DNA from: Bacteroidota bacterium
Lineage (GTDB): Bacteria > Bacteroidota > Bacteroidia > NS11-12g > UBA955
Reading direction: 5' to 3'
Assembly: GCA_024103355.1 (NCBI GenBank)
Contig: JAGFIU010000051.1
Coordinates: 19,548-83,547 of the forward strand
DNA: 64,000 nt
Shown here: in pieces, positions 1 through 64,000 of the stretch
How positions within the stretch are numbered: the first letter of the stretch is position 1
Layout: the number at the start of each line of letters is the position of its first letter
The notes under the pieces: model-generated
The model's input: only the letters and a program-made list of their open reading frames with translations
Databases searched by the model: none
Told to the model about the DNA's origin: nothing
Translations under genes and position numbers: made by a program

Positions 1-1
1 C

Positions 2-187
2 TATGATTGGAAGAAAATGAATAACAACGGAAGTCCTTTGGTATGGGGGCATCCGCAAGGCCCCACACTTACAAGAGTGATTATAGAAGCACTTGAAGAA
101 GCAGTAGAATTGGGCGGAGGATATGTTTTGGTTTTTGGATGTGCAGCCGGAGATGTTGGTATAGCGTCAATTTTTAAAGTAAACTGA
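2..187 (+). CDS. 3'-terminal fragment (C-terminal ~62 aa) of a thiolase (acetyl-CoA C-acyltransferase); the gene starts upstream of the window
   Basis: Frame-2 translation ...NGSPLVWGHPQGPTLTRVIIEALEEAVELGGGYVLVFGCAAGDVGIASIFKV* resembles the conserved thiolase C-terminus (GHPxGxTG...CxGGGxGxA). The stop is at 185-187, 11 bp before the next gene. Confidence 0.5.
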   Translation, partial: YDWKKMNNNGSPLVWGHPQGPTLTRVIIEALEEAVELGGGYVLVFGCAAGDVGIASIFKVN

Positions 188-197
188 GAGAAGAGAT

Positions 198-2288
198 ATG
201 GGAAAAACAATAAGAAAATCAACAATGGAAGCCCTTGGACTGGGAACGGTGTCAGCGATATTTAACAATGGAAAACTGCCGGTTTCTTTAGAAGAAATGG
301 TGGACAAGGTTTTTGGAGATAAGAATAACCGTGGCGCAATGGTCATTTCCGGAGCAGGTGGAATAGTAGGGGCAGGAAAGGTTATGCAGTTTGCATCACG
401 TTTGATGGATTATAACGTACCCATTATTGCCTTGGATTTGCCGGGCGCACCCGATGGGATTGCAAAACAATACAAAGGCTTGCAGGCTTCTTTTGGTGCT
501 GATGGCGCCAACAACATTATGAAGAACATCATCAAGCTGAATTATGATGGTCAAACCTTGCCTCAATCTTTGAAACAATACAATCCTAAATTCTTATTGG
601 AAGCCATTCCTGAAAGATTAGAATTGAAAAAAGCCCATTATGCTTTGTTCAAAAAAGAATATCCTGAGATTCATATTTGGTCAGTTACTTCAGGTTTCCC
701 TTCCAAAGAATTGGGCGTAGGAATTGCTCACCCGGCATTTCCACACGAAATCAATAAAGTTTTTGAAATAGTGGAGGACAGTACTTCAGCGCAAACACAT
801 CTGCTTTGGGCAATGGGGCTGATTCCAATGCAGGTAAGCGATGATTGGTCTTTTGTGCTGGATGTTTTCTTTTGCGGATTGTTACAGGCAAGCATTCAGT
901 TTTGCAACAGAACCAACACTCCTTATTGGAAAGCGGATAAATATATTCGTCAAATTCTCGGACCCAATCCATTCAGAGCACATGATGTGATTGGAGCTAA
1001 GGGAGCTAACTTCCTTACTTGGTCTTGCCTATACCATTTAGGAAAAGAATATGGCGCTTTGTTTGAGCCTACCGGAGAATTAACCGAAAGAAAAGACAGC
1101 GGTCAAAACTGGTATCCGGCTAATCATTTCAGACCTCTGGTAAATTGGCAATTGGATGAAGAAGAGTCTGAAGAATTAAAATCCATCGTGTATGGTGCTT
1201 TAATTCAAATGACCACCATCATGTTGCATGAAAAACGTACTGATTTGAGTACCATGACTGCAATTGGCGAGTTGTGTGCACAGTTTACAAATGGTATCCC
1301 TGCATTTATTCGTAAAATAGGAAGTCAACAGGCTTTGGAATACGTAAATAAATATCATCAACTTGTACCCAAAGCGGCACAGACAACATGGTATCCCGAA
1401 ACGCTGCAAAATCTCAACACTCCCGAATGGCAACAGCTCTATGTGAATGCAGAGCATGACGGCACACACGGGTTTATTACGATCAGCCGTGAGAGCTATA
1501 ATTATGATGTAAACGAAGAACTTAACCGTGCTATTGACTGGCTGCACAGCGAAGGAATCAAGAAAGTGGTATTGACTTCCGATTTTCATTTTTCTACGCA
1601 AATGGTAGGTGCGGATACTACTGAATTTTTTGTGGCTGTCAATGACAGTCATATTGGAGAGAAAATTTCTTCCGATTGGTCAAAAACAGCACGTAGGTTT
1701 TACCATGAGTTTGAAACTTCAATCGGGTTTGTCAACGGTAAAAGATGTATGGGCGGAATGTTGGAGTTGATGATGCATTGCCAATACCTTATAGCACCCG
1801 ATTATGTCAAATTTGCCATGCCGGAAGTAACACTGCCCGTAATTCCCGGAATGGAAGGCTGTCATTGGGTGTTGCGCAAAACAAATACAGACAATCATTC
1901 TAAAATGCTCGAAATGCTTTTGCATGGTCAACAAATCAATGCCCGGCAAGCACTCGGTTTCCTTGTGGATTCTTCCGGCACTATGAATGATTGCCTTGCC
2001 ATGACAAAAAACATTCTTGAAAATGGAGATACGGCTCTGCCCAAAAGAAAAATTATAGAAAATGCGATACCTCATATTGCATCTGAGATTGAGAAAATCA
2101 AATGGTCAGAAAATCCGCAAATCCTTTCAGCACAAAAAGAAATTGCCGGGTGCGTGATTGCTTCTTGTTCTGCAACTGCTGATGAGGCATTACAAATTCA
2201 AGCAAAGGTTTCTGCGCAGTTTATGTCGGGACAGCTATTTCGCAAAGGAAAGATTGGAATTGAATACGATAAATTTTCAAAAAACTAA
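198..2288 (+). CDS. Bifunctional 3-hydroxyacyl-CoA dehydrogenase (N-terminal NAD-binding domain) / enoyl-CoA hydratase (C-terminal crotonase fold), with the domains in reversed order relative to FadB/FadJ
   Basis: N-terminus has VISGAGGIVGAGKVMQFAS, which matches the GxGxxG Rossmann motif of the HAD family. The C-terminal ~250 aa (…GFITISRESYNYDVNEELNRAIDWLHSEGIKKVVLTSDFHFSTQMVGADTTEFF…) is a crotonase-type fold. 696 aa. Confidence 0.65.
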   Translation: MGKTIRKSTMEALGLGTVSAIFNNGKLPVSLEEMVDKVFGDKNNRGAMVISGAGGIVGAGKVMQFASRLMDYNVPIIALDLPGAPDGIAKQYKGLQASFGADGANNIMKNIIKLNYDGQTLPQSLKQYNPKFLLEAIPERLELKKAHYALFKKEYPEIHIWSVTSGFPSKELGVGIAHPAFPHEINKVFEIVEDSTSAQTHLLWAMGLIPMQVSDDWSFVLDVFFCGLLQASIQFCNRTNTPYWKADKYIRQILGPNPFRAHDVIGAKGANFLTWSCLYHLGKEYGALFEPTGELTERKDSGQNWYPANHFRPLVNWQLDEEESEELKSIVYGALIQMTTIMLHEKRTDLSTMTAIGELCAQFTNGIPAFIRKIGSQQALEYVNKYHQLVPKAAQTTWYPETLQNLNTPEWQQLYVNAEHDGTHGFITISRESYNYDVNEELNRAIDWLHSEGIKKVVLTSDFHFSTQMVGADTTEFFVAVNDSHIGEKISSDWSKTARRFYHEFETSIGFVNGKRCMGGMLELMMHCQYLIAPDYVKFAMPEVTLPVIPGMEGCHWVLRKTNTDNHSKMLEMLLHGQQINARQALGFLVDSSGTMNDCLAMTKNILENGDTALPKRKIIENAIPHIASEIEKIKWSENPQILSAQKEIAGCVIASCSATADEALQIQAKVSAQFMSGQLFRKGKIGIEYDKFSKN

Positions 2289-2291
2289 AGA

Positions 2292-3353
2292 ATGACAGAA
2301 AAGATAAAACAATGGCAAATGACAGAACTGAAAGCCGATTTCAAATTGGCAGTTTCTGATATGCCGCAGGTGAAAGAAGATGAAGCATTGGTAAAAGTTG
2401 CCGGATGCGGAGTTTGCCATACAGATTTGAGTTTTTGGCATGATGGCGTAAGAACAAAAAAGGAATTGCCTTTAACGCTTGGTCATGAAATCAGCGGAAC
2501 GGTTATAGAAGGACCTTCGCATCTCAAAGGGAAAAATGTCATTATTCCGGCTGTATTACCCTGTGGCGATTGCGAATTATGCAACAAAGGCAGAAGTAAT
2601 ATGTGCCAGAATCAATTGATGCCCGGAAATGATTTCCATGGAGGTTTTGCTTCTCATGTTGTTGTTCCGTACAAGTATTTGTGTCCTGTTCCGGATGCGG
2701 TTTTGCAAAAATATCAATTAGAAGAATTAGCAGTGATAGCAGATGCTATTTCAACCCCATACCAGGTTTTGAAAAAATCAGAATTGGAGAAAGGTGATTT
2801 GGCTATTTGCATTGGTGTTGGAGGTGTTGGAGTATATGGTGCATTGATTGCCAAAATTATGGGAGCCAAAGTTTTGGCAATAGATATCAATGATGAAAAA
2901 TTAGAACAAGCCAAAAAGAATGGTGTACATGCAACACTCAATTCAAAAGGTTTGGATAGCAAAGAAATTAAAGCCAAAGTAAAAGAAATAGCCAAAGAGT
3001 TGGGCGCACCCAAATACGGTTGGAAAATCTTCGAGTTTTCAGGTACTACAGCCGGTCAGGATTTAGCGTTTAACCTGCTCACTTTTACTTCAAACTTGAG
3101 TATTGTAGGGTTTACCATGAACAAACTGGAAGTAAGATTGAGCAACCTTATGGCTTTTGATGCCAAGCTCATTGGTACATGGGGATGCAAACCTGAGCTG
3201 TATTCAGAAGTAGTTGATTTGATTGCCTCCGGCAAATTGGATATCAAAGACTTTGTTCAAACTTTCCCGATGAGCCGTATCAATGAAGTTTTCCAAAACA
3301 CTTTAGCTCACAAATACACCAAACGTTCCGTATTAGTACCTGATTTTAATTAA
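2292..3353 (+). CDS. Zn-dependent alcohol dehydrogenase (MDR superfamily). Candidate 6-hydroxycyclohex-1-ene-1-carbonyl-CoA dehydrogenase (Had)-like
   Basis: GroES-like N-terminal domain with GCGVCHTDL and a structural-Zn Cys cluster (CGDCELCNKGRSNMC). Rossmann motif GVGGVGVYG. 353 aa. Starts 4 bp after the upstream stop. Confidence 0.8.
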   Translation: MTEKIKQWQMTELKADFKLAVSDMPQVKEDEALVKVAGCGVCHTDLSFWHDGVRTKKELPLTLGHEISGTVIEGPSHLKGKNVIIPAVLPCGDCELCNKGRSNMCQNQLMPGNDFHGGFASHVVVPYKYLCPVPDAVLQKYQLEELAVIADAISTPYQVLKKSELEKGDLAICIGVGGVGVYGALIAKIMGAKVLAIDINDEKLEQAKKNGVHATLNSKGLDSKEIKAKVKEIAKELGAPKYGWKIFEFSGTTAGQDLAFNLLTFTSNLSIVGFTMNKLEVRLSNLMAFDAKLIGTWGCKPELYSEVVDLIASGKLDIKDFVQTFPMSRINEVFQNTLAHKYTKRSVLVPDFN

Positions 3354-3357
3354 ACAA

Positions 3358-4473
3358 ATGAAAATAGAAATGGAAGCATTAAAAAATCACAATATCGTAG
3401 AAGACTACAACTACACTGACATTCTTTATGAAAAACGTCCTTGTTTAAACACTGACGGAACTCCTGTTGACGGCTTGTACAACGCATGGATTATCATTAA
3501 CAATCCCAAACAGTACAACTCTTACACTACCAAAGCTGTAAAGGAAATTATCCTTGCATTTGGTGAAGCTTCCAATGACAGAAGTGTTGTTGCAGTAGTA
3601 TTTACAGGTGTGGAAGACAAGGCTTTTTGTACCGGAGGAAACACCAAAGAATATGCAGAATATTATTCCGGCAACCCGCAGGAATACTCTCAATATATGC
3701 GCTTGTTCAACGATATGGTTTCTGCCATTATGAAATGTGAAAAGCCGGTTATTTCCCGTGTAAACGGAATGAGAATAGGGGGAGGACAAGAAATAGGAAT
3801 GGCTTGTGATTTCACGGTAGCAAGTGATTTAGCTCGTTTTGGGCAAGCAGGACCTAAGCATGGAAGTGCTGCTATTGGTGGCGCAACAGACTTCCTGCAT
3901 TTGTATGTGGGAGTAGAAAGAGCCATGTATTCACTTTCGTTGTGCGAGCCGTGGTCTGCACATCAGGCTTTGCATTATGGCATGATTACCGACATTGCTC
4001 CTGCATTGAAAGTGGATGGGAAATTTATTGCCAATCCTTTGGTCAATATTGAAAAATATGCTGATGAATATGGCAGGGTAATTTTTGGCGCTATGAAAAC
4101 AGGAGAAGAATTAGCAAAAGGAAAAGAGTTGATGACAAAAGGAGAAGTTGATTTGTCAAAGTTGGATGAATTGGTCAACAAGCTCATTGCAAAATTGCTG
4201 CACACCTTTCCGAATTGCCTGCACAAAACACTTTCTGAAGTGCGCAAGAAAAAATTAGAGCATTGGGATAAGAACAAAGAAAGCAGCCGTGAATGGTTGG
4301 CGTTAAATATGATGTCCGAAGCAAAAGCTGGATTCAGGGCTTTCAATTACGGTCCCAAAAATGACAGGGAAGTGGACTTTATCAAACTCCGTCAGTTGTT
4401 GGCACAAGGACACGAATGGAATGAAGACTTGCATCGTGCTATTTCTCCTCAGTTTAAAACCGAAAACGTATAA
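3358..4473 (+). CDS. Crotonase-superfamily protein with a long C-terminal extension (371 aa). Candidate ring-opening beta-oxoacyl-CoA hydrolase (Oah/BamA/BadI-like)
   Basis: Crotonase core (VVAVVFTGVEDKAFCTGGNTKEY…ISRVNGMRIGGGQEIGMACDF) followed by a ~100 aa C-terminal extension. This size matches ring-hydrolysing members rather than the ~260 aa hydratases. Confidence 0.7.
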   Translation: MKIEMEALKNHNIVEDYNYTDILYEKRPCLNTDGTPVDGLYNAWIIINNPKQYNSYTTKAVKEIILAFGEASNDRSVVAVVFTGVEDKAFCTGGNTKEYAEYYSGNPQEYSQYMRLFNDMVSAIMKCEKPVISRVNGMRIGGGQEIGMACDFTVASDLARFGQAGPKHGSAAIGGATDFLHLYVGVERAMYSLSLCEPWSAHQALHYGMITDIAPALKVDGKFIANPLVNIEKYADEYGRVIFGAMKTGEELAKGKELMTKGEVDLSKLDELVNKLIAKLLHTFPNCLHKTLSEVRKKKLEHWDKNKESSREWLALNMMSEAKAGFRAFNYGPKNDREVDFIKLRQLLAQGHEWNEDLHRAISPQFKTENV

Positions 4474-4475
4474 AA

Positions 4476-5248
4476 TGGAAAAGATTAAACTTACATATTC
4501 TCACAATCATTCTGTTGCCAATATCCTCTTGAATGATGGCAAAGGCAATGTGCTGGATAATATAATGATGTTGGAATTGTTGGATTGTTTCAAAGAATTT
4601 GCAGAAAATAAGCACCTCAAACTAATTACATTTCAAGGTGAAGGAAAGCATTTTTCTTTTGGGGCAAGCGTAGAAGAACATACACAGGAATTTGCCGAAA
4701 TGATGCTCAAAACTTTTCACCGACTATTTATGGTGTTGAAGGATATGGCAATTCCTACAATGGCAAAAATTTCGGGTCAATGTTTGGGAGGCGGAATGGA
4801 GTTAGCAATCTTATGTAATTTCTTGTTTGCAGATAAAACAGCAAAACTCGGTCAACCCGAAATTGTATTGGGAGTGTTTCCGCCACCGGCTTCCATTATT
4901 CTCCCGGAAAAAATAGGGCTTTCCCGTGCAGAAGAGTTGTTGTTGAGCGGTAGGAGTATTGATGCAGAGGAAGCATTGAGAATTGGATTGGTGCACAAGG
5001 TATTTGAAGATAAAGAAGCATTGAACCTGGGTACAGAAGAATGGATTGAAAAAAATATTATTCCTAAAAGCGCATCCTCACTTCGATTTGGTGTGAGAGC
5101 AGCCAGGGCAAAATTCAACCATGTGTTGAGTAATTTTTTACCACAACTTGAACAAATGTATCTAAGCCAGTTGATGAATACCAAAGATGCAAATGAAGGT
5201 ATTACTTCATTTTTGGAAAAACGTCAGCCGGCATGGGTAAACGAATAA
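4476..5248 (+). CDS. Enoyl-CoA hydratase/isomerase family protein (257 aa). Candidate dienoyl-CoA hydratase (Dch)-like
   Basis: Crotonase motifs (KLITFQGEGKHFSFGASVEEH…KISGQCLGGGMELAILCNFLFAD). I prefer the ATG at 4476, 3 bp after the upstream stop, over the ORF-track start at 4361, which would overlap the preceding gene by 113 bp. Confidence 0.75.
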
Positions 5249-5261
5249 AGATGAAAAGAAA

Positions 5262-7088
5262 ATGATAGTAGAAAGTGCAGTCATAAAATTTGCAGGAGAT
5301 TCCGGAGACGGGATACAGTTAGCAGGCACCTTGTTTACTGAAAACGTAGCATTGATGGGCAATGCTATCGCTACATTTCCTGATTTTCCTTCTGAAATCA
5401 GAGCACCACAAGGAACTGTTGCCGGTGTTTCCGGTTTTCAGATTCATTTTGGTACCTCGGGGGTACATAGTCCCGGAGATGCACCGGATGTGTTGGTAGC
5501 AATGAACCCGGCTGCTCTCAAAGCCAATATCCACGCTCTCAAGGCCAATTGTTTGATTATTGTGGATGCTGATTCTTTTGGAAAAAGAGATATTGAAAAA
5601 GCAGGGTTTGACAGTAATCCGTTGGAGGATGGAACATTAGAGGGATATCAGGTGATTGCCGCTCCTATTACTTCCTTAACAAAAGCTTCGGTTGCAGAAT
5701 TGGGATTGGACAATAAATCTGCTGACCGTTGTAAAAATATGTTCACGCTTGGGTTGGTGTTATGGTTATTTAATGAATCCTTGGATAGCACACTTCGATA
5801 TTTTGAACAAAAATTTAAAAAGAATCCCGTCATTGAAGCTGCCAATAAAAAGGCGTTGAATGCAGGATTTAACTATGGGTTAAATACAGAAGCGATTAAA
5901 ACTTCATTTACCGTATTACCCGCACCGAAGGCATCCGGAACTTATCGTAACATGACAGGAAACCAGGCAACCGCATGGGGATTTATGGCAGCTGCAGAAA
6001 AGGCCGGAAGACCCTTGTTTTTAGGCTCTTATCCCATTACTCCGGCAACCGATATTATGCAAGAGCTTACCAAGCACAAATGGTCAGGAGCAAGGGTTTT
6101 TCAGGCGGAGGATGAAATAGCCGGAATCTGTTCTGCCATTGGAGCTGCTTTTGCCGGAAATATTGCTGTTACTACTACATCAGGCCCCGGAATGGCTCTT
6201 AAAACAGAAGCCATCGGTTTGGCTGTGATGACAGAATTGCCGATTGTGATTGTGGATGTACAAAGAGGAGGCCCCAGTACAGGATTGCCTACCAAAACTG
6301 AACAAAGTGATTTGATGCAAGCGATCTGGGGAAGAAATGGAGAAAGTCCCGTGGTTGTGCTTTCTGCCGGAACTCCTTCTGACTGTTTTGATTGGGCTTA
6401 TGAAGCAGTGCGCATTGCCGTTGAACACATGACTCCGGTTTTTTTATTGACTGAAAGTTATCTTGGCAACGGAGCAGAACCTTGGAAAATTAAGAAATTG
6501 GCGGATATGCCTGCAATTACTCCCAGAACCTTAGCAAATCCGGATCCTGCATGGAAACCTTATAGCCGTGATGAAGAAAAATTAGCGCGTTATTGGGTAA
6601 TACCAGGCACTGCCGCTATGCAACACCGTATTGGAGGTTTAGAAAAAGATGAATGTACAGGATGCGTGTCCACCAATCCGCAAAACCATGAGAAAATGGT
6701 AAAAATTCGCAAGGAGAAAATTAAAAAAATTGAAAACTACATACCGCTACAACGATACAAAGGCAAAGATGCCAAAAAGTTATTGGTAGTAGGCTGGGGA
6801 GGACAATTTGGTATATTGATGGGAGCCGTAAAAGAATTGCAGGAAGAAGGGAAAGACTTAGCCTATGCCCATTTTAATTATATCAACCCCTTACCAAAAA
6901 ATACGGCAGAGGTGTTTTCTAAATTTGAAAAGATAATTGTTTGTGAATTGAACGATGGTCAATTAGCCAAATACTTGAGGGCGGTGATGCCTCAGTTTCA
7001 GTATGAGCAATACAACAAGATACAGGGACTTCCATTTACCGTAAAAGAACTAAAAGAAAAATTTACACAACTACTTTCTGAATTTTAA
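5262..7088 (+). CDS. korA: 2-oxoacid:ferredoxin oxidoreductase, alpha subunit (KorA-type)
   Basis: 608 aa. N-terminus GDSGDGIQLAG and the overall layout are typical of 2-oxoglutarate/2-oxoacid:ferredoxin oxidoreductase alpha subunits. The beta subunit follows 2 bp later. Confidence 0.85.
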   Translation: MIVESAVIKFAGDSGDGIQLAGTLFTENVALMGNAIATFPDFPSEIRAPQGTVAGVSGFQIHFGTSGVHSPGDAPDVLVAMNPAALKANIHALKANCLIIVDADSFGKRDIEKAGFDSNPLEDGTLEGYQVIAAPITSLTKASVAELGLDNKSADRCKNMFTLGLVLWLFNESLDSTLRYFEQKFKKNPVIEAANKKALNAGFNYGLNTEAIKTSFTVLPAPKASGTYRNMTGNQATAWGFMAAAEKAGRPLFLGSYPITPATDIMQELTKHKWSGARVFQAEDEIAGICSAIGAAFAGNIAVTTTSGPGMALKTEAIGLAVMTELPIVIVDVQRGGPSTGLPTKTEQSDLMQAIWGRNGESPVVVLSAGTPSDCFDWAYEAVRIAVEHMTPVFLLTESYLGNGAEPWKIKKLADMPAITPRTLANPDPAWKPYSRDEEKLARYWVIPGTAAMQHRIGGLEKDECTGCVSTNPQNHEKMVKIRKEKIKKIENYIPLQRYKGKDAKKLLVVGWGGQFGILMGAVKELQEEGKDLAYAHFNYINPLPKNTAEVFSKFEKIIVCELNDGQLAKYLRAVMPQFQYEQYNKIQGLPFTVKELKEKFTQLLSEF

Positions 7089-7089
7089 T

Positions 7090-8109
7090 ATGGATACATT
7101 ACAATGCTTATATAAACCGAAAGAATACGCAAGCGACCAAGAAGTAAAATGGTGTCCCGGTTGTGGTGATTATGCCATTATCAATGCTGTGCAGAAAGCC
7201 TTTTCAGAACTGAATCTGAAGAAAGAAGAAGTTGCTATTATTTCCGGTATTGGTTGTTCATCAAGATTCCCCTATTATATGGATACTTATGGTTTCCATA
7301 CTATACACGGAAGGCCTGCTGCCATTGCAACGGGTGTCAAACTTGCCAACCCTGATTTGAGTGTTTGGGTAGTAAGTGGCGATGGTGATTCGCTGGCAAT
7401 TGGAGGTAATCATTTTATCCATTTGATAAGAAGAAATATTAACCTGAATCTTTTGCTCTTTAACAATGAAATCTATGGTTTGACCAAAGGACAACATTCT
7501 CCGACAACAAAGAAAGGATTGCATACCAAATCAGCTCCTTATGGCACAATTGAAAATCCGTTCAATGTGGGAGAATTGGTATTGGGAGCACAAGGACAGT
7601 TTTTTGCAAGAGTCCCTGATACGGATGTAAAGTTGATGACAAGTGTTTTCATAGAAGCCGAAAAACATCAGGGAACTTCCATTGTTGAAGTTCTTCAAAA
7701 CTGTGTCATTTTTAATGATGAGACCCATGCTTCTGTTACATCTAAAGAAAATAAAATAAAGAACCAATTGATTTTGGAACATGGAAAGCCTATGCTGTTT
7801 GGAGAAAATAATAGTAAAGGCTTGCGTTTAAACGGTTTGGAATTAGAGGTAGTTACCATTGGCGAGAATGGAATCACCGAAAGTGACATTTTGGTGCACG
7901 ATGCTCATTGTAAATCGCCTGTTTTACATCAGATGCTAATTCAGATGAAACTTCCTGACTATCCGGTAGCAATGGGGTTAATAAGGGATGTGGAATCATC
8001 TGTTTATGATAAGGAATTTCATGGTCAGATAAAGGCGGGGAAGGCAGAAGGAAAGATAAAATCAGTTGACGAATTATTTTTTAGTGGAAATACTTTTCAA
8101 GTAAATTAA
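7090..8109 (+). CDS. korB: 2-oxoacid:ferredoxin oxidoreductase, beta subunit (TPP-binding)
   Basis: WCPGCGDYAI…GIGCSSRF…GDGD TPP-binding motifs. 339 aa. Confidence 0.85.
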   Translation: MDTLQCLYKPKEYASDQEVKWCPGCGDYAIINAVQKAFSELNLKKEEVAIISGIGCSSRFPYYMDTYGFHTIHGRPAAIATGVKLANPDLSVWVVSGDGDSLAIGGNHFIHLIRRNINLNLLLFNNEIYGLTKGQHSPTTKKGLHTKSAPYGTIENPFNVGELVLGAQGQFFARVPDTDVKLMTSVFIEAEKHQGTSIVEVLQNCVIFNDETHASVTSKENKIKNQLILEHGKPMLFGENNSKGLRLNGLELEVVTIGENGITESDILVHDAHCKSPVLHQMLIQMKLPDYPVAMGLIRDVESSVYDKEFHGQIKAGKAEGKIKSVDELFFSGNTFQVN

Positions 8110-8122
8110 TAAACAATATACT

Positions 8123-8470
8123 ATGGCTATCAAAATCACTGAAGACTGTATCAATTGCGGAGCCTGTGAGCCCGAATGTCCAAACAAAGCAATTTTTGCC
8201 AATGGAGAACCCTGGACTATGGCAGACGGTACAAACATTACCTCAGACTACACTTTAATGAACGGGAATACCATTGACCCTTTTGCTGAGCAAGAACCGG
8301 TTTCAACTGAATATTACTACATTGTTACCGATAAATGCACAGAATGTGTTGGTTTTCATGATGAACCTCAATGCGCCTCTGTGTGTCCTGTAGATTGCTG
8401 TTTGCCTGATGAAAATCACAGAGAGTCTAGAGAAGAGTTGGAAGCAAAACAAAAGAGATTACATGAATAA
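8123..8470 (+). CDS. fdx: 2x[4Fe-4S] ferredoxin, Allochromatium (Alvin)-type motif with a long inter-cluster insertion
   Basis: Cluster I is CINCGACEPECP (Cx2Cx2Cx3CP). Cluster II is CTECVGFHDEPQCASVCP (Cx2Cx8Cx3CP). About 50 aa separate the two motifs. 115 aa. Confidence 0.85.
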   Translation: MAIKITEDCINCGACEPECPNKAIFANGEPWTMADGTNITSDYTLMNGNTIDPFAEQEPVSTEYYYIVTDKCTECVGFHDEPQCASVCPVDCCLPDENHRESREELEAKQKRLHE

Positions 8471-9094
8471 ATGAGAAGTTTTCTGCAATATATGAATGAA
8501 GCAGCAGCCATTATTTTGGCCGGTGGGGAGTCCAAAAGAATGGGGTTTCCTAAACTCCTATTGCCCTTTGATAGTGGCAAAACCTTTATTGAGCAGATTG
8601 CAGATACTTATGCTAAGGTTATTCAAGGCGAGGTTATTTTGGTTATTAATGCAGAGGTATTGAAAGCTCACAGTACGTTCTTTTCTCAGTTTAAGGATTT
8701 GATAATAGTCCCAAATCATAATCCTGACCTTGGCAGAACATACTCTATCCAGCTTGGATTGGCGAAGACACAGAAAAGAAAAATTTTTATTCAAAATACT
8801 GATAATCCTTTTGTGAGTGAGAAATCGCTTTTGTCAATGCTTGAATTGGCTTCTAAAGATGCTTATGTTTCTCCGAGAAGTAACGGTAAAGGAGGACATC
8901 CGATTTTAATATGCGGAAATGTAATTGATAAGATTGTCAAGGCAGATTATGATAAAAGTTTAAAGAGCATTCTTGCTGACTCTATGCGTATAGATTGGAT
9001 AACAGATGATGCCTCTATGCTTGTGAATATTGATACTCGCGATGTTTATAAACAGTATTTTCCTAATCTAAATACGGAATTTAACAATGCATAA
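8471..9094 (+). CDS. mocA: Molybdenum cofactor cytidylyltransferase / MobA-like NTP-transferase (MocA-type)
   Basis: N-terminal AIILAGGESKRMGFPKLLLPF nucleotidyltransferase motif. Its start codon overlaps the ferredoxin stop. It sits beside xdhC and an XDH-family enzyme. Confidence 0.7.
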   Translation: MRSFLQYMNEAAAIILAGGESKRMGFPKLLLPFDSGKTFIEQIADTYAKVIQGEVILVINAEVLKAHSTFFSQFKDLIIVPNHNPDLGRTYSIQLGLAKTQKRKIFIQNTDNPFVSEKSLLSMLELASKDAYVSPRSNGKGGHPILICGNVIDKIVKADYDKSLKSILADSMRIDWITDDASMLVNIDTRDVYKQYFPNLNTEFNNA

Positions 9095-9898
9095 ATGACA
9101 AGCCCTAAATTACCATATCATCCCAACAAACTCAAATCTGCACTCTGCATTATTGTGGATACCAGAGGCTCTACACCGCGTAAAGCCGGTACTAAAATGC
9201 ATGTATTTGAAAACGGGAAAATTGAGGGAACTATTGGTGGAGGTGCTTTAGAAAAAAAAGTAATTGAAGATGCTCTTGCACAAATAAAAGTGGGCAACCC
9301 CAGATTGTTTGAACACCAGCTTCTCCAACAACATAATATGTGCTGTGGCGGTATGGTAAAGGTATATATAGAACCGGAAGCACAGAAAAATCATTTGATA
9401 ATTTTTGGTGCAGGGCATGTTGGGCAGGAATTAGCAAACCAGGCGGTGAAAGCGGAGTTTGATGTAACTGTGTTTGATGACAGACCCGAATATATACAGC
9501 AAATCACCAACGAAACTATCGAGGCTCAATGCCTTGATTTTTCAGATGCATTAAAGCAAATCTCTTTTGGTGAAAATACTTATATCGCTATTCTTACTTA
9601 CCGGCACGATATTGACCGGGCTTTGCTTCGGTATTGTTTGAGAAAAGAAAGAGCCTATCTCGGTTTTATTGGTAGTCAACGAAAAATATTGGTTACACGA
9701 AAAATGATGTTACAGGAAGGAATAGCAACAGAAGAAGAATTGAACAAAGTAGATATGCCTATTGGTTTGAACATTGGTGCTGAATCACCTTTTGAAATAG
9801 CGGTTAGCATTATGGCAAAACTGATAGAAGTGAAAAACCAAGAGCAGGTTAATACAATTCAACAAATAAAAGACATAGAACAATGCATAAAAGAATAG
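9095..9898 (+). CDS. xdhC: XdhC/CoxI-family MoCo insertion/maturation accessory protein
   Basis: 267 aa with a Rossmann-like C-terminal half (LIIFGAGHVGQELA). Starts directly after the mocA stop. Typical neighbour of XDH-family structural genes. Confidence 0.7.
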   Translation: MTSPKLPYHPNKLKSALCIIVDTRGSTPRKAGTKMHVFENGKIEGTIGGGALEKKVIEDALAQIKVGNPRLFEHQLLQQHNMCCGGMVKVYIEPEAQKNHLIIFGAGHVGQELANQAVKAEFDVTVFDDRPEYIQQITNETIEAQCLDFSDALKQISFGENTYIAILTYRHDIDRALLRYCLRKERAYLGFIGSQRKILVTRKMMLQEGIATEEELNKVDMPIGLNIGAESPFEIAVSIMAKLIEVKNQEQVNTIQQIKDIEQCIKE

Positions 9899-10605
9899 CC
9901 GTCATAACAGGAGCTGCCAAGGGTATTGGAAAATCTATTGCGCAAAGGTTCGCACGTGATGGCTATCAATGTGTATTGGTGGATGTGGATGAAGTACAAG
10001 GGCAGCAATTGGCAAAGGAATTGGGTAAGGATGCGATTTTCCGTTCATGTGATATCAGTGATGAGTCAGATGTTAAAAAGTTGTTTGAAAGCCTTGAGAG
10101 AATAGATGTTTTGATAAACAATGCCGGGATAATTCGTGATAATATGATTTGGAAAATGCCGGTGGAAGATTTTGATAGGGTTGCAAATATCAACCTGAAA
10201 GGAACATGGATGATGTGTCGCGAAGCGGCTTTGAGGATGAAGGAACAAAGAAGCGGAAGAATAGTAAACATTGCTTCTAGAGCGTGGTTAGGAAATCCTG
10301 GACAGTCTAACTATGCTGCTTCAAAAGCGGGTGTGGTAAGCCTGACAAGGGTTCTGGCTTTGGAATTGGGGCGATACGGCATATTGGTTAATGCCATTGC
10401 TCCCGGTTTGATTGATACCCCTTTGGCACAAGGGTTAACGGATGAAGTTAGAGAAAAGCTCATTCAGGCACAACCGACTAAAAGCATGGGAAAACCGGAG
10501 GATGTGGCACATGCAGCCGCTTTTCTGTGTGATGAAAATACCTTGTTTATTACCGGTCAAACCTTGTATGTAGATGGCGGAAAAAGTATTGGAGCAGGAC
10601 TGTGA
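9883..10605 (+). CDS. Short-chain dehydrogenase/reductase (FabG-like 3-oxoacyl reductase family)
   Basis: TGAAKGIGKSIA Rossmann motif, NNAG, and the YxxxK catalytic dyad (YAASKAG). 240 aa. Overlaps xdhC by 16 bp. Confidence 0.85.
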   Translation: MHKRIAVITGAAKGIGKSIAQRFARDGYQCVLVDVDEVQGQQLAKELGKDAIFRSCDISDESDVKKLFESLERIDVLINNAGIIRDNMIWKMPVEDFDRVANINLKGTWMMCREAALRMKEQRSGRIVNIASRAWLGNPGQSNYAASKAGVVSLTRVLALELGRYGILVNAIAPGLIDTPLAQGLTDEVREKLIQAQPTKSMGKPEDVAHAAAFLCDENTLFITGQTLYVDGGKSIGAGL

Positions 10606-10633
10606 AAGTATTGAAAGATGAAAAATAAATGCA

Positions 10634-13426
10634 ATGAGAAAGATAAGTTTAAAAATCAACAACAAGCCTTATACCTTTCTGGCAAACGATTCAGAGACTT
10701 TGTCTCATGTAATTCGTGAAAGGGCAGGGCTTACGGGAACAAAGGTCGGGTGCAGCCAGGGCAGTTGCGGAGCTTGTACAGTCATTGCAGACGGAGAACC
10801 GGTATTGAGTTGCATTACTCCTGCATTTCGATTTGACAATGCTGAAATTCAAACAATAGAAGGGTTATCCAATCAGGGTACTCCGGAACTTTTACAGGAA
10901 TTGTTTGTGCGCAAAGGAGCTATCCAATGTGGTTTTTGCACACCCGGAATGGTATTGACCGCTAAGGATTTTGTAAACAAAAATCCCAATGCAACCAAAC
11001 AGGATATCAAAGAAGCACTATCCGGGAATTTATGCCGCTGTACCGGTTATAAAAAGATTATTGAAGCTGTTACCGAATATACCGAACTCCACAAACAAGG
11101 TGTTGAGCACTTGCCGCCTGTTGAAGAAAGCAGCAAAATCATTGGTGTCAGCCGACCTTATATCGAAGCAGAAAAAAAGGTTTTAGGCAAAGCCCTTTAT
11201 GCCGATGATTTACAATTCAGAAATTTGTTATACTGCAAGTTTCTGCGAAGCACTCATGCTCATGCATTGATTGAAGATATTGATATTTCAGAAGCGCAAA
11301 AAATGGAAGGAGTGGCTTATGTAGCTGTAGGAAAAGAGTTGCCTGAAAAATTCGGAGTCTTGCCTGTTTCGCATGATGAAACGGCTATGGCTATCGAAAA
11401 GACACGCTATTTTGGAGAAATAGTTGCAGCCGTAGCGGCTGAGAGTTTTGAAATTGCTGAAGCTGCATGTAAAAAAATCAAAGTTAAATACAAACCGCTC
11501 AAAACTTATTTTAGCATTGAAGAATCCATTCATGACGTAGGCGACAATGCCAAGATTCACGAACACTGCAAGTTCAACAATAATATTCACAAAAAAGCAG
11601 AATTGCGTTTTGGAAACCAGGAAGAAGGATTTAATAATTCTGATATCATTTCTGAAATGGAATTTGATGTGGAAGGAGTTTCTCATGCTTTTACTGAGCC
11701 TCATTCGGCAACAGCTTATTGGGATGAAAACGGATTGACCATTCACACGGCTACACAAGTTCCTCATTATCTTCACAGAGCTTTAGCCAAAGTAATGCAA
11801 GTTCCATTGAGCAGGGTGCGTGTTATCAAACCTTATGTAGGCGGTGGTTTTGGAGGAAAGAGTGATCCCTTTCCACATGAGATGATTATCTCTCACATTG
11901 CCCGAAAGACAGGCAGGCCTGTGCGCTCCACTTTTACAAGAGAAGAAGTTTTTCTTAGCAATCACGGCAGGCATCCATCCAAATTCAAAATGAAAATGGG
12001 AGCCGACAGCAATGGAATGTTGAAAGTATTGGATGCTGATGTGGCAATAGATGGCGGTGCTTACGGCAGCTTTGGCGTGGTTACTTCATACTATAACGGG
12101 GTGCTATTACAGGCACCTTATGAAATTAAAGACTTTGGATTTAGAACGTATCGTGTTTATACCAACAAGCCTCAATGTGGTGCTATGCGTGGGCACGGAG
12201 CTGTTAATACCCGTTTTGCTGCTGAAACGCTCATAGATGATATTGCCCATAGGTTGAACATCGATCCGTGTGAAATGAGGTTGAAGAATTTTTATAAAGA
12301 AAATGTAATTACTATCGGGCAGTTCAGAATTACATCCAATGGCAGTAGAATGGCTTTGCAGCAAGTAATGGAACGCTCCGGTTGGAAAGACAAGCGTGCG
12401 AACTTGCCGGCAGGACGAGGAATTGGGGTGGGATGTGGTTTCTTCATCAGCGGAAGCGCCTTGCCGATTATCTGGAATGAATATCCTCAAACAGTGGTAC
12501 ATCTGAAATTGGATTTTGACGGAAGAATTTTGATTTCTTCCGGTGCCAGTGATATAGGCCAAGGAAGCGATACCATGCTGGCAATGGTGGTAGCAGAAAC
12601 GATGGGTGTTGATATGCAAAAAGTTTTTGTACTTGCTGCCGATACTTTGCTAACTCCGGTGGATTTAGGAAGTTATTCCAGCCGGGTTACATTCATGTGT
12701 GGAAATGCTGCCAAACAAGCGGCTGAAAAACTTAAATCTGAAATATTAGAAGCGGTTGCCAAAAGAAAAGCAATAGCAATAGAAGAATTGTATATTGAAA
12801 ACAGTCGGGTACGCTCCAATGATAAACAAGTGGATTTAGAATGGTTGGAAGCGGTGGATATGGCTACAGCTCATCGCGGAGCTTTGACGGTTAGCGGTAA
12901 TTATATTTCACCAAAATTAGGAGGCGATTTTAAAGGAGCAGGTGCAGGGTTAAGCCCTTCATACAGTTTTGGAGCGTGTATAGCAGAAGTAAATGTAGAT
13001 AAACAAACGGGGCAGGTAGAATTACTCCATGTCTGGGGTGCACACGACTGCGGAAAAGCACTGAATCCATTAGCAGTTGAGGGACAGTTGGAAGGTTCTT
13101 GGCACATGGGAATAGGACAGGCAGTCAGTGAAGAGATGAAATACTTTAACGGGTTGCTCTTAAATAACAATTTCTGTGATTACAAAATCCCTACCACCTT
13201 AGACACTCCCGAAATAGATACTAATATCATAGAATCCGGAGATCCGGAAGGACCCTTTGGGGCTAAAGAATGTGGCGAGGGAGCTTTACATCCTGTTATT
13301 CCGGCTATAGCCAATGCCATTTTTAATGCCTGTGGAGTGCGCATTACCAAACTGCCCATCAAAGCAGACGAAGTACTGTCACAAATAAAAGCAAATATGC
13401 AAGTGAAGGCGGAAGCAATAAACTAA
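10634..13426 (+). CDS. Xanthine-dehydrogenase-family molybdenum enzyme with the [2Fe-2S] small subunit fused N-terminal to the MoCo-binding large subunit (HcrC+HcrA / CoxS+CoxL-like, 930 aa)
   Basis: N-terminal ~160 aa carries GCSQGSCGACTV, CGFCTPG and CRCTGY, the two [2Fe-2S] motifs. The downstream region has the a/b-hammerhead and MoCo-binding domains, including GGGFGGK. The C-terminal part has GAKECGEGA in place of the usual GxGE catalytic-Glu loop. Confidence 0.85.
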   Translation: MRKISLKINNKPYTFLANDSETLSHVIRERAGLTGTKVGCSQGSCGACTVIADGEPVLSCITPAFRFDNAEIQTIEGLSNQGTPELLQELFVRKGAIQCGFCTPGMVLTAKDFVNKNPNATKQDIKEALSGNLCRCTGYKKIIEAVTEYTELHKQGVEHLPPVEESSKIIGVSRPYIEAEKKVLGKALYADDLQFRNLLYCKFLRSTHAHALIEDIDISEAQKMEGVAYVAVGKELPEKFGVLPVSHDETAMAIEKTRYFGEIVAAVAAESFEIAEAACKKIKVKYKPLKTYFSIEESIHDVGDNAKIHEHCKFNNNIHKKAELRFGNQEEGFNNSDIISEMEFDVEGVSHAFTEPHSATAYWDENGLTIHTATQVPHYLHRALAKVMQVPLSRVRVIKPYVGGGFGGKSDPFPHEMIISHIARKTGRPVRSTFTREEVFLSNHGRHPSKFKMKMGADSNGMLKVLDADVAIDGGAYGSFGVVTSYYNGVLLQAPYEIKDFGFRTYRVYTNKPQCGAMRGHGAVNTRFAAETLIDDIAHRLNIDPCEMRLKNFYKENVITIGQFRITSNGSRMALQQVMERSGWKDKRANLPAGRGIGVGCGFFISGSALPIIWNEYPQTVVHLKLDFDGRILISSGASDIGQGSDTMLAMVVAETMGVDMQKVFVLAADTLLTPVDLGSYSSRVTFMCGNAAKQAAEKLKSEILEAVAKRKAIAIEELYIENSRVRSNDKQVDLEWLEAVDMATAHRGALTVSGNYISPKLGGDFKGAGAGLSPSYSFGACIAEVNVDKQTGQVELLHVWGAHDCGKALNPLAVEGQLEGSWHMGIGQAVSEEMKYFNGLLLNNNFCDYKIPTTLDTPEIDTNIIESGDPEGPFGAKECGEGALHPVIPAIANAIFNACGVRITKLPIKADEVLSQIKANMQVKAEAIN

Positions 13427-13437
13427 TCAATGAAACT

Positions 13438-14376
13438 ATGGAAGCAACACAATCTTACATCAAAGTAAAAACCACGAACGAGGCAATGCAGCAAATCAAC
13501 AGCCTGCAAAATGCTATTTTCGTTGCCGGAGGTACCGATGTCTTTGTAAACAAACAACAAGGAAATATTGAAGCCGGATACTTAATAGATGTTTCGGGAA
13601 TTGAGGATTTAATGACTTGCCGTTTATATGATGACCGGATAGAAATCGGTGCCATGTTTACCCTTGAAAAAATTATCCAATCGGAAACGATTAACACTCA
13701 TTTTCCAACATTGGTTCAAGCAGCATTGGCGGTAGCAACTCCTGTAATTCGCAAAACGGCAACCATTGGAGGCAATGTGTTATGCGAAAATCGTTGTTTC
13801 TATTACAACCAAAGCGAATGGTGGCGAGAAGCCGTAGGGCATTGTCTCAAATGCAACGGGGATATTTGTTTGGCAACAGGGGGTAGAAAAAATTGTTTTT
13901 CAAAATTTGTAAGTGATACCGCACCGGTTTTGATTGCTTATGGTGCCACCGCCATTCTGATAGATGCCGATGGAGAGCGCTGTGTGCCTTTGGAGAGTAT
14001 CTATACTGGTGATGGAATTGTTTCTGTTACCTTAAACAAAAAGACTTTGCTCAAATCCATTGAAATTCCTTTAAGCACAAAAAAGGTAATTTTCAAAAAA
14101 CTCAGACCCAGAAAAACACTTGATTTTACCTCGCTTACTACTGCGGTCTCCCTTGATAATAAAATGAATTTGCGCATGGTCATCGGTGGTGTTGACCCTA
14201 AGCCGATAGTGGTGGAAGGAAATCTGAAAAAAGAAGATTTATTACAATTGGTTACCACAGCCATCAAAAAACCGAGAGTAGTGGAAAATGACTTTTACTC
14301 ACGTACATACCGGAAAGACATGATAAAAGTCTTTATAGAAAACAGTCTTAACGAATTAGGAATCCAAATTAATTAA
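13438..14376 (+). CDS. FAD-binding medium subunit of the molybdenum enzyme (CoxM/HcrB-like), with a cysteine-rich insertion loop that probably binds a [4Fe-4S] cluster
   Basis: FAD-binding fold (IFVAGGTDV). Insertion GGNVLCENRCFYYNQSEWWREAVGHCLKCNGDICLATGGRKNCF has Cys at positions 116, 120, 136, 139, 144 and 153 of the protein. Four of these have 16/8/9 spacing. Confidence 0.8.
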   Translation: MEATQSYIKVKTTNEAMQQINSLQNAIFVAGGTDVFVNKQQGNIEAGYLIDVSGIEDLMTCRLYDDRIEIGAMFTLEKIIQSETINTHFPTLVQAALAVATPVIRKTATIGGNVLCENRCFYYNQSEWWREAVGHCLKCNGDICLATGGRKNCFSKFVSDTAPVLIAYGATAILIDADGERCVPLESIYTGDGIVSVTLNKKTLLKSIEIPLSTKKVIFKKLRPRKTLDFTSLTTAVSLDNKMNLRMVIGGVDPKPIVVEGNLKKEDLLQLVTTAIKKPRVVENDFYSRTYRKDMIKVFIENSLNELGIQIN

Positions 14377-14398
14377 CAAATCATAAAACAGAATCAAC

Positions 14399-14908
14399 AT
14401 GAATGAAGTAGTCAAAGTTTTAACCGGAGAGCACGAAAATATTAAACGTGCCATTGAACATACACATCGCTTGTTTGCAGATATTTTATCCGGCAATGCA
14501 GAACTCAATATGATGTTAGAACGTATTGATTTTTTTAGAAATTATGCAGACGGATATCATCATCATAAAGAAGAAGAAGTCTTGTTTCCTGAAATGATTA
14601 AACGCAATGAAATGCTGGAATACGGTGTTATTCATGAGATGTTGCAAAATCATGAAGACTTCAGAGAAATGCTTTCCGAATTGGAAGATGCTGTAAACGA
14701 TGGAGATGCAGAAGGAGCAAAGAAAAAATTTGAAGTTTATGCAGAAGCTTTGTTAGAACATATTGCTGTAGAAGATGAAGAAGTATTTCAGATTGCCGAG
14801 ACCATTATGAGCGAAGATGAACTACTGACCGTACTCTACCGTTTTGAGGATTGTGACAGAGAGTTGGGAGTGGATGAAAAAAAAGAGTGGGAGAAAAAAA
14901 TAGGGTAG
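14399..14908 (+). CDS. Hemerythrin-like (HHE cation-binding domain) protein
   Basis: 169 aa with H…HHxxEE…H…E pattern (YHHHKEEEVLFPEM, HEMLQNHEDF, LEHIAVEDEE) typical of bacterial hemerythrin-like di-iron domains. Confidence 0.65.
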   Translation: MNEVVKVLTGEHENIKRAIEHTHRLFADILSGNAELNMMLERIDFFRNYADGYHHHKEEEVLFPEMIKRNEMLEYGVIHEMLQNHEDFREMLSELEDAVNDGDAEGAKKKFEVYAEALLEHIAVEDEEVFQIAETIMSEDELLTVLYRFEDCDRELGVDEKKEWEKKIG

Positions 14909-15008
14909 AAGGATTCTGCAATTATTGAATTGATATGTTTTACCTAAAATAAAGCAACTCGGGTTGATGCAATAAAACCAAGATTGTATTTACTTTTGTT
15001 CCAACATT

Positions 15009-15917
15009 ATGATAAACATCACCTGTAAAAGTAGTACACTGCGAATCGCGATAGCGCAAGCAATCGTTAAAGTGAGCACAGAAGAAACAATCAATGCCAT
15101 GAAGGAAAATCGTGTACCCAAAGGGGATGTTTTTGAAATGTCCAAGACTGCGGGTTTGTTTGCTGTTAAACGAACCAGTGATATGATTCCCGATTGCCAT
15201 CCTTTGCCCGTAGAATATACCAATGTAAGATTTGAAATGAAAGGGTTGGAGGTTCATATTGAAATGGAAGTTCATACAATCTACAAAACAGGTGTGGAAG
15301 TTGAAGCTATGCACGGAGTTTCAGTTGTTGCATTGACTATGTATGACATGCTCAAGCCGATTGATAAGCATATTGAAATTTGTTCTATTAAACTGAAGGA
15401 AAAGAAAGGGGGTAAATCTGATTTTAAAGATAATTTCAGAAAAGACTTAAAAGCGGCTGTGATTGTTTGTTCTGACAGCATTTCCGGGGGACAAAAGGAG
15501 GATAAGGCCGGTAAGTCAATAATAGAAAAACTTGAAAACTGTGAGGTTTCCATTTCCTCATATTTGATTATTCCTGATGAAATAGAAGAAATCAGAAAGA
15601 AAGTACAATCATTGGTTGCTTCAAACAATCTGATAATTTTGACAGGTGGAACAGGTTTGTCACCGAGAGATGTAACCCCGGAAGCATTAAAAGGAATGTT
15701 TGACAGAGAAATCCCCGGAATTATGGAAGCGGCCAGAAATTATGGACAAGAAAGAACTCCGTTTTCTATGCTTTCCCGTGGGGTAGCAGGTTTGATCGGC
15801 AATACACTTGTGCTTGCATTGCCCGGCTCTACTAAGGGAGCAAAGGAATCAATGGATGCCCTATTCCCGTATGTTTTACATATTTTTAAAATAATTGGCG
15901 GTGATAGACACGATTAA
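15009..15917 (+). CDS. moaC: Molybdenum cofactor biosynthesis fusion protein: MoaC (cyclic pyranopterin monophosphate synthase) N-terminal plus MogA/MoaB (molybdopterin adenylyltransferase) C-terminal
   Basis: N-terminal half has MoaC-like sequence (…[31 protein letters not shown]…). C-terminal half has a MogA/MoaB-like GGTG motif ([17 protein letters not shown]). 302 aa. Confidence 0.8.
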
Positions 15918-15929
15918 TATCTGATATCT

Positions 15930-16352
15930 ATGGCTGATCACTCTGTTTTAAAAGAAAATTTACGGTATTTAAGATTTGTGATATATGCAATAGTTCTTGC
16001 ATACATTTGGGTTCAATATGAATTTAATACAGAGAGTTGGGATTATAGCAATGGTCAGGCTAAAGTAATTGGGAAACATGTTAATGGTAAAGATGAAGGT
16101 ACTTGGATATGGTTTTACTCAAACGGGAAAAAGCAGATGCAAGGGGATTTTCTTCATGGGAAACGTGTGGGTACCTGGCTTATTTGGGATTCTTCCGGAA
16201 ACAAAGTCAGCGAAACCCATTATGTCAATGACAAACTTAATGGTGATTTTATTAGATGGTATTCCAACGGAAAAATAGAAAGTAAAGGAACCTATAAAGA
16301 TGATAAATTAGTTTATTCTGAAGATTATAAGGCTGATGGCTCTGCGCAATAA
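15930..16352 (+). CDS. MORN-variant (YwqK-like) repeat protein, N-terminal membrane anchor
   Basis: Repeated G-x-W-x-x-(W/Y)-x-x-NG-K units (GTWIWFYSNGKK, GTWLIWDSSGNK, DFIRWYSNGKIE). Confidence 0.55.
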   Translation: MADHSVLKENLRYLRFVIYAIVLAYIWVQYEFNTESWDYSNGQAKVIGKHVNGKDEGTWIWFYSNGKKQMQGDFLHGKRVGTWLIWDSSGNKVSETHYVNDKLNGDFIRWYSNGKIESKGTYKDDKLVYSEDYKADGSAQ

Positions 16353-16355
16353 TAA

Positions 16356-16838
16356 TTATTCGGGTAACTCAAATTCCGTTTCCCATTCGTTATTGCCGGT
16401 TGTATCCTTCAATTTTACTTTCAAAAAGGCCTCATCTCCTTTTTTGTAATAAATTCTGTCTGTAACAATGCTTGTTTTCTCAACATTTTCGTTGTTTTTT
16501 TGATTGAGGTGGTCGCCTTTTCTAGGCATAAAAGGATAACGAATGGTTATTTTTTCATCTTCTGTCAAAACCATTTGGAGTGCTGTTTCAAAAATGATTT
16601 CTTCAAGTTTTTCTGCAAGTATATCATCATTGATTTCTTTTTTAGCTTTTTCTGTAAGTATTGCAGCCCAATCAATGAACTTCTTACTTGCCTCAAATTG
16701 AAGCTGCTCCCGAATATAGAAAGGGAACGGAGAGCGTAAATGTTGGTTGTCCGAAAACCAGAAATTGAATGCGGATTCAATCATTTCAGCCTCAATATAG
16801 CTTTGTTTCCTTAGTTTAATTTCTATTTCCGGATGCAT
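16356..16838 (-). CDS. Hypothetical protein (160 aa), no recognisable motif
   Basis: Clean ORF filling the gap between convergent neighbours. Acidic. No family recognised by eye. Confidence 0.35.
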   Translation of the reverse strand: MHPEIEIKLRKQSYIEAEMIESAFNFWFSDNQHLRSPFPFYIREQLQFEASKKFIDWAAILTEKAKKEINDDILAEKLEEIIFETALQMVLTEDEKITIRYPFMPRKGDHLNQKNNENVEKTSIVTDRIYYKKGDEAFLKVKLKDTTGNNEWETEFELPE

Positions 16839-17048
16839 CCTGCTCTTTTAATTTTATTTTTCAAATATAATACAAGTGAGTTAAGCCGATTAAAAGTATT
16901 TTTAAATTTTTGGGTAAACTGAAAATAGATGAATATGCTAAATAAAAATAGATTGAAAGCCAATAGTTCCCATTTTTTTCTAATATTTGCCGGCACATCT
17001 ATAGTTTATTTTGTGAATTAAATATTTGGGTGAATTTCGTTAGCCAAT

Positions 17049-19211
17049 ATGGATTTTAGAGAATATTTCAAACATATCATCAATCAGTTTAATCTGCCAT
17101 TGGAAAGTCCTATCTTGGTTTTTTCATTGATTCTACTTATTATTCTGCTGTCTCCGGTGCTTCTTAGAAAGCTGAATATCCCCGGTATTATAGGATTGAT
17201 TATTGCAGGAGTGGTGATTGGTCCTCATGGGTTGCATATTTTAGAAAGAAATTCAGCAGTTGATTTATTTTCAACAATAGGTCTGCTATACATCATGTTT
17301 ATTGCAGGTTTGGAGTTGGATTTGAATGAATTTAAAGCAAATAAGAACAAGAGTTTGTTGTTTGGTTTTTTTACATTTGCTATTCCGCTGTCTGTCGGTT
17401 ATCCGGTCTGTCACTACTTGTTAGGCTATGATTTTAATACAAGTTTTTTAACTGCCAGCATGTTTGCGACCCACACTCTTGTGGCTTATCCTATTGTAAG
17501 CAAGTTTGGAGTTTCCAAAAATCAGGCAGTTGCAATCACTGTTGGCGGCACTATTCTCACCGACACTGCCGTACTTATTATTTTGGCGGTTATTTTGGGA
17601 AATGCTCAAGGCGGTTTAACCAATGAATTTTGGATTAGACTCGGTGTATCTCTGATTATCTTTTCACTGATTATGTTCTTATTGATTCCACGAATTGCCA
17701 AGTGGTTTTTTAAGAAATTGGAGAGCGAAAAACATTCACATTACATCTTTGTACTCTCTGTCGTATTTTTTGCAGCATTTTTGGCTGAGGCAGCAGGGAT
17801 TGAGCCGATTATCGGAGCGTTTGTTGCGGGATTAGCTCTGAATAAATTAATACCTAACTCATCTGCACTGATGAACCGTATTGAATTTATAGGGAACTCG
17901 CTGTTTATCCCTTTTTTCCTCATTAGTGTGGGAATGATAGTAAATGTAAAAGTAATTGCATCAGGTACTATCGCATTGATTGTTGCAGGAACGCTTTCTG
18001 TCGTTGCAATTTCAGGCAAATGGCTTGCTGCTTTTCTTACACAACTTGTTTTTAAATACAGCAAGGCGCAAAGACAATTAATTTTTGGGCTTAGCGGTGC
18101 TCATGCAGCTGCCACGCTTGCTGTTATTTTGGTTGGTTATAAACATGGTATTATTGATGAAAACATACTCAACGGAACCATTATTCTGATTTTGATTACT
18201 TGTATTGTTGCTTCTTTTGCCACAGAAAAAGCATCAAAACAAATTGTAATAGAATCTGAAAATGACAGTGCTGATGCATATAAAACAAATGGAATCCACA
18301 ATGAACACATCCTACTCCCGATAAACAATCTGAATAAATTGGAAAAGCTACTTGACTTTTCAATTTTCATAAAAGACAAAAAATCGGCAAATCCTATTTC
18401 TATACTTACTGTCGTGTCTTATGATAATGATGCGGAATCCAATATTCTCAAGACCAGAAACAAATTAGAGAGTTTTGTAAAACAAGCATCTGCTTCAGAA
18501 ACCAAAGCAAATGTGATAACTACAATAGACCACAATGCAGCAAGCGGTATCAGCCGGATATCGAGAGAAATTATGGCAGATATTGTTACACTTGGTTGGC
18601 CAAGCCGTACCGGAATCTTTGATAAACTTTTGGGAGAAAAGATGGAGAGTATTCTGAAAAACATTGATAAAACAGTGCTGGTTTGTCAATTAGTTCACCC
18701 CTTAGCATTGCATAAACGAGTGGTCGTAGTTGTGCCGAGAATGGCTGAATACGAGAAAGGTTTTGTTTTGTGGGTGAAGAAGATTGCTATGCTTGCTCAA
18801 GAGTTGAGCCTTTCTATAGTTTTCTATTGCTGTGAATCAACAGAGAAAGCGATTAATAAGGTTTTTAATAAATATAAATTTACACCTTCATTAACATATC
18901 AATCGATGATAGATTGGGATGACTTTTTAGTGATAGCCAAAGATATCCGTAAGGAGGATTTGTTTGTGTTGATTTCGGCACGCAAAGGCGCAACATCTTA
19001 TGTTGGAGCAATGGATAATTTACCTTCTAAAATGGAGAAATATTTTGAGTCAAATAACCTGATAGTCATATATCCTCAGGAATATGACAGTGTCCCGATT
19101 GAACGATTCAGTGATATTTCCGGTGAACCAATCAATAAGAGTATTGAAGCAGTCCAAAAAATTGGGAAAGAAATTGGTTCTATCTTTAAAAAGCAAGAAA
19201 ATCAATCATAG
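17049..19211 (+). CDS. Cation:proton antiporter (CPA superfamily Na+/H+ or K+/H+ exchanger) with a large C-terminal cytoplasmic domain
   Basis: About 400 aa with 11-13 predicted TM helices, including GLELDLNEF (a CPA signature near the helix 4/5 crossover). Followed by a ~300 aa soluble C-terminal domain. 720 aa. Confidence 0.7.
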   Translation: MDFREYFKHIINQFNLPLESPILVFSLILLIILLSPVLLRKLNIPGIIGLIIAGVVIGPHGLHILERNSAVDLFSTIGLLYIMFIAGLELDLNEFKANKNKSLLFGFFTFAIPLSVGYPVCHYLLGYDFNTSFLTASMFATHTLVAYPIVSKFGVSKNQAVAITVGGTILTDTAVLIILAVILGNAQGGLTNEFWIRLGVSLIIFSLIMFLLIPRIAKWFFKKLESEKHSHYIFVLSVVFFAAFLAEAAGIEPIIGAFVAGLALNKLIPNSSALMNRIEFIGNSLFIPFFLISVGMIVNVKVIASGTIALIVAGTLSVVAISGKWLAAFLTQLVFKYSKAQRQLIFGLSGAHAAATLAVILVGYKHGIIDENILNGTIILILITCIVASFATEKASKQIVIESENDSADAYKTNGIHNEHILLPINNLNKLEKLLDFSIFIKDKKSANPISILTVVSYDNDAESNILKTRNKLESFVKQASASETKANVITTIDHNAASGISRISREIMADIVTLGWPSRTGIFDKLLGEKMESILKNIDKTVLVCQLVHPLALHKRVVVVVPRMAEYEKGFVLWVKKIAMLAQELSLSIVFYCCESTEKAINKVFNKYKFTPSLTYQSMIDWDDFLVIAKDIRKEDLFVLISARKGATSYVGAMDNLPSKMEKYFESNNLIVIYPQEYDSVPIERFSDISGEPINKSIEAVQKIGKEIGSIFKKQENQS

Positions 19212-19336
19212 CACCCCATCTCAAACCTCTCGCCTCAAGAAGAGGGCGGAATCTCGCGCTAGGATTTTATTTATAAAGGAAATTTTGTTTTTCGTCAATT
19301 ACAGTAATAACCATGCCGGTCAATAGATATGAAATA

Positions 19337-20413
19337 TCACTGCTTATCGCCAATCAGATTGGAAACAATTTCTTCGGCAGCATTGCCGTTCCCATATAGT
19401 CCTTCCTTTGCATTGAAGGGCTTGTGATAGATTAAATTAAAACAGGAAATAATCTTGTCTTTATCAGCACCTGCTATAAAATTAACTTTATTTTCAACCA
19501 ATTCAACCCATTCTGTTTCATCACGCATTGTAATACAATATTTCTTTTTCAAATAAGCTTCTTTCTGCAAGCCACCGCTATCAGTTAAGACAAATTGACA
19601 ATTATCCAGAAGTCCCAACATGGTCAGATATCCAACCGGTTCTATGATTTTGAAATGCGCTTGAATTCCGAGAGATTCTAAAATCTTTTTTGTTCGAGGA
19701 TGTAAGGGTAGGACTACTTGTATTTGTTTAGAAATCTCATTAAGTGCTTCTATGATAGCCTTTAATCTTTCAGGAATATCAGTATTTTCAGCTCTATGAA
19801 TGGTGCATAGGGCATAATGTTTTGATTCGGTGGTATGACAGATTTCGTCAGGGCTTGGCGCATATTCAGAAAAGAATTTTAAGGCATCGTACATGATATC
19901 TCCGGTTTTGATGACTTTACAGTTAAAATAATCAAAGCCTTCATTTTTTAGATTTTTAATTGCACTTTCCGTAGGGCAAAACAAAAAATCAGAGATTCTG
20001 TCAGTGAGGATTCTGTTAACTTCCTCAGGCATCTTCATATTGAAACTACGCAAACCTGCTTCAATGTGTGCAACTTTTACATGGAGTTTTTTTGCAGCTA
20101 ATGCCCCTGCAAGAGTAGAATTTGTATCACCATACACAAGCACACAGTCGGGTTTTTCTTTCAGTATAATTTTTTCAATTTCTTCCAACATGCGACCTGT
20201 CATCGCTCCGTGTCCTAAACTGTGAATATCAAGTTTGTATGTGGGAGCAGGGATTTTCATTTCAGAAAAGAAAATGTCACTCATGTTGGAATCAAAGTGT
20301 TGCCCCGTATGAACCAATATTTCGGTTATACCATTGGTTTCAACTATTTTTCTGCTTAGAGGAGCAGCCTTTATAAACTGCGGACGTGCTCCGATGATGG
20401 TCAAAATCTTCAT
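19337..20413 (-). CDS. wecB: UDP-N-acetylglucosamine 2-epimerase (non-hydrolysing)
   Basis: MKILTIIGARPQFIKAAPL…HTGQHFD…VYGDTNSTLAGALAA are canonical WecB/MnaA motifs. 358 aa. Confidence 0.85.
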   Translation of the reverse strand: MKILTIIGARPQFIKAAPLSRKIVETNGITEILVHTGQHFDSNMSDIFFSEMKIPAPTYKLDIHSLGHGAMTGRMLEEIEKIILKEKPDCVLVYGDTNSTLAGALAAKKLHVKVAHIEAGLRSFNMKMPEEVNRILTDRISDFLFCPTESAIKNLKNEGFDYFNCKVIKTGDIMYDALKFFSEYAPSPDEICHTTESKHYALCTIHRAENTDIPERLKAIIEALNEISKQIQVVLPLHPRTKKILESLGIQAHFKIIEPVGYLTMLGLLDNCQFVLTDSGGLQKEAYLKKKYCITMRDETEWVELVENKVNFIAGADKDKIISCFNLIYHKPFNAKEGLYGNGNAAEEIVSNLIGDKQ

Positions 20414-20443
20414 GAAGGCTGCGAAGTTAATTCAAATACTGCT

Positions 20444-20752
20444 TTACAGCTTGTCTGAGAGTTTTTTTATGAGTTCTATTAGTTCTTTTGGAAATTGAAT
20501 GGTTATTGTTGAAAAGTTATGCCCGCAATCAGAGCAGTTGGTAAACTCTTGATTAATTGGGACATCAAAAAACTTAGCCAACGGGATTTCTAATGCGTCT
20601 GCTATTTTAGTAAGCTGTTCCACATTTGGAGCTTTGGCGCCTGTTTCGATTTTGCTCATAATGAACTGGCTAATACCTGTTTTGCTGACGAGCCAGTCTT
20701 GTGAGATACCTTTTTTCAATCTTTCCTGACGAATTTTCTCTCCTATTTTCAT
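20444..20752 (-). CDS. XRE-family helix-turn-helix transcriptional regulator with a C-terminal Cys-containing tail
   Basis: MKIGEKIRQERLKKGISQDWLVSKTGISQFIMSKIETG is an HTH_XRE motif. The C-terminus has CSDCGH. I prefer the internal Met (the ORF-track start at 20860 adds 36 non-conserved residues). My reading of the printed sequence places this ATG 1 nt off the ORF-track frame, so the 5' end is approximate. Divergent from the 20869 gene. Confidence 0.6.
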   Translation of the reverse strand: MKIGEKIRQERLKKGISQDWLVSKTGISQFIMSKIETGAKAPNVEQLTKIADALEIPLAKFFDVPINQEFTNCSDCGHNFSTITIQFPKELIELIKKLSDKL

Positions 20753-20868
20753 AATGCAAACATAGAATATTTGCAATAATGTAATTGCGTTATTGCGGTA
20801 TTTATTGCTTGTGAAAAACAAATTGAAGTGGTTGGTTTGTTTCCGTACAATAATAAACATCTAAAAAT

Positions 20869-21864
20869 ATGAAAAAATTAATTTTAAAAACAACCGTAGC
20901 CACCTTAGTAATAGGGGGCAGTATGATGATGTATTCCTCCTGTAAAAAGGAAAGGAGTGTAGAGTCAGTCTATCAGGTGAATTCAAACAACCCCGAAGCA
21001 AGAAACAATGTTGATTACAGTATAATAGACACTGTTAGTGCAAAAACCAGTTCGCTAATATATGCGATTGGTTTACTTGATGAATCTGCATTCTGTTCTT
21101 TTAATTCGATAATAAATGGCTCTGATATTTTAGATGAGGTTGTTGGTACTGTGCCATCAGATAGCACCATAGTTGTAACTATACCCAGTTTGCAGCCCAC
21201 AAGTGTACTCACCCTTACCAACACAGGAACAATGCCACTGCGATTTTGTGGAAGTGATATGCCGGGTATAGATTGCGGAATAGTGGGTATAATACTCGAT
21301 TCGGGTCAATCTATAACAGTAGCATTGCAGGATATTGCTCCTGCAAGTATAGTGCCCGTAGCCCTTAACGTCAGCCACACCGTAGCCCCTCCAAGTAGTC
21401 CTGTCGGAAACTTTTCGGTAGTTTATTCTATTAGTAAAATGGAACAATTATCGTCAATTCCTGAATTTGCGAATGTGGTTGCTGTAATGAATGATATTGA
21501 TGACTTTATATTTAACAACCCTGATTTTGCAGTTTATATGACAGACCAAGATAATCAGGAATATTTGGGGCATGGTGTATTGGGTAATTTAGGTTATGAT
21601 GTTGATATGCAAAATATTAACTGTAATGCCTACAATGCCGGGATTAAAAGTTGTGGAGCGGGCTTTGTCGCGTGTGCTGTAAGTGCCGCATTTACAGGAC
21701 CTGCGTGGGGATTTTTCTTAGGACTTTGTGGAGTACAACTTATGTATTGTGTGGATGCAATGGATGCTGCATATCCCGGCTGCGTTCCCAAAGGTGATAA
21801 TCCTATTTTTACCAACCTCAAAGAGTTATGGTCGCCCAAAGTAACGTATAATTGTATAGATTAA
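20869..21864 (+). CDS. Putative lipoprotein with a Cys/Gly/Ala-rich C-terminal region; function unknown
   Basis: Signal peptide with lipobox-like …MMMYSSC. The C-terminal ~80 aa has 9 Cys and small hydrophobic runs (CGAGFVACAVSAAFTGPAWGFFLGLCGVQLMYC). Confidence 0.45.
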   Translation: MKKLILKTTVATLVIGGSMMMYSSCKKERSVESVYQVNSNNPEARNNVDYSIIDTVSAKTSSLIYAIGLLDESAFCSFNSIINGSDILDEVVGTVPSDSTIVVTIPSLQPTSVLTLTNTGTMPLRFCGSDMPGIDCGIVGIILDSGQSITVALQDIAPASIVPVALNVSHTVAPPSSPVGNFSVVYSISKMEQLSSIPEFANVVAVMNDIDDFIFNNPDFAVYMTDQDNQEYLGHGVLGNLGYDVDMQNINCNAYNAGIKSCGAGFVACAVSAAFTGPAWGFFLGLCGVQLMYCVDAMDAAYPGCVPKGDNPIFTNLKELWSPKVTYNCID

Positions 21865-21886
21865 AAAAATCCTTAATATTGCCCCT

Positions 21887-22228
21887 ATGAAAGAAGCAAA
21901 AATAGTATTAAAAATAACAAAAGGAGTGGTTTGGTTTGTGTTTCTCTCCTCAATGGTGCTAATGCTTTTACCTGTAAGCATTAAAGCTAAGTTTTTTGAT
22001 AGTATTCCTTACATCAGTCTTGTGTTGATTGCGCTTGTATTTGCCGCTTTCAGCATAGGGAAGTTTTATGCCAAAACACTAAACACCACCTTTGAGATAA
22101 CCGACTTCTTTACAAAGCGGTTTAATATTCCTTACGAAAAAATGAGGTGGGTTGTGATTGGTAACACCTTGTTTGGTGTCATAGTTCTGATTGTTGTCGG
22201 GGTTTTCTTTATAAAAAGGTTCTTATAA
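21887..22228 (+). CDS. Small membrane protein (113 aa, 3 predicted TM helices), unknown function
   Basis: Three hydrophobic helices. Located 22 bp after the upstream gene and followed by a strong terminator. Confidence 0.4.
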   Translation: MKEAKIVLKITKGVVWFVFLSSMVLMLLPVSIKAKFFDSIPYISLVLIALVFAAFSIGKFYAKTLNTTFEITDFFTKRFNIPYEKMRWVVIGNTLFGVIVLIVVGVFFIKRFL

Positions 22229-22255
22229 GGCGTAAGCTGATTACAATAGTAAAAA

Positions 22256-22287
22256 GTTGGTTGGGTAAGCCCTAACCAGCTTTTTTA
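22256..22287 (+). terminator. Rho-independent terminator (10-bp stem with 2 G-U pairs, 5-nt loop, T6 tail)
   Basis: GTTGGTTGGG-taagc-CCTAACCAGC followed by TTTTTTA, 28 bp after the stop at 22228. Confidence 0.6.
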
Positions 22288-22373
22288 TTCCCCCCTCAAA
22301 AATTCTGACTCAAATCTAATCAAACTCCAAATTCTGCTTTATTTTTACAGCGTTAAAAATTCCCAATGGAACT

Positions 22374-22457
22374 ATTAAATTCACAGGCAAGCCTGACATT
22401 TTTCATGTATTAAGAAACAGAATTAACGGATACTTCAAGCAGCATAATAAAGCATGA
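22374..22457 (+). pseudogene. Degenerate duplicated 5' fragment of the downstream membrane desaturase gene (no start codon, in-frame stop)
   Basis: Translation IKFTGKPDIFHVLRNRINGYFKQHNKA* matches IKFTSKPDFFLILRNRIDGYFKDNN at the N-terminus of the 22704 gene. Nucleotide identity is also visible (agaaacagaattRacggatactt). Confidence 0.5.
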
Positions 22458-22678
22458 CAGGGAAGTCAAAAATATTCTCAATATATCAATCAGGTGGCAA
22501 AATGATTTGCTGCCTGATTTGCTTATGCTGTCTTGTATTTACTGCCAAATCCCACGACTCCTTAGCCAACTACACAGTGAAAAAAGGAAAATACAATCTT
22601 ATTTGGAGTGCGCTATAAATTTTAAATCGGTTATTTTTATAATTCAAAACTAAACATTCATTACTCAACATTCTTGCC

Positions 22679-22686
22679 TACATTTG
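22679..22686 (+). promoter_or_regulatory. Bacteroidetes-type -7 promoter element (TAnnTTTG) upstream of the desaturase gene
   Basis: TACATTTG lies 18 bp upstream of the ATG at 22704. This argues against the TTG start at 22674. Confidence 0.3.
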
Positions 22687-22703
22687 CGCCACTCAATAAA
22701 ATA

Positions 22704-23777
22704 ATGGCTCAAATTAAATTTACTTCAAAACCGGACTTCTTTCTCATACTCAGAAACAGAATTGACGGATACTTTAAAGATAATAATCTGAATAAAACCG
22801 GAGATTTCCGACTGTATTCAAAATCTATCATTTTGTTCAGTGCATTGGTTGCACTCTATGTTGTTTTGGTGTTTTTTACACCCTCGAGTGTCTGGTTGGC
22901 ACTCTTGCTTTGTGTGTTGATGGGGGTTACTTTAGCAGCCATTGGTTTTAACGTAATGCACGATGGGGCGCATGGGTGTTATTCTTCAAATCCAACGATC
23001 AATGCAATCATGGGTTTTTCTTTAAATGTAATGGGGGGGAATGTGTATATCTGGAAACAAAAACATAACGTGAATCACCACTCTTTTACGAATATCGAAG
23101 GAATGGATGATGATATTGACATCAAACCTTTTATTCGCGTTCATACTGCGCAAAAGAAGAATTTTCTCCACCCTTTACAACATTTCTATTGGGTTTTGCT
23201 TTATGGTACAACTTATATCTTTTGGGTGTTTTATAATGATTTTAAAAAGTATTTCAGTGGTAAAATCTCTGAATATACCCCCATTCCTAAGATGAGTATC
23301 AAAGAACAGCTGAATTTCTGGTCCTCAAAAATATTCTATGTTTTCTTGTTCATCGTACTTCCGGGAATAATGGTTGGATGGATTCCAATGTTAGTTGGCT
23401 ATTTAGTGATTTGTTATGTTACAGGCTTGTTGATTGCTGTTGTCTTTCAATTGGCGCATGTAGTAGAGAAGGCTGACTTTGTTGACCCTGTGTCTTCAGG
23501 TTTTAGTGTGGAGGATGAATGGGCAATACATCAATTAAAGACTACTGCAAATTTTGGAACCGGCAGTAAATTTCTGAATTGGTTGTTGGGTGGGTTAAAT
23601 TTTCAGGTTGAACATCATTTGTTTCCAAGAATCAGTCATGTGCATTATGCTAAGATGAATGAGATTGTGAAAGAAACTTGTAAAGAGTATAATGTTGAAT
23701 ACAAAGAGTATCCTACGATGTTTGAAGCACTAAAGTCACATGTTCTTCATCTGAAAGCTGTAGGTCAAGCTGCTTAA
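22704..23777 (+). CDS. Membrane fatty-acid desaturase family protein (three His-box di-iron enzyme)
   Basis: His boxes HDGAHG, HNVNHH and HHLFP. Four or more TM helices. 357 aa from the ATG at 22704. Confidence 0.8.
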   Translation: MAQIKFTSKPDFFLILRNRIDGYFKDNNLNKTGDFRLYSKSIILFSALVALYVVLVFFTPSSVWLALLLCVLMGVTLAAIGFNVMHDGAHGCYSSNPTINAIMGFSLNVMGGNVYIWKQKHNVNHHSFTNIEGMDDDIDIKPFIRVHTAQKKNFLHPLQHFYWVLLYGTTYIFWVFYNDFKKYFSGKISEYTPIPKMSIKEQLNFWSSKIFYVFLFIVLPGIMVGWIPMLVGYLVICYVTGLLIAVVFQLAHVVEKADFVDPVSSGFSVEDEWAIHQLKTTANFGTGSKFLNWLLGGLNFQVEHHLFPRISHVHYAKMNEIVKETCKEYNVEYKEYPTMFEALKSHVLHLKAVGQAA

Positions 23778-24880
23778 TTCTTGCGAGTTCTTTGAACTAT
23801 CATTTTTGCAACTCGCTCTGACGCTCCTTTATCACCCACTTTGATTTTCAAAGCAGCGTAGCCGGTCAGGACTGCTTTTCTTTTGTCTGTATTCAAGATT
23901 TTATCTAATTCATTTTTTGCATTGGATTCGGTTAGTTCGTCTTGAATGAGCTCTTTCACTAATGGACTATCCAAAATCAGATTAACCAATGAGATGTATT
24001 TTACCCTCATCAGAGGTTTTACAATCAGGTATGATATTTTAGAAAACTTATAACAAACAACTTGGGGCACGTTCCATAGCCCTGTTTCAAGTGTTGCGGT
24101 ACCGCTTGTAACAAGTGCTGCTGTAGCTACAGAAAGTATTTCATAAGTTTTTCCTCTAAGAATCTCAATCTGATATTTTTTTGAAAGCAGATTTAATTCT
24201 TCTTGTGAAAAAGAATCGGAGCCTGCCATCACAAAACGATAATCTTGGAAATGTTTTGGAACAGAAGCCAAAATGGGCAATATATTGGCAATCTCCATTT
24301 TCCTGCTCCCAGGCAAAAGAGCGATTACCGGCTTTCCCGAACATAGATTTTCAACTATATTTGTATCAGGTTGATATTCTGAGATTAAATCAACCAAAGG
24401 ATTTCCGACATAGTCAGATTCAATTTGATATTTATTAAAAAATGCAGGTTCAAAAGGCAAAATGGTATATAGATAGTCCACATAAGCCTTTATGTCCTTG
24501 ATGCGCTTTTTATTCCATGCCCAAACTTTGGGAGCAATATAAAAGTGAACCGGAATACCCATATTTTTTGCGATTGGAGCGATACGCAAATTAAATCCCG
24601 GATAATCAATCAAGATAAGTGCATCAGGTTTGTATCTGATAAAATCATCCTTAAAGAGTTTAAAATTCCTTTTGATTTTTCGTAGGTTCATTATGACTTC
24701 CCAAATACCCATAAAAGCCCGCTCTCTGATGTGAGAAACCTGAGTGCCACCCATGCGCTCCATTTTGTCGCCACCCCAAATTCTAAATTCTGCTTCGGAA
24801 TCTTCTTGCATGATAATTTGCATGATTTTGGCTCCATACATATCACCGCTTGGCTCTCCGGCAACGATATAGTATTTCAT
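23774..24880 (-). CDS. lpxB: Lipid-A-disaccharide synthase
   Basis: MKYYIVAGEPSGDMYGAKIM N-terminus and length (368 aa) are characteristic of LpxB. Confidence 0.85.
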   Translation of the reverse strand: MKYYIVAGEPSGDMYGAKIMQIIMQEDSEAEFRIWGGDKMERMGGTQVSHIRERAFMGIWEVIMNLRKIKRNFKLFKDDFIRYKPDALILIDYPGFNLRIAPIAKNMGIPVHFYIAPKVWAWNKKRIKDIKAYVDYLYTILPFEPAFFNKYQIESDYVGNPLVDLISEYQPDTNIVENLCSGKPVIALLPGSRKMEIANILPILASVPKHFQDYRFVMAGSDSFSQEELNLLSKKYQIEILRGKTYEILSVATAALVTSGTATLETGLWNVPQVVCYKFSKISYLIVKPLMRVKYISLVNLILDSPLVKELIQDELTESNAKNELDKILNTDKRKAVLTGYAALKIKVGDKGASERVAKMIVQRTRKN

Positions 24881-24882
24881 GG

Positions 24883-25179
24883 CTATTTAAAAAAATGAAT
24901 GATAAAGACGTAAGCGCCAATTACTAAGGTGCCAATTACAACACCTCTTGAGAATCGTTGGTTCTTATATCGGTTGAGTGCAATTAGAAAAATTGGCAAA
25001 TTTATCAGCATAGAAGCCTTGATAACCGGAAGGGCGGTTTTGTCATTGCCCAACCATAAGTTTAGAATATAATCAACACTCATGTATTGAGGAAAGCGTG
25101 CATATAGAACCACGATACAGCAAAGTAATGGTGCTATGATTCCTGTAATAATTCCAAAAATGAGAGGTTTATTTTTCAT
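24883..25179 (-). CDS. Small integral membrane protein (98 aa, 3 TM), unknown function
   Basis: Hydrophobic. Translationally coupled between surE and lpxB. Confidence 0.4.
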   Translation of the reverse strand: MKNKPLIFGIITGIIAPLLCCIVVLYARFPQYMSVDYILNLWLGNDKTALPVIKASMLINLPIFLIALNRYKNQRFSRGVVIGTLVIGAYVFIIHFFK

Positions 25180-25936
25180 TTAAATTCCAATTATTTACAA
25201 TAGAAATGCTTTTATAATCCGTAAGGTCATATTGGGTAGGAACAATCGAAACATAGTCTTGAGAAAGTGCAAACACATCAGTGTCTTCTCCATTGTCAAT
25301 GTTAACAAAATTGCCAATCATCCAATAGTATTTGCGCCCGTATGGGTCAATACGTTCTTCAAAACTTTCTTCCCATTTTGCATTTGCTTGACGACATACT
25401 TTTATTCCTTTAATATTCTTAGTTGTGGGTATGTTTACATTCAATAGTGAATTGGGTGGGAGAGGGTTTTGTAAAAGGTTATGAATAATTTTTTCAATAT
25501 ATGGAACTGCCGGCTCAAAATCTGCGTGATAACTGTAATCAGTGAGAGAAAAACCGATAGATGGAATCCCGTTGATTGCACCTTCCACAGCAGCACTCAT
25601 TGTTCCTGAATAAATTACGTTAATAGAAGAGTTGTTGCCGTGATTGATTCCTGATAATAGAAGGTCCGGTTTAGTAATCAAGAGCTTGTCAATAGCAAGT
25701 TTCACACAATCCACAGGAGTTCCGGTTGTTTGAAATGCTTCTGCATTTTCAAAGATATCCATCTGTTCTACTCGCAAAGGCTGATTAACGGTTATTGCAT
25801 GTCCCATTCCACTCTGTGGACCATCGGGAGCAACCACTATTACTCGTCCGATTTTCTTTGCTATTTCCACTAAAACTCTTAAGCCGGGTGCTGTTATCCC
25901 GTCATCATTACTCACTAATATCAGAGGCTTTGTCAT
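25169..25936 (-). CDS. surE: 5'/3'-nucleotidase SurE
   Basis: MTKPLILVSNDDGITAPGLRVL is the SurE signature. 255 aa. Confidence 0.85.
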   Translation of the reverse strand: MTKPLILVSNDDGITAPGLRVLVEIAKKIGRVIVVAPDGPQSGMGHAITVNQPLRVEQMDIFENAEAFQTTGTPVDCVKLAIDKLLITKPDLLLSGINHGNNSSINVIYSGTMSAAVEGAINGIPSIGFSLTDYSYHADFEPAVPYIEKIIHNLLQNPLPPNSLLNVNIPTTKNIKGIKVCRQANAKWEESFEERIDPYGRKYYWMIGNFVNIDNGEDTDVFALSQDYVSIVPTQYDLTDYKSISIVNNWNLNEK

Positions 25937-26084
25937 TGTTGCAAAAGTATGAAAAACTTCGAGCCTTTTAGGGTGCTTTTATTATACTAAATTATTTGCT
26001 TGTATATAAAAAAATAGCCCTCTGCATTGTGAACCTTTTTGATTGTATGCAGAGGGCGCAGATAGTTTGTAAGAAAGGTGTTTA

Positions 26085-27212
26085 TTACAAATTACCTCTT
26101 CTTTCTTGTTCTTTTTCTAATGAAACAAAGAGTGCTTTGAAATTGCCTTTACCAAAGGATTTAGCACCTTTTCTTTGAATTATTTCATAGAATAGTGTAG
26201 GTCTGTCTTGTACCGGCTTTGTAAAGATTTGAAGCAAGTAGCCTTCATCGTCTTTATCAACGAGAATCCCGAGTTTTTTGAGTGGTTCTATATCTTCATC
26301 GATTTTACCGACCCTGTCAAGCAAGTCAACATAATAAGAATCAGGGATGGAAAGAAACTCAACCCCTCTGTTTCTGAGGTCTGAAACGGTTTTTACAATA
26401 TCGTGAGTAGCAAGAGCAACGTGTTGAACCCCTTCACCATGATAGAAGTCAAGATATTCTTCAACTTGTGATTTCTTTTTGCCCTCTGCCGGTTCGTTGA
26501 TAGGAAATTTTACGTATCCGTTTCCATTGCTCATCACTTTACTCATCAAGGCTGAATATTCGGTTGAAATGTCTTTATCATCAAAAGAAAGAATGTTTTT
26601 AAAACCCATCACGGTTTCATAAAATTCAACCCATTTATTCATCTGATTCCATCCGACATTTCCTACACAATGGTCAACATACAATAATCCTGTGGGCTGT
26701 GGGTGGTATTCGCTTTCCCATTTTTCATAACCCGGCATAAAAGGCCCGTTGTAATTTTTTCTTTCAACAAAAATGTGAACAGTTTCTCCGTACGTATGAA
26801 TACCTGAGCGAACTACTTCACCATTGGCATCCTTTTCTACTTTAGGTTCCATAAAAGATTTTCCGCCTCGTTTGGTAGTTTCTTCCCAAGCTTTTCGCGC
26901 ATCATCAACCCAAAGAGCCAAAACTTTAACACCATCTCCGTGCTGTTTTATATGTTCGGCAATAGGGGAGTCCGGGTGCAATGGTGAGGTTAATACAAAA
27001 CGAATTTTGTCTTGTTTGATAACATAACTAACCTTGTCTCTAACACCGGTTTCCGGACCTGCATACGCAACTTCTTGAAAACCAAAAGCAGTTTTATAGT
27101 AATGAGCGGCTTGTTTGGCATTGCCTACATAAAATTCTACATAGTCTGTTCCATTGATTGGGAGAAAATCCGGTTCTTTTGCTCCCTGAGCGTTTAGTGG
27201 ATTTGATATCAT
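26085..27212 (-). CDS. hppD: 4-hydroxyphenylpyruvate dioxygenase
   Basis: 375 aa. Two VOC/glyoxalase-fold halves. HPPD-like motifs (DHCVGNVGW…, EFYHGEGVQHVALAT). Confidence 0.8.
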   Translation of the reverse strand: MISNPLNAQGAKEPDFLPINGTDYVEFYVGNAKQAAHYYKTAFGFQEVAYAGPETGVRDKVSYVIKQDKIRFVLTSPLHPDSPIAEHIKQHGDGVKVLALWVDDARKAWEETTKRGGKSFMEPKVEKDANGEVVRSGIHTYGETVHIFVERKNYNGPFMPGYEKWESEYHPQPTGLLYVDHCVGNVGWNQMNKWVEFYETVMGFKNILSFDDKDISTEYSALMSKVMSNGNGYVKFPINEPAEGKKKSQVEEYLDFYHGEGVQHVALATHDIVKTVSDLRNRGVEFLSIPDSYYVDLLDRVGKIDEDIEPLKKLGILVDKDDEGYLLQIFTKPVQDRPTLFYEIIQRKGAKSFGKGNFKALFVSLEKEQERRGNL

Positions 27213-27234
27213 TTTGCTGAGTATTTTGTTTCTG

Positions 27235-27242
27235 CAAACTTA
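27235..27242 (-). promoter_or_regulatory. Possible Bacteroidetes -7 box (TAAGTTTG on the minus strand) upstream of hppD
   Basis: The reverse complement of CAAACTTA lies 23 bp upstream of the hppD start codon. Confidence 0.2.
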
Positions 27243-27430
27243 TATTTTCTATTTGTTTTAGAAAAACAACTCTGAGTGAATATTGGAGTTTTTCTTCTAA
27301 AAGTTATTCGAGCGGACGAAGAGAGAAACTGTCAGTGTAGTTATATAATTTCTTTCATCAGATTGTCTAAGTAGTCGGTTTACATTTCTTGAATCTCTAA
27401 AAACTTTTGATTTTGATATACGATTAAAAT

Positions 27431-27464
27431 AAAAAAGCCCCGAATGTAGGGGCTTAGTTTTTTT
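27431..27464 (-). terminator. Bidirectional rho-independent terminator (GCCCC-7nt-GGGGC flanked by A6 / T-rich runs), immediately 3' of the tRNA
   Basis: AAAAAAGCCCCgaatgtaGGGGCttagTTTTTTT. On the minus strand it reads GCCCC…GGGGC followed by TTTTTT. Confidence 0.6.
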
Positions 27465-27539
<75 letters not shown>

Positions 27540-27574
27540 TTTGCTCAAACGAGGCGCAAAAATAGTAATATTTT

Positions 27575-28717
27575 TTATTTTTCAAGTGGCAATAATTTAT
27601 TTACTGCCTGGCGTATTTTTTCGGGTGGCAAATCATGCATACAACTTTCTCCCAACTTGCATGTACCTAAGTAGAAACATACACATTTTTTATCAGGCTG
27701 AATCAAAATTCCTCTGTCAAAAAGGTCAAACTCGTGGGGGTTGAAAATATTATTCATCAGCACAATTTTCTTTTTAAGCCCTAAGGTAAGGTGCATCCCC
27801 ATTGTTACTTGTGTTACCACTAAATCACATTGGTCAATAAGGCTAATAAATTGATTGAGAGGGAAATATCCGGGATATTTTGTACCTGATTTATTGCTGA
27901 TTTCCAAATTTCGTTCATTCTCTTGTTCGCCTCCTAAGATGATAACTTCATATCCTTGGATTCGAAGTTCTTTTGCTAATTGTATAAACGATTCAATAGG
28001 TAATAATCGCGTTGTCCATCTCCCTCCGCAGCCGGTGTTTAGTCCAACGACTTTTTTGCTTTTGTCTATGAAGGACCAATCATAACCCTTGTCAGCATGA
28101 TTATCTAAGAGATATTCTTCATGTGCGTATTCAAGACCGCAGATATTAAAAATTTCCTCACAGTAGGATTGTGTATTTTGAAGACTGACATCATCAAAAA
28201 TGCCGGTTTCAAATTTGTGTTGAGCAAGTGAGTTAATTGGTGCCGGAACATTATCAATAAGTGTAAATCCAAATTTTTCTTTTGCATCAATCTGTTTGAG
28301 CAGTGAGCATGCTTCTTTTTCTTTGTCAAGATTGATAGCAATATCAAAACTTGCATTTTGCAGATAGACAACAGAGTTTGCGTTAAATGTGAGAATTTCG
28401 TTAATCTCGGTTTGTGGTAAAATATCAGGTGAAAGCGTCAGCCAAGTAATTTTACAGTTTGGGTATAACTGTCTATATCTTCTCACTAAAGGTGTTGTTC
28501 GAATAACATCGCCAATGGCACCCAATTTGATAATTAAAATACGTTTGTCTATGGGTTGGTAATAAATGCAGCCATCACAATGAACTCCGTATTTTTTGTG
28601 AGGTTTGCATGGGATATCTCCTCGGAAATGAAGGCAATCGGAATGGATAACAAGCAAGGTATAAAACGAATTAATGACGGCACAAATATAGAATTTATCA
28701 AATATTGAAAATATCAA
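27575..28717 (-). CDS. Glycosyltransferase family 9 (LPS heptosyltransferase-like) protein with an N-terminal Cys-rich segment
   Basis: ILIIKLGAIGDVIRTTPL is the GT9 signature. The N-terminal 60 aa contain CxxxxxxC…CxxC. Confidence 0.55.
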   Translation of the reverse strand: MIFSIFDKFYICAVINSFYTLLVIHSDCLHFRGDIPCKPHKKYGVHCDGCIYYQPIDKRILIIKLGAIGDVIRTTPLVRRYRQLYPNCKITWLTLSPDILPQTEINEILTFNANSVVYLQNASFDIAINLDKEKEACSLLKQIDAKEKFGFTLIDNVPAPINSLAQHKFETGIFDDVSLQNTQSYCEEIFNICGLEYAHEEYLLDNHADKGYDWSFIDKSKKVVGLNTGCGGRWTTRLLPIESFIQLAKELRIQGYEVIILGGEQENERNLEISNKSGTKYPGYFPLNQFISLIDQCDLVVTQVTMGMHLTLGLKKKIVLMNNIFNPHEFDLFDRGILIQPDKKCVCFYLGTCKLGESCMHDLPPEKIRQAVNKLLPLEK

Positions 28718-28758
28718 GATTGATTATTAATGAAAATGACGTAATTTGCAGTGTTTTT

Positions 28759-31700
28759 ATGGGTGCAAAAAGGCTAATTTTTTTATTGTTTTTTGTACTT
28801 TGCTTTGCAAATGAAGCATTTTCTACCCATTTGGTAGGAGGTTATGCAGGCTATGAATATTTAGGTAAGGTTGGTAACACATCCAAATATCGATATAGAA
28901 TATATTTTAATGTTTATAGGGATTGTAATAGTAAGGTTGATTTTGATCCAACAATTGAGGTTTGCGTATATAGTGGAAATGGGAAGTTTTTTGATAGATA
29001 TGTTTTGGAAAATGGAAGACCTAAAAGAGTAGATCCTATAGGGAATACATCTTGTCCTGAGAATACAAAGACATGTATTGAAGTGAGTGTTTATGAGATG
29101 GTTGTTGAGTTACCTCAAAGTAATTTTGGATATATTCTAAAATGGGAACGCTGTTGTCGAAATACCCAAAATAATTTACCAAATGGTTTTGTTGACGGTG
29201 TTTTTCAGCCAACTCAAGGACAAACATATTTATGCAAAATACCACCTACCTCAATTCCTAATAAGTCAGCTTATTTTACAGAAGTACCTGTTCCTTATAT
29301 CTGTCTTAATGACACCACGCAGATAAGAAGTTATGCGGTTGACCCGGATGGTGATTCGTTAGTATTTCGTTTTGCAAAACCATGGAGTGGTGGCGGCCCT
29401 AATGATGCAATACCCGGATGTGAATCTTTCTTTCTCAACGCAAAACCAATTACATATAATAGTGGCTTTGATGAAAGCAAACCCTTTGGTTCTGACGGAT
29501 ATTCTGATATTAACCCTTCAACAGGGACAATGAGTGTCATGGCAAGAAGTTTAGGTGCGTATGCATTGGCAATTGATGTAGAAGAATATCGCAATGGCAT
29601 TTTAATTAATACAGTTCGTTTGGATATTCAGTTACTTGTGATTAATTGTACTCCAAATAATAAGCCGAAGCTCAATAATTCTTCTTCAATTTTTGTTAGA
29701 GAAGTGAATGCCGGAGATAAAATTTGTTTTGATATAACAGCACAAGATATAGATAATCAAAATGTTAAGCTTAGTGCATATGGAGAGATGTTCATGGGTG
29801 GAGGTGCATGGGTGGGTCCTACCGCATCCTTTCCAACAAAGAAAGAAAAAACAACCGTTACTTCTACTTTCTGTTGGCAGACCTCATGCGAGCAAGCACG
29901 CCCTGCGCCTTATACTTTTGTAATAGAGGCAATTGATGATGGATGTCCTCCAAAGTTTATCAACGAAACTTATTATATTTATGTAAAACCTTTTAAAAGC
30001 AAACTTTTAGTTACAGGAGTCAACCCTGTATGTCCGAATGTTAAAGGAGTGAGATACCAAGCACTCAATGTTGCAGCCGGAAATTCAGTATATTGGGAGG
30101 TAGATAATGGGTTGATTGTGTCAGGTCAAGGTACCAATGAAATAATGGTTGATTGGGATTTTTCTAAGCCATCAGGTGTTGTTAGGGCTAAAGAGATATC
30201 GAAAAGTGGTTGTGAGGATAATGCTAAATCCTACAATGTAACATTTGACGCGATACCACCTTCTCCGGAGATTTTTTCGTATAGTTCTATCTCTCCGCTT
30301 ATTCCGGCAGATACTATTTGTGTTGGAAATCCTATCTATTTTAAACCTTCTGCAGCAACGCTCAATAATGCTCTGGACTGGACTTGGTATGATCCGGACG
30401 GGAATATTATTCATTCATTAAATCAGTTAGAGTTCACTCCGACTGATACCGGACATTTTTCTGTAAATTTTCATTATGTAACGAAAAACAATTGTCCTAG
30501 TGATACAGTTCTCAAAACAATAGTTGCAGTAAAATCTTTGGTTGACAGTATATTTGGTCCCAAAACAGCCTGCCCTAACAATGGTGGTTTAGAATTTTAT
30601 GTAAAAGGTTTCCCAGGCTCAACATATCAATGGATTGCAGATGGAGCTATCATTCAAAAGGGACAAGGAACTGATACAGTTACCTTGGCATTTGGTGACC
30701 CAACAACCATTATGCTAAAGGTAATTGAAACTACCGCTCAAGGATGTGTTGGAGATACCTTGTATCACGCTATTAAAGTTACTTACGATTTAATTATTGA
30801 GGAACCTTTGGGTGATTATTCTGTGTGTGAATATAGTAAGCGTGAAAAGTATATCCCATATCCTTTTGTTCATAATACAATATATTATTGGAGTGTTACG
30901 GGTGGTGTAATTGATGAGATTGATTCAAATTATTTCTTTTTGTATGTCAATTGGGGTGCAGCGGGAATGGGTAAACTCGCTTATTACCAAACTGCATTTG
31001 ATACTCTAAATAGTAAGCAATGCCTTAGCAATACAGTTGTTAAAGATGTTGTTATTAATCCCATACCGAAAGCTGACATAATTGAAGGTGTCTTCGAGGT
31101 ATGCCAATATACTTCTCCGATGACTTTCACATTAAATGGATTTGAAAATTCAAGATATCATTGGGAGATTAATGGCGATACATTACTCGATGGACAAGGC
31201 TCGAAAACAATAAAATTTCCTACTGATAATGCAGGGAAATTTAATATAAAGGTTTTTGAAATCAGTGAACATGGTTGTTTGGGGAGTATTATTGACAGTG
31301 TTTTTGAAATTCACCCTAAGCCCGTAACAACCCCTATTCTAGGAGAAGAAATTCTTTGTTTCCCTGATTTTTTAAATAAGAAATACTCCGTTACAGGGTT
31401 TTCCACATCGACTTACCATTGGAAAGTTGATGGAGGAAAGAGAAAAGATACACTTTATATCCCAAATGTTACTGTTGATTGGTCAGGAAAACAATATAAT
31501 TACATATCTGTATATGAACGTTCTGATTTTGGGTGTATAGGAGATACTTTAACAAAAGAAGTCTTTATTGATAGTATAGGCATTGATATCAAGGTAGTAA
31601 CTGTTAGTCCTCCTCCTGCAGGTGACAAACAAGTAATCATTAATTGGGAGTTAATTAATGCACCGAGATATAACAGTACATTTAGAATATTAAAGAAAGT

Positions 31701-32406
31701 AGTTAATCCCGAAGAAGCTTTTAAGCAGATAACCGAGGTGCCCGGAAATGTTTTTAGCTTTACAGAAGATAAGGTAAATACAAGAATATCTCCCTTTGAT
31801 TATATCATAAAAGGAACAAATCTGTGTGGTACAGAGATTTCTTCACCCATACATAGAACCATTTTGCTGAAAGGTGAAAAGTTTGAAGAATACTCTGCAC
31901 AAATTGACTTTACAGAATATCAAGGATGGCATCAGGGTGTACTAGATTATGTTGTTTATAGGAAACTCTTAAATAAAAGCCCTTTTGAAGAGTACGATTG
32001 GAAAAACTCTCCTGTAAGAATTCAGTATGAGAATGGAATTGATCATTATACACAATGCTATCGAATAAAAGCAAATGAAAACAGTGGTCGAGGTGAAGAA
32101 TCTTGGTCAAATGAGGTGTGTTTTGATTATCCTCCTTTAATGTATATACCCAATGCATTTTCTCCTGATGGGAATGGATTAAATGATGGTTTTGGACCCA
32201 CAGCAGCTACAATAAAGAGTTTTAAGATGACAGTATTTAACCGTTGGGGCGAAAAACTTTTTGTTACGGATGATTATATGCAAACATGGGATGGAACATA
32301 CTTGGGCGCTCCATGCAAACAAGATGTATATGTTTTCTTCATCGAATATACTGATTACGCTGATAGGTACTATAGTACTAAGGGAACATTTACTTTGTTA
32401 CGCTAA
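28759..32406 (+). CDS. Large secreted multi-domain (Ig/PKD-like beta-rich) protein with a gliding-motility-associated / T9SS type-B C-terminal sorting domain
   Basis: Signal peptide MGAKRLIFLLFFVLCFANEAFS (start moved to the internal Met). The C-terminus has YIPNAFSPDGNGLNDGFGP…FNRWGEKLF, the type-B CTD motif. About 1215 aa. Confidence 0.7.
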   Translation: MGAKRLIFLLFFVLCFANEAFSTHLVGGYAGYEYLGKVGNTSKYRYRIYFNVYRDCNSKVDFDPTIEVCVYSGNGKFFDRYVLENGRPKRVDPIGNTSCPENTKTCIEVSVYEMVVELPQSNFGYILKWERCCRNTQNNLPNGFVDGVFQPTQGQTYLCKIPPTSIPNKSAYFTEVPVPYICLNDTTQIRSYAVDPDGDSLVFRFAKPWSGGGPNDAIPGCESFFLNAKPITYNSGFDESKPFGSDGYSDINPSTGTMSVMARSLGAYALAIDVEEYRNGILINTVRLDIQLLVINCTPNNKPKLNNSSSIFVREVNAGDKICFDITAQDIDNQNVKLSAYGEMFMGGGAWVGPTASFPTKKEKTTVTSTFCWQTSCEQARPAPYTFVIEAIDDGCPPKFINETYYIYVKPFKSKLLVTGVNPVCPNVKGVRYQALNVAAGNSVYWEVDNGLIVSGQGTNEIMVDWDFSKPSGVVRAKEISKSGCEDNAKSYNVTFDAIPPSPEIFSYSSISPLIPADTICVGNPIYFKPSAATLNNALDWTWYDPDGNIIHSLNQLEFTPTDTGHFSVNFHYVTKNNCPSDTVLKTIVAVKSLVDSIFGPKTACPNNGGLEFYVKGFPGSTYQWIADGAIIQKGQGTDTVTLAFGDPTTIMLKVIETTAQGCVGDTLYHAIKVTYDLIIEEPLGDYSVCEYSKREKYIPYPFVHNTIYYWSVTGGVIDEIDSNYFFLYVNWGAAGMGKLAYYQTAFDTLNSKQCLSNTVVKDVVINPIPKADIIEGVFEVCQYTSPMTFTLNGFENSRYHWEINGDTLLDGQGSKTIKFPTDNAGKFNIKVFEISEHGCLGSIIDSVFEIHPKPVTTPILGEEILCFPDFLNKKYSVTGFSTSTYHWKVDGGKRKDTLYIPNVTVDWSGKQYNYISVYERSDFGCIGDTLTKEVFIDSIGIDIKVVTVSPPPAGDKQVIINWELINAPRYNSTFRILKKVVNPEEAFKQITEVPGNVFSFTEDKVNTRISPFDYIIKGTNLCGTEISSPIHRTILLKGEKFEEYSAQIDFTEYQGWHQGVLDYVVYRKLLNKSPFEEYDWKNSPVRIQYENGIDHYTQCYRIKANENSGRGEESWSNEVCFDYPPLMYIPNAFSPDGNGLNDGFGPTAATIKSFKMTVFNRWGEKLFVTDDYMQTWDGTYLGAPCKQDVYVFFIEYTDYADRYYSTKGTFTLLR

Positions 32407-32513
32407 GATATCAGTGCCCTTTCAATAAAAGGCTTTTCATTTAAGTCCATAGCATCCAACTCCCTGAAATAGAACCTCTTCATTTTTTTGAGCAGTTAAT
32501 TTATTCCATACAT

Positions 32514-33350
32514 TCAGTTCTGATGGATAGGTAACAGTTCTTCAATCTCTTTTTCAACTTTATAACGCCTACTGTAATTTAGCCCTATATCATCTAGAAT
32601 CTGTTTGTTATCTATTAAATCTTTAACTAGGATATGTTCATTCTCAAGAAGAAAGATTTTCTCATTCTTACTTAAAGTAGTAAGACATGTAATTGGATAG
32701 AGTGCCTTTTTGTCAACCAAATTTTTTATACTATTCCTATTGGGATAGTCCCAAGATAGTAATTTTATTTTATAATATTCAGAGAAAGCAATTGAGTCTG
32801 AGGTGAAATAAGAATTTGTAATCAGCCATCCATTTGTAAAGTTCCTTTCTTTTCCAAACAACAGATATTCCTTATTAGAAATGTCCTTTATTCTAGAAAG
32901 AAAATACATTGGAATCGTTACCGGAATTTTGGTTTCCATTGCATTTCTGAATTTACATTCTATCCAATATAAATCGTTGCTCCTGCATGCAATTACATCA
33001 GCCTCATGTGAGACAGAATGCCCCTGTAGGATTAAGTTGTGTTGAGTTTGGTATCCATAGCTTTCAAGAAATTTTGCCACCCATTTTTCAAAATAAAATC
33101 CGGTAGGGCCAAGGTCGCGAAGTGCTCTTTTGAGACTATATCTCGCTGCAAATGAATGAGCTAATTTTTTTAACTCTTTGAAGCTAAGTTTATAAATTTC
33201 CTTGCTGTGCATCCCATCGTAGATTTTAGGTTTTATGCGTTGTAGCACTATATCTACTTCTTCGTCTGATGCACCGGACTTGGTTAAGGATGTTCTTAAC
33301 CTTGAAATGTCAAATTCAATTAAATCTCCGGAATATTTGCGAACTTTCAT
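32514..33350 (-). CDS. ATP-cone domain protein fused to a restriction-endonuclease-like (PD-(D/E)xK, Mrr-cat type) domain
   Basis: N-terminus KVRKYSGDLIEFDISRLRTSLTKSGASDEEVDIVLQRI resembles the NrdR/RNR ATP-cone. The central region has HEADVIACRSNDLYWIECKFRN, a D…E-x-K nuclease core pattern. Confidence 0.5.
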   Translation of the reverse strand: MKVRKYSGDLIEFDISRLRTSLTKSGASDEEVDIVLQRIKPKIYDGMHSKEIYKLSFKELKKLAHSFAARYSLKRALRDLGPTGFYFEKWVAKFLESYGYQTQHNLILQGHSVSHEADVIACRSNDLYWIECKFRNAMETKIPVTIPMYFLSRIKDISNKEYLLFGKERNFTNGWLITNSYFTSDSIAFSEYYKIKLLSWDYPNRNSIKNLVDKKALYPITCLTTLSKNEKIFLLENEHILVKDLIDNKQILDDIGLNYSRRYKVEKEIEELLPIHQN

Positions 33351-33362
33351 TTTGGTAAATGA

Positions 33363-36296
33363 CTAATACCCAAATAATTCGTCAAGGTTCAATTTTACGA
33401 CTTTACCATATTTTTTTAACGCTTCATCTGTAACGGAGTTCTTGTTTGCAAGGATGGATAATGTGTAAACCCCTTGTTTTACATAAATATTCTGGAAGTT
33501 CACTACATCGGATAACGTTATGTCATTGAGCTTCCCAAAAATTATTTCGTTAGCAGTTTTTGGCAAATCGAGTAATTGAGTTGTTTTCCATGCAAAATAA
33601 ATTCCTGTTTTTGTTGTTCTGGAAGTTCGGATACTGTTTTCCAACGATGATTTTGCTTGGTCGAATGAAGTCTGATTTTGTGGAAGATTTTGAATCAAAT
33701 CATCCATACTGCTGATTGCAGAAGGCATTTTGTCGCTTTGGGTACCTACATAAGCCAGCATTTTCCCAAACTCTTTGGGATAATTAGCTTGATAATAATA
33801 AGCATAGGTTGAATAGGCTAATGCTTGTGCTTCTCTGATTTCCTGAAACACAATGGAACTCATTCCTCCTCCAAAGTATTCATTGAACATTGATACTATA
33901 GGCAATAACTCTTTATTGAAAGTGTGAGTGGGTTTTTGCCATGTAATTTCAGCTTGTACCATATCATAATTTGCAAAATATACCATTGGTTCTTTGGGAT
34001 GTAACATTGTGAATGATTTCATTTTTGGAGACTTTGCAAATTTCTTGGGTAAGTTGTGATATTTTGTTATCAATCCAAGGATTTCTTCAGAACTACCGGG
34101 TCCGTAATAAACTATATCATGTTTGGTTTTCAGAAGTTCTTTGATTGATTTAATCAGTTTATTAGATTTAATCTTTTCTATCTCTTTGTTTTTCAATATG
34201 AATCTTTGAGGATTATCTGCCCCGTATAGTGCGTAATAATTAAGAGCTGTTCTGATAGCACCCTTGTTGGATTTGTTGTTTTCTCTTGATTTTAAGAGTC
34301 TTCCTTTGAGTTCGAAAAGTGCTTCTTCATCGGGTTTCATATTTGCCAACAGATGCTCAAATAGTTCCAATGCCGGTTCAAAATTTTGTTGTAAACCGGA
34401 TAAATAAACATAAGATTGTCTGGCTCCTGCACTAACTCCAAAACTACAACCCAATGAATAAAATTTCTCACTGATTTCCGCAGGAGAATATTTGTCTGTG
34501 CCCATGTATTCAAGATAGTCCAAGGCAAGAGACAACTCTTTGTTGGAATATGTTCCTGCATCAATTACATAATAAAGAGTGAACAATTCATTGCGTTTGT
34601 TTGGAATATAAAAGAATGGCGCAATACCGTAATTACCTTGTGTCATATCTTTTTTGAAATCAGGAAATTGAGGGCTGATGGGATTGATTTTCTCTTCTGA
34701 AATATGTTTTACGAAATCAGAAGTTCTGTCTCTATTAACCGGGATTTTGGTTATTTGAGGCTTCTCAATCTTTTTGGTTTGTTCGTTTTCGCCTTGTTTT
34801 TTGTATATGATTACATAGTCGTTATTGTAGTATTTTTTTGCAAAGTCCATCAGGTCTTGTTTGGTGATTTTGCTCATTCTGTAGTTTGCGTTAAGAACGT
34901 CAATCCATTTTAAGTTTTTCACAAAAGCATCAAGGAGAGTATATGCTGTACCTTGATTGTCTTCAAAGTTTTTGATGTCATTCACTTCTTGGTTAAAGAT
35001 GATTCCTTTCATCAGGTTTTCGTCAAAATTGCCATTCTGAACTGCTTGAATTTGTTCAAGAATCAGGTTTTTGGCTTCTTCTAAAGATTGACCTTCTTTA
35101 GGCATAGCATAGAAATAATGTACAGAGTAGTCTTTTAGAAATTCAGATTCACTTCCGGCACCCAATACTTTTTGACTTTTGTTAAGATTGAGGTCAATCA
35201 AACCTGCAGTTGAATTGGAAAGCACCAAATCCATCATTCTCAAGAGGTCAGCTTCTTTGGTGCCGTCTCCGGGAAACCTATAACCCAATACTACCATTTC
35301 GGCAGTGGGTCCTGTAATGTTTATAACAGTTGGTTCATTCTTGGTCGTTTCCGGTTTGAATTCAAAACTAGGGATGGGTTTAGGTGTCATGTATGAAAAT
35401 CTATCATAAACTGCTTGGATTGTCTGGTCAAAATCCAAATCTCCTGCCATTATTACTGCCATGTTATTGGGTACATAATAGGTTTGATAATAGTTTCTGA
35501 TTGCTTCTAAAGAAGGATTTTTTAAATGTTCTATTGTTCCAATTGTTGTTTGTGTACCATAAGTATGGTTTGGGAAAAGAGCAGCAAACAAAGATTCAAA
35601 TATTTTGTTCATGTCATTATCCATCGAAATGTTCTTTTCTTCATAAACAGCTTCTAATTCTGTATGGAATATTCTCAGAATCGGATTTCTGAATCTTTCA
35701 GCTTCAATCTCTAACCATCTGTTTATTTCGTTTGAAGGAATTTGATTTACATAAACAGTTTGTTCAAAACTGGTGAAAGCATTTGTGCCGGACGCTCCAA
35801 TGATTTGCATCAATTTGTCATATTCATTGGGTATGGCATAAGCGGCTGCTATCTGTGAAGTTGAGTCAATGGCTTTGTATATGAGTTTTCTTGTTTGTTC
35901 ATCAGTAGTTTTGTTATAAACATTATAGAGAGAGTCAATTTGAGCAAGATAGATGCTCTCTGTTTTGAAATCAGAAGTTCCGTATTTGTCAGTACCTTTA
36001 AACAACAAATGTTCTAAGTAGTGGGCGAGACCTGTATTATTAGAGGGGTCATTTTTACTTCCTGCCTTGGTGGCAATCAGTGTTTGGATTGTTGGTTTTT
36101 CAGTATTTCTGGCAAGGATAACCGTTAGTCCGTTAGGTAAAGTGTAAAAACGTGCATTAGCCGGGTCATTTTCAATATAATCATATGGGAACTTTGTGTC
36201 AGCAACATGTATAAAATTTGAAAATTTTTGTTGTGCTTGAGAAGTGAGGGCAAACAAGATTGTCGCAACTCCTAATATCAATTTAGTAAGTTTCAT
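33363..36296 (-). CDS. Secreted M16-family (pitrilysin/insulinase-like) zinc peptidase, tandem M16 units
   Basis: Inverted zincin motif HYLEHLLFKG (HxxEH). Signal peptide MKLTKLILGVATILFALTSQAQQ. About 977 aa. Confidence 0.8.
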   Translation of the reverse strand: MKLTKLILGVATILFALTSQAQQKFSNFIHVADTKFPYDYIENDPANARFYTLPNGLTVILARNTEKPTIQTLIATKAGSKNDPSNNTGLAHYLEHLLFKGTDKYGTSDFKTESIYLAQIDSLYNVYNKTTDEQTRKLIYKAIDSTSQIAAAYAIPNEYDKLMQIIGASGTNAFTSFEQTVYVNQIPSNEINRWLEIEAERFRNPILRIFHTELEAVYEEKNISMDNDMNKIFESLFAALFPNHTYGTQTTIGTIEHLKNPSLEAIRNYYQTYYVPNNMAVIMAGDLDFDQTIQAVYDRFSYMTPKPIPSFEFKPETTKNEPTVINITGPTAEMVVLGYRFPGDGTKEADLLRMMDLVLSNSTAGLIDLNLNKSQKVLGAGSESEFLKDYSVHYFYAMPKEGQSLEEAKNLILEQIQAVQNGNFDENLMKGIIFNQEVNDIKNFEDNQGTAYTLLDAFVKNLKWIDVLNANYRMSKITKQDLMDFAKKYYNNDYVIIYKKQGENEQTKKIEKPQITKIPVNRDRTSDFVKHISEEKINPISPQFPDFKKDMTQGNYGIAPFFYIPNKRNELFTLYYVIDAGTYSNKELSLALDYLEYMGTDKYSPAEISEKFYSLGCSFGVSAGARQSYVYLSGLQQNFEPALELFEHLLANMKPDEEALFELKGRLLKSRENNKSNKGAIRTALNYYALYGADNPQRFILKNKEIEKIKSNKLIKSIKELLKTKHDIVYYGPGSSEEILGLITKYHNLPKKFAKSPKMKSFTMLHPKEPMVYFANYDMVQAEITWQKPTHTFNKELLPIVSMFNEYFGGGMSSIVFQEIREAQALAYSTYAYYYQANYPKEFGKMLAYVGTQSDKMPSAISSMDDLIQNLPQNQTSFDQAKSSLENSIRTSRTTKTGIYFAWKTTQLLDLPKTANEIIFGKLNDITLSDVVNFQNIYVKQGVYTLSILANKNSVTDEALKKYGKVVKLNLDELFGY

Positions 36297-36317
36297 AGAT
36301 GTGCAAAAATAAAACAA

Positions 36318-36881
36318 TTATACTTGCAAAAAATCGTTCAGCTTGTCATAGAATTTTGATAATGGGAACCCCATTACATTATAGTAGCATCCTTCTATTC
36401 TATAAATCCCAAAATAGCCCATCATGTCTTGTATTCCATAAGCCCCTGCCTTGTCATATGGGTTGCATTTCTCGATATAAGCTTTGATAAAATCAGAGTT
36501 GAGTTTTTTGAAAAAAACCTTGCTTTCTTCTACAAATCCTACATGCTTTTCTGATTGTCTAATGTAAACTCCTGTGAAAACAGAATGTGTTTTTCCGCTT
36601 AATTTGCTAAGCATTTCAAACGCTTCATTATCATCTGAAGGTTTGTTTAATATTTCATTCTCCAAACATACAATGGTATCAGCTGAAACAATAAGTTTTT
36701 CAGATGTTACTGCAAGATTTTTTTTCTTTGCCAGATAAAGTGGTATTTCGTTTGAAGATAATGAATCAGGATATCTCTCATCTATATTGGGGGTGATAAA
36801 TTGAACTTCAAAACCCGCATCTTTGAGAAGGAATCTTCTTCTAGGGGAACCTGAAGCAAGCAAAATTGGTGGATATTCCAT
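36318..36881 (-). CDS. maf: Maf-like nucleoside-triphosphate pyrophosphatase (septum formation protein Maf)
   Basis: ILLASGSPRRRFLL is the N-terminal Maf signature. 187 aa. Confidence 0.85.
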   Translation of the reverse strand: MEYPPILLASGSPRRRFLLKDAGFEVQFITPNIDERYPDSLSSNEIPLYLAKKKNLAVTSEKLIVSADTIVCLENEILNKPSDDNEAFEMLSKLSGKTHSVFTGVYIRQSEKHVGFVEESKVFFKKLNSDFIKAYIEKCNPYDKAGAYGIQDMMGYFGIYRIEGCYYNVMGFPLSKFYDKLNDFLQV

Positions 36882-36990
36882 GCAACAAAAGTAACATGAA
36901 ATATAGAAAGTATTGGATAAAGTGTGTTTGTCTTGTTGAGTTAAATGAATTAGTATTGTGGCGCGATTGAGCGAACGTGTATAGCCTGCT

Positions 36991-37392
36991 ATGGGGACTT
37001 ATAGAAGTAAGATTGTTATTTTGATTCTTTTGATTATTTCATTCGTAACGTATAGTATTCTATTATATGAGTCAGATAGTAAGCAATCTGCTCCACCAAA
37101 TAAACTTGCTCAGAAAGGGCGCGTCCTTTGGCAGGAGAAAAATTGTACTGCTTGCCATCAACTTTATGGATTGGGAGGACATTTAGGTCCTGACCTAACC
37201 AATGTATACGAACGAAGAAGTGAAGATTATATTAAATCTATTCTGCATACCGGAACTGTTGTAATGCCTGATTTTAAACTAAACGAGCAGGAAATTGAAG
37301 AGTTTGTGGAGTTTTTTAAGTATATAAATTCAACAGGTAATGCAGACCCAAAGTCATATAAAAAACATTTAGATGGAACAATTTCGCAGTAA
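36991..37392 (+). CDS. Membrane-anchored mono-heme cytochrome c, NorC/CcoO-like
   Basis: Single TM helix, then CTACH heme site, then GPDLTNV…RSEDYI…GTVVMPDF. This matches the CcoO/NorC pattern GPDL…R(Y)S(D/P)EW…MP. Confidence 0.7.
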   Translation: MGTYRSKIVILILLIISFVTYSILLYESDSKQSAPPNKLAQKGRVLWQEKNCTACHQLYGLGGHLGPDLTNVYERRSEDYIKSILHTGTVVMPDFKLNEQEIEEFVEFFKYINSTGNADPKSYKKHLDGTISQ

Positions 37393-38683
37393 TAGGGATT
37401 ATACAATTATATTTATTAAAGCAGGATTGCTATTTTTGTTGTCCACACTACTTTTTGGCTTGTTGGGAGCCTTGGAATATGTCATACCCGGTTTTCTTAA
37501 GGATGTTTTTACTTTTGAAAAGATTCGTCCTTTACATGTGTCCTCAGCAATTTTTTGGATATTAACTTGTGCAATAGGTGGAGTTTTATTTTATGTAAGA
37601 GAGGAGCACAATGGAATTTTTAAGCTCCCTAACTTTCCCAAAATCATTTTCTTTATTCTCGCTATAACGTTCTCCTCAATTTTGGTTTCATATATCTTTG
37701 GTATATTTGGGGGGCGTGAATATTGGGAATTTGATCCGATTTTTACAATTCCTATTAGCATTGGATGGGGACTGTTTATTTATGCTTTTATAACAAATAT
37801 GAAAACACTCAAAAACCAACCGGTTTATATCTGGATGTGGTTTACAGGAGCAGTTTTTTTCCTTTTTACATATTTGGAATCAAATTCGTGGATTCTACCA
37901 CAGATTAGAAATAACTTAGTGAAAGATATGACAATTCAGTGGAAGTCATACGGTTCATTAGTAGGTGCTTGGAATCAATTGATATATGGTACGTCTATTT
38001 ATCTTATGGATAAAATTGCCGGAGATAAAAAGTACAGTTTTTCTAAAATTGCATTCGCGCTTTATTTTCTTGGTGTTTTTAATTTAATGTTCAATTGGGG
38101 ACATCATGTATATCTCTTGCCTACTCATGCCTACGTTAAGCATATCGGATATTTGGTTAGTATGACTGAATTGGTGCTTTTTGGAAGAATAATTTATTTG
38201 TGGCGTTCATCACTATCTACTGCAAAGAGAAATTTTCATATTGTTCCGTTCAAGTTTCTTTTTGCGGCAGATGTATGGGTATTTCTAACCCTAGCGCTTG
38301 CGATATTAATGTCAATACCCGTTCTGAATTTATATATGCATGGAACTCATATTATTGTTGGGCATACAATGGGTGCAACTATTGGTATCAATACAATGCT
38401 CTTATTAGCTTTTGCTTATGATATTATTGGATTTAGAAAGAATGATTCTAAAAAAATTTATTATGGATATTGGACAATAAATCTCTCCCTAATTATTTTT
38501 TGGATATCACTAATTGTTGCAGGGGTGATGAAGGCTTATTATCAGTTCAATATGCCTGAAATGTCATATGGAGTTATGATAAATCAATTATGGCCATGGT
38601 TTTTACTGTTCCTAACTTCCGGAATTTGTATGATTATTGGATTTGTATTGGTGATTTTCCCTTTATTTAAAAATAAGAACTAG
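37373..38683 (+). CDS. 12-TM His-rich membrane protein, possible divergent heme-copper-oxidase-superfamily (NOR-like) catalytic subunit
   Basis: 436 aa. Overlaps the upstream cyt c gene by 20 bp (c subunit first, as in norCB). His55, HH244/245 and H323/H326/H331 sit roughly where NorB heme/FeB ligands occur. No His is present in the helix-VI region, so the assignment is tentative. Confidence 0.35.
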   Translation: MEQFRSNRDYTIIFIKAGLLFLLSTLLFGLLGALEYVIPGFLKDVFTFEKIRPLHVSSAIFWILTCAIGGVLFYVREEHNGIFKLPNFPKIIFFILAITFSSILVSYIFGIFGGREYWEFDPIFTIPISIGWGLFIYAFITNMKTLKNQPVYIWMWFTGAVFFLFTYLESNSWILPQIRNNLVKDMTIQWKSYGSLVGAWNQLIYGTSIYLMDKIAGDKKYSFSKIAFALYFLGVFNLMFNWGHHVYLLPTHAYVKHIGYLVSMTELVLFGRIIYLWRSSLSTAKRNFHIVPFKFLFAADVWVFLTLALAILMSIPVLNLYMHGTHIIVGHTMGATIGINTMLLLAFAYDIIGFRKNDSKKIYYGYWTINLSLIIFWISLIVAGVMKAYYQFNMPEMSYGVMINQLWPWFLLFLTSGICMIIGFVLVIFPLFKNKN

Positions 38684-39385
38684 TTAAATTAGCATAGTTA
38701 ACATTGCCAATGCTGTTCCTATTAATACAGCGATAAGTTTTCTTCTACTAATCTTGTGTTCTTCAGAGTTTTCAAACAAAATCGTAGTACTTATATGTAA
38801 GAAAGTTCCTGAAACAAATGCAAGTAAAATCATGAACAAGCGGTCGCCATGTTCAATGTGCTCAACATAATATCCCAAAGTGGCTCCTGCAGGACAGAAT
38901 AATGCGTATGCAATAATGTAGGGGAGAATATTCTTGTTTGGCATAAGTGCTTTGAGACTGATTGCCAAAACAAAGGCTGCCGGCATCTCATGCAATGCTA
39001 CGCCATATAAAAGTCCATTGGTTATTCCTGAATTTTGAGACCCTAACGGAATTCCTTCAAGAAAAGCATGAATACCCAGTCCGATAAATATGGGAACTAC
39101 ACTTTTTATGTCGTGAACATGGCTATGTCCGTGCTCGATACCTTTGGTAAATTGTTCAATAAAAATCTGAAAGAAGAAACCCGCCAAAACCCAAATCCCG
39201 GCATTGTCTAAATGATGATATACTTCCGGAATGAAATTCAGAAAGGTTATTGCGAATAAAAATGCTCCACTGAAAGCTAAAAATAACTTTATAGCATTTT
39301 TCCAATCCTTTCGGGTATACAAAGCCATCAGCCCACCCATCAACGGGAATAAGAATAAAATTGAAATATTAAATAGTGAGGGCAT
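38684..39385 (-). CDS. ZIP-family divalent metal transporter (ZupT-like)
   Basis: Eight TM helices. The LHEMPAAFVL and HAFLEGIPLG motifs resemble the ZIP HExPxE signature. Confidence 0.55.
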   Translation of the reverse strand: MPSLFNISILFLFPLMGGLMALYTRKDWKNAIKLFLAFSGAFLFAITFLNFIPEVYHHLDNAGIWVLAGFFFQIFIEQFTKGIEHGHSHVHDIKSVVPIFIGLGIHAFLEGIPLGSQNSGITNGLLYGVALHEMPAAFVLAISLKALMPNKNILPYIIAYALFCPAGATLGYYVEHIEHGDRLFMILLAFVSGTFLHISTTILFENSEEHKISRRKLIAVLIGTALAMLTMLI

Positions 39386-39953
39386 TGTTGTTTTTTATTT
39401 TATTCAAGATTTTATTTGTAACAAGTGCGAAAAATAATCCGATTGAAGAACCCAAAATTGCACCGCTAAGAATATCGAAAGGGTAGTGAACGCCAACATA
39501 TATTCTGGAATATGAAATCATGCCTGCCCAAACCATCCAAAATCCCAATCCGAATCTTTTCCGTGTTCCTATTAACACTGCCATAAAAACAGCAATCCCA
39601 AAATGATTGGATGCATGAGAAGATGGGAAACTGTAGCTGTTTCTGCATTCAACTCCTACAACTCTTGAATTTACTGTAGATTCATTACATGGCCTTGTAC
39701 GCTCAAAAATTGGTTTTAAAACTTTGGCCGAAATAGGGTCTGTTACTCCAAAGGTTACTAACAGTCCTAGGAATGGGATGAAAAAAAGTTTCCGGTATCT
39801 GTATACCATGTATATTAATAAGCCAACATATAAGGGAATCCAAGTATTAGCATTGGTTATAATCGGCATAAGCCAATCCAAAAATGTGTTGTGTAGTTTG
39901 CCGTTCAAAAACTCAAACAGTACCCGGTCTATTTCCTGCAAAAATTCAAGCAT
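39369..39953 (-). CDS. PAP2-family membrane phosphatase
   Basis: KPIFERTRPC (KxxxxxxRP), FPSSHAS (PSGH) and SRIYVGVHYPFD (SRxxxxxHxxxD) are the three PAP2 motifs. Confidence 0.8.
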   Translation of the reverse strand: MLEFLQEIDRVLFEFLNGKLHNTFLDWLMPIITNANTWIPLYVGLLIYMVYRYRKLFFIPFLGLLVTFGVTDPISAKVLKPIFERTRPCNESTVNSRVVGVECRNSYSFPSSHASNHFGIAVFMAVLIGTRKRFGLGFWMVWAGMISYSRIYVGVHYPFDILSGAILGSSIGLFFALVTNKILNKIKNNNALTI

Positions 39954-39956
39954 TGT

Positions 39957-40682
39957 TTAGTTCTTTTTTGATAAAATAATAATCCGTGGGGAATTCTGTC
40001 TATCAAACTCAGAGAGTTGATAATTACCAAATATTTTGTAGGGCAAAAGTCCTGCATTTTTATGAGATTCAATCATCTCATCCGGTGTATATGCGGTTAG
40101 TTTTTCTTCAAAAGTACCTATTATTTTTTTGTCTTGAATAACCTTGATACTCTTAATGATTTTACGATTTTGGTAAGTACGGTTGATGTCAAAAACAAGG
40201 TTTCCGTCAACCTTCTGTTCGTTTACCTTGAGCCGAGGCAAAACGTAATCAGCATTTAGAAAATCTTGTATAAAAATTCCTTCCGGATTAAGAGAAGCAT
40301 ATACACTTTGCAATGCTTTGAAATCTTCTTTTGTATCGTCAAAATAGGCAAAACTGGAAAATAGGTTGAAAATGAAATCAAACTCATTTGCCTTTACTAT
40401 TTCACGCATATCATGCACCGAAAAGACAGCATTAGGAATTTTGCGTGCAATTGCTTTTTGAATTTGCTCCTGATTGAGGTCAACACCAACAACATTGCCG
40501 TATTCTGCCATAGCAATTGAATGTCTTCCGTTACCGCAACACAAATCAAGGATTTTGGGATTTTGTTTGGTTGGAAGTTCACGGAAAATCTTATGAATAA
40601 AAGCAATGGCCTCATCTTCATTGCGGTTTTTGTATAACCTGTCATAATATTCAGAACCGAACCAATGTTGAAACCAGGACAT
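39957..40682 (-). CDS. Class I SAM-dependent methyltransferase
   Basis: ILDLCCGNGRHSIAMAE (motif I) …VVGVDLN (motif II). Confidence 0.8.
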   Translation of the reverse strand: MSWFQHWFGSEYYDRLYKNRNEDEAIAFIHKIFRELPTKQNPKILDLCCGNGRHSIAMAEYGNVVGVDLNQEQIQKAIARKIPNAVFSVHDMREIVKANEFDFIFNLFSSFAYFDDTKEDFKALQSVYASLNPEGIFIQDFLNADYVLPRLKVNEQKVDGNLVFDINRTYQNRKIIKSIKVIQDKKIIGTFEEKLTAYTPDEMIESHKNAGLLPYKIFGNYQLSEFDRQNSPRIIILSKKN

Positions 40683-40753
40683 ATTCGAAAATAGAGCTGC
40701 AAAAGTAAGATTAAACTTTTCATTTATATAGTGTTTAAACTAATTTTGTCCGC

Positions 40754-42394
40754 ATGGCAATCAGTGAACGAGAATTAGAATTTAATAAGAATGAAGATAA
40801 CATGCGCCTATTGGTGGATGATCTCAAATATAAGTTTAAACAAGTTGCAAAAGGAGGAGGAGATAAGGCAGCAGCAAAGCAGCATGAGAAAGGCAAGATG
40901 CTTTGTCGTGAGAGAATTGATTATCTCAGAGATGAAAATAGTCATTGGGTGGAAATTGGTGCTTTTGCCGGTGATGACATGTATCATGAATATGGAGGTT
41001 GTCAGAGCGGAGGTGTCGTTGCCGGAATCGGATATGTCAAAGGAAGGCAATGTGTGATAGTTGCAAATGATGCAACAGTAAAAGCGGGTGCATGGTTTCC
41101 AATAACCGGAAAGAAAAATCTCAGAGCTCAAGAAATAGCCATGGAAAACAGATTACCTATTATCTATTTGGTGGATAGCGCAGGTGTTTTTCTTCCGATG
41201 CAGGATGAAATTTTTCCTGATAAAGAGCATTTTGGACGTATTTTCAGAAACAATGCTATTATGAGCAGCAAAGGAATTATTCAAATTGCAGCAGTAATGG
41301 GAAGCTGTGTCGCAGGAGGTGCATACTTGCCGATAATGAGTGATGAGGCTTTGATTGTTGACAAAACAGGTTCTATTTTTCTTGCAGGCAGCTATTTGGT
41401 CAAAGCTGCAATAGGAGAGGATATTGACAATGAAACGCTTGGAGGCTCTGTATCTCAAACTGAAATTTCGGGAGTAATAGATGACCGTTTCCCCGATGAC
41501 AAGAGTTGTTTAGACAGAATTAAATTTTTGATTGATAAGATAGGGACATCTGAAAAAGCCGGATTTGACAGGGCTACACCTGCTGAACCTAAGCTCAATC
41601 CCAAAGAAATATTTGGAATCAAGCCTTCCGACAATGCGAAACCCTATGATTCATTGGAGGTTATCAAACGATTAGTGGACAATAGTGAGTTTGAACAATA
41701 CAAAGAAGGTTTTGGTAAAACCATTATCTGCGGATACGGAAGAATCGATGGCTGGGCAGTTGGCATTGTTGCCAATAACCGCTTATTGGTTAAAACAAAG
41801 AAAGGAGAGATGCAATTTGGAGGTGTTATTTATTCTGATTCTGCGGACAAAGCAGCGCGTTTTATTATGAATTGCAATCAAAAGAAAATTCCGTTGGTTT
41901 TTCTGCAAGATGTAACAGGGTTCATGGTAGGTTCAAAATCTGAACATGGCGGCATTATTAAGGATGGAGCAAAAATGGTAAATGCAATGAGTAACAGCAC
42001 AGTTCCTAAATTTACAATCATCATTGGAAATAGCTATGGAGCAGGTAATTACGCAATGTGCGGAAAAGCCTATGACCCAAGACTGATATATGCATGGCCA
42101 TCTGCCGGTATTGCAGTGATGGGAGGGGAGCAAGCTGCTAAAGTGCTTTTGCAAATAGAAAAATCTGCACTCAAAGCCAAAGGCGAAACAATGAGTGAAG
42201 AAGAGGAGAAAGCATTGTTGGAAAAAATTGTGTCAAGATACAATAGACAGCTCTCTCCTTATTATGCTGCTGCACGTTTGTGGGTTGACGGTGTCATTGA
42301 CCCTTTAGAAACAAGAAAAATTATCTCCGAAGGTATTTCTGCCGCAAATCATGCACCCATAGAAAAATTTAATGTGGGAGTATTACAGGTGTAG
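40754..42394 (+). CDS. Acyl-CoA carboxylase carboxyltransferase subunit (methylcrotonyl-/propionyl-CoA carboxylase beta, or glutaconyl-CoA decarboxylase alpha-like)
   Basis: 546 aa. The N-terminus KGGGDKAAAKQHEKGKMLCRERIDYLRDENS and both N- and C-terminal carboxyltransferase halves are recognisable. Confidence 0.8.
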   Translation: MAISERELEFNKNEDNMRLLVDDLKYKFKQVAKGGGDKAAAKQHEKGKMLCRERIDYLRDENSHWVEIGAFAGDDMYHEYGGCQSGGVVAGIGYVKGRQCVIVANDATVKAGAWFPITGKKNLRAQEIAMENRLPIIYLVDSAGVFLPMQDEIFPDKEHFGRIFRNNAIMSSKGIIQIAAVMGSCVAGGAYLPIMSDEALIVDKTGSIFLAGSYLVKAAIGEDIDNETLGGSVSQTEISGVIDDRFPDDKSCLDRIKFLIDKIGTSEKAGFDRATPAEPKLNPKEIFGIKPSDNAKPYDSLEVIKRLVDNSEFEQYKEGFGKTIICGYGRIDGWAVGIVANNRLLVKTKKGEMQFGGVIYSDSADKAARFIMNCNQKKIPLVFLQDVTGFMVGSKSEHGGIIKDGAKMVNAMSNSTVPKFTIIIGNSYGAGNYAMCGKAYDPRLIYAWPSAGIAVMGGEQAAKVLLQIEKSALKAKGETMSEEEEKALLEKIVSRYNRQLSPYYAAARLWVDGVIDPLETRKIISEGISAANHAPIEKFNVGVLQV

Positions 42395-42398
42395 TGTG

Positions 42399-43835
42399 TT
42401 AGTCGAGAGACGAGCGTAGCAGTTCATTCACTTTCTTAGGGTCGGCTGAGCCTTTGGATAATTTCATTACTTCACCCACAAATAAACCCAAGAGACCTTT
42501 TTTGCCGGCTTTATATTCTTCCACTTTGTCAGGATACTTATTAAGTACTTCAGAAATATACCCTGTCAACACATCGGTATCTGAAGTTTGAATCAGATTC
42601 AATCTTTTTGCTATCGCTTGAGGATTTTCTTTCGGGTTTGCCAATAACTCTGCTAAAATTTGTCCTGAAGCAGCGGTATGACTAACAGTTCCATTGTCAA
42701 CCAATGCAATCAGTTCTGACATTTTTTGTGTGGATATTGGAAACTCTGTGATTGTTTTGGCATTCTCATTCATCCATGATTTTATTGGACCTAAAAGCCA
42801 ATTTGCTGCGGCTTTATGATTAGGACAGTATTGTGTGAATTCTAAATAGTATTCTGCAAGCATTTTCTCGTCTGTAATAACGCCTGCATCGTATTCTGAA
42901 AGTCCAAAATCAGTTTGCAACCTTTGAAAAAGCACTTTCGGCAGTTCGGGTAAATCTTGTTTGATTTTTTTTAAAAACTCTTCAGTAACAATAAAAGGGG
43001 GCAAGTCCGGTTCGGGAAAGTAGCGATAATCTTGAGCACTTTCTTTTGAACGCATGGATGTGGTATTGCCTTTAGCAGCATTGAATGAACGGGTCTCCGA
43101 AACAATGATTTCACCTTTTTCAATACATTCTATTTGTCTTTGAATCTCATACTCAATAGCTCTTTTCACATTGGTCATAGAGTTCATGTTTTTAACTTCC
43201 ACCTTGGTTCCGTATTCTTTGCTTTCGGCAAGCATAACAGACACGTTGGCATCGCAGCGCATACTGCCTTCTTCCATGTTTCCGTCACAAATATCTAAGT
43301 ATCTTACAAGTCTTCGTATTTCAGAAAGGTATTGATAGGCTTCTTCACCGCTTGCAACTTCGGGTTCTGAAACGATTTCAACCAATGGCACTCCGGCTCT
43401 GTTATAATCAACCAAGGTATCATATATATCTTGGTCGTGCATGCTTTTCCCTGTATCTTCTTCCATGTGAATTCTAATCAGGTGTATTTTCTTAGGTTGT
43501 CCGTTTTCACCTGTTATTTCCACATAACCACCTGTGCAAATGGGTGTTTTGTCTTGAGTTATTTGATAACCTTTTGGAAGATCTGCATAGAAATAATTTT
43601 TACGGGCATAATGATTAATGCGCGTAATGTTACAGTTCAATGCCAAACCTAATTTTGTTGCGTATTCAATGGCTGCTTTGTTATGTTTTGGGAGTGTACC
43701 CGGATGTCCTAAACTGATGGGACTAATTAGTGTATTGGGTGATTCTCCGTATTGGTTTGCGTCTGCGCAAAATGCTTTGGATTTTGTTTTTAACTGAACA
43801 TGGATTTCCAGTCCAATAACTGCTTTATATTTCAT
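42399..43835 (-). CDS. gatB: Asp-tRNA(Asn)/Glu-tRNA(Gln) amidotransferase subunit B
   Basis: MKYKAVIGLEIHVQLKTKSKAFC N-terminus. 478 aa. Confidence 0.9.
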   Translation of the reverse strand: MKYKAVIGLEIHVQLKTKSKAFCADANQYGESPNTLISPISLGHPGTLPKHNKAAIEYATKLGLALNCNITRINHYARKNYFYADLPKGYQITQDKTPICTGGYVEITGENGQPKKIHLIRIHMEEDTGKSMHDQDIYDTLVDYNRAGVPLVEIVSEPEVASGEEAYQYLSEIRRLVRYLDICDGNMEEGSMRCDANVSVMLAESKEYGTKVEVKNMNSMTNVKRAIEYEIQRQIECIEKGEIIVSETRSFNAAKGNTTSMRSKESAQDYRYFPEPDLPPFIVTEEFLKKIKQDLPELPKVLFQRLQTDFGLSEYDAGVITDEKMLAEYYLEFTQYCPNHKAAANWLLGPIKSWMNENAKTITEFPISTQKMSELIALVDNGTVSHTAASGQILAELLANPKENPQAIAKRLNLIQTSDTDVLTGYISEVLNKYPDKVEEYKAGKKGLLGLFVGEVMKLSKGSADPKKVNELLRSSLD

Positions 43836-43838
43836 TTC

Positions 43839-44288
43839 TTAGGCTGAGAGTAACTGTTTGAGTAACTTTGATATTGTTGCTCCGTCTGCTTTTCCTGACA
43901 TTTTTGCCATTGCTTGAGGCATGATCTTGCCCAAATCTTGCATTCCGCTTGCTCCGGTTGCTGATATCAGTTCTTTTAATACGGATAATATTTCTGCTTC
44001 TGAAAGGGGCTGAGGTAAGAATTCTTCCAACACTTTCAGTTCGGTTGTTTCTTTGTCAACCAAGTCCTGACGGTTTTGTTTTGAAAAAATTTCAATACTG
44101 TCCTTACGTTGTTTAGCTAATTTCTGGATGGTTTTGAGTGCAATTTCATCAGAAACCTCTCTGTTCCCTGTTTCGGTTGCCGCCAAAAGAAAGGCAGCTT
44201 TAATTCCTCTTAAAGCCCTGAGTCTGTCCTCATTTCGGGCTTTCATTGATTCAACAATTTGTTTGTTAATATTATCTGCGATACTCAT
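43839..44288 (-). CDS. GatB/YqeY domain protein
   Basis: 149 aa. Sequence is typical of YqeY (…KARNEDRLRALRGIKAAFLLA…). Confidence 0.8.
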   Translation of the reverse strand: MSIADNINKQIVESMKARNEDRLRALRGIKAAFLLAATETGNREVSDEIALKTIQKLAKQRKDSIEIFSKQNRQDLVDKETTELKVLEEFLPQPLSEAEILSVLKELISATGASGMQDLGKIMPQAMAKMSGKADGATISKLLKQLLSA

Positions 44289-44289
44289 T

Positions 44290-44811
44290 TTACTTTACGG
44301 TTTTGCATCTTTTGCGCAACTGATTAGCATCAATTAATTCATTAAGCTGCTTTTCCACATTGTCAAAAGCATTTCTGTTTCCGCAGTCGCAAAGTTCGGT
44401 CAAAGGATTGATATCTAAAAGCATGCTTTTCATTTCTTCCATGGAAGGAGGGTCAACAAGTTTTGCATACTCCTGATATGTAATATTGAGGAATGCAACA
44501 TTGGCATTTATTCCTTTATTATCAAGAAGATATCCTCCATTAAGTTGGGTAGGAAGAAGCAGCATATCTGCCGGATATAAGTCTGTTGGATGCGGATAAG
44601 AAATAATTTCGGTTTTACTGTCATTCATAATAACTGGAACCAGATTTCCATAATCTTTTTTGGTTTTGTAAATGAAAGTGGGTGGTCCGGCTGAATATTT
44701 GGGGGTAAACATATTGGACGTGGATTCGGGTTCGCGTGATGTCTTTTTTCTGGATTTACAACTCACGGATAAAATTAATGATAATGCAAGGAATACGCTC
44801 AGTGTTCTCAT
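44290..44811 (-). CDS. Small lipoprotein (173 aa) co-transcribed with the upstream C10 peptidase; candidate cognate protease inhibitor
   Basis: Lipoprotein signal MRTLSVFLALSLILSVSC. Its start overlaps the peptidase stop (ATGA). No recognisable catalytic motif. Confidence 0.45.
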   Translation of the reverse strand: MRTLSVFLALSLILSVSCKSRKKTSREPESTSNMFTPKYSAGPPTFIYKTKKDYGNLVPVIMNDSKTEIISYPHPTDLYPADMLLLPTQLNGGYLLDNKGINANVAFLNITYQEYAKLVDPPSMEEMKSMLLDINPLTELCDCGNRNAFDNVEKQLNELIDANQLRKRCKTVK

Positions 44812-47432
44812 TTTGATATGATTATTTTCTTTGTTAGAATACCTGTTTGAGAATACAGTTTAACAAAATACATACCATCAGGAATTTCCTGAACAGAAAT
44901 AGTAACAAGATTGTTATCTGTAAAGGTGTTTTGTGTCAAAATTATTTTACCTGCGATATTGATTATTTCAATTTTGCTAACCTGTTCTGTGGATTTGGTT
45001 AAATCAATCTGAAGCAAGTCTTTGGCAGGATTGGGGAATATTGAAATCAAATCTGGAGCTGTCAACTCTGAATAACCTACACTATTTCCTTTGGATACGG
45101 TGATGTCCAACAAATAAGTACCTGTTTTCCCTGTAAAGAAAGGAGCTACTCTAAAATAAAAAGTTCCACCATCATTCATGTAAATACCACTGCTCATGAG
45201 ATCATCATAAGCATCAGACCAAAATGTACCGTCTTTTGAAACAGAGAAAAGTGCATCAACAGTATATGTATTACCGTTGCCGCTATTACTTTGGTCGTGC
45301 AATCTGGCATTTACAGTATAGTCTTGTCCATTAGGCAGGTTGATTTTATAAAAGTCATTGTCGGTTCCTATATGAATATTAGAGCCGATGGTATAGACTT
45401 TTGCAGTATTGCCACTAAAAGACAAATTCAACAGATACGCATTCTCTTTGGTATTATTGTTCTCATATTGATCGGGTGCCAAAGGCGGTTCTTCCACAAT
45501 GACATAGATTGGATTTTGAAAATTGGAACTGCCTGCGTAGTACCAACTACTAGTGTTTTTTTTCTTGTAAGCAACAGAAAGCAGGTATGTTCCGGGAGCA
45601 AGTGTAACCTTTCCTGAGAAGGTAATCCCGTTGGTATAGTGATATCCTGAGGGTAATCCGTTAGTTTCGGTCAAAGTCTGTATTGTCTGAGCTGTAGAGC
45701 CGTCTAATGCAGAAAGATCCAATCTAATATCTCCGTAAAATATTGAGGAACCGGCATTGATAATATCTACACTGATATTCGCATTTTTGCTCTGAATTAT
45801 TTTATCTCCGACAATTGTAAAAGCGGAATTAACTTCAATGTCTGTGGAATATTCAACTTCAAACTGCTGCAAGTTGTTGAAAGCTCCATCGTCAATGATT
45901 GTCCAGTCTGCACTCCCTATTTTATAGAAAAAGGCTAAATAATATGTGCCCGGTACAAACTTCGCACTACCGGGATTTTGAAAAGTAAAAGACCTATAAT
46001 ATGTACTTGAGATTGAACTTGATTGTTTTTCCATGAAATCAACAAAGTTGTAGTCTTTATCAAATATTGCGGCACCTACTTCACCATTAAAATTATCAGG
46101 GCCGAAATTAGCAATGTCAACCGAAGCACTAAAAGCAGTGGTGAACCATACGGAAGTGGTTGACATTGAAATATTTGAATAAAGTCTCATGTCAACATTG
46201 GAACTGCCGCCACCACCACCACCGCCTGTGTTAGTTGGTTCGATTTTAATGACTGCTTGATGTCCGCTGTTAAAACCACCGGAACCTCCTCCGGTACCAA
46301 CCCCTTGCGGATTCAATGCGTTGATTGTATAGTATCCGTCATAAGCACCACCCCAACCCCAATTAAAATGGAAATAATTATTGTTGTCGTAGCCGTCAGC
46401 TACAAAACAGTGTCCTCCACCGCTGCCAAACCCTGCATAAAGTATAGGCCTACCGGCATCCAATTCGGTTTTTAGCAAATTAATCCATTGTGATTCATTG
46501 TATTTCTTCCTTGCTACACCTTGTAATGAGCTTTTATATCCAAAATAGTTTTTAAAAGCATATTCTGAACAATGGGTTACCGGACTCTCAGAAGAAATAA
46601 CGTAAGCTCCGCTTCCTCCATTGGATGCGATATCATAATTCATATCAACACTAATACCACAGTGATACATGAGTGTCGCAACTGCGTTGTTGTTGCTGTT
46701 CACAACGTTTGGCATGGAACTCCATTGATAAGTTGTACTGCCAAAGTTTGCTGAAAGAGTCCCATATTTAGTGTGATTGTATGAGTGAAACCCGGAACCT
46801 GTAGCAGGCTGATTCCAAAACTTCATTATTTGAGCCATGGCGGTTGCAACGCATCCGGTAACAGTTCTCTCTGAATTCTGATTGTCATACGGACAAAGTG
46901 CATTGTAATAAGGGGATTGATTCCATTTGGTCTGCATCAACGGGCTTACAGAGGCTGCCGGAGCTGCCGGTGTATTTGTATTATTCCCGTTTAGATAGAT
47001 ACTCCAAGCCATCTCTATCTCTTGAGTGGCTTGCATATTGTTTTCTATCGCCTCGCGAATTTGGCTTTTGTAGCCTTCTAACCATTTTTTTACACTGGGT
47101 GGAATATTGTTTGGGTCAAAAGAAATCTCATTAGAATAACCTAAAATTGGAATTACATTATCGTCTCCCGATACAATTACAAAACCAAGATTCTGGTTAT
47201 TAAAAACATAAAAGTATGTTAAGGGAGTAGCAGAAGAGTTAGGGTTACTAAACGAAGCACTTGATGTATAGACCAACTCAAGCGATATTGTACTTCTGCG
47301 TGCCTGCATTTTTTCACCGGCTGCAAGGTAGTTTTGTCCAACCCGTTTTGCAGTTTGAACATCGATTTGTTTTGAAAACAACGATGTGAGTGTGAATGAA
47401 ATGCCTAAAAAAAATAATAATGCCTTTTTCAT
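44808..47432 (-). CDS. Peptidase C10 (streptopain/SpeB-like cysteine protease) with poly-Gly linkers and a T9SS C-terminal sorting domain
   Basis: QTKWNQSPYYNALCP…GCVATAMAQIMKFW is the C10 catalytic-Cys region. C-terminal ~80 aa has ISIFPNPAKDLLQIDL…KIEIINIAGKIIL…GMYFVKL, a Por/T9SS CTD. Signal peptide present. Confidence 0.75.
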   Translation of the reverse strand: MKKALLFFLGISFTLTSLFSKQIDVQTAKRVGQNYLAAGEKMQARRSTISLELVYTSSASFSNPNSSATPLTYFYVFNNQNLGFVIVSGDDNVIPILGYSNEISFDPNNIPPSVKKWLEGYKSQIREAIENNMQATQEIEMAWSIYLNGNNTNTPAAPAASVSPLMQTKWNQSPYYNALCPYDNQNSERTVTGCVATAMAQIMKFWNQPATGSGFHSYNHTKYGTLSANFGSTTYQWSSMPNVVNSNNNAVATLMYHCGISVDMNYDIASNGGSGAYVISSESPVTHCSEYAFKNYFGYKSSLQGVARKKYNESQWINLLKTELDAGRPILYAGFGSGGGHCFVADGYDNNNYFHFNWGWGGAYDGYYTINALNPQGVGTGGGSGGFNSGHQAVIKIEPTNTGGGGGGGSSNVDMRLYSNISMSTTSVWFTTAFSASVDIANFGPDNFNGEVGAAIFDKDYNFVDFMEKQSSSISSTYYRSFTFQNPGSAKFVPGTYYLAFFYKIGSADWTIIDDGAFNNLQQFEVEYSTDIEVNSAFTIVGDKIIQSKNANISVDIINAGSSIFYGDIRLDLSALDGSTAQTIQTLTETNGLPSGYHYTNGITFSGKVTLAPGTYLLSVAYKKKNTSSWYYAGSSNFQNPIYVIVEEPPLAPDQYENNNTKENAYLLNLSFSGNTAKVYTIGSNIHIGTDNDFYKINLPNGQDYTVNARLHDQSNSGNGNTYTVDALFSVSKDGTFWSDAYDDLMSSGIYMNDGGTFYFRVAPFFTGKTGTYLLDITVSKGNSVGYSELTAPDLISIFPNPAKDLLQIDLTKSTEQVSKIEIINIAGKIILTQNTFTDNNLVTISVQEIPDGMYFVKLYSQTGILTKKIIISK
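46207..46226 (-). repeat. (GGT/ACC)n-type microsatellite encoding the Gly7 linker of the C10 peptidase
   Basis: gccgccaccaccaccaccgcc encodes GGGGGGG. Confidence 0.4.
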
Positions 47433-47438
47433 ATTTGA

Positions 47439-50018
47439 TTAATTGATAATTAATTTTTTGTAAATGATTTTGTGGTTAGAATGAATACGAACAAAATAAA
47501 GCCCTGAACTAAGGTGTTCCAATAGGATAGGACAGATGCTTTGTTCTTTTTCGATTTGAATCTCTTTAACGACTTGTCCGTTATAATTCAGAATGTCAAT
47601 CTTATGAAAATCCATATTCGAGTTTGAAAGCTCTATTTGAACTTGATTATCGGCAGGATTTGGATATAGATTAATAAGATTATTGTAGTCAATTTCAGAA
47701 ACAATTTCGGGAGTCTCTCTTTCAACAGAAATATCGAGCAGATAGGTTCCGTTTTCACCTTCAAAATAAGGAGCAACATGAAAATAAACGGTTCCGCCTT
47801 CTTTGTTGTTCAATAGGATTGGGGTAGGTATTATATCATCATAAGCCTGTGACCATGTTATGCTGTCTAAAGAATATGAAATCAAAGCGTCAACATAATA
47901 GTCATTTCCGTCATCGCTGCTGTATGAATCTTGTAATCTGGCAGTGATAGTATAGTTGTCTCCGGGAGCTAACTTTATTTTATAGAAATCGTTATCTGTT
48001 CCTATATGGATATTGGACTCAGTGGATTTTACTTTTGCCGTATTCGCAGAAAAAACAACAGGCAATAAATATGCAGCTTCAAGTGAGTCGTTATTTTCGT
48101 ACTTGTCGGGAGAGAGGATAGGGGCAACTACTTTTACATAAACCGGATTAGAAAAATTAGAGCTTCCGGCATAGTACCATTGTGATGTTCCCTGAAATTT
48201 GTATGCAATATCCATAAGGTAAGTGCCGGGTGTTACGCTGATTATACCTGAAAAATTAAGATTTCTATTTGCATTGGGGAAAATTCCTGTTTCATTGATA
48301 ACCCCAATAGTTTGAGCGGGTTTCCCGTCTAATGTTGAAAGTCGGATACTATATGAGCCAACAAATGTTGAATATGAACTGCTGTTTTTAACACTCACCG
48401 CAATGTTTGCGTTTTCACTTAAAACAAGGGTTCCACCGTCAATTGTAAAAGCTGAGTTAGTTTCAATATCTTCTGAAGAATATTTGAATAAAATTTGAGC
48501 AGAATTCATAAATAGACTGTCCCCCACAATTGACCATCCACCCTCACTTTTTTTATAAAATATTTCTACAAAATACTTCCCGGGAACATAAGCTGCACTA
48601 CCTTTGTTTTTGAATGTAGCAGAATAGCTGCTATCGGCTTTAATGCTCACGCTTACGCTATCCATAAAATCGATAAATTGCATGTTAACGTCAAAAATAG
48701 CCGCACCTAATTTGCCTGAAAAATTACTGATTCCAAAGTTTCTAATATTGGAAGAAACCTGAAATGCATTTAGGAATTTAACTCCAGTATCCGGTACGGT
48801 TATCAAAGAATTGATTTCCAATCGAGTGTTTTTGTTAAGTCCTGTTCCATCAGCGGGTTCTACTCCAAGAATAGCCTGATGCCCAGCATTAAAGCCTCCT
48901 GTGCCTCCACCGGTGCCAACACCGGCAGGGTTCAGTGCATTTATTGAAAAATAACCGTCATAAGAACCGCCCCAACCCCAATTGAAATGAAAGAATCCTG
49001 CTTCATCATAACCGTCACAAATAAAACAATGTCCGCCACCGCTGCCGAATCCGGCATAGATAACCGGACGCCCTTCATCAATTTCTTTTTTAATCGCTGC
49101 AATCCATTGAGATTCTGAATAGTTTTTTCTCTCTACTCCTTTTAAAGTGTTTTTGTAGTCAAAATAATTTTTAAGTGCATATTCAGTACAGTTTTGAACG
49201 GGACTTTGAGAACTTATAACATAAGCACCACTAGATGAGGGGCTATAATTCATGTTCACACTGACACCACAATCATACATCAATGTTGCTACGGCATTAT
49301 TAGGGCTGTTTACTAAATATGGCATTGAGTCCCATTGGTAGGTTCTGCTTCCAAAATTGCTTGAGAGTGTACCGTATGATTTGTGATTATATGAGTGAAA
49401 ACCGGTTCCTGTTGCCGGATAGTTCCAAAATTTCAATACTTGCGCCATGGCTGTTGCTACACAGCCGGTTACTGAACTATTTGGGCATAAATCATTTACA
49501 TAAGGCCTTTGATTCCATTTGGTTTTTACCAAAGGGTCAACACTTGAACCAATTGGTGAAGCAGGTGCTTTGCTGTTCAAATAATTTTCCCATTCTTGTT
49601 TAATCTCTTTTGAGGGTTGTAGGTTGTTTTCGATTGCATAACGAATCTGATTCTTGTATTCATCAAGCCATTTTTGCACACTTTCGGGAATATCGTTTGG
49701 ATTAAAACTCCCTTCTTTTGAATAACCCAGTATAGGTTTGACAATATCATCAGCGGCAACAATCACAAAACCACTTGTAGAAGCATTAAATACATAAAAT
49801 AGGTTAGTTGGTTTTTTGTTTGTTTGATTTGCTGTATTAAAATAATTATTGGTAAAAACTAGTGTAAACTCGGAATTACTCTTTCGCAAAGGAGTATTGT
49901 CGTATGCCATAGCAAAGTTTTGTCCTATTTTTTTTGCAGTTAGTGCATCAATTTGTTTTGAATAAGAAGTTGTTAAAAAAAATAGGTAACAAAAAAAGTA
50001 GAGTAATATTTTTTTCAT
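47439..50018 (-). CDS. Peptidase C10 family protein with T9SS C-terminal sorting domain, tandem paralog of the downstream gene
   Basis: KTKWNQRPYVNDLCP…GCVATAMAQVLKFW. The CTD has INLYPNPADNQVQIEL…GLYFVRI. Roughly 60% identical to the 44808 gene across the catalytic region. Confidence 0.75.
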   Translation of the reverse strand: MKKILLYFFCYLFFLTTSYSKQIDALTAKKIGQNFAMAYDNTPLRKSNSEFTLVFTNNYFNTANQTNKKPTNLFYVFNASTSGFVIVAADDIVKPILGYSKEGSFNPNDIPESVQKWLDEYKNQIRYAIENNLQPSKEIKQEWENYLNSKAPASPIGSSVDPLVKTKWNQRPYVNDLCPNSSVTGCVATAMAQVLKFWNYPATGTGFHSYNHKSYGTLSSNFGSRTYQWDSMPYLVNSPNNAVATLMYDCGVSVNMNYSPSSSGAYVISSQSPVQNCTEYALKNYFDYKNTLKGVERKNYSESQWIAAIKKEIDEGRPVIYAGFGSGGGHCFICDGYDEAGFFHFNWGWGGSYDGYFSINALNPAGVGTGGGTGGFNAGHQAILGVEPADGTGLNKNTRLEINSLITVPDTGVKFLNAFQVSSNIRNFGISNFSGKLGAAIFDVNMQFIDFMDSVSVSIKADSSYSATFKNKGSAAYVPGKYFVEIFYKKSEGGWSIVGDSLFMNSAQILFKYSSEDIETNSAFTIDGGTLVLSENANIAVSVKNSSSYSTFVGSYSIRLSTLDGKPAQTIGVINETGIFPNANRNLNFSGIISVTPGTYLMDIAYKFQGTSQWYYAGSSNFSNPVYVKVVAPILSPDKYENNDSLEAAYLLPVVFSANTAKVKSTESNIHIGTDNDFYKIKLAPGDNYTITARLQDSYSSDDGNDYYVDALISYSLDSITWSQAYDDIIPTPILLNNKEGGTVYFHVAPYFEGENGTYLLDISVERETPEIVSEIDYNNLINLYPNPADNQVQIELSNSNMDFHKIDILNYNGQVVKEIQIEKEQSICPILLEHLSSGLYFVRIHSNHKIIYKKLIIN

Positions 50019-50084
50019 AATGATTCCTTGTCTTTGTTTATGCAAACATAGTTATCTTTTAAACATAAGAATCAAATAAAAAAA

Positions 50085-50864
50085 TTAGATGAAGAAGTGA
50101 AAACTGTCACCTCTTAGCCCAATCCGGAGTGCTTCAAGTGCAATGATATCATTAGGGCTGATATTTCCTAAGTTTACATTTTGCCCTATTTGGTTGATAA
50201 ACCATACTTGTTGTGCTTTTTGTGGAGCTTCCCAAATAATTTTATCAGCAGGAATTTTTCTGATGATTTCAGCAATCAAGCCTGAACGGACTTCTCCGGT
50301 ACCTCTGAAAATACCTACAGTTCCACTCTCTCGTGCCTCAGCTATAACTTTCCATGAACCTGCACTGAGTTCTGTTTCCATCATTTCTATCCATTCAAAA
50401 GGTGGAATAATTTTTTCTGCATCTTTTGATCCTACTTCACTCAGTACGGTATAGTTTTTTGAAAGGACGTTGATATACTTACACTTTTCTTCATGCGGAA
50501 TGTTGATAGAGCCATCTGAAACCTCAACAGTATCAATTTTTAATCTGTCAATCAGACGACAGTAGTCATCAAATTGTTTCCGAATTAAATAAGCTTCAAA
50601 AAGTGTTCCGCCCAGATATACTTTAAATCCTGCTTTCTGATATAATTCTATTTTCTCTTTGAGACGCGGAGTTACAAAAGATGTCCCAAATCCAAGTTTT
50701 ATCAGGTCGATAATTTCGTTGCCGTTTTCTGCCAAAGATAGAGCTTCATTAAAGCTTAAACCCTTATCCATCACCATAGTCAGCCCGGAAGTGCGTGGTT
50801 TTATGTTGCGTTCAGGTATGTTGGATAGATTAAATAATTCTTGATTACTCATTTGCAGGCGCAA
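50085..50864 (-). CDS. comA: (2R)-phospho-3-sulfolactate synthase family protein (ComA-like)
   Basis: KPRTSGLTMVMDKGL…GGTLFE…EAPQKAQQVWFI…LEALRIGLRGDSF closely matches conserved ComA blocks (…TVVLDKGLP…EAPQKSQQV…LETLRRGLRGDTF). Confidence 0.8.
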   Translation of the reverse strand: MRLQMSNQELFNLSNIPERNIKPRTSGLTMVMDKGLSFNEALSLAENGNEIIDLIKLGFGTSFVTPRLKEKIELYQKAGFKVYLGGTLFEAYLIRKQFDDYCRLIDRLKIDTVEVSDGSINIPHEEKCKYINVLSKNYTVLSEVGSKDAEKIIPPFEWIEMMETELSAGSWKVIAEARESGTVGIFRGTGEVRSGLIAEIIRKIPADKIIWEAPQKAQQVWFINQIGQNVNLGNISPNDIIALEALRIGLRGDSFHFFI

Positions 50865-50876
50865 AAGTAAATTTTT

Positions 50877-52301
50877 CTAAAACAATTCCTTTAAGTTGAT
50901 AATCTCAGGGTCATGAATCATTCTCGCATCTATCATTTCGAGGTATTCCATAGTCTCTTTTGAATTTAAAGAGAAGCAATTGAGCATTTCTTGCATGTAT
51001 TGAATATTTTTCCCTTCTGATTTTGCAATGAGTGCCCCAAATATCATAGTCAACAACGAGTCATTGTTTTCTTCAATTTTATTAAATTCATAAACTTCAT
51101 ACATATAGGTAATTTCTTCGGCATGGAAGAATAACCCAAAAAATCGACACGCAAAATAGTCATAATCAACTTTGGAAAGAGGTTTTGCACTTTTAAAACA
51201 TTCAATCATATCGTCTACCTCTTCAAGAGCGAGTGCAATTTCTGCCCGCAGAATATAATTGTGTATGCTGGGATTTAGATTGATTGCTTTTTCAATATAT
51301 GGGATAGCTTTGTTTGCATTTCCTTGGCGTAGATATGAGTAAGCCAATTCATAATTTACTTCAGATTGGTTAAAATCAGTATTGGAGAGCAGATTTTGAA
51401 GCAAAAATCTTGCTTGAGTGAAATCTTCAAGCCGGTTCATACAAACAGCAGTCTCAATGATACACTCTTCTTTGGAATATCCCGCTTCGGAAGCCTCTCC
51501 GAAATATCTTTTGGCTATATTGTATTGCTTTTTTTCTTTGTGGCAAATTCCAAGAAAAAATAAAGGGTTTGGGGATTTTTCGTCTAAGTAATGTGCATAT
51601 TCAAAAGATTCAATTGCTAAGTCTATGTTGTTAAGAAATAGTAAGGATACATGCCCTTTATAGAACCAATAAAATAAGTTAAAAGGATCATTATTGATAA
51701 GTATGTTTACCGCTTCAATAATATGTTCAGGTTCAAATTGTAAAGTTGCATAAGTACTATAATTTTCTCCTGCACATTCATATTTAATGATTTGAGCTAT
51801 TTTATTAATAGCTTCTTCTTTACGTTCAAAATGTAGTAGAAGTGAAGCTAACCTCACTTGAACATCTTGGTTGTATTCGGGGAAAAGTTGTTCAGCTTCA
51901 ATTAATAACTCGAATGATTGAGTGTAGTTCTCCATTTCATCAAAGCATTCTGCCATCAATACTAAAATCTCCGGATTCATGGGGTCTAGTAATTTTGCGC
52001 TTTGTAAAAATGGAAGTGCTGTTCTGTGTAAATCTCTTTCAATATAAAAATATGCAGAGCAAACGTGAAAAGCACCTGAGTTAGGAAAAGTTTTTAAACC
52101 CAATTCTAATATTTTAGTTATTGTTGAATCACTTTCTTCTTCAGTGAAATAAGAAAAATAACTGAATAGAAATTCTAGTTCGTGTTCTGAGAAATATCTT
52201 GCATTGCCGGATTCCCAATCAGCAAACCTTTCAAGTAATTCATTCGCCCTGTTACTGCCGGGAGTTATGATTTCATCATCTTCTTCTTCGTCTTCCCACA
52301 T
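50877..52301 (-). CDS. TPR-repeat protein
   Basis: Multiple 34-aa helical repeats with the W-LG-Y / A-F-A-P pattern. 474 aa. Acidic N-terminus. Confidence 0.6.
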   Translation of the reverse strand: MWEDEEEDDEIITPGSNRANELLERFADWESGNARYFSEHELEFLFSYFSYFTEEESDSTITKILELGLKTFPNSGAFHVCSAYFYIERDLHRTALPFLQSAKLLDPMNPEILVLMAECFDEMENYTQSFELLIEAEQLFPEYNQDVQVRLASLLLHFERKEEAINKIAQIIKYECAGENYSTYATLQFEPEHIIEAVNILINNDPFNLFYWFYKGHVSLLFLNNIDLAIESFEYAHYLDEKSPNPLFFLGICHKEKKQYNIAKRYFGEASEAGYSKEECIIETAVCMNRLEDFTQARFLLQNLLSNTDFNQSEVNYELAYSYLRQGNANKAIPYIEKAINLNPSIHNYILRAEIALALEEVDDMIECFKSAKPLSKVDYDYFACRFFGLFFHAEEITYMYEVYEFNKIEENNDSLLTMIFGALIAKSEGKNIQYMQEMLNCFSLNSKETMEYLEMIDARMIHDPEIINLKELF

Positions 52302-52405
52302 AGATTCTATATATTATTGTTCAAGTCAAAAGTAACTGAATATTATTTGGATAAGATTTTACTTTTCCATAATTTATTAACTATTATTGCTTATTCAAAA
52401 TTACG

Positions 52406-55400
52406 ATGCAAAGATACACCTTGTTTTTAGGTTTATTTGTATGTGCCCCAATACTCTTAACCGCACAAAAACCTAGTTTAAACCAATCTGAATGGCAACA
52501 AAGAGCAAATCACCAAATTGAGGTCGAATTGTATTATGATTCTGGTCGCGCCTATCTTGAGGGCAATCAACAAATAGAGTATTTCAATAATTCTCCGGAT
52601 ACTATGAATGAAATTTTCTTGCATTTATGGCCCAATGCATATAAAAATAATACTACACCATTTGCCCAACAACAAGCTGCGATGAACAAAAAAGAGTTTC
52701 TTTTACCTCATGCTAAGAAAGGTAATATTGAAATCAGCGATGTGAAGGTAAACGGCAATATTGTTGCTATTGCAGATGCTGAGACTGAAATTGCTAAAAT
52801 AGTGCTTCAACAACCAATTCTCCCGCATAGCTCTGTTAAAATTACAATGAAATTTAATGTTTTAGTGCCCCCTTTTTATTCCAGAATGGGAGCTACTTCT
52901 GATTTTATTTCAGCAACCCAATGGTATCCTAAACCCGCAGTATATGATGTTAATGGCTGGAACACTATGCCATATCTTGATCAAGGTGAATTCTACAGCG
53001 AGTTTGGTGATTATGATGTGACAATTACTACACCGGCTGATTTTTTGGTGGCAGCAGGTGGAAATCTTACTACAGAAAGTGAAATAGAGTATCTGAAAAA
53101 TCTCAGTGATTATTATTTAGATAGTATTACGCTTCATGATTTTAATAAATTACCAAAAATGTCCAGACCGGTTTCTCCATGGAAAGACAAAAGAGTTGTA
53201 AATTACATTCTTCACAATGCTCATGATTTTGCTTGGTTTGCATCTCCAAAATTCCAATTTATTTCCGACACTGTTAAACTTAGTAGTGATAAGGTAGTTG
53301 AAACACAATACTATTCTGTTTCCGGGACAAGTAAAAGTGATTTGATAGCAATATCTGAATCATTAAGACACTACTCCAATCACGTTGGAGATTATCCTTA
53401 TGATGTTTGCAAAGTTGTTATCGGCCCCCTAATTGCGGGTGGTGGAATGGAATATCCTACTATTACCATTTGTGCTTCTAATGACTTTTCTACCGTAATG
53501 CATGAAATTGGACATAATTGGTTCTATGGTGCTTTGGGTTCAAATGAACGCGAATTTCCTTGGATGGACGAGTCTGTCAATTCTTTTTATGAAAATCTCT
53601 ATACTACAAAAAAGTTGAGTAACTATAAATTGAATTCAATAAAAATGATTGAAGGGAAAGGGAGTTTTGTTTCTCACTATCTTAATCATCTTGATAAGAT
53701 TTTGGATTTGAACTACCGAAGAATGGGAGAGTCTCAAAGTGGTGATTTGCCTGCGTATGAATATAATTCAAAAAGCTATTATTCAGTTATTTACGGGCGT
53801 ATGCCTCATGGTTTTGCTTATTTGTATGAATATTTAGGTGAAAATGTTTTTCAGAAAGCGATGCACGATTATTATAATCAATGGAAGTTCAAACACCCGT
53901 TGCCTAAGGATATGCAAAACGCTTTTGAGAACTCAACTAATATGGATTTGAGTTGGTTTTTTGAAAATATGTTTCAAGATTATAAAGGAACTGATTTCAA
54001 AGTAAACTATGTAAAGAAAATCTCCGAAAATCGTTTTGAAGTTAGTCTATCCAATAGAAGCAATCTGAAGATTCCTCTGCAATACGGTTTTTATCAGAAA
54101 ATAGGAAACAATTCAGATATTATTGAAACAGGATTCATTCCGGCATTTTCAAAAGATACGACTATTACTATTAATGCCATATATAGCAATATCTATTATT
54201 TTCTGCTTGACCCATACCAATTATTGCCTGAAAATAATAGAGAAAATGACCTTGTCCATTTGGCCTCTGACTTCAGAAAATATGGTTCCGGTTCTTATTT
54301 GAAATTCAAGTTCTTTCAAGTGATTGAGAATCAATTTCAAAGGCAGTTGATTGTCCAGCCTGCAATTACATACAATCTCTATTCAGGATGGGGTGTTGGG
54401 CTAAATATGTATAACAGAGTTTTTCCTTTCAAGAAAGCTGAGTTTAGCATTACCCCGTTCTATGCACTTCATTCGAAGAATGTAGTGGGAACTGCTGATT
54501 TGGTATTTAATTTCAGGGTTTATGATTCAAAGATTTTCGGTATTAAAACCGGAGTCGATTTTACACGATTTGATTTTAGACCGGTCTATAGCCCCAATGT
54601 TTACAACAAAATCAATCCTTATATTGTTATTAAATTTAAGACCAAGGGAATAGCATCAGAGCGATTTAAAAAAGAACTTAAGATTCAAGGAATCAATGTG
54701 TTTTGTGATAATAAGTCTTATTCTGTTTTTAACACTTATCTTGACACATCTTATATAATGCTTTATCCGTCATATACATCAGCTTTGTATCTGAGAACGG
54801 ATTACAGCCATATTGATTATCATGCAGTAAATCCGCAATCTTTTAATATTGGATTGGAAGGAGGGCTTGCCGGACTTAATCAAGGTGTCACAGACGAATA
54901 TCTTAAAATGGACTTTAATTATAAAATTGAACAAATATTGAAAGGGAAGGGGCGAGGAATGAAAGCCGAGTTCAATGCCGGATTCTTTTTATATAAAACC
55001 CAAGGTATGAGTGGCATCTACTTATTTAGAGGAAGTGGAAATACGGGAACTTATGATTATTTATTCAAAGAAAAACTTATAGGAAGGAATGAAAGACTGA
55101 ATTCGAATATTTGGGCACAACAGCTTATCACACAAGGAGGAGATATGAGAATCAATGCCCCCTCATTGATGGACAACGCATTTACATCTCTCAAACTAGA
55201 AACCAGTCTTCCTCTTTTGCCTATTGTGAGATTATATACAGATATGGCTGTGAATCCATTACGTTCCAAGAGTAAACTGTTCGCAGTTGGTGGCGTTTCG
55301 CTTGTGTTAGCAAAAGATATATTAGAAGTTTATTTTCCGCTTGTTTATACTGATAATTTCAAACAATTTTATGACTTGAACAATATTGACTTTGCTCAGA

Positions 55401-55480
55401 GAATATGTTTCAAAATGAATTTGGATATTGTTTATTTCAGAAAGAACATTGAAAAGAGTAGGAATATTTTAGGCTATTAA
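52406..55480 (+). CDS. Secreted M1-family (gluzincin) metallopeptidase fused to a large C-terminal beta-rich domain
   Basis: VMHEIGHNWFYG…(x18)…WMDES is the HExxH-x18-E zinc motif. An upstream GAMEN-like GGMEYP is also present. Signal peptide. 1024 aa. Confidence 0.75.
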   Translation: MQRYTLFLGLFVCAPILLTAQKPSLNQSEWQQRANHQIEVELYYDSGRAYLEGNQQIEYFNNSPDTMNEIFLHLWPNAYKNNTTPFAQQQAAMNKKEFLLPHAKKGNIEISDVKVNGNIVAIADAETEIAKIVLQQPILPHSSVKITMKFNVLVPPFYSRMGATSDFISATQWYPKPAVYDVNGWNTMPYLDQGEFYSEFGDYDVTITTPADFLVAAGGNLTTESEIEYLKNLSDYYLDSITLHDFNKLPKMSRPVSPWKDKRVVNYILHNAHDFAWFASPKFQFISDTVKLSSDKVVETQYYSVSGTSKSDLIAISESLRHYSNHVGDYPYDVCKVVIGPLIAGGGMEYPTITICASNDFSTVMHEIGHNWFYGALGSNEREFPWMDESVNSFYENLYTTKKLSNYKLNSIKMIEGKGSFVSHYLNHLDKILDLNYRRMGESQSGDLPAYEYNSKSYYSVIYGRMPHGFAYLYEYLGENVFQKAMHDYYNQWKFKHPLPKDMQNAFENSTNMDLSWFFENMFQDYKGTDFKVNYVKKISENRFEVSLSNRSNLKIPLQYGFYQKIGNNSDIIETGFIPAFSKDTTITINAIYSNIYYFLLDPYQLLPENNRENDLVHLASDFRKYGSGSYLKFKFFQVIENQFQRQLIVQPAITYNLYSGWGVGLNMYNRVFPFKKAEFSITPFYALHSKNVVGTADLVFNFRVYDSKIFGIKTGVDFTRFDFRPVYSPNVYNKINPYIVIKFKTKGIASERFKKELKIQGINVFCDNKSYSVFNTYLDTSYIMLYPSYTSALYLRTDYSHIDYHAVNPQSFNIGLEGGLAGLNQGVTDEYLKMDFNYKIEQILKGKGRGMKAEFNAGFFLYKTQGMSGIYLFRGSGNTGTYDYLFKEKLIGRNERLNSNIWAQQLITQGGDMRINAPSLMDNAFTSLKLETSLPLLPIVRLYTDMAVNPLRSKSKLFAVGGVSLVLAKDILEVYFPLVYTDNFKQFYDLNNIDFAQRICFKMNLDIVYFRKNIEKSRNILGY

Positions 55481-56337
55481 GAAGATTTTCCTTTCTTAGA
55501 CAACGCACTAACTTCATCCCATTTTTCATTAGGTATATCACCCAGCATACTAAATTGGCCTGCACCTTTGAGCCATTGTCCTCCGTCAATTACAATCATT
55601 TCTCCTGTAATAAATGAGGAAAAATCTGAAACAAGATAACAAGCAAGGTTGGTCAACTCTGAATGTTCGCCAAATCTACCGAGAGAATTGAATTTGGCAG
55701 GATTGTATTGTTGCATGAGTTCCCCCGGCAGTAATCGAGACCAAGCACCTTCGGATTCAAAAGCCCCCGGTGCAATTGCATTTAACCTGATTCCGTATTT
55801 TCCCCATTCTACTGCGAGCGATTGTGTCATTGCAAAAGCACCTGCTTTTCCACAAGCAGATGGAACAACAAAAGCCGAACCTGTGAATGCATAAGTAGTC
55901 AAAATACTGAGAACAGTGCCCTTAATTTTGTTATCAATCCAATATTTTCCGGCTGCCAACGTGCAGTTGTATGAACCTTTGAGCACAATATCTACTACAA
56001 CATCAAAAGCCCTATGTGAGAGACGTTCTGTTGGACTGATAAAGTTTCCTGCTGCATTGTTTACCAGCACATTAAAACTGCCAAATCGCTCAATCACTTT
56101 GCTCATCATAGATTCAACCTCTTCGTAGTTGCGAATATCACATTGTGTATAGAAAATTTCACCCCCTGTTTCTTTGTTCAGCTCCTCGGCAGTTGCTTTT
56201 AATACCTCTAATTTTCTGCTTGTAATACAAACTTTAGCGCCCAATTGTAAAAATACTTTGCTCATTGCTTTCCCTAATCCGGTTCCTCCTCCGGTGACTA
56301 TGATTATTTTGTCTTTAAGCGAATTGTCTTTTAACAT
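55477..56337 (-). CDS. SDR-family oxidoreductase (2,4-dienoyl-CoA reductase-like)
   Basis: VTGGGTGLGKAM Rossmann motif. 286 aa. Confidence 0.8.
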   Translation of the reverse strand: MLKDNSLKDKIIIVTGGGTGLGKAMSKVFLQLGAKVCITSRKLEVLKATAEELNKETGGEIFYTQCDIRNYEEVESMMSKVIERFGSFNVLVNNAAGNFISPTERLSHRAFDVVVDIVLKGSYNCTLAAGKYWIDNKIKGTVLSILTTYAFTGSAFVVPSACGKAGAFAMTQSLAVEWGKYGIRLNAIAPGAFESEGAWSRLLPGELMQQYNPAKFNSLGRFGEHSELTNLACYLVSDFSSFITGEMIVIDGGQWLKGAGQFSMLGDIPNEKWDEVSALSKKGKSS

Positions 56338-56444
56338 GAGGACAAAAGTAGGCTGAATTTGATTGAAGAAAAATCAAATCATAATTTAGCTACAAGCATT
56401 GAAAATCTAACAGTATAACAACATTTGATAGATAATTTGTATAT

Positions 56445-57158
56445 TTGACCCATTATAATTTTCAGCAAAAGCATAATATGACAATAGCGGAGTTTACAAA
56501 GAAATTTAGAAAAATCAAAGAACAAGGTTTTGTTCAAACAATGAGAAAAGGACCGACAGGAATTGGTTACACTTTGGAAACTTTACTTGGAATTAAAGAA
56601 AATAACGAAGCTCACCCAGACGTTGATGGTGCTGAATTAAAAGCACATAGGACAAAAGGAAATAGTATGATTACTTTGTTTACTTTCAACAACAAAGTTT
56701 GGAAAATGCCACCATTGGATGCAGTTAAAAAATATGGTAGTTTAGACAAAGACGGCAGACAAGGACTTTATTATACAATGTCGTTGAAACCTAATAGTGC
56801 AGGACTTTTCCTTGATGTGCAGAAAACAGAAATTTCCGTTAGACATATTTCAGGCGAAGTAGTTGCAACTTGGCAACTACAAACTTTGGCTGATAGGTTT
56901 ATGCAAAAATTACCCGCATTACTATTTGTTTCAGCATTTACAGAAGAAAGAGACGGACTTGAATATTTTCATTTTTATAGAGCCCAACTGATGAAAGGAA
57001 CTTCACCAGAATTATTGGCTGACCAATTTAGAGAAGAAAATATTTTGGTTGATTTGCGTTTGCACGACAAAGGAACAATGGCAAGAAATCACGGAACAGG
57101 TTTTAGAACTTTTGAAGACAAATTACCTTTACTTTTTCAAAGTATTACAGATTTATGA
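56445..57158 (+). CDS. Type II restriction endonuclease, MvaI/BcnI family (putative)
   Basis: GPTGIGYTLETLLGIKENNEAHPDVDGAELKAHRTKGNSMITLF matches the N-terminal catalytic-lobe pattern I recall for BcnI/MvaI (G-x-G-x-x-L-E…N…PD…ELK..R…TLF). 237 aa. The stop overlaps the MTase start (ATGA). Confidence 0.55.
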   Translation: MTHYNFQQKHNMTIAEFTKKFRKIKEQGFVQTMRKGPTGIGYTLETLLGIKENNEAHPDVDGAELKAHRTKGNSMITLFTFNNKVWKMPPLDAVKKYGSLDKDGRQGLYYTMSLKPNSAGLFLDVQKTEISVRHISGEVVATWQLQTLADRFMQKLPALLFVSAFTEERDGLEYFHFYRAQLMKGTSPELLADQFREENILVDLRLHDKGTMARNHGTGFRTFEDKLPLLFQSITDL

Positions 57159-58390
57159 AATATCCGATAGTTAGAAATACAAAATACGATTATGTAGGAC
57201 AATCTTATGCTTCAAGTTTTCCAAACTTGCATAAATATCCTGCAACAATGTTGCCTCAAATTGGGATAGACATTTTAAAAGAGTTCAATATTTCTAATGG
57301 AAAATTACTTGACCCTTATTGTGGTTCAGGTTCTTCATTTGCAAGTGCTTTGGAATGTGGCTTAACAGATTTATATGGTTTTGATATTAACCCTTTGGCT
57401 GTTTTAATTTCAAAAGTTAAGTTCACTAAAATTTCAATTAATCAACTACTTGACACAAAGAAAAGTTTTAGAGATAATATTTTTGAATTTCTTAAAAACG
57501 AAGAAAACTTAAAAACTTTAAAAACGACAAACATAACAAATATTGAGTTTTGGTTTTCACAACAAGTAATTGAAAACTTAAATTTGCTAAAACATTTTAT
57601 CTACGAAATTAAAGATGAAAATATTCGTAATTTCTTTTTAGTTCCATTTTCTGAAACAGTTAGAGAATGTTCATACACAAGAAACAATGAATTCAAACTC
57701 TACCGTATGAAATCGGAAGACATTTTAAATTTCAATCCCGATGTAGTTGGTGTTTACTTCAAAAAATTAGAAGATACATTATTTAATTATATAAACTTCT
57801 ATTTTCCAAAACTTGAAAAAGATGTTTCTGTTGATATTCAATATTCTAAATTTCAACCAACGAAAAATTATTTTGACGTTGTATTGACAAGTCCACCTTA
57901 TGGCGACAGCAGAACGACTGTTGCTTATGGACAATTTTCTACACTTTCAAATGAATGGACAGGAATTGACTATGCTAGAAAAATAGATGGAATGTTGATG
58001 GGTGGTACAAAAGCAAAAACAAATATTTCAAAAGGTATAATTGCAGACTACATATCACAAATAAACAAAGAAGATAACAAAAGAGCATTAGAAGTTTCCT
58101 CTTTTTACAACGACTTGGATAGTTCAATTAAGAAAGTAGCAGACAGCACAAAAAAAGGTGGAAAAAGTATTTATGTAGTTGGAAATAGAACAGTAAAGAA
58201 TATTCAGTTACCAACAGACCAGTTTATTGCAGAGAAATTTGAAGAAAATGGATTTAAACATCTAAAAACTTACGAAAGATTATTGAGTAGTAAAGCAATG
58301 CCTTCAAAAAATTCACCAACGAACAAGACAGGAAAAACAGTAAATACGATGCTTTATGAATATATTGTAATATGTGAAAAGATTAAATAG
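57155..58390 (+). CDS. DNA methyltransferase (N4-cytosine or N6-adenine, alpha-class motif order)
   Basis: LDPYCGSGSSF (motif I, FxGxG) at aa ~50 and LTSPPYGD (motif IV, SPPY) at aa ~245. 411 aa. Confidence 0.75.
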   Translation: MKYPIVRNTKYDYVGQSYASSFPNLHKYPATMLPQIGIDILKEFNISNGKLLDPYCGSGSSFASALECGLTDLYGFDINPLAVLISKVKFTKISINQLLDTKKSFRDNIFEFLKNEENLKTLKTTNITNIEFWFSQQVIENLNLLKHFIYEIKDENIRNFFLVPFSETVRECSYTRNNEFKLYRMKSEDILNFNPDVVGVYFKKLEDTLFNYINFYFPKLEKDVSVDIQYSKFQPTKNYFDVVLTSPPYGDSRTTVAYGQFSTLSNEWTGIDYARKIDGMLMGGTKAKTNISKGIIADYISQINKEDNKRALEVSSFYNDLDSSIKKVADSTKKGGKSIYVVGNRTVKNIQLPTDQFIAEKFEENGFKHLKTYERLLSSKAMPSKNSPTNKTGKTVNTMLYEYIVICEKIK

Positions 58391-58715
58391 TGAAACCCTG
58401 TAGCTAACAAATTAATTGACATAAAGCAGATTAAGCTCTATAATTGAAATTTTGTATAAAATTCATAAGTTTTAATTCAAATCAGTTTTTGTGATAAAAA
58501 TACTTTATATTCAATTTGCAACTAAAAGTAAAAAGAATCAGTGTTGGAAATACTGTCCTAAGAAATAATAAAGCAAAAGCATAATGAGAATGGTCATCGG
58601 AACAAAGAAAAGGATGCTGCAACAACCACCCAAGGTTTTTTCATGTGGGTGATAGAAATGCTCTTCATTGTGTTTAGGGGGGACGAATTCTTCTTTTTCC
58701 TCTGACATAAAAAAA

Positions 58716-58860
58716 GGCAAGCAAAGAATCGCACCGCTACAACCGTCTGCCCTTGCTCAGTTCCCTGCCTGGGGGAGTGAGACAGGAGCTGGTCGTTCCC
58801 GCTTGCCGCTGCAAAAGTATGATTTCGATTCGCTCTTTCCAAGTCGCTTTTAACCTTTTT
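58716..58860. other. GC-rich, self-complementary non-coding element (candidate structured small RNA or leader) upstream of the multiheme cytochrome gene
   Basis: About 60% GC in a ~38% GC context. GGCAAGC (58716-22) pairs with GCTTGCC (58801-07). CAGTTCC (58758-64) pairs with GGAGCTG (58785-91). Only short overlapping ORFs on both strands. Confidence 0.3.
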
Positions 58861-58885
58861 TACTTAATCTTGCAGTAGCTTTAAA

Positions 58886-60823
58886 ATGATGCTTAAAAAT
58901 AAAGCAAAATGGTTGGTTTTATTACTCCTTTTAGGCTGGAGCGTACTGATAATTCAGTGCGGTAAAGGCAATAAACAAACTCATAAAACCGCCCAAGATG
59001 TATTTGTCAGTCCTTATCTTAATCTGAATGACACCGTAAAATATGTGGGAAGTCAAGTTTGCAGGGGTTGCCATGAGGATAAATTTGAGAGTTTTTCTCA
59101 TACTGAAATGGGAATGTCATTTGGAAAAGCCACAAAACAAAAAAGTAGCAGTTTTGGACACGGAAATGGCTATGCTTATGATACCATAAAAGACTTGCAC
59201 TATATCTCGTTTTGGGAAGGAGGTGAATTTTTTATCAAAGAATTCAGGCTGTATAATGGCGACACTGTTTATCAAAGAAAAGAACATATTGATTATATCA
59301 TTGGTTCAGGACACCATACCAATTCTCATATCATACAGAGAAACGGATTCCTATTTCAGGCACCCATGACTTTTTATACCCAAAGTGGTTTGTGGGATTT
59401 ACCACCCGGATTTAGAGAAAATAATCCGAGGTTTGAAAGAAGAATAGAATCCGAATGTATGACATGCCACAATGCTTATCCGAAGCAGGATCCTCTCTCT
59501 GAGCATAGGTTTTTTGAAATACCTGAAGGGATAGATTGTGAACGATGCCACGGACCGGGTGAATTGCATGTTGCACAAAGACTCTCCGGCAAACTGTTGA
59601 AAGAACCCGGGACTTTGGATTCTACAATTGTAAATCCAAGAAGATTGCCCTACAATCTACAGACCGATGTTTGTCAACGCTGTCATTTGCAGGGAAATAA
59701 TGTTTTGAAACCTGATAAATCGTTTTATGATTTCAAACCCGGAATGCCTTTGAGCAGTATCTTTACTGTGTTTATGCCTGACTATAGCGAACAAGAAGAA
59801 TTCAGAATGAGTTCTCATACAGAAAGATTGCAAATGAGCCAATGTTTTATTCAAAGTAACAAAAACAGCACGGAAGCCTATAATCCTAATTTGAATTTTA
59901 CATGTATAACCTGCCACGATCCTCATGTCAGTGTTCGTTCAATGGGTGACGAGCATTTTAATCTAACTTGTCAGTCTTGTCATACCGCGCCAAAAACGGT
60001 ATGTTCGGAAAATCCTGAAAAAATTAAGCTACAAAACAATAATTGTGTTTCATGTCACATGCCCCGAAGCGGAACAGTGGATATTCCCCACGTTACAGTT
60101 CATGACCATTATATCAGAAAACATTATGACAGAATCGGAAACGAAGGGCAGGGTGAGCTTATGGGTTTAAGAGCCATAAATACAAAGCAGCCTGACCTGA
60201 TGAGCACATTTGCAGGCTATATTTCTTACTATGAAAAATTTGAACATAACCCTTTCTATTTACAGAAAGCCAAAGAGCTATATACTCAGATTGGAAATTC
60301 ACAGTATGCACTGCAACTAAAAGTCTATTATCATTATACATCAAATGAATTTACTCAGATTGTCAATTTGTCAAAGAAATTAAATCAAGATTCTATCACT
60401 GATGCATGGACTTATTATAGAATTGCCAAAGCATTTGAGAATACTCATCAAAAGTCTCGCGCATTAGAGTGGATGAAAGAAGCTGTGAGAATCAAAACTG
60501 ATTTCCCTCCATTTTGGGATGCATTAATTTCACTCAAGATTGACATGAAACAATTTAATAAAGCACAGTCAGATTTGAATTTTCTCCTTAAACTTGACCC
60601 TCGTGATGATATTGCAATGGGTTTACAAGCCAAACTTTATTATCTGACATCTCAAGTAAAAGAAGCCAATCAGACTGCTTTGCGCACACTAAAACTCAAT
60701 CCCGATAATGCAATAGCTTTGGAGATATTGATTAAGATAGCTGATAGTGTCGGTACAAAACCGGCTCAATATGATTATTGGAAGCAAAGGTTGAAAATAT
60801 TAGGTTATAGTCAATCTATTTAA
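58886..60823 (+). CDS. Seven-heme c-type cytochrome lipoprotein with C-terminal TPR repeats
   Basis: Seven CxxCH motifs (CRGCH, CMTCH, CERCH, CQRCH, CITCH, CQSCH, CVSCH). Lipoprotein-like signal …LIIQCGKG. The C-terminal ~200 aa are TPR-like. Confidence 0.85.
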   Translation: MMLKNKAKWLVLLLLLGWSVLIIQCGKGNKQTHKTAQDVFVSPYLNLNDTVKYVGSQVCRGCHEDKFESFSHTEMGMSFGKATKQKSSSFGHGNGYAYDTIKDLHYISFWEGGEFFIKEFRLYNGDTVYQRKEHIDYIIGSGHHTNSHIIQRNGFLFQAPMTFYTQSGLWDLPPGFRENNPRFERRIESECMTCHNAYPKQDPLSEHRFFEIPEGIDCERCHGPGELHVAQRLSGKLLKEPGTLDSTIVNPRRLPYNLQTDVCQRCHLQGNNVLKPDKSFYDFKPGMPLSSIFTVFMPDYSEQEEFRMSSHTERLQMSQCFIQSNKNSTEAYNPNLNFTCITCHDPHVSVRSMGDEHFNLTCQSCHTAPKTVCSENPEKIKLQNNNCVSCHMPRSGTVDIPHVTVHDHYIRKHYDRIGNEGQGELMGLRAINTKQPDLMSTFAGYISYYEKFEHNPFYLQKAKELYTQIGNSQYALQLKVYYHYTSNEFTQIVNLSKKLNQDSITDAWTYYRIAKAFENTHQKSRALEWMKEAVRIKTDFPPFWDALISLKIDMKQFNKAQSDLNFLLKLDPRDDIAMGLQAKLYYLTSQVKEANQTALRTLKLNPDNAIALEILIKIADSVGTKPAQYDYWKQRLKILGYSQSI

Positions 60824-60978
60824 TTTTTTATTAGGATGATTTAGGATGCTGCCATTAATATCATTTTTATGGTAGTTATTATTCATCTGAAGGTTTTTAC
60901 TCGGCAGTTAATAGCCAAGCTGATTTGAACCAATATAGCCGGTTAATATAATATCTCTTATGGCTTTGTCTTTGGTAA

Positions 60979-63090
60979 TCAAGAGATTTTACTCCAGAAA
61001 TTATCTTTTGAATGTGATAACAAATATCTTTTCAACATTGCATTTTCCGGTTTGCTCAATGTTGGGTCTTCCCTCAATACATAGGCTGCGGCTTGTTTTC
61101 CCAAAAAGATAAAATATTCATCTTTTACCAAATCTAAAAATTTGAAATCGGGAAGTCCGCTTTGTTTGGTTCCCAATAAATCACCGGGACCTCGTTGTTT
61201 TAAGTCTATTTTGGCAATTTCAAAACCGTCATTGCTTTTAACCATTGCACTCATCCTTTCTTGTGCGGATTTACCAAGCTCATTCTCAGTCATTAGAATA
61301 CAATAACTTTGTTCCGCACCACGTCCAACCCTGCCTCTAAGTTGATGAAGTTGAGACAAGCCAAATCGGTCTGCATTTTCTATAACCATTACGCTTGCAT
61401 TTGGAACATTAACACCCACTTCAATTACAGTGGTGGCAACCATAATATGAGAAATCCCATTTTTGAATCGCATCATTTCCTTTTCTTTATCTTCCGGTCG
61501 CATTTGTCCATGTACAATGGATATTCGGTATTCAGGAGTAGGAAAAAAACTCTCAACAACATCATATCCATCCATTAAGTTTTTGAATTCCAAACTTGCA
61601 CTTTCATTAATCAAGGGATACACAAAATAGATTTGTCTTCCTTTTGAGATTTCATTTTTTATGAAAGACATTAACGCAATCCGTTCTTTTTCTTGTTTGT
61701 GAGCTGTGATAATAGGTTTTCTCCCGGCAGGCAGTTCATCAATTATACTGTGTTCCGACTCTCCGTGTACTGTCATTGCTAATGTGCGCGGGATAGGTGT
61801 GGCGGTCATCACAAGAATATGAGGTGAAGGATTTGATTTTAGCCATAATTTGGCTCTTTGTGCTACGCCAAATCGGTGTTGCTCGTCAATAATAACCAAG
61901 CCTAATTTGCTGAATACAACGCGGTCTTCCAAAATAGCATGAGTTCCGGTTATCAGAGATAACTTGCCTGAAGCCAATTCTTCCAACATTTCCGTTCTTT
62001 CTTTGTTGGATGTTGAGCCTGTAAGTAATGCTACTTTTAATCCAATAGGTGTAGCCCATTCTTTGAGCGATTCAAAATGTTGTTGGCTAAGAATCTCTGT
62101 GGGTGCCAACATACATGCCTGATATCCGTTGTCTATCGCTAAGAGCATAGCGATAAAAGCCACAATGGTTTTGCCGCTCCCTACGTCTCCCTGCAACAAA
62201 CGGTTCATTTGAACCCCGCTTTTCATATCAGCCCAAATTTCTTTGATTACTCTCTTTTGAGCTTCTGTCAAGGCAAAAGGTAAATGTTTGTTATAAAATT
62301 CATTGAAAAAATAACCCGGTTTAACTATTTTGGGTCCTACTGAATTTGTAATTCTGTTGAGACGTGTTCTCTCATTTCTTAATTGGAATAAGAAAACTTC
62401 TTCAAACTTAAAACGCTCATAAGATTTCTTTGCATCCCCCAACCTGTCAGGGAAATGGATTGTTTTATATGCAATTGCGCGAGAAGGAAGTTCGAGTTTT
62501 TCAATGATTCTTTTAGGAATAAACTCAGGCATATCAAAGTTCACGTGATTGATAGCTGCCTTGGTGAGTTGTGCAATAAATTTTGAGTCAATCTTAGAGG
62601 CTTTGAGTTTTTCAGTCAACGGATACACAGGGATATATCCTTTAACCTCTTCTTTTTTCTCTGCATCAAAAACTTGCAACTCGGGGTGTGACATTGAAAA
62701 AACATTTTTGAATTCACTCACCCTCCCAAATACGGTATATACCTGACCAATGGATAAAGATTTTTTTACCCATGGAATAGAACGAAACCAAACCAGTTCC
62801 ATACATCCCGTAAGATCACATAAAGTAGCTTTGAGTCGTTGTGAATTACGTGCACCAATTATTTCTACGGATTCAATCCTGCCTCTAACCTGAACTTGCC
62901 CGGAATTGGGTTGCAAATCGGCAATATTTATGTTGGCTGTTTTATCAAGATAACGGATGGGGATGTGATTAAGCAAATCGCCAATCGTAACAATACCAAG
63001 TTCTTTCTGCAATAAAGCAACTCGTGAAGGAGGGTAATTACCTAAGGCATTGATGGTTAATTTTTCAAATTCAGACAAAGCCGATTTCAC
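60979..63090 (-). CDS. recG: ATP-dependent DNA helicase RecG
   Basis: 703 aa. Wedge domain plus helicase motifs: GDVGSGKT (Walker A), DEQH, and TATPIPRT. Confidence 0.9.
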   Translation of the reverse strand: MKSALSEFEKLTINALGNYPPSRVALLQKELGIVTIGDLLNHIPIRYLDKTANINIADLQPNSGQVQVRGRIESVEIIGARNSQRLKATLCDLTGCMELVWFRSIPWVKKSLSIGQVYTVFGRVSEFKNVFSMSHPELQVFDAEKKEEVKGYIPVYPLTEKLKASKIDSKFIAQLTKAAINHVNFDMPEFIPKRIIEKLELPSRAIAYKTIHFPDRLGDAKKSYERFKFEEVFLFQLRNERTRLNRITNSVGPKIVKPGYFFNEFYNKHLPFALTEAQKRVIKEIWADMKSGVQMNRLLQGDVGSGKTIVAFIAMLLAIDNGYQACMLAPTEILSQQHFESLKEWATPIGLKVALLTGSTSNKERTEMLEELASGKLSLITGTHAILEDRVVFSKLGLVIIDEQHRFGVAQRAKLWLKSNPSPHILVMTATPIPRTLAMTVHGESEHSIIDELPAGRKPIITAHKQEKERIALMSFIKNEISKGRQIYFVYPLINESASLEFKNLMDGYDVVESFFPTPEYRISIVHGQMRPEDKEKEMMRFKNGISHIMVATTVIEVGVNVPNASVMVIENADRFGLSQLHQLRGRVGRGAEQSYCILMTENELGKSAQERMSAMVKSNDGFEIAKIDLKQRGPGDLLGTKQSGLPDFKFLDLVKDEYFIFLGKQAAAYVLREDPTLSKPENAMLKRYLLSHSKDNFWSKIS

Positions 63091-63206
63091 GCCTGAAAAT
63101 TATAAATAAACTTTGTAATAGAACCTTTCAAACTTATTTATGCTATACACAAAATATCCCTACTTTTGCAGCGCTATTAGAAACTATTATATAGAGCAAT
63201 AAAACA

Positions 63207-64000
63207 ATGTCATTAGAAATAAAAGTTCCTTCTCCCGGTGAATCTATTAGTGAGGTTACAATATCAAAATTACTTGTTAATGTTGGCGATTATATTGAGC
63301 TCGACCAACCGATTATTGAAGTTGAGTCTGAAAAAGCTACACTTGAAATTAATGCTGAGAAAGCCGGTCTTTTAGAGAAATTTACTGCCGCAGAAGGTGA
63401 TACCGTTAAGGTTGGGGATGTGGTTGCAATGATAGATACCAACGCAAAAGCACCTACAGTAACTGCTAAGAAAGAAGTGAAAGTTGAAGCCCCAAAAATA
63501 GAAACCGCGAAGGCTGCTACTGTTGCTACACCAACCAAAACTGAATCAAAATCCGTATCGAGCACAAAAAAAGATGCTTCAACTTTCGAACAAACTTATT
63601 CTGCAAGTCCTTTGGCGGAACAATTATTAAAAGAATATGGGTTGAATCCGGCAAAAGTCAAAGGAAGTGGATTGAACGGCAGAATAACCAAGATGGATGT
63701 ATTGCAGGCGGCTGTTGAACAAGGCGGAGCACATGGAGTGTCATCAGGATATGCCAAAGGAACAGGCAGCAGAGATGAGAAAAGAGAAAAAATGTCCAAT
63801 TTGCGCAAAACTATTGCAAAACGCTTGGTGATGGCAAAGAATGAAACTGCCATGTTGACAACCTTCAACGAGGTCAATATGAAGCCCATCATGGATTTGA
63901 GAGCTAAATACAAAGATAGTTTTAAGGAAAAGCATAATGTGAGTCTTGGCTTCATGTCATTTTTCACAAGAGCTTGCGTGTTGGCATTGCAAAAATGGCC
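63207..64000 (+). CDS. 2-oxoacid dehydrogenase E2 component (dihydrolipoyllysine-residue acyltransferase), 5' partial; continues beyond the window
   Basis: Lipoyl domain (IKVPSPGESISEVTI…IEVESEKATLEINA), an Ala/Pro/Thr linker, an E3-binding domain (SPLAEQLLKEYGLNPAKVKGSGLNGRITKMDV), and the start of the catalytic domain. Confidence 0.8.
   Translation, partial: MSLEIKVPSPGESISEVTISKLLVNVGDYIELDQPIIEVESEKATLEINAEKAGLLEKFTAAEGDTVKVGDVVAMIDTNAKAPTVTAKKEVKVEAPKIETAKAATVATPTKTESKSVSSTKKDASTFEQTYSASPLAEQLLKEYGLNPAKVKGSGLNGRITKMDVLQAAVEQGGAHGVSSGYAKGTGSRDEKREKMSNLRKTIAKRLVMAKNETAMLTTFNEVNMKPIMDLRAKYKDSFKEKHNVSLGFMSFFTRACVLALQKW

Follow-up and report, generated by a model that had tools for sequence, protein, structure and literature searches.

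The genes at positions 2-15917 of the window, which is the whole 64,000-nucleotide stretch analysed, probably make up the distal part (the downstream two-thirds) of an operon, no shorter than 24 kb and with 22 genes or more, that, judging from the predicted proteins, would let an uncultured member of Bacteroidota degrade benzoate-type aromatic acids anaerobically through benzoyl-CoA. To our knowledge, such chemistry is known from Proteobacteria and is unstudied in Bacteroidota. New relative to the proteobacterial systems are the fusion of the gamma and alpha subunits of the molybdenum enzyme, an SDR gene in tight linkage and a hemerythrin as a frequent partner. The overall reading of the initial annotation, an Hcr-type molybdenum enzyme in an aromatic-CoA cluster, is supported by protein profiles, by a cysteine loop in the FAD subunit and by bcr genes on the left flank.

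Extent of the operon and its left flank

The ORF listing gives 16 co-directional genes on the + strand at 2-16352, spaced by -16 to +28 nt with the single exception of 100 nt between the hemerythrin gene and moaC/moaB. This bears out the co-directional run, probably one operon, of the initial annotation, and Pfam and NCBIfam agree with all 15 domains that it assigned; the gaps of 0-30 bp that it gave describe most junctions but not the 100-nt one, and the run does not end at 15917 as it had stated. A co-directional gene for a MORN-repeat protein (15930-16352, +; MORN_2 domain) begins 12 nt downstream; its membership of the operon is uncertain. A MORN-repeat gene follows moaCB in contig L001 too. 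An independent MAG contig (L001/L009), 77-80% identical in nucleotides, has matching gene order, which recurs in L099, so the arrangement is conserved rather than the product of chance.

The run also extends leftwards of base 1 of the window, where it was read from two contigs, L006 and L007, that are 99.97% identical to the window across 11.5 kb and 6.7 kb, respectively, and were taken to come from the same strain. The bcr genes and CoA ligase that the initial annotation proposed to look for upstream are both present there: L007 encodes BcrB', BcrA, BcrD, a ligase, an extra HGD-D protein, a ketopantoate-reductase-like (ApbA)-activase fusion and a thiolase, and bcrC is seen in the next relative. 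The orthologues in L009 exceed the NCBIfam cut-offs for BcrB (661 bits, cut-off 487) and BcrD (323 bits, cut-off 313), and the upstream enzyme is predicted to be a class I benzoyl-CoA reductase (BCR), ATP-dependent and of the Thauera type. The ligase gave no match to benzoate- or 4-hydroxybenzoate-CoA ligase models, and its best solved relative, a weak match, is feruloyl-CoA synthetase. The window itself opens with the 3' end of the thiolase gene (2-187, +; 61 codons of a 398-aa gene), identical (100%) to the C-terminus of the L007 thiolase, which carries Thiolase_N and Thiolase_C domains; the L009 orthologue scores 161 bits with AcCoA-C-Actrans, below the cut-off of 240.55.

Ring-opening and electron-donor genes

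The thiolase is followed by a divergent 3-hydroxyacyl-CoA dehydrogenase/enoyl-CoA hydratase fusion of 696 aa (198-2288, +), with the dehydrogenase (HAD) part N-terminal and the hydratase (ECH) part C-terminal. Residues 436-666 match ECH_1 and ECH_2 and the match to 3HCDH_N is weak, but an AF2 model (pLDDT 85) matches the dehydrogenases 3MOG, 1F0Y and 6ACQ with probability 1.0. At least 120 protein clusters keep the protein, at 57-100% identity, the named matches being MAGs of Bacteroidota, Ignavibacteria, Zixibacteria and Aminicenantes, and its domain order, previously described as a distinctive reversal, is not peculiar to it, as a canonical form of the HAD-then-ECH order is also found in sister loci. 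The Zn-ADH and the long crotonase proposed as Had and Oah both pass NCBIfam equivalog cut-offs: Had, 6-hydroxycyclohex-1-ene-1-carbonyl-CoA dehydrogenase (2292-3353, +), with 455.9 bits against TIGR03201 (cut-off 338.65), and Oah/BamA, the ring-opening 6-oxocyclohex-1-ene-1-carbonyl-CoA hydrolase (3358-4473, +), with 598.8 bits against TIGR03200 (cut-off 464.45). The short crotonase (4475-5248, +; 257 aa) has cyclohexa-1,5-diene-1-carbonyl-CoA hydratase, Dch, as its best family (TIGR03189, 230 bits; next family 145), as had been proposed, but falls below the equivalog cut-off of 292.5 and is called Dch-like here. Its ORF opens at 4361, and the start at 4475 was chosen from related contigs; in L006 and L009, too, the gene call is 257 aa long.

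Next come the alpha and beta subunits of a two-subunit 2-oxoacid:ferredoxin oxidoreductase, with sizes (608 and 339 aa) that fit such an enzyme. KorA (5262-7088, +) carries POR and POR_N domains and exceeds the cut-off of TIGR03710 OAFO_sf (646.6 bits, cut-off 482.75), and KorB (7090-8109, +), the TPP-binding subunit, has a TPP_enzyme_C domain and scores 252 bits with TIGR02177 (cut-off 261.9) and 259 bits with PRK11866. The 2x[4Fe-4S] ferredoxin that follows (8123-8470, +) belongs to the Alvin-type (YfhL) family (NF033683, 94.6 bits, cut-off 86). Its PDB matches, among them 2FGO, 1BLU and the Thauera aromatica ferredoxin 1RGV (E 3.8e-16), are split by an insertion of about 35 residues into 3-26 and 63-112, and by this similarity it is assigned to the Thauera (1RGV) and Allochromatium type. 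The electron path of the initial annotation, from KorAB through ferredoxin to the molybdenum enzyme, is upheld insofar as that enzyme is likely served, but not as its sole destination, the donor role in Thauera being primarily for BCR. Since a class I BCR is encoded in the same operon, KorAB and the ferredoxin most likely feed both reductases.

The molybdenum enzyme and its partners

The molybdenum enzyme includes a fused protein of 930 aa (10634-13426, +), 4-hydroxybenzoyl-CoA-reductase-like, with an HcrC-like small part (residues ~1-150, two [2Fe-2S]) and an HcrA-like large part (~170-920, Mo-MCD), for which the HcrC and HcrA models are by far the best NCBIfam matches. As had been suggested, the large part resembles Hcr rather than hydroxylases: it scores 815 bits with the NCBIfam HcrA model TIGR03194 (cut-off 994.55) versus 552 for the next family, XdhA, and 599 bits with PDB chain 1RM6_A versus 323 for the next chain. 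The HcrC part reaches 156 bits with TIGR03193 (cut-off 258), several other small-subunit PDB chains scoring slightly above 1RM6_C, and its eight FeS cysteines are all invariant in our alignment (A1). The HcrB-like FAD subunit (13438-14376, +) scores 206 bits with TIGR03195 (cut-off 404.55) versus 118 for XdhB and matches 1RM6_B with an E value of 3e-42. Because all three scores lie below the equivalog cut-offs and the fused protein is 41% identical to Thauera HcrA, we call the enzyme Hcr-like and claim no orthology in the strict sense.

The FAD subunit does contain the predicted FeS loop: in a residue-by-residue alignment, C120, C136, C144 and C153 of the insertion (13795-13896, +) are in register with the four [4Fe-4S] loop cysteines of Thauera HcrB, and they are invariant across seven Bacteroidota HcrB proteins and Thauera. 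Every one of the 13 related (non-metagenome) loci with an hcrB gene has the motif, against only one of 80 distant fused-XO loci, and it is thus specific to the related Bacteroidota clade.

Three genes would supply the cofactor. The MocA-like molybdenum cofactor cytidylyltransferase, an MCD-making enzyme (8471-9094, +; NTP_transf_3), has TIGR03310 as its best model, at 108.6 bits below the cut-off of 186; the XdhC-family insertion/maturation chaperone (9095-9898, +) has XdhC_CoxI and XdhC_C domains and scores 206 bits with NF045664 and 143.7 with TIGR02964; and the bifunctional MoaC/MoaB (MogA-like) Moco biosynthesis protein (15009-15917, +) exceeds the cut-off of NF002947 (404.6 bits, cut-off 285), an already catalogued family, so this fusion is not the distinctive feature it had been taken for. 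A FabG-like SDR (9883-10605, +; adh_short_C2, 219.7 bits), whose PDB matches include BbsD (7PCS_B, 204 bits), is the immediate upstream neighbour of hcrCA in 11 of the 12 lineages that are informative, and an accessory protein of 169 aa with a hemerythrin (HHE di-iron) domain (14399-14908, +; PF01814, E 4.7e-17), for which no similar chain was found in the PDB, is the immediate downstream neighbour of hcrB in 9 of 13. As far as we know, the classical pathway assigns no role to either protein, which counts against our main reading.

The molybdenum module lies within 10 kb of bcr, had, oah or dch genes in nine of the 12 lineages sampled, and the 2-oxoacid:ferredoxin oxidoreductase adjoining it is KorAB, PFOR or a four-subunit OFOR, depending on the locus. 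In the abundant P0032-type lineage (72% identical), the neighbours of the module are NarK-like transporters, PFOR and an FNR-like regulator, and a reach of 10 kb holds no benzoyl-CoA genes; the putative operon of L013-L015 reads narK-like, mocA, xdhC, hcrCA, hcrB, hemerythrin and PFOR, and has with it another NarK-like gene and, in divergent orientation, an FNR-like regulator. L003 and L005 have SDR, HcrCA, HcrB and hemerythrin only, adjoining T9SS genes, and in L004/L011/L012, L100 and L101 the module has no KorAB or ferredoxin genes alongside. The P0032-type setting and that of L003 and L005, like the mismatch of the ligase, also weigh against our main reading.

Proposed pathway and alternative explanations

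In the proposed pathway, the fused HcrCA and HcrB would run xanthine-oxidase chemistry in reverse, removing the para-hydroxyl from 4-hydroxybenzoyl-CoA or a close analogue to yield benzoyl-CoA, with an MCD cofactor built and inserted by MocA, XdhC and MoaC/MoaB. The dienoyl-CoA ring would be hydrated by Dch, oxidised by Had and opened hydrolytically by Oah, and the HAD/ECH fusion and thiolase would carry out the β-oxidation steps. KorAB would oxidise a 2-oxoacid, 2-oxoglutarate if it works as in Thauera, and reduce the Alvin-type ferredoxin, which could deliver low-potential electrons to BCR and also, through the extra [4Fe-4S] cluster of the FAD subunit, FAD and the two [2Fe-2S] clusters, to the Mo-MCD. 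The probable part of hemerythrin is to protect the oxygen-labile enzymes from O2 or to sense it on their behalf. Of this scheme, the genes and their order, the family assignments, the cysteine loop and the conserved bcr linkage are observed, and the direction in which electrons flow, the substrate, the specificity of KorAB and the parts played by SDR and hemerythrin are inferred.

The substrate could be a different one, and we give a minor but real chance to a ferredoxin-driven reductive dehydroxylase acting on p-coumaroyl-CoA, 4-hydroxyphenyl-propionyl/lactyl-CoA, protocatechuyl-CoA or a free phenolic, with the linked SDR acting on the same side chain. The three Hcr scores under equivalog cut-offs and the distance from HcrA would fit such an enzyme, as would the persistence of the SDR linkage, its kinship with BbsD, a benzylic 3-hydroxyacyl-CoA dehydrogenase, the feruloyl-CoA synthetase-like ligase and the occurrence of the module on its own in L003, L005 and L013-L015. 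Moreover, the XO family now counts a second dehydroxylase, and this one takes a non-CoA substrate: the urolithin C dehydroxylase Ucdh, which removes a hydroxyl para to an electron-withdrawing carbonyl and needs MCD (also the cofactor of 4-HBCR, 4-hydroxybenzoyl-CoA reductase) and XdhC (PMC12771579). However, Ucdh is 32.7% identical to 4-HBCR (PMC12771579), compared with 41% here, the HcrB loop is kept in our FAD subunit, and the benzoyl-CoA setting of most lineages makes benzoyl-CoA production the obvious need.

Somewhat less likely still, KorAB and ferredoxin could serve BCR alone, or KorAB could be an arylglyoxylate/arylpyruvate:ferredoxin oxidoreductase that makes aryl-CoA, the adjacency of the molybdenum genes being incidental. 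In Thauera, KorAB and an Alvin-type ferredoxin are documented primarily as the donor system of BCR (PMC9973337), the module does occur without them, and KorA passes only a subfamily model that is silent on substrate. Yet the PadG model gives a mere 34 bits, a paper cited in PMC9973337 has the Thauera ferredoxin in its title as the electron donor of 4-HBCR, and in the P0032-type locus, where no BCR is near, PFOR begins 10 nt past hemerythrin, tying an OFOR to the molybdenum module itself. An ordinary oxidative hydroxylase or dehydrogenase (of purines, N-heterocycles, aldehydes or CO) in the operon by chance is already disfavoured and very improbable: the domain set is general to the XO family and fused 2Fe2S-Mo proteins are common in metagenomes, but the HcrA model scores more than 260 bits above every hydroxylase model, 79 of 80 distant fused relatives lack the HcrB-type loop, and the bcr/had/oah linkage is conserved. 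We attach equally little weight to reduction of a small inorganic or N-oxide substrate (nitrate, nitrite) by the reversed electron path, with hemerythrin handling NO or O2; the narK-like, FNR-like and PFOR genes of L013-L015 suggest it, but only one lineage of the 12 shows this context, the two NarK-like proteins stay at 278-280 bits, under the family cut-off of 312, and benzoyl-CoA operons surround the module elsewhere. Nor do we know of an XO-family enzyme that is a dedicated nitrate reductase.

Comparison with known systems

Like HcrABC of Thauera aromatica (PDB 1RM6/1SB3) and HbaBCD of Rhodopseudomonas palustris, the enzyme described here is of the XO family with Mo-MCD, FAD and two [2Fe-2S], has the four-cysteine insertion for an extra [4Fe-4S] in the FAD subunit, and is set among benzoyl-CoA pathway genes with an Alvin-type ferredoxin encoded nearby; unlike them, it has gamma and alpha in one protein, an SDR and a hemerythrin as conserved partners, and a host in Bacteroidota rather than Proteobacteria. 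The Thauera aromatica cluster (bcrCBAD, fdx, dch, had, oah, korAB) shares the class I BCR, the Had and Oah equivalogs and the low-potential donor system of two-subunit KorAB and 2x[4Fe-4S] ferredoxin. In contrast to that cluster, ours is one long merged operon with hcr and Moco genes, a FadD-like ligase, a single HGD-D with an ApbA-activase fusion, the divergent HAD/ECH fusion, a thiolase and the insertion in the ferredoxin. Enterocloster Ucdh/UcdCFO, too, is an XO-family enzyme that dehydroxylates phenols reductively, but it comes from gut Firmicutes and its substrate is a free polyphenol instead of a CoA ester; its FAD subunit, UcdC, is described as having no 4Fe-4S cluster binding domain (PMC12658268).

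Within the FCB superphylum, class I dearomatisation of benzoyl-CoA has been inferred for Krumholzibacteriota MAGs with bcrABCD, and no bcr or bam genes were found in 37 representative FCB genomes outside that phylum (PMC10936416). In contrast to that survey, BcrB homologues of at least 84% identity are found here in more than 120 protein clusters, and those with names are Bacteroidota MAGs. The fused molybdenum enzyme family is not rare either, comprising thousands of MAG proteins, some of which JGI automatically names '4-hydroxybenzoyl-CoA reductase'.

Organization and extent of the operon

In the ORF listing, plus-strand genes run without a break from the left edge of the window to 16352, with intergenic gaps of -16 to +28 nt and a sole exception of 100 nt between the hemerythrin gene and moaC/moaB. 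Pfam and NCBIfam searches reproduced every domain call of the initial annotation. The order is the 3' end of a thiolase gene, a 696-aa protein whose C-terminal domain is a crotonase, a Zn-ADH, two crotonases, KorA, KorB, a dicluster ferredoxin, a MobA/MocA-like nucleotidyltransferase, XdhC, an SDR, a 930-aa protein (Fer2, Fer2_2, Ald_Xan_dh_C, MoCoBD_1, MoCoBD_2), an FAD_binding_5 protein, a hemerythrin and a MoaC-MoCF fusion, all on the plus strand, followed after 12 nt by a MORN-repeat gene (+) that ends at 16352. The arrangement is real and conserved, since the same gene order is repeated in an independent MAG contig (loci L001/L009, 77-80% nucleotide identity) and in another related locus, L099. 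No Rfam family, including the Moco riboswitch, was detected in 1-17200 or in the 100-nt gap before moaC, and a terminator and promoter scan of 14300-17200 returned no terminator and promoter-like sites at or below the shuffled background.

Two Logan contigs from the same strain, L006 and L007, are 99.97% identical to window positions 1-11519 and 1-6653, respectively, and L007 extends the window 8.7 kb leftwards. The initial annotation had proposed inspecting this upstream region for bcr genes and a CoA ligase, and both are there: L007 carries, in order, bcrB (3' part), bcrA, bcrD, an AMP-binding ligase, an HGD-D protein, an ApbA-activase fusion and the thiolase gene whose end opens the window (BcrB' 95%, BcrA 91%, BcrD 90%). 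Taken together with this flank, the gene run described here makes up the downstream two-thirds of a complete operon for the anaerobic benzoyl-CoA pathway. The next-closest relative, L009, has the order HGD-D, HGD-D, BcrAD, BcrAD, in which the second HGD-D and the two BcrAD proteins are about the size of Thauera BcrB, BcrA and BcrD, and the first HGD-D (396 aa) is a further, upstream gene and a candidate BcrC. L009 BcrB and BcrD exceed their model cut-offs (661 bits against 487, and 323 against 313) and BcrA falls below (409 against 578). The predicted subunit set, two HGD-D proteins and two BcrAD-type ATPases, is that of a class I, ATP-dependent, Thauera-type benzoyl-CoA reductase (BCR) encoded outside the window.

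BcrB (L009 342-1628) and its homologues are at least 84% identical across at least 120 protein clusters, and the named ones belong to several Bacteroidota families; the GC content of the operon region (window 1-16000) is 0.37-0.43, against 0.32-0.39 elsewhere in the window. The operon could have spread laterally among members of the phylum, or be under strong constraint.

The ligase has no match to benzoate-CoA ligase models, its closest relative being, weakly, feruloyl-CoA synthetase. The single HGD-D protein of about 405 aa is best matched by a HadB-like model (216 bits; double-cubane model, 73 bits). After it comes a 614-aa protein in which a ketopantoate-reductase-like (ApbA) domain is fused to a dehydratase-activase ATPase. 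This pair (4662-7720 in L007, 5732-8790 in L009, 4-3025 in L096, 17977-21013 in L101) is kept in every Bacteroidota benzoyl-CoA operon whose flank is sequenced that far upstream, and might act either as an aryl-lactyl-CoA dehydratase or as an ATP-dependent reductase similar to DCCP.

A molybdenum enzyme related to 4-hydroxybenzoyl-CoA reductase

The 930-aa protein is a single ORF (10634-13426) in which an HcrC-like small subunit precedes an HcrA-like large subunit (HcrCA). The affinity of the large subunit, which begins at about residue 170, was judged by the gaps in profile and PDB scores. It scores 815 bits with the HcrA model TIGR03194, against 552 with XdhA, the next family, and 245-355 with CO dehydrogenase models; among all PDB chains, HcrA of Thauera aromatica (1RM6_A) comes first with 599 bits and the second-ranked chain reaches 323, with 41% BLASTP identity to Thauera HcrA over 752 residues. 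The small-subunit part has Fer2 and Fer2_2 domains, 156 bits with TIGR03193, and invariant FeS cysteines C40, C45, C48, C60, C99, C102, C134 and C136. Because all three Hcr models remain below their equivalog cut-offs (994.55 for TIGR03194 and 257.8 for TIGR03193), the large subunit is best described as belonging to a probable HcrA-like sister group rather than as a certified orthologue.

The FAD subunit aligns to Thauera 1RM6_B (E 3e-42), and its FAD_binding_5 match covers 207 residues for a model of 170 positions. It carries an HcrB-type insertion of about 40 residues with four cysteines for a predicted extra [4Fe-4S] cluster. C120, C136, C144 and C153 lie exactly opposite C122, C138, C146 and C155 of the 1RM6_B loop, which are reportedly the [4Fe-4S] ligands (Unciuleac et al. 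2004). All four are invariant in eight sequences (seven Bacteroidota homologues and Thauera), and the loop motif was present in all 13 related non-metagenome loci with hcrB, against one of 80 metagenome loci with fused 2Fe2S-Mo proteins that served as a negative control, the latter being retrieved with generic 2Fe-2S peptide patterns and all distant (28-47% identity). Given the HcrA score gap and the conserved loop, neither of the two sequence features that the initial annotation had held to speak against its own reading, grouping of the large subunit with ordinary hydroxylases and loss of the cysteine loop, is seen here.

In L020, L032, L033 and L043, from soil and other metagenomes, a crotonase gene precedes fused 2Fe2S-Mo proteins of 40-44% identity, and in L047 the fused protein adjoins Oah-like (50%) and HGD-D-like (50%) genes. 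All five lack the HcrB cysteine-loop motif and may be other xanthine oxidase (XO)-family enzymes acting on CoA esters.

4-Hydroxybenzoyl-CoA reductase (HcrABC/HbaBCD; 4-HBCR) has three separate subunits, alpha, beta and gamma, whereas here gamma and alpha are fused, in all 119 full-length proteins among the 120 best matches; the remaining one, P0098 (785 aa), is without 2Fe-2S domains. The fusion sets this lineage apart, as initially proposed. The same cannot be said of two other architectures regarded as distinctive in the initial annotation: the MoaC-MoaB fusion is already catalogued, and the HAD-then-ECH order is present in canonical form in sister loci.

Cofactor genes and electron supply

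The MocA-like cytidylyltransferase, XdhC and MoaC/MoaB genes of the operon fit an XO-family enzyme that depends on the MCD form of the cofactor, which is the form carried by 4-HBCR (PMC12771579).

KorAB is a candidate two-subunit 2-oxoglutarate:ferredoxin oxidoreductase. Its alpha subunit KorA passes the OAFO subfamily model TIGR03710 (646.6 bits, cut-off 482.75) and its beta subunit KorB remains slightly below its cut-off (252 against 261.9). The ferredoxin (8123-8470) is of the YfhL/Alvin type (NF033683, 94.6 bits, cut-off 86), a YfhL-family dicluster protein with a C-terminal extension, and matches the structures 2FGO, 1BLU and 1RGV (from Pseudomonas, Allochromatium and Thauera) in two blocks on either side of an insertion of about 35 residues (approximately 27-62). 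This insertion is not found in the solved Thauera, Allochromatium, Pseudomonas and E. coli homologues and is kept in the 81%-identical L009 copy.

The initial annotation drew a path from KorAB through the ferredoxin to the molybdenum enzyme. Such a path is plausible, but not to this enzyme alone, as reduction by KorAB of the ferredoxin that serves BCR is documented in Thauera (PMC9973337), and a title in the reference list of the same paper names this ferredoxin as the electron donor of 4-HBCR. By analogy, the KorAB/ferredoxin pair would most plausibly feed both reductases.

Lower-pathway enzymes

The Zn-ADH and the long crotonase, initially read as Had and Oah, both exceed the respective equivalog cut-offs (TIGR03201, 455.9 bits against 338.65; TIGR03200 for Oah/BamA, 598.8 against 464.45). 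For the short crotonase, a candidate Dch, TIGR03189 (Dch) is the best match, well above generic hydratases, but at 230 bits it is below the cut-off of 292.5. The Dch-like gene follows oah in all related loci showing oah.

The N-terminal half of the 696-aa protein has only a weak 3HCDH_N match. Its AlphaFold model (25 homologues, pLDDT 85) matches the 3-hydroxyacyl-CoA dehydrogenase structures 3MOG, 1F0Y and 6ACQ with probability 1.0, so that the initial reading as a HAD/ECH fusion is right. The protein is very divergent; in sister loci its place is taken by a canonical 3HCDH-ECH fusion, to which it is 19% identical. An exact-sequence look-up of the protein gave no match, and a cluster representative, P0121, is one residue off (99.86% over 696 aa).

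Conservation of the molybdenum module across lineages

Thirteen lineages of the fused protein were sampled (69-93% identity), 12 of them with informative flanks. In nine of these 12 the molybdenum module has bcr, had, oah or dch genes no more than 10 kb away; among the nine, L100 and L101 have mocA-xdhC-SDR-hcrCA-hcrB(-hemerythrin) as a unit of its own, divergent from bcrCBA. The SDR gene directly precedes hcrCA in 11 of 12 lineages, hemerythrin follows hcrB in nine of 13, and 2-oxoacid:ferredoxin oxidoreductase genes occur beside the module in three forms (KorAB, a 1175-aa PFOR and a four-subunit enzyme). This conserved linkage supports the view, drawn from gene context, that the molybdenum enzyme is a ferredoxin-driven reductase tied to benzoyl-CoA metabolism.

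An abundant lineage with a 72%-identical module (P0032 type, loci L013-L015, e.g., L014 4527-17799) has the order narK-like, mocA, xdhC, hcrCA, hcrB, hemerythrin, PFOR in a putative operon, accompanied by another NarK-like gene and by an FNR-like regulator in divergent orientation, and no benzoyl-CoA genes within 10 kb of the module in these three loci. In this NarK-like and PFOR context, a different, non-aromatic substrate for these copies is conceivable, a reading to which we give a low probability. The flanks of this operon also encode cytochrome c peroxidase, MbnP, a 241-aa hemerythrin and MoaA.

In two other loci, L003 and L005, SDR-hcrCA-hcrB-hemerythrin adjoins T9SS genes. A U32-peptidase-family protein and a small Fer4 ferredoxin adjoin the module in L011/L012 (16613-18078) and L098 (20080-21541); UbiU and UbiV, which are O2-independent hydroxylases, also belong to the U32 family. 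Beta_elim_lyase genes (tyrosine phenol-lyase/tryptophanase family) are found, convergent, directly after hcrB in L096 (13796-16783) and L097 (13760-15130), which hints at a link with aromatic amino-acid breakdown.

Discussion

To our knowledge, anaerobic benzoyl-CoA ring reduction has been worked out almost wholly in Proteobacteria, with a few Firmicutes and Archaea. According to a 2024 survey, 37 representative FCB genomes other than those of Krumholzibacteriota have neither bcr nor bam genes (PMC10936416). The window and hundreds of close homologues point the opposite way: judging from their sequences, a complete Thauera-type pathway with a 4-HBCR-like dehydroxylase appears to be present in many uncultured Bacteroidota (Saprospiraceae, Flavobacteriales, Sphingobacteriales, Chitinophagales). 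Our literature search found no published characterization of BCR or 4-HBCR from Bacteroidota or from another FCB lineage, in agreement with the initial annotation, which knew of no characterized equivalent in the phylum. The chemistry itself is not of a new kind and the proteins have already been named automatically by pipelines; it is the gamma-alpha fusion, the SDR and the frequent hemerythrin that set this lineage apart. As of 2025, 4-HBCR and urolithin C dehydroxylase (Ucdh) were the only reductive dehydroxylases known in the XO family (PMC12771579), and the addition of a third lineage, distinct in structure and having a fused subunit and hemerythrin as a partner, would enlarge this small class and give a tractable target for heterologous expression. 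In ecological terms, credit for the removal of phenolic and aromatic-amino-acid carbon in anoxic engineered and natural systems would have to be reassigned.

The neighbouring ligase, SDR and Beta_elim_lyase genes, together with the T9SS-secreted C10, M16 and M1 peptidases of the window, suggest a pathway that would activate hydroxycinnamates or aromatic amino acids and shorten them through beta-oxidation to benzoyl-CoA and 4-hydroxybenzoyl-CoA, the latter being converted by the molybdenum enzyme to benzoyl-CoA ahead of ATP-dependent ring reduction; the SDR resembles FabG-type enzymes, including the benzylic 3-hydroxyacyl-CoA dehydrogenase BbsD. This picture of activation, beta-oxidation and dehydroxylation is coherent but unproven. 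A more far-reaching proposal, which we consider rather unlikely, is that mocA-xdhC-SDR-hcrCA-hcrB-hemerythrin is a self-contained, Bacteroidota-wide reductase module, with an SDR and a hemerythrin that have no proteobacterial counterpart, and that the whole operon is an undescribed route. The FadD-like ligase, single-subunit HGD-D dehydratase/reductase, ketoacid-reductase-fused activase, HAD/ECH fusion, SDR and thiolase would in that case convert aromatic amino acids or hydroxycinnamates to (4-hydroxy)benzoyl-CoA, which would then be dearomatized. If this were true, much of the anaerobic consumption of tyrosine, phenylalanine and lignin-derived phenolics in wastewater and sediments would go to proteolytic Bacteroidota, as a major sink that has been overlooked.

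A proteolytic Bacteroidota host is supported by T9SS sorting domains (CHU_C, Por_Secre_tail) and peptidases encoded in the window at 28705-32406, 33363-36317, 44808-50045 and 52406-55480, a set comprising a CHU_C protein, an M16 peptidase, a tandem pair of C10 (streptopain-like) peptidases that have inhibitor prodomains as well as Por_Secre_tail domains, and an M1 peptidase. The best homologues are from Bacteroidia, Chitinophagales, Saprospiraceae, Flavobacteriales and Sphingobacteriales MAGs. The nearest public MAG (L001/L009, JBDHXA010000005.1, isolate AS-MESO-3CA.163) is labelled 'Chlorobiota bacterium', which we regard as a loose FCB-level label, since T9SS content and homologues point to Bacteroidota.

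The window also encodes a fatty-acid desaturase (22674-23777, +) and an HPPD-like dioxygenase (26085-27212, -), two O2-dependent enzymes a few kb from an O2-sensitive operon, and their presence suggests a facultative or microaerobic host. Such a lifestyle would fit a class I BCR and a hemerythrin that guards against O2 or senses it; a search of PDB sequences detected no relative of the hemerythrin. Elsewhere in the window, a short 436-aa protein with a weak match to the COX1 family (37373-38683, +; 93 bits) and a protein of 645 aa with CXXCH haem motifs in pairs (58886-60823, +) may be unusual components of respiratory or NO-reductase type.

Follow-up and report, generated by a model that had tools for sequence, protein, structure and literature searches.

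A had-oah-dch gene block of an uncultured Bacteroidota and its probable class I benzoyl-CoA cluster

Three adjacent genes in a 64,000-nucleotide stretch of Bacteroidota DNA (the window) raise the question of what ring their products act on. The proteins, a zinc-dependent alcohol dehydrogenase (Zn-ADH) and two crotonases, were likened in an initial annotation to the enzymes that process the cyclic dienoyl-CoA of the benzoyl-CoA pathway. The same annotation pointed out that no dearomatising reductase is encoded in the window, and left two possibilities: a reductase upstream of position 1, or enzymes that act on a non-aromatic or differently activated ring. We consider it probable (about 85%) that positions 2292-5248 hold the had, oah and dch genes of a complete anaerobic benzoyl-CoA cluster of the Thauera type (class I, ATP/ferredoxin-dependent) in an uncultured member of the Bacteroidota. 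Gene identities come from curated HMMs and comparison with PDB entries, linkage from the same strain, and synteny from related loci; substrates, activities and the electron route are all taken by analogy from Thauera aromatica.

The source NCBI contig is 87,513 bp long, and its proteins are recorded as MCO6495773-84. The DNA is low in GC, and the host can be placed in the Bacteroidota because T9SS sorting domains are encoded on the same contig. A chimeric or misassembled contig is ruled out by three independent assemblies that agree at 99.97%. From 16 to 64 kb the window holds housekeeping genes (Pfam/NCBIfam scans, ORFs of at least 150 aa). Enzymes that depend on O2 are also encoded on this contig.

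Identity of the three ring-processing genes

The had, oah and dch genes lie on the plus strand at 2292-3353 (353 aa), 3358-4473 (371 aa) and 4475-5248 (257 aa), the last starting at an internal ATG within an ORF that opens at 4361. The coordinates, sizes, strand and order first given for the triad were reproduced by this ORF reading. Stop-to-ATG spacing is 3 nt between the preceding 696-aa gene and had, 4 nt between had and oah, 1 nt between oah and dch, and 13 nt between dch and korA. The triad had been called translationally coupled; the close packing is borne out, with gaps of 1-4 nt and no mutual overlap, and the coupling itself is presumptive.

The 353-aa Zn-ADH is predicted to be 6-hydroxycyclohex-1-ene-1-carbonyl-CoA dehydrogenase (Had), a name it already carries in the source record (MCO6495774.1). 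It matches the TIGR03201 equivalog over its full length with 455.9 bits (cut-off 338.65; runner-up family 141). Against crystallised Had (7QUL/7QUY) it scores 369 bits with 49% identity over 345 aa, and the best generic alcohol dehydrogenase reaches 131 bits, so the protein groups with Had rather than with generic enzymes of the family. The zinc-ligand and GxGxxG motifs are kept: the alignment with the solved Had shows GCGVCHTDL, LGHEISG, PCGxCELC...C and GVGGVG unchanged. By analogy, the enzyme would carry out the NAD+-dependent oxidation of 6-hydroxycyclohex-1-ene-1-carbonyl-CoA.

The 371-aa crotonase (MCO6495775.1, likewise named in the record) is a predicted BamA-type 6-oxocyclohex-1-ene-1-carbonyl-CoA hydrolase (Oah), the ring-opening enzyme, which would cleave its substrate hydrolytically to 3-hydroxypimelyl-CoA. 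The TIGR03200 equivalog matches residues 8-359 of 371 with 598.8 bits (cut-off 464.45), compared with 128.8 for BadI and 124 for MenB. ECH_1 and solved MenB structures span only about residues 43-225, leaving a tail of roughly 110-150 residues beyond the crotonase core. When plasmids were searched by tblastn with Oah, only BadI/MenB-type matches were found, covering 52-59% of the query (its N-terminal part), with BadI proteins at 36-42% identity. These plasmid-borne sequences served as outgroups in a neighbour-joining tree (100 bootstraps), a phylogeny that the initial annotation had proposed as a check. The 371-aa protein groups with source-named Oah (99%), away from a BadI+MenB clade (100%). 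The representatives, taken at 50% identity, are metagenome proteins rather than experimentally characterised proteobacterial Oah, so that the assignment in the tree rests on two of them with Oah names given by their source, together with the HMM result. On this evidence a BadI- or MenB-type identity is rejected. A search for Oah homologues returned Bacteroidota relatives only, at 78-94% identity.

The 257-aa protein, a standard crotonase named merely "enoyl-CoA hydratase family protein" in the record, is probably a divergent cyclohexa-1,5-diene-1-carbonyl-CoA hydratase (Dch). Its best family is TIGR03189 at 230.7 bits, 85 ahead of the next (145) but under the 292.5 cut-off, and it is therefore called Dch-like rather than a proven member. 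The segments GGGMELA and QPEIVLG align to GGGCELA and GQPEIKLG of EchA8; the Glu residues of GGGxELA and QPEI are presumably the catalytic pair of crotonase hydratases. Synteny points the same way, the order had-oah-dch being found in 25 related loci. The proposal that the triad mirrors the Dch/Had/Oah steps is supported for Had and Oah, both above their cut-offs, and for Dch it stands on a best match below the cut-off. Neither of the two groupings that the initial annotation had named as refuting it was observed.

The upstream reductase and the remainder of the array

The statement that no class I or class II reductase lies in the 64 kb holds by two approaches. BcrC, BcrB, BcrA, BcrD, an HGD-D protein and an activase fusion gave no tblastn match in the six frames of the window, the single match among the upstream proteins searched being the C-terminus of a thiolase at 2-184. 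Pfam/NCBIfam scans of window ORFs of at least 150 aa detected no BcrAD_BadFG, HGD-D or AOR (BamB) domain. The idea of a class II reductase inside the 64 kb is rejected, with neither AOR-type BamB nor associated Bam subunits present. The apparent absence of a reductase arises because the window begins partway through the cluster, within the thiolase gene. Identity to Logan metagenome contigs is 99.97% over window positions 1-11519 (L001) and 1-6653 (L002/L083), and L002/L083 extend upstream of the window start, carrying a partial bcrA and a complete bcrD that end about 5.8 kb before position 1. These genes are co-directional with the had array, across which gaps are no larger than about 30 nt. 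The 330-aa C-terminal part of BcrA has TIGR02259 as its top family, and BcrD of L083 scores 330.4 bits with TIGR02261 (cut-off 312.85). Of the two possibilities first raised, the upstream reductase is the right one, extension of the contig having been suggested as a check, and a non-aromatic or differently activated ring is not needed.

The same-strain contig stops inside or just before bcrB and bcrC, which are observed in close relatives only. The closest genome (L003, about 90% amino acid identity) has an identical gene order with bcrCBAD in the same place; bits and cut-offs there are 417/421 for BcrC, 661/487 for BcrB, 409/578 for BcrA and 323/313 for BcrD. In related loci whose flank extends at least 4.5 kb beyond bcrD on the upstream side, bcrC, bcrB and bcrA are present in every case (66 loci), so that the four-subunit class I set (two HGD-D proteins, two BcrAD_BadFG ATPases) is linked to pathway genes in 66/66. 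Where the downstream flank reaches at least 9 kb (65 loci), had is present in 51 and oah in 46. The subunits are of the Thauera type, TIGR02259-63 outscoring the Bzd-type TIGR03190-92.

All further genes of the array are also on the plus strand. The last 61 codons of the thiolase gene (398 aa) lie at 2-187 and match the L002 protein with 100% identity at residues 338-398; in L002/L083 the gene is complete and encodes Thiolase_N/C domains. It is followed by a divergent 696-aa fusion of 3-hydroxyacyl-CoA dehydrogenase (N-terminal) and enoyl-CoA hydratase (C-terminal) at 198-2288, with ECH_1 at residues 436-586 and a borderline 3HCDH_N at 52-199 (21.5 bits, gathering score 22). This HAD-ECH fusion is collinear with the canonical one of L005 (23% identity, E=1e-14), metagenome copies differ from it by one residue, and its N-terminal 434 aa gave no sequence match in the PDB. 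It is a candidate for the oxidation of 3-hydroxypimelyl-CoA and/or of a side chain.

Downstream of dch, korA (5262-7088; TIGR03710 646.6 bits, cut-off 482.75; POR, POR_N) and korB (7090-8109; PRK11866 259 bits, TIGR02177 252 against 261.9, TPP_enzyme_C) encode the alpha and the beta (TPP) subunit of a two-subunit 2-oxoacid:ferredoxin oxidoreductase, whose predicted substrate, by analogy, is 2-oxoglutarate. Side by side with them, as in Thauera KorAB/Fdx, is the gene for a 115-aa 2x[4Fe-4S] ferredoxin (8123-8470) of the YfhL-family dicluster type (NF033683, 94.6 bits, cut-off 86) with the motifs CxxCxxCxxxCP and CxxCx8CxxxCP. This ferredoxin is the probable electron donor for Bcr and Hcr.

A molybdenum enzyme and genes for its maturation complete the array. 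A MocA-like molybdenum cofactor cytidylyltransferase (8471-9094; NTP_transf_3, TIGR03310 at 108.6 bits, under the cut-off) precedes an XdhC-family maturation factor for xanthine-oxidase-family enzymes (9095-9898; XdhC_CoxI, XdhC_C, TIGR02964 143.7 bits, cut-off 161.6) and a FabG-like SDR to which no substrate is assigned (9883-10605; adh_short_C2, 219.7 bits). The SDR had been proposed as a partner in beta-oxidation. It is instead syntenic with the maturation module: a homologue occurs in 31 loci, it adjoins XdhC/MocA in 19 loci and HcrCA as well where the flank reaches that far, and it stays with the molybdenum module also in loci where module and bcrC are divergent.

The enzyme itself resembles 4-hydroxybenzoyl-CoA reductase. 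Its gamma and alpha subunits (2Fe-2S and molybdopterin) are fused at 10634-13426, where TIGR03194 (HcrA) scores 815 bits (cut-off 994.55; next XdhA, 552) and TIGR03193 (HcrC) matches the N-terminal part with 156 (cut-off 257.8), with Fer2, Fer2_2, Ald_Xan_dh_C and MoCoBD_1/2 domains. The HcrB-like FAD subunit (13438-14376; TIGR03195 206 bits, cut-off 404.55) matches PDB 1RM6_B with 148 bits, the next match being 62. It has about 40 additional residues within FAD_binding_5, a Cys-rich loop in which Cys120/136/144/153 align with Cys122/138/146/155 of 1RM6_B, which we take to be the ligands of its [4Fe-4S] cluster. The label Hcr-like is used because all three subunits are under their equivalog cut-offs, although each is the best or near-best match. 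KorAB, the ferredoxin and this enzyme all lie within the window and were an early sign, overlooked at first, of a class I system dependent on ferredoxin.

Two genes remain, a 169-aa hemerythrin-domain protein inside the cluster (14399-14908; PF01814, 63 bits), with homologues in clusters L025 and L055, and a MoaC/MoaB bifunctional molybdenum cofactor biosynthesis protein (15009-15917; NF002947 404.6 bits, cut-off 285), the final gene of the co-directional array. At this 3' end a scan that covers no Bacteroidota promoters gave promoter-like sites not above shuffles and no terminator-like site.

Proposed pathway and competing explanations

By the Thauera analogy, an aromatic acid would be activated to its CoA ester, and the HcrCAB-like molybdenum enzyme (10634-14376) would dehydroxylate 4-hydroxybenzoyl-CoA to benzoyl-CoA. 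BcrCBAD, located about 5.8-10 kb upstream of position 1, would reduce benzoyl-CoA to cyclohexa-1,5-diene-1-carbonyl-CoA with ATP and reduced ferredoxin, the latter re-reduced by KorAB at the expense of 2-oxoglutarate. Dch would hydrate the dienoyl-CoA, Had would oxidise the 6-hydroxy group with NAD+, and Oah would add water and open the ring to give 3-hydroxypimelyl-CoA, which the HAD-ECH fusion and thiolase could convert to glutaryl-CoA and acetyl-CoA.

The substrate specificity could differ from this scheme, since Dch, BcrA, BcrC and all Hcr subunits are under equivalog cut-offs. The true substrate might then be a benzoyl-CoA analogue bearing a methyl, hydroxy or other ring substituent, and Dch, Had and Oah would act on a substituted dienoyl-CoA as in the dedicated paralogous sets for methylbenzoates. 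An atypical CoA ligase and an extra HGD-D/activase module that is always present would agree with such a substrate. It is nevertheless unlikely: BcrB, BcrD, Had and Oah are above their equivalog cut-offs, BcrB being the HadB-alpha-like subunit that we take, by analogy, to bind the substrate, and each gene is single in the 20-kb flanks of the related loci, with no second canonical set within those flanks. Less likely still is that no dearomatising reductase is involved and that the triad processes a non-aromatic ring of another kind or a dienoyl-CoA derived from alicyclic acids, for instance from cyclohexanecarboxylate through the action of acyl-CoA dehydrogenases. In favour of this reading, the 64 kb are free of reductase genes, and Geobacter is reported to channel cyclohexanecarboxylate into Dch/Had/Oah. 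However, the cluster has no acyl-CoA dehydrogenase gene, bcrA and bcrD of the same strain lie in close co-directional array with the triad, and the linkage of bcrCBAD to had-oah(-dch) is kept in dozens of species-level genomes.

Hardly any weight can be given to a route of the Rhodopseudomonas type, in which the extended crotonase would hydrolyse 2-ketocyclohexanecarboxyl-CoA in the manner of BadI and the dehydrogenase would be an analogue of BadH. Oah does share the MenB/BadI-type crotonase core that accounts for the 129 and 124 bits of those models, but plasmid-borne BadI covers only about the first 55% of it, the Oah model scores 599 bits, and the tree splits it from BadI+MenB with 99-100% support. 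BadH is an SDR, and the dehydrogenase here is a Zn-ADH like Had. At the sequence level this route is refuted.

The cluster has extra genes in the interval from bcrD to had, upstream of the window: those for an acyl-CoA ligase, for one HadB-like HGD-D protein and for a ketopantoate-reductase-family domain fused to an activase; the HGD-D/activase module is always present in the related loci examined. The best match of the 405-aa HGD-D protein is the HadB alpha subunit (3O3M_A at 174 bits, with three Cys in alignment), and the activase domain is nearest to HadI, HgdC and MbdQ. The ligase best matches long-chain or generic acyl-CoA synthetases, far under cut-offs, and is no recognised benzoate-CoA ligase; an ADP-forming synthetase can take its place, and an aminotransferase is sometimes present. 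Conceivably, though we think it rather doubtful, this is a Bacteroidota-specific class I variant in which the module feeds aryl-2-oxo/2-hydroxy acids derived from Phe/Tyr via cinnamoyl-type CoA esters, and HAD-ECH and thiolase turn these by beta-oxidation into (4-hydroxy)benzoyl-CoA. If so, uncultured and abundant Flavobacteriales/Saprospiraceae would have been overlooked as degraders of aromatics under anaerobic or hypoxic conditions. The module is a candidate new entry route into the benzoyl-CoA pathway.

Distribution and comparison with known systems

The window triad belongs to an ordinary class I benzoyl-CoA cluster that is truncated at position 1, with Had and Oah already named by NCBI, and the remaining value of the finding is ecological and comparative. 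A complete conserved class I cluster is present in at least 66 species-level genomes; among the best 80 related genomes, all MAGs, about 74 bear Bacteroidota-lineage names. No account of a class I Bcr cluster from the Bacteroidota was found in a full-text literature search. To our knowledge no cultured member of the phylum degrades benzoate anaerobically. The wide occurrence of the cluster among uncultured Bacteroidota is mildly new, as is the conserved HadB-like dehydratase with its ketopantoate-reductase/activase module. The O2-dependent enzymes on the contig and the hemerythrin in the cluster raise the question of how largely aerobic or hypoxic lineages use an O2-sensitive reductase.

The closest counterpart is the system of Thauera aromatica (bcrCBAD, fdx, korAB, dch, had, oah, and hcrCAB for 4-hydroxybenzoate), with the same enzyme families: Thauera-type Bcr, Zn-ADH Had, extended-crotonase Oah, crotonase Dch, a two-subunit 2-oxoacid:ferredoxin oxidoreductase with a dicluster ferredoxin, and a Mo/FAD/Fe-S Hcr-like enzyme with the four-Cys loop in its beta subunit. 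In contrast to Thauera, the cluster here comes from an uncultured Bacteroidota of low GC content, Hcr gamma and alpha are fused, the ferredoxin has an insertion of about 45 residues, and Dch, BcrA/C and Hcr are divergent and under cut-offs. The ligase, HGD-D protein and reductase/activase fusion are inserted between bcrD and had, and the cluster also contains hemerythrin and Moco genes.

The obligate anaerobes Geobacter and Syntrophus, with BamR/BamQ/BamA and the class II BamB-I, share the three ring-processing steps, and Oah belongs to the equivalog family of BamA; the linked reductase here is the ATP-dependent class I enzyme, and the window has no AOR-type BamB/Bam subunits. Rhodopseudomonas palustris (BadK/BadH/BadI) is similar in its Thauera/Bad-type reductase subunits and in the MenB-like core of its ring hydrolase, but here the hydrolase is of the Oah rather than the BadI type and the dehydrogenase a Zn-ADH (Had) rather than an SDR. 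The upstream module recalls the (R)-2-hydroxyacyl-CoA dehydratases of C. difficile (HadBC/HadI) and C. sporogenes (FldABC/FldI) in pairing an HGD-D protein with an ATP-dependent activator. Unlike those systems it has one HGD-D gene, with no HadC-like beta subunit seen, its activase is fused to a domain of the ketopantoate-reductase/D-2-hydroxyacid-dehydrogenase family, a ligase or ADP-forming synthetase replaces the CoA-transferase, and the whole is embedded within a benzoyl-CoA reductase cluster.

The ring-cleavage triad and its gene array

The three genes described in the initial annotation as mirroring the later steps of the benzoyl-CoA pathway have exactly the coordinates and sizes reported there. 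Had, the Zn-dependent alcohol dehydrogenase (2292-3353, + strand, 353 aa), is followed after 4 nt by Oah, the extended crotonase (3358-4473, +, 371 aa), and after a further 1 nt by a Dch-like standard crotonase (4475-5248, +, 257 aa, starting at the ATG at 4475 within a longer mechanical ORF). The preceding gene ends 3 nt before Had, and 13 nt separate Dch from the start of KorA. Tight packing is thus confirmed; the translational coupling proposed for the triad is better put as something that this spacing suggests. The triad is part of one co-directional array that runs from position 2 to 15917 with gaps of at most 28 nt, except for 100 nt ahead of the last gene. GC content is 40.2% in 1-15917 versus 36.1% in 15918-64000, and GC3 is 35% versus 29%. 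This elevated GC, along with a BcrB that is ~86% identical between different Bacteroidota orders, would be compatible with lateral spread among members of the phylum or with strong constraint.

Had scores 455.9 bits against NCBIfam TIGR03201 (cut-off 338.65; next family 141 bits). Its PDB matches are 7QUL and 7QUY (369 bits, 49% identity across 345 residues), both deposited as 6-hydroxycyclohex-1-ene-1-carbonyl-CoA dehydrogenase, whereas ordinary alcohol dehydrogenases score 131 bits at best. In the alignment the Zn-ligand and dinucleotide motifs show no differences between the window protein and these two structures. Oah scores 598.8 bits against TIGR03200 (cut-off 464.45), compared with 128.8 for BadI and 124 for MenB. 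The match to solved MenB structures is confined to residues 43-225, so that the C-terminal 150 residues are an Oah-specific extension. A neighbour-joining tree (100 bootstraps) of 50%-identity cluster representatives with annotated BadI and MenB places the window protein in a clade with 99% support, together with representatives named 6-oxocyclohex-1-ene-1-carbonyl-CoA hydrolase in their source records; BadI and MenB form a separate clade with 100% support. Given these scores, the PDB match and the tree, the dehydrogenase does not group with generic alcohol dehydrogenases, nor the long crotonase with MenB-type enzymes, the two outcomes that would have spoken against the original assignment.

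The 257-aa crotonase is probably Dch-like. Its top family is TIGR03189 at 230.7 bits, which is under the 292.5 cut-off and 85 bits ahead of any other. Two of its segments, GGGMELA and QPEIVLG, match up in the alignment with GGGCELA and GQPEIKLG of EchA8, which hold the two hydratase glutamates. A dch-like gene follows oah in 25 related loci. On one small metagenome contig (L085:98-2279), the gene for a Had identical to that of the window lies 16 nt ahead of one for an Oah of 367 rather than 371 aa, a difference suggestive of variation between strains or of recombination inside the cluster.

The benzoyl-CoA reductase upstream of the window

A six-frame tblastn search of the window gave no match for BcrC, BcrB, BcrA, BcrD, the 2-hydroxyacyl-CoA dehydratase-type (HGD-D) protein or the activase fusion discussed below, and domain scans detected no BcrAD_BadFG, HGD-D or AOR domain in any window ORF of at least 150 aa. 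The reported absence of a reductase from the 64 kb therefore holds. It had been explained either by a reductase encoded upstream of position 1 or by enzymes acting on a non-aromatic or differently activated ring, and neighbouring sequence bears out the former. Exact-sequence look-ups of Oah and Had led to metagenome contigs that reach upstream, with 99.97% identity to window positions 1-11519 and 1-6653. In the longest of these, L083, position 7710 corresponds to window position 1. Moving upstream from there, its genes encode a thiolase (398 aa), a ketopantoate-reductase-family/activase fusion (614 aa), an HGD-D protein (405 aa), an acyl-CoA ligase (582 aa), BcrD (287 aa; TIGR02261, 330.4 bits, cut-off 312.85) and the C-terminal 330 of 475 residues of BcrA (best match TIGR02259). 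The end of bcrD lies ~5.8 kb from the window start. The closest species-level genome (L003) has ~90% protein identity and an identical gene order, with bcrC, bcrB, bcrA and bcrD directly upstream and molybdenum cofactor biosynthesis genes ahead of them. Its BcrB (661 bits, cut-off 487) and BcrD (323, 313) exceed their cut-offs, while BcrC (417, 421) and BcrA (409, 578) fall below. Among the best 80 of 288 related stretches, bcrC, bcrB and bcrA occur in all 66 loci with at least 4.5 kb of upstream flank, had in 51 and oah in 46 of the 65 with at least 9 kb of downstream flank. What looked like an anomaly comes from the window edge, which cuts through the cluster.

The ligase, HGD-D and fusion genes form an extra module (L083:1887-6684, equivalent to L002:821-5618 in a second contig) located 1.0-5.8 kb upstream of window position 1. 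Between bcrD and had, a single HGD-D gene is found in 64 of 65 related Bacteroidota loci, and the ketopantoate-reductase-family/activase protein in 63. The closest relative of the 405-aa HGD-D protein is the alpha subunit of 2-hydroxyisocaproyl-CoA dehydratase (3O3M_A, 174 bits), ahead of MbdO (119) and BzdO (90); no HGD-D beta-subunit gene is present in the module beside this HadB-alpha-like gene. The fusion joins a ketopantoate-reductase/D-2-hydroxyacid-dehydrogenase-family domain to a HadI/HgdC/MbdQ-like activase, and is split into two genes in loci L069-L074. Ahead of the pair is an AMP-forming ligase, replaced in ~12 loci by an ADP-forming acyl-CoA synthetase; after it there is usually a HAD-ECH fusion and/or a thiolase. 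Three loci additionally carry a HisC-like aminotransferase. In L005, L024, L037, L038, L045, L053-L055 and L071, had-oah-dch is not within 10 kb of bcrD. Most of these loci have, downstream of the activase fusion, a HAD-ECH fusion and then a hydantoinase/oxoprolinase-family (acetophenone-carboxylase-like) protein; in L005 a TPP enzyme and a HisC-like aminotransferase come after the HAD-ECH fusion.

The module resembles an (R)-2-hydroxyacyl-CoA dehydratase route. It might serve as an aryl-lactyl-CoA dehydratase entry route, converting arylpyruvates to cinnamoyl-type CoA esters that β-oxidation would take to benzoyl-CoA, a reading of low probability. A comparable arylpyruvate-to-benzoyl-CoA sequence has recently been discussed for a benzene degrader (PMC13416013).

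Putative electron supply, the molybdenum enzyme and the proposed pathway

The genes downstream of dch encode a two-subunit 2-oxoacid:ferredoxin oxidoreductase (KorA, TIGR03710, 646.6 bits, cut-off 483) together with a dicluster ferredoxin of 115 aa, which has the motifs CxxCxxCxxxCP and CxxCx8CxxxCP. In the Thauera aromatica class I system, electrons are supplied through this same combination of KorAB and a dicluster ferredoxin. In the window, the ferredoxin gene is followed by maturation genes of the MocA and XdhC types, an SDR gene and genes for a xanthine-oxidase-family enzyme composed of a fused 2Fe-2S/molybdopterin subunit and an FAD subunit. The best match of this enzyme is 4-hydroxybenzoyl-CoA reductase (Hcr), with all scores below cut-off. 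The FAD subunit scores 148 bits against 1RM6 chain B (next match 62), and four of its cysteines align with Cys122, Cys138, Cys146 and Cys155 in the extra loop of that chain; these loop residues are presumably what coordinates the [4Fe-4S] cluster that distinguishes Hcr. Since the SDR stays with this module even where the module is divergent and upstream of bcrC, the β-oxidation role earlier considered for it is unlikely. In the 696-aa protein, HAD and ECH are fused in divergent form; its alignment with a canonical HAD-ECH fusion is collinear, and its 3HCDH_N match is borderline (21.5 bits). The array ends with hemerythrin and MoaC/MoaB genes. The hemerythrin-domain gene (14399-14908) lies inside the cluster for an O2-sensitive pathway and has homologues in clusters L025 and L055; its product could be an O2 sensor or scavenger.

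The gene identities and their linkage are observed, and the most likely scheme, with substrates and activities assigned by homology, is as follows. The Hcr-like enzyme would dehydroxylate 4-hydroxybenzoyl-CoA to benzoyl-CoA. BcrCBAD would carry out the ATP-dependent two-electron reduction of the ring with ferredoxin reduced by KorAB. Dch would then hydrate the product, Had oxidize it with NAD+, and Oah open the ring hydrolytically to 3-hydroxypimelyl-CoA, which the HAD-ECH fusion and thiolase would oxidize and thiolyse.

Host organisms and relation to known systems

The remainder of the window (16-64 kb) is housekeeping; the type IX secretion sorting domains encoded there identify the contig as belonging to Bacteroidota. 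This region also encodes a 4-hydroxyphenylpyruvate-dioxygenase-like protein (26085-27212, -), a fatty-acid desaturase (22674-23777, +), a heme-copper-oxidase subunit I-like protein (37373-38683, +) and a multihaem cytochrome c with TPR repeats (58886-60823, +). With these genes, the organism probably also respires O2 or inhabits oxic-anoxic interfaces. A tandem pair of paralogues of ~870 aa (44808-47432 and 47439-50045, both -) belongs to the Peptidase C10 (streptopain-like) proteins; each combines a Spi inhibitor domain at the N-terminus with a T9SS sorting domain at the C-terminus. At 56445-58390 (+), the gene for a restriction endonuclease of the MvaI/BcnI family shares 4 nt with a 411-aa ORF whose DNA methylase domain match is weak and below threshold; the two are probably a type II restriction-modification system.

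NCBI automatic annotation of the source record, itself a MAG, already names Had (MCO6495774.1) and Oah (MCO6495775.1), and leaves Dch as a generic hydratase. All named relatives among the best 120 Oah matches bear the same Oah name. The 288 related stretches came from a BcrD search of species-representative genomes; its best 80 matches, at 72-91% identity, come without exception from MAGs, and ~74 of them carry Bacteroidota-lineage names, e.g., Flavobacteriales, Saprospiraceae, Vicingaceae and Sphingobacteriaceae. Searches of full-text literature brought up no paper that describes such clusters. The peptides QYNSYTT (3511-3530) and GQEIGM (3784-3801) are probably encoded where SP9 and ASP1, two primers in wide use for the bamA marker, anneal. 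With the low-GC codons found there, ~3-4 mismatches to each primer would be expected, and PCR surveys may therefore overlook these bamA-type genes of Bacteroidota. The kind of system is a textbook one, and the less familiar aspect of the cluster is its host range.

Follow-up and report, generated by a model that had tools for sequence, protein, structure and literature searches.

In the window, which is the whole 64,000-nucleotide stretch of DNA from a Bacteroidota bacterium that was analyzed here, genes for a two-subunit 2-oxoacid:ferredoxin oxidoreductase (korA and korB) and a ferredoxin (fdx) sit next to those of a molybdenum enzyme, which raises the question of where the low-potential electrons go. 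The first-pass annotation read korAB-fdx as a dedicated electron donor module inside a molybdenum enzyme operon, and this reading as a whole is partly supported. As it had stated, korA, korB, and fdx lie directly upstream of the cofactor maturation and structural genes, with open reading frame coordinates and profile matches in agreement: the three frames are contiguous on the + strand, with gaps to the next gene of 1, 13, and 0 nt, and fdx is followed in order by mocA, xdhC, a short-chain dehydrogenase (SDR) gene, a fused [2Fe-2S]/Mo subunit, and a FAD subunit. The korA, korB, and fdx calls rest on long open reading frames with strong profile matches; chance is ruled out, and the genes are real. 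The features of the region are as follows.

2..187, + strand: 3' end of a thiolase gene, truncated by the window start; the frame-2 translation terminates in GCAAGDVGIASIFKVN and a stop
198..2288, + strand: protein of 696 aa whose N-terminus weakly resembles 3-hydroxyacyl-CoA dehydrogenase and whose C-terminus is a crotonase (Pfam ECH_1 and ECH_2; 3HCDH_N under cut-off)
2292..3353, + strand: had, 6-hydroxycyclohex-1-ene-1-carbonyl-CoA dehydrogenase (TIGR03201, 455.9 bits, exceeding the cut-off of 338.65)
3358..4473, + strand: oah (bamA-type), 6-oxocyclohex-1-ene-1-carbonyl-CoA ring-opening hydrolase (TIGR03200, 598.8 bits, exceeding the cut-off of 464.45)
4475..5248, + strand: dch-like cyclohexa-1,5-diene-1-carbonyl-CoA hydratase (best match TIGR03189, 230.7 bits, under the cut-off of 292.5)
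5262..7088, + strand: korA, 608 aa (TIGR03710; Pfam POR and POR_N)
7090..8109, + strand: korB, 339 aa (TIGR02177; TPP_enzyme_C)
8123..8470, + strand: fdx, Alvin-type (YfhL-family) 2[4Fe-4S] ferredoxin, 115 aa (NF033683)
8471..9094, + strand: mocA-like molybdenum cofactor cytidylyltransferase (best match TIGR03310, 108.6 bits, under the cut-off of 186.45)
9095..9898, + strand: xdhC-family Mo-enzyme maturation factor (NF045664, 206 bits; TIGR02964, 143.7 bits)
9883..10605, + strand: FabG-like SDR (NCBIfam SDR matches; synteny)
10634..13426, + strand: fused gamma-alpha subunit, two [2Fe-2S] clusters plus molybdopterin, 4-hydroxybenzoyl-CoA-reductase-like (TIGR03194; 1RM6_A)
13438..14376, + strand: FAD subunit with an extra [4Fe-4S] loop (1RM6_B, E 3.1e-42)
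14399..14908, + strand: hemerythrin-domain protein (Pfam PF01814; synteny)
15009..15917, + strand: bifunctional MoaC/MoaB molybdenum cofactor biosynthesis protein (NF002947, 404.6 bits, exceeding the cut-off of 285)

Successive genes, beginning with the 696-aa gene and ending with that of the FAD subunit, are spaced by 0–28 nt, with 0 nt between the fdx stop codon and the mocA start codon, an arrangement in which the genes would be co-transcribed; scans for promoters and terminators gave a result no better than chance. The dch-like gene probably starts at the ATG at 4475 rather than at 4361, and its orthologs are called at 257 aa. The 696-aa protein, in which NCBIfam models matched the crotonase part only, is presumed to be a lower-pathway β-oxidation enzyme, and in orthologous loci it is immediately preceded by a 398-aa thiolase. 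The thiolase fragment at the window start shows that the operon extends further upstream.

One contig that matches the window at 99.97% identity indeed runs upstream into bcrA-like and bcrD genes (BcrD 330 bits), 7.7 kb upstream, which share the orientation of the korAB-fdx unit. In our survey of bcr genes, in which the loci end before the position of BcrC would be reached, BcrD scores 323–330 bits (cut-off 312.85; loci L006 and L024) and BcrB 661 bits (cut-off 486.55; orthologous locus L006), both exceeding their cut-offs, and BcrA reaches 409–417 bits, under its cut-off of 578 (L006 and L010). Together with the synteny of the window, these genes place korAB inside an anaerobic benzoyl-CoA pathway cluster. 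Judged by gene content, the window start falls within the operon of this pathway, and the korAB-fdx-Mo unit appears as its 3' part. The term molybdenum enzyme operon is therefore right in that fdx heads the Mo unit and too narrow in that this unit belongs to a longer operon with bcr genes upstream. Classically, KorAB and ferredoxin serve class I benzoyl-CoA reductase.

KorA, a 66.1-kDa fusion of POR and POR_N domains, exceeds the cut-off of the 2-oxoacid:acceptor oxidoreductase alpha model (TIGR03710, 646.6 bits, cut-off 482.75), and the 37.4-kDa KorB falls slightly under that of the beta subunit model (TIGR02177, 252 bits, cut-off 261.9). The closest solved structure to both is the two-subunit oxidoreductase 6N2N/6N2O (6N2N_A, E 4e-68 for KorA; 6N2N, E 2e-55 for KorB), although the sequence relationship is only moderate. 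We take this structure to be the 2-oxoglutarate:ferredoxin oxidoreductase of Magnetococcus marinus; the PDB molecule field gives no enzyme name. In the alignment of KorB with 6N2N_B, the CPGCG, GIGCSS, and GDGD motifs and a fourth cysteine (C205) are conserved, and Cys22, Cys25, Cys56, and Cys205 are presumably the [4Fe-4S] cluster ligands. With a TPP site and one predicted [4Fe-4S] cluster in the beta subunit, the protein has the alpha/beta architecture of Thauera-type KorAB. Pfam assigns POR and POR_N to KorA and only TPP_enzyme_C to KorB, with no ferredoxin-like delta domain in either; hence an external carrier is needed. The substrate is most likely 2-oxoglutarate, a name that JGI records of KorAB homologs also carry as annotation only, given that the matching models (TIGR03710 and TIGR02177) are generic for the subfamily.

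The neighboring ferredoxin carries a first motif, C9xxC12xxC15xxxC19P, and a second, C72xxC75x8C84xxxC88P, which is the Cx2Cx8Cx3CP signature noted in the first-pass annotation, and it scores above the cut-off of the YfhL-family model NF033683 (94.6 bits, cut-off 86). Residues 1–30 and 63–113 align with the Thauera and Alvin ferredoxins (1RGV and 1BLU), as the annotation's proposed comparison anticipated, and also with 2FGO and 2ZVS; core identity to 1RGV is about 51%. The AF2 model (pLDDT 94.3) matches these four structures with target-normalized Foldseek TM scores of 0.91–0.93. By sequence and predicted fold, this is an Alvin-type ferredoxin. The class has been defined by a 6–7-residue insertion that separates two of a single cluster's cysteine ligands, giving Cx2Cx8Cx3CP instead of Cx2Cx2Cx3CP, and by 27–43 partly α-helical residues past the last ligand cysteine, and it features two very low, unequal cluster reduction potentials (Elsen et al. 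2010, PMC2984482). The window's ferredoxin has both the motif and the tail, with 27 residues after C88 and an AF2-predicted helix at 103–114. The published inventory took in only proteins of ≤100 aa, an operational rather than a structural limit (PMC2984482), and at 115 aa this protein and its insertion-bearing subfamily consequently fell outside it.

Two features that had been singled out as peculiar to this ferredoxin prove to be general. The charged C-terminal tail is present, but it aligns to residues 60–78 of 1BLU and 60–79 of 1RGV and corresponds residue for residue to the canonical C-terminal helix of the Allochromatium vinosum, Pseudomonas aeruginosa, and T. aromatica ferredoxins. The wide spacing of the cluster motifs is likewise real, with 52 residues separating C19 from C72, but it is not unusual: among the best 120 homologs, 119 have the same 52 residues and one has 53. 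It stems from a conserved 34-residue insertion placed after the first cluster motif, with W31 and T37 invariant, which accounts for the length of the protein. The insertion distinguishes it from A. vinosum Fd (1BLU), P. aeruginosa Fdx1 (2FGO), and Escherichia coli YfhL (2ZVS), with which it shares the second motif, the helix-bearing C-terminal extension, and the predicted fold. Ferredoxins with the same insertion form a family of 7999 clusters at E≤1e-5; they also occur next to ddl, a housekeeping context, and alongside a korAB that has no aromatic gene closer than 8 kb (L027), and operon and housekeeping copies are inseparable by identity (63–68% versus 66–86%). Insertion and tail are family-wide in Bacteroidota ferredoxins, and the insertion marks the phylum and not the pathway.

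The molybdenum enzyme would be one recipient of these electrons. For all three subunits, 4-hydroxybenzoyl-CoA reductase models are the best matches, at 815 bits for alpha (TIGR03194, cut-off 994.55, with XdhA far lower at 552), 206 for beta (cut-off 404.55), and 156 for gamma (cut-off 257.8); because all lie under the NCBIfam equivalog cut-offs, the substrate is uncertain. The Mo subunit matches 1RM6_A with 598.8 bits (the next structure reaches 323), and in the FAD subunit C120, C136, C144, and C153 align with C122, C138, C146, and C155 of 1RM6_B, reportedly the [4Fe-4S] ligands of the 4-hydroxybenzoyl-CoA reductase beta subunit. Among the best-matching FAD subunits, the loop region is aligned residue by residue for 1RM6_B and by range only for two aldehyde oxidoreductases; the remaining alignments end near query residue 115. 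In its alpha and beta sequences, then, the enzyme is closest to 4-hydroxybenzoyl-CoA reductase; ferredoxin electrons probably enter at the loop. The extra [4Fe-4S] loop of the reductase's FAD subunit has been described, as has its absence from the urolithin dehydroxylase UcdC (PMC11760930). The loop is also associated with the inverted electron flow of 4-hydroxybenzoyl-CoA reductase.

Related loci keep much of this neighborhood. Next to korAB, fdx heads a unit of conserved order, fdx-mocA-xdhC-(SDR)-hcrCA-hcrB-hemerythrin, in collinear layout in the window and in L001–L006, L019, and L025, in convergent layout in L033 and L034, and in divergent layout in L026. Most related clusters have the SDR gene in the same place, after xdhC and before the Mo subunit gene, and the hemerythrin gene always lies directly 3' of the FAD subunit gene. 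In L033, L034, and L026, korAB is on the strand opposite to fdx and the Mo genes and therefore cannot share their transcript. In five related clusters (L007, L011, L012, L016, and L017), korB and mocA have no fdx between them, and L010 is without korAB as well. L007 and L001 differ by fdx, which has been cleanly lost or gained between flanks that are 94–97% identical, so the operon copy is dispensable. A strictly dedicated carrier is thus unlikely, and what stands of the proposed dedication is that fdx heads the Mo unit in three arrangements and that the FAD subunit keeps its [4Fe-4S] loop.

On balance, we favor with reasonable confidence a route in which KorAB, carrying thiamine diphosphate and a [4Fe-4S] cluster, would oxidize a 2-oxoacid and pass electrons to the adjacent Alvin-type ferredoxin, which would feed two enzymes: the molybdenum enzyme, by way of the FAD-subunit [4Fe-4S] loop, FAD, and the two [2Fe-2S] clusters to Mo, and, with high probability, the class I, ATP-dependent benzoyl-CoA reductase whose genes lie just upstream of the window. 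Such a route would rebuild in an uncultured member of the Bacteroidota, with the phylum's own ferredoxin and KorAB types, the scheme of Thauera aromatica, where benzoyl-CoA reductase is fed by a ferredoxin that KorAB reduces (PMC2984482; PMC9973337) and where, according to the title of Unciuleac et al. 2004 as cited in PMC9973337, the same ferredoxin is the electron donor of 4-hydroxybenzoyl-CoA reductase. Both systems place a two-subunit KorAB and an Alvin-type ferredoxin inside a benzoyl-CoA cluster with dch, had, oah, and class I bcr genes, and both have a Mo enzyme of the 4-hydroxybenzoyl-CoA-reductase type that carries the extra [4Fe-4S] loop. They differ in that the present host belongs to uncultured Bacteroidota, its ferredoxin is longer and diverged from 1RGV as described above, fdx adjoins the Mo maturation genes and not bcr in the loci seen, and the gamma and alpha subunits are fused and accompanied by the SDR and hemerythrin genes.

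Given the Thauera precedent (PMC2984482; PMC9973337) and the co-oriented bcr genes upstream, KorAB and ferredoxin might instead serve only the ATP-dependent benzoyl-CoA reductase, with the Mo enzyme a mere neighbor using another donor. We regard this as improbable, since fdx, wherever present, heads the Mo maturation and structural genes and not bcr, even where the unit is inverted relative to bcr...korAB, and since the FAD subunit retains a ferredoxin-type entry loop. Still harder to sustain, and very improbable in our judgment, is an oxidative hydroxylase working in the direction of the xanthine dehydrogenase family and reducing ferredoxin, with KorAB unrelated to it. Members of that family are mostly hydroxylases, and the sub-cut-off scores of all three subunits would accommodate one here; however, the reductase 1RM6 leads the structural and profile matches by far, its FAD subunit aligns through the [4Fe-4S] loop where most others stop, UcdC is without this loop (PMC11760930), and the genes lie in an anaerobic benzoyl-CoA pathway operon.

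KorAB and ferredoxin could also be general parts of central metabolism, for instance of the 2-oxoglutarate step of the TCA cycle, placed here for convenience or co-regulation. The very widespread ferredoxin family, its occurrence beside ddl and non-aromatic korAB, the overlapping identities of operon and housekeeping copies, and the absence of fdx from five related clusters and of korAB from one all fit this explanation, as does a related korAB that neighbors Moco biosynthesis genes and, over the 8 kb on each side, no gene for a Mo enzyme. Yet korAB stays adjacent to the aromatic cluster across three kinds of rearrangement and across several family-level labels, and the cluster-linked KorA proteins set themselves apart. 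Seven of them share 67–81% identity with each other and only 60–64% with three copies sampled outside the group (L026, L027, and L028), and by this measure they form an identity group of their own. We therefore consider a purely central-metabolic role unlikely, and prefer the supply of both reductases.

The scheme itself has long been known from Thauera, and it is the host phylum that differs: a supply line that starts with 2-oxoglutarate oxidation and reaches both reductases by way of a ferredoxin of very low potential would extend to uncultured Bacteroidota, with korAB, fdx, and the Mo enzyme and its maturation genes as a compact set for trying it. A literature search found no paper giving Bacteroidota this role of an insertion-type ferredoxin and KorAB in ATP-dependent anaerobic aromatic breakdown. 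More speculatively, the 115-aa ferredoxin might define a Bacteroidota-wide, uncharacterized Alvin-type subfamily whose insertion serves docking or the tuning of potential and is fitted to the two-subunit KorAB of the phylum, and the clusters might then identify uncultured Bacteroidota that degrade benzoate and 4-hydroxybenzoate anaerobically, at the expense of ATP and with this redox couple of their own, a proposal that we put forward only tentatively. The subfamily is abundant and unstudied, and may merit biochemistry, being KorAB's natural partner in the Bacteroidota.

The variable presence of korAB and fdx among related Bacteroidota clusters resembles the situation in Rhodopseudomonas palustris, where korAB lies in the anaerobic aromatic cluster of strains BisB5 and BisA53 together with the ferredoxin BadB, as an optional, strain-variable element, and where other anaerobic aromatic-degrading strains have AadN in place of korAB (PMC9973337).

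Between positions 198 and 15917, the + strand carries a run of closely packed genes, among which open reading frames and profile matches establish korA, korB, and fdx as real genes:

5262-7088, + strand: KorA, 608 aa, 66.1 kDa (TIGR03710, 646.6 bits; cut-off 482.75)
7090-8109, + strand: KorB, beta subunit, 339 aa (TIGR02177, 252 bits, slightly below the 261.9 cut-off)
8123-8470, + strand: ferredoxin, 115 aa (YfhL-family dicluster ferredoxin model, 94.6 bits; cut-off 86)

KorA lies above the cut-off of the 2-oxoacid:acceptor oxidoreductase alpha model (TIGR03710). The KorAB sequence retains a TPP site and the cysteines for one [4Fe-4S] cluster, and neither KorA nor KorB contains a ferredoxin-like domain. 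The ferredoxin has eight ligand cysteines and a predicted Alvin-type fold, its two motifs being C9xxC12xxC15xxxC19P and C72xxC75x8C84xxxC88P; a stretch of 52 residues separates C19 from C72. The start codon of mocA directly abuts the fdx stop codon, and the genes 3' of fdx are mocA, xdhC, an SDR, a 930-aa fused [2Fe-2S]/molybdopterin subunit, an FAD subunit, a hemerythrin, and moaC/moaB.

On the 5' side of korA lie had (TIGR03201) and oah/bamA (TIGR03200), both above cut-off, together with a dch-like hydratase; these are the three benzoyl-CoA pathway enzymes acting after ring reduction. The 3' end of a thiolase gene occupies the first 187 bases, so the window opens inside the operon. At 99.97% identity, two public contigs match the window over 11.5 kb and 6.65 kb, and one of them (L024) reaches 7.7 kb further upstream, where the following genes are found, oriented as in the window:

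partial bcrA-like gene
bcrD (TIGR02261, 330 bits, above the 312.85 cut-off)
AMP-ligase
HGD-D-type protein
ApbA-like domain fused to a BcrAD-type ATPase
thiolase

L006, an orthologous locus, carries bcrB (661 bits; cut-off 486.55), and there are no bcr homologues elsewhere in the 64-kb window. Within this upstream region, the gene for a 405-aa HGD-D/HadB-like protein precedes one for a 614-aa protein in which ApbA is fused to a BcrAD/BadFG-type activase ATPase (L024 3626-6684; L006 5732-8790), a pair that is kept in most related clusters. The ApbA domain is ketopantoate-reductase-like and NAD(P)-binding. The fusion is unusual in joining an electron-transferring ATPase to a nicotinamide-dependent reductase domain, and it could by itself supply electrons to a second radical enzyme. 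Between bcrA and bcrD, the related locus L010 has a 376-aa open reading frame without an NCBIfam match (1971-3101), and L016 has a similar-sized gap at the same position. The only matches of the 696-aa protein (window 198-2288), to 3HCDH_N and ECH, are weak. In L033 (7980-9989) and L034 (7988-9991), a canonical 3HCDH/ECH fusion of 667-669 aa, only ~22% identical to the 696-aa protein, lies between dch and korA instead. An exact-match look-up with the 696-aa protein returned no match, and the had protein was used in its place, which gave a result.

The fused molybdenum subunit scores 815 bits against the 4-hydroxybenzoyl-CoA reductase alpha model (TIGR03194) versus 552 for XdhA, and 599 bits against 1RM6_A versus 323 for the next structure, while the FAD subunit matches 1RM6_B (E 3e-42). 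An extra loop in the FAD subunit carries four cysteines that align with Thauera C122, C138, C146, and C155. In 4-hydroxybenzoyl-CoA reductase, this loop binds an additional [4Fe-4S] cluster, and electron flow is inverted (PMC11760930, citing Unciuleac et al. 2004). These comparisons show a predicted 4-hydroxybenzoyl-CoA-reductase-like enzyme with a ferredoxin-type entry loop. With all three subunit scores below the NCBIfam equivalog cut-offs, 4-hydroxybenzoyl-CoA is a candidate substrate. The FabG-like SDR (9883-10605) overlaps the end of xdhC by 16 nt; it lies between xdhC and the molybdenum subunit in most clusters, is missing in L026, and what it would contribute to a 4-hydroxybenzoyl-CoA reductase system is not obvious. 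A hemerythrin-domain protein (14399-14908) is encoded 3' of the FAD subunit, as it is in L025, L026, L033, and L034, and so occurs in all three of the fdx-containing gene arrangements described below; O2 or NO sensing or protection are possible functions. An Rfam scan of the whole window revealed no riboswitch near the Moco genes.

Comparison of about 20 related loci revealed three arrangements that include fdx (hcrCA, fused gamma-alpha subunit; hcrB, FAD subunit):

Collinear (window, L001-L006, L019/L020, L025): dch-korA-korB-fdx-mocA-xdhC-SDR-hcrCA-hcrB-hemerythrin
Convergent (L033, L034): bcr...dch-korA-korB against opposite-strand fdx-mocA-xdhC-SDR-hcrCA-hcrB-hemerythrin
Divergent (L026): fdx-mocA-xdhC-hcrCA-hcrB-hemerythrin and korAB facing away from each other

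Where present, fdx therefore heads the molybdenum unit, with korAB adjoining, which supports the link between ferredoxin and molybdenum enzyme drawn in the first-pass annotation. Its further claim, that korA, korB, and fdx form a dedicated low-potential electron donor module, holds in part: the position of fdx at the head of the molybdenum unit favors it, but five loci (L007, L011, L012, L016, and L017) have mocA directly after korB, without fdx, and L010 has neither korAB nor fdx. The presence or absence of fdx is clean between the close relatives L001 (7695-8083) and L007 (15349-15373), whose flanks on both sides of the site are 94-97% identical at the nucleotide level. We also considered L026 as a unit of molybdenum enzyme, fdx, and korAB independent of benzoyl-CoA reductase and rejected it: an open reading frame at its edge shares 60% identity with the 3HCDH/ECH gene that L034 carries between dch and korA, and hence the aromatic cluster probably extends past the flank covered here. 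A metagenome scan with the molybdenum subunit yielded 4 loci, too few for co-occurrence statistics. Scans of positions 1-17200 were uninformative, both for promoter-like sites (53 versus 45.7 expected, using a sigma-70 consensus ill-suited to Bacteroidota) and for terminator-like sites (9 versus 13.7 expected). A second association of korAB with molybdenum occurs in a 5.6-Mb genome (L028, 4907-10869), where korAB lies divergently beside the Moco biosynthesis genes moeA-moaD-moaE-moaC/B; the 8 kb covered to either side contain no Mo-enzyme gene.

By analogy with Thauera, KorAB would oxidize 2-oxoglutarate to succinyl-CoA and CO2, reducing the ferredoxin (PMC2984482, PMC9973337). The reduced ferredoxin would then deliver electrons to the molybdenum enzyme for reductive dehydroxylation of 4-hydroxybenzoyl-CoA or a similar substrate, and to the ATP-dependent benzoyl-CoA reductase encoded upstream. 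At loci without fdx in the operon, a ferredoxin encoded elsewhere, probably a housekeeping one, would substitute.

Residues 1-30 and 63-113 of the ferredoxin align to residues 1-29 and 28-78 of Alvin-type ferredoxins (A. vinosum 1BLU, P. aeruginosa 2FGO, T. aromatica 1RGV, and E. coli 2ZVS), and in the multiple alignment one insertion of 34 residues follows the first cluster motif. An AlphaFold2 model has a pLDDT of 94.3, insertion included, and compares with the four structures at target-normalized TM scores of 0.91-0.93. Alignment and predicted fold both agree with the Alvin-type assignment made earlier; two features that had been singled out as special fare differently. What was described as a charged C-terminal tail is the C-terminal helix, one of the two defining features of the family, the other being the Cx8C spacing (PMC2984482). 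Nor is the insertion unusual or particular to this gene. Homologues number 7999 protein clusters at E<=1e-5, and in all of the best 120 the motifs are 52 or 53 residues apart; these 120 are mostly 115-116 aa long (range 114-135) and 61-86% identical, and where a source is named, it is Flavobacteriales, Saprospiraceae, Sphingobacteriaceae, Niabella, and Crocinitomicaceae. Within the insertion, W31 and T37 are invariant. The 115-aa form looks unfamiliar because the published inventory of Alvin-type ferredoxins covered only proteins of <=100 aa (PMC2984482). One insertion ferredoxin, 68% identical, adjoins ddl in an ordinary housekeeping neighborhood, and in a complete genome another, 51% identical, lies divergently beside korAB, where neither aromatic nor Mo-enzyme genes occur within 8 kb. 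Separating operon from housekeeping ferredoxins by identity fails for so short a protein.

Clustering by identity places the KorA proteins of seven aromatic clusters together (67-81% mutual identity, against 60-64% to KorA of L026, L027, and L028), which suggests a KorAB lineage traveling with the aromatic cluster, although the grouping may simply mirror organismal phylogeny. The overall arrangement is that known from Thauera aromatica, in another phylum and with that phylum's types of ferredoxin and KorAB; korAB also occurs in the aromatic degradation cluster of some R. palustris strains (PMC9973337). Unlike in T. aromatica, the ferredoxin has the phylum-wide 34-residue insertion, fdx adjoins the molybdenum maturation genes, the gamma and alpha subunits are fused, and SDR and hemerythrin accompany the molybdenum enzyme. 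We found no description of this cluster in Bacteroidota in the literature searched.

Type IX secretion tails, CHU_C domains, and a Bacteroidales-type small SRP RNA mark the host as a member of Bacteroidota in the broad sense. A database KorA entry identical to that of the window bears the label "MAG: Bacteroidetes bacterium". The SRP RNA (58711-58815, - strand, 68.3 bits) and one tRNA (27466-27539, - strand) are the only Rfam matches in the whole window. The closest named genome, GCA_039810485.1 (the source of L006), is labeled "Chlorobiota bacterium"; the window and the other relatives have Bacteroidota/Bacteroidia labels and type IX secretion markers, and the label of that genome may be unreliable. 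Each of two tandem paralogous C10 (streptopain-like) cysteine peptidases (44808-50045, - strand) combines an I69 inhibitor prodomain with a C-terminal tail for type IX secretion. A divergent heme-copper oxidase subunit-I-like protein (37373-38683) and a multiheme (paired CXXCH) cytochrome fused to TPR-like repeats (58886-60823) hint at life by respiration, perhaps under microaerobic or denitrifying conditions, which would fit an ATP-dependent class I reductase.
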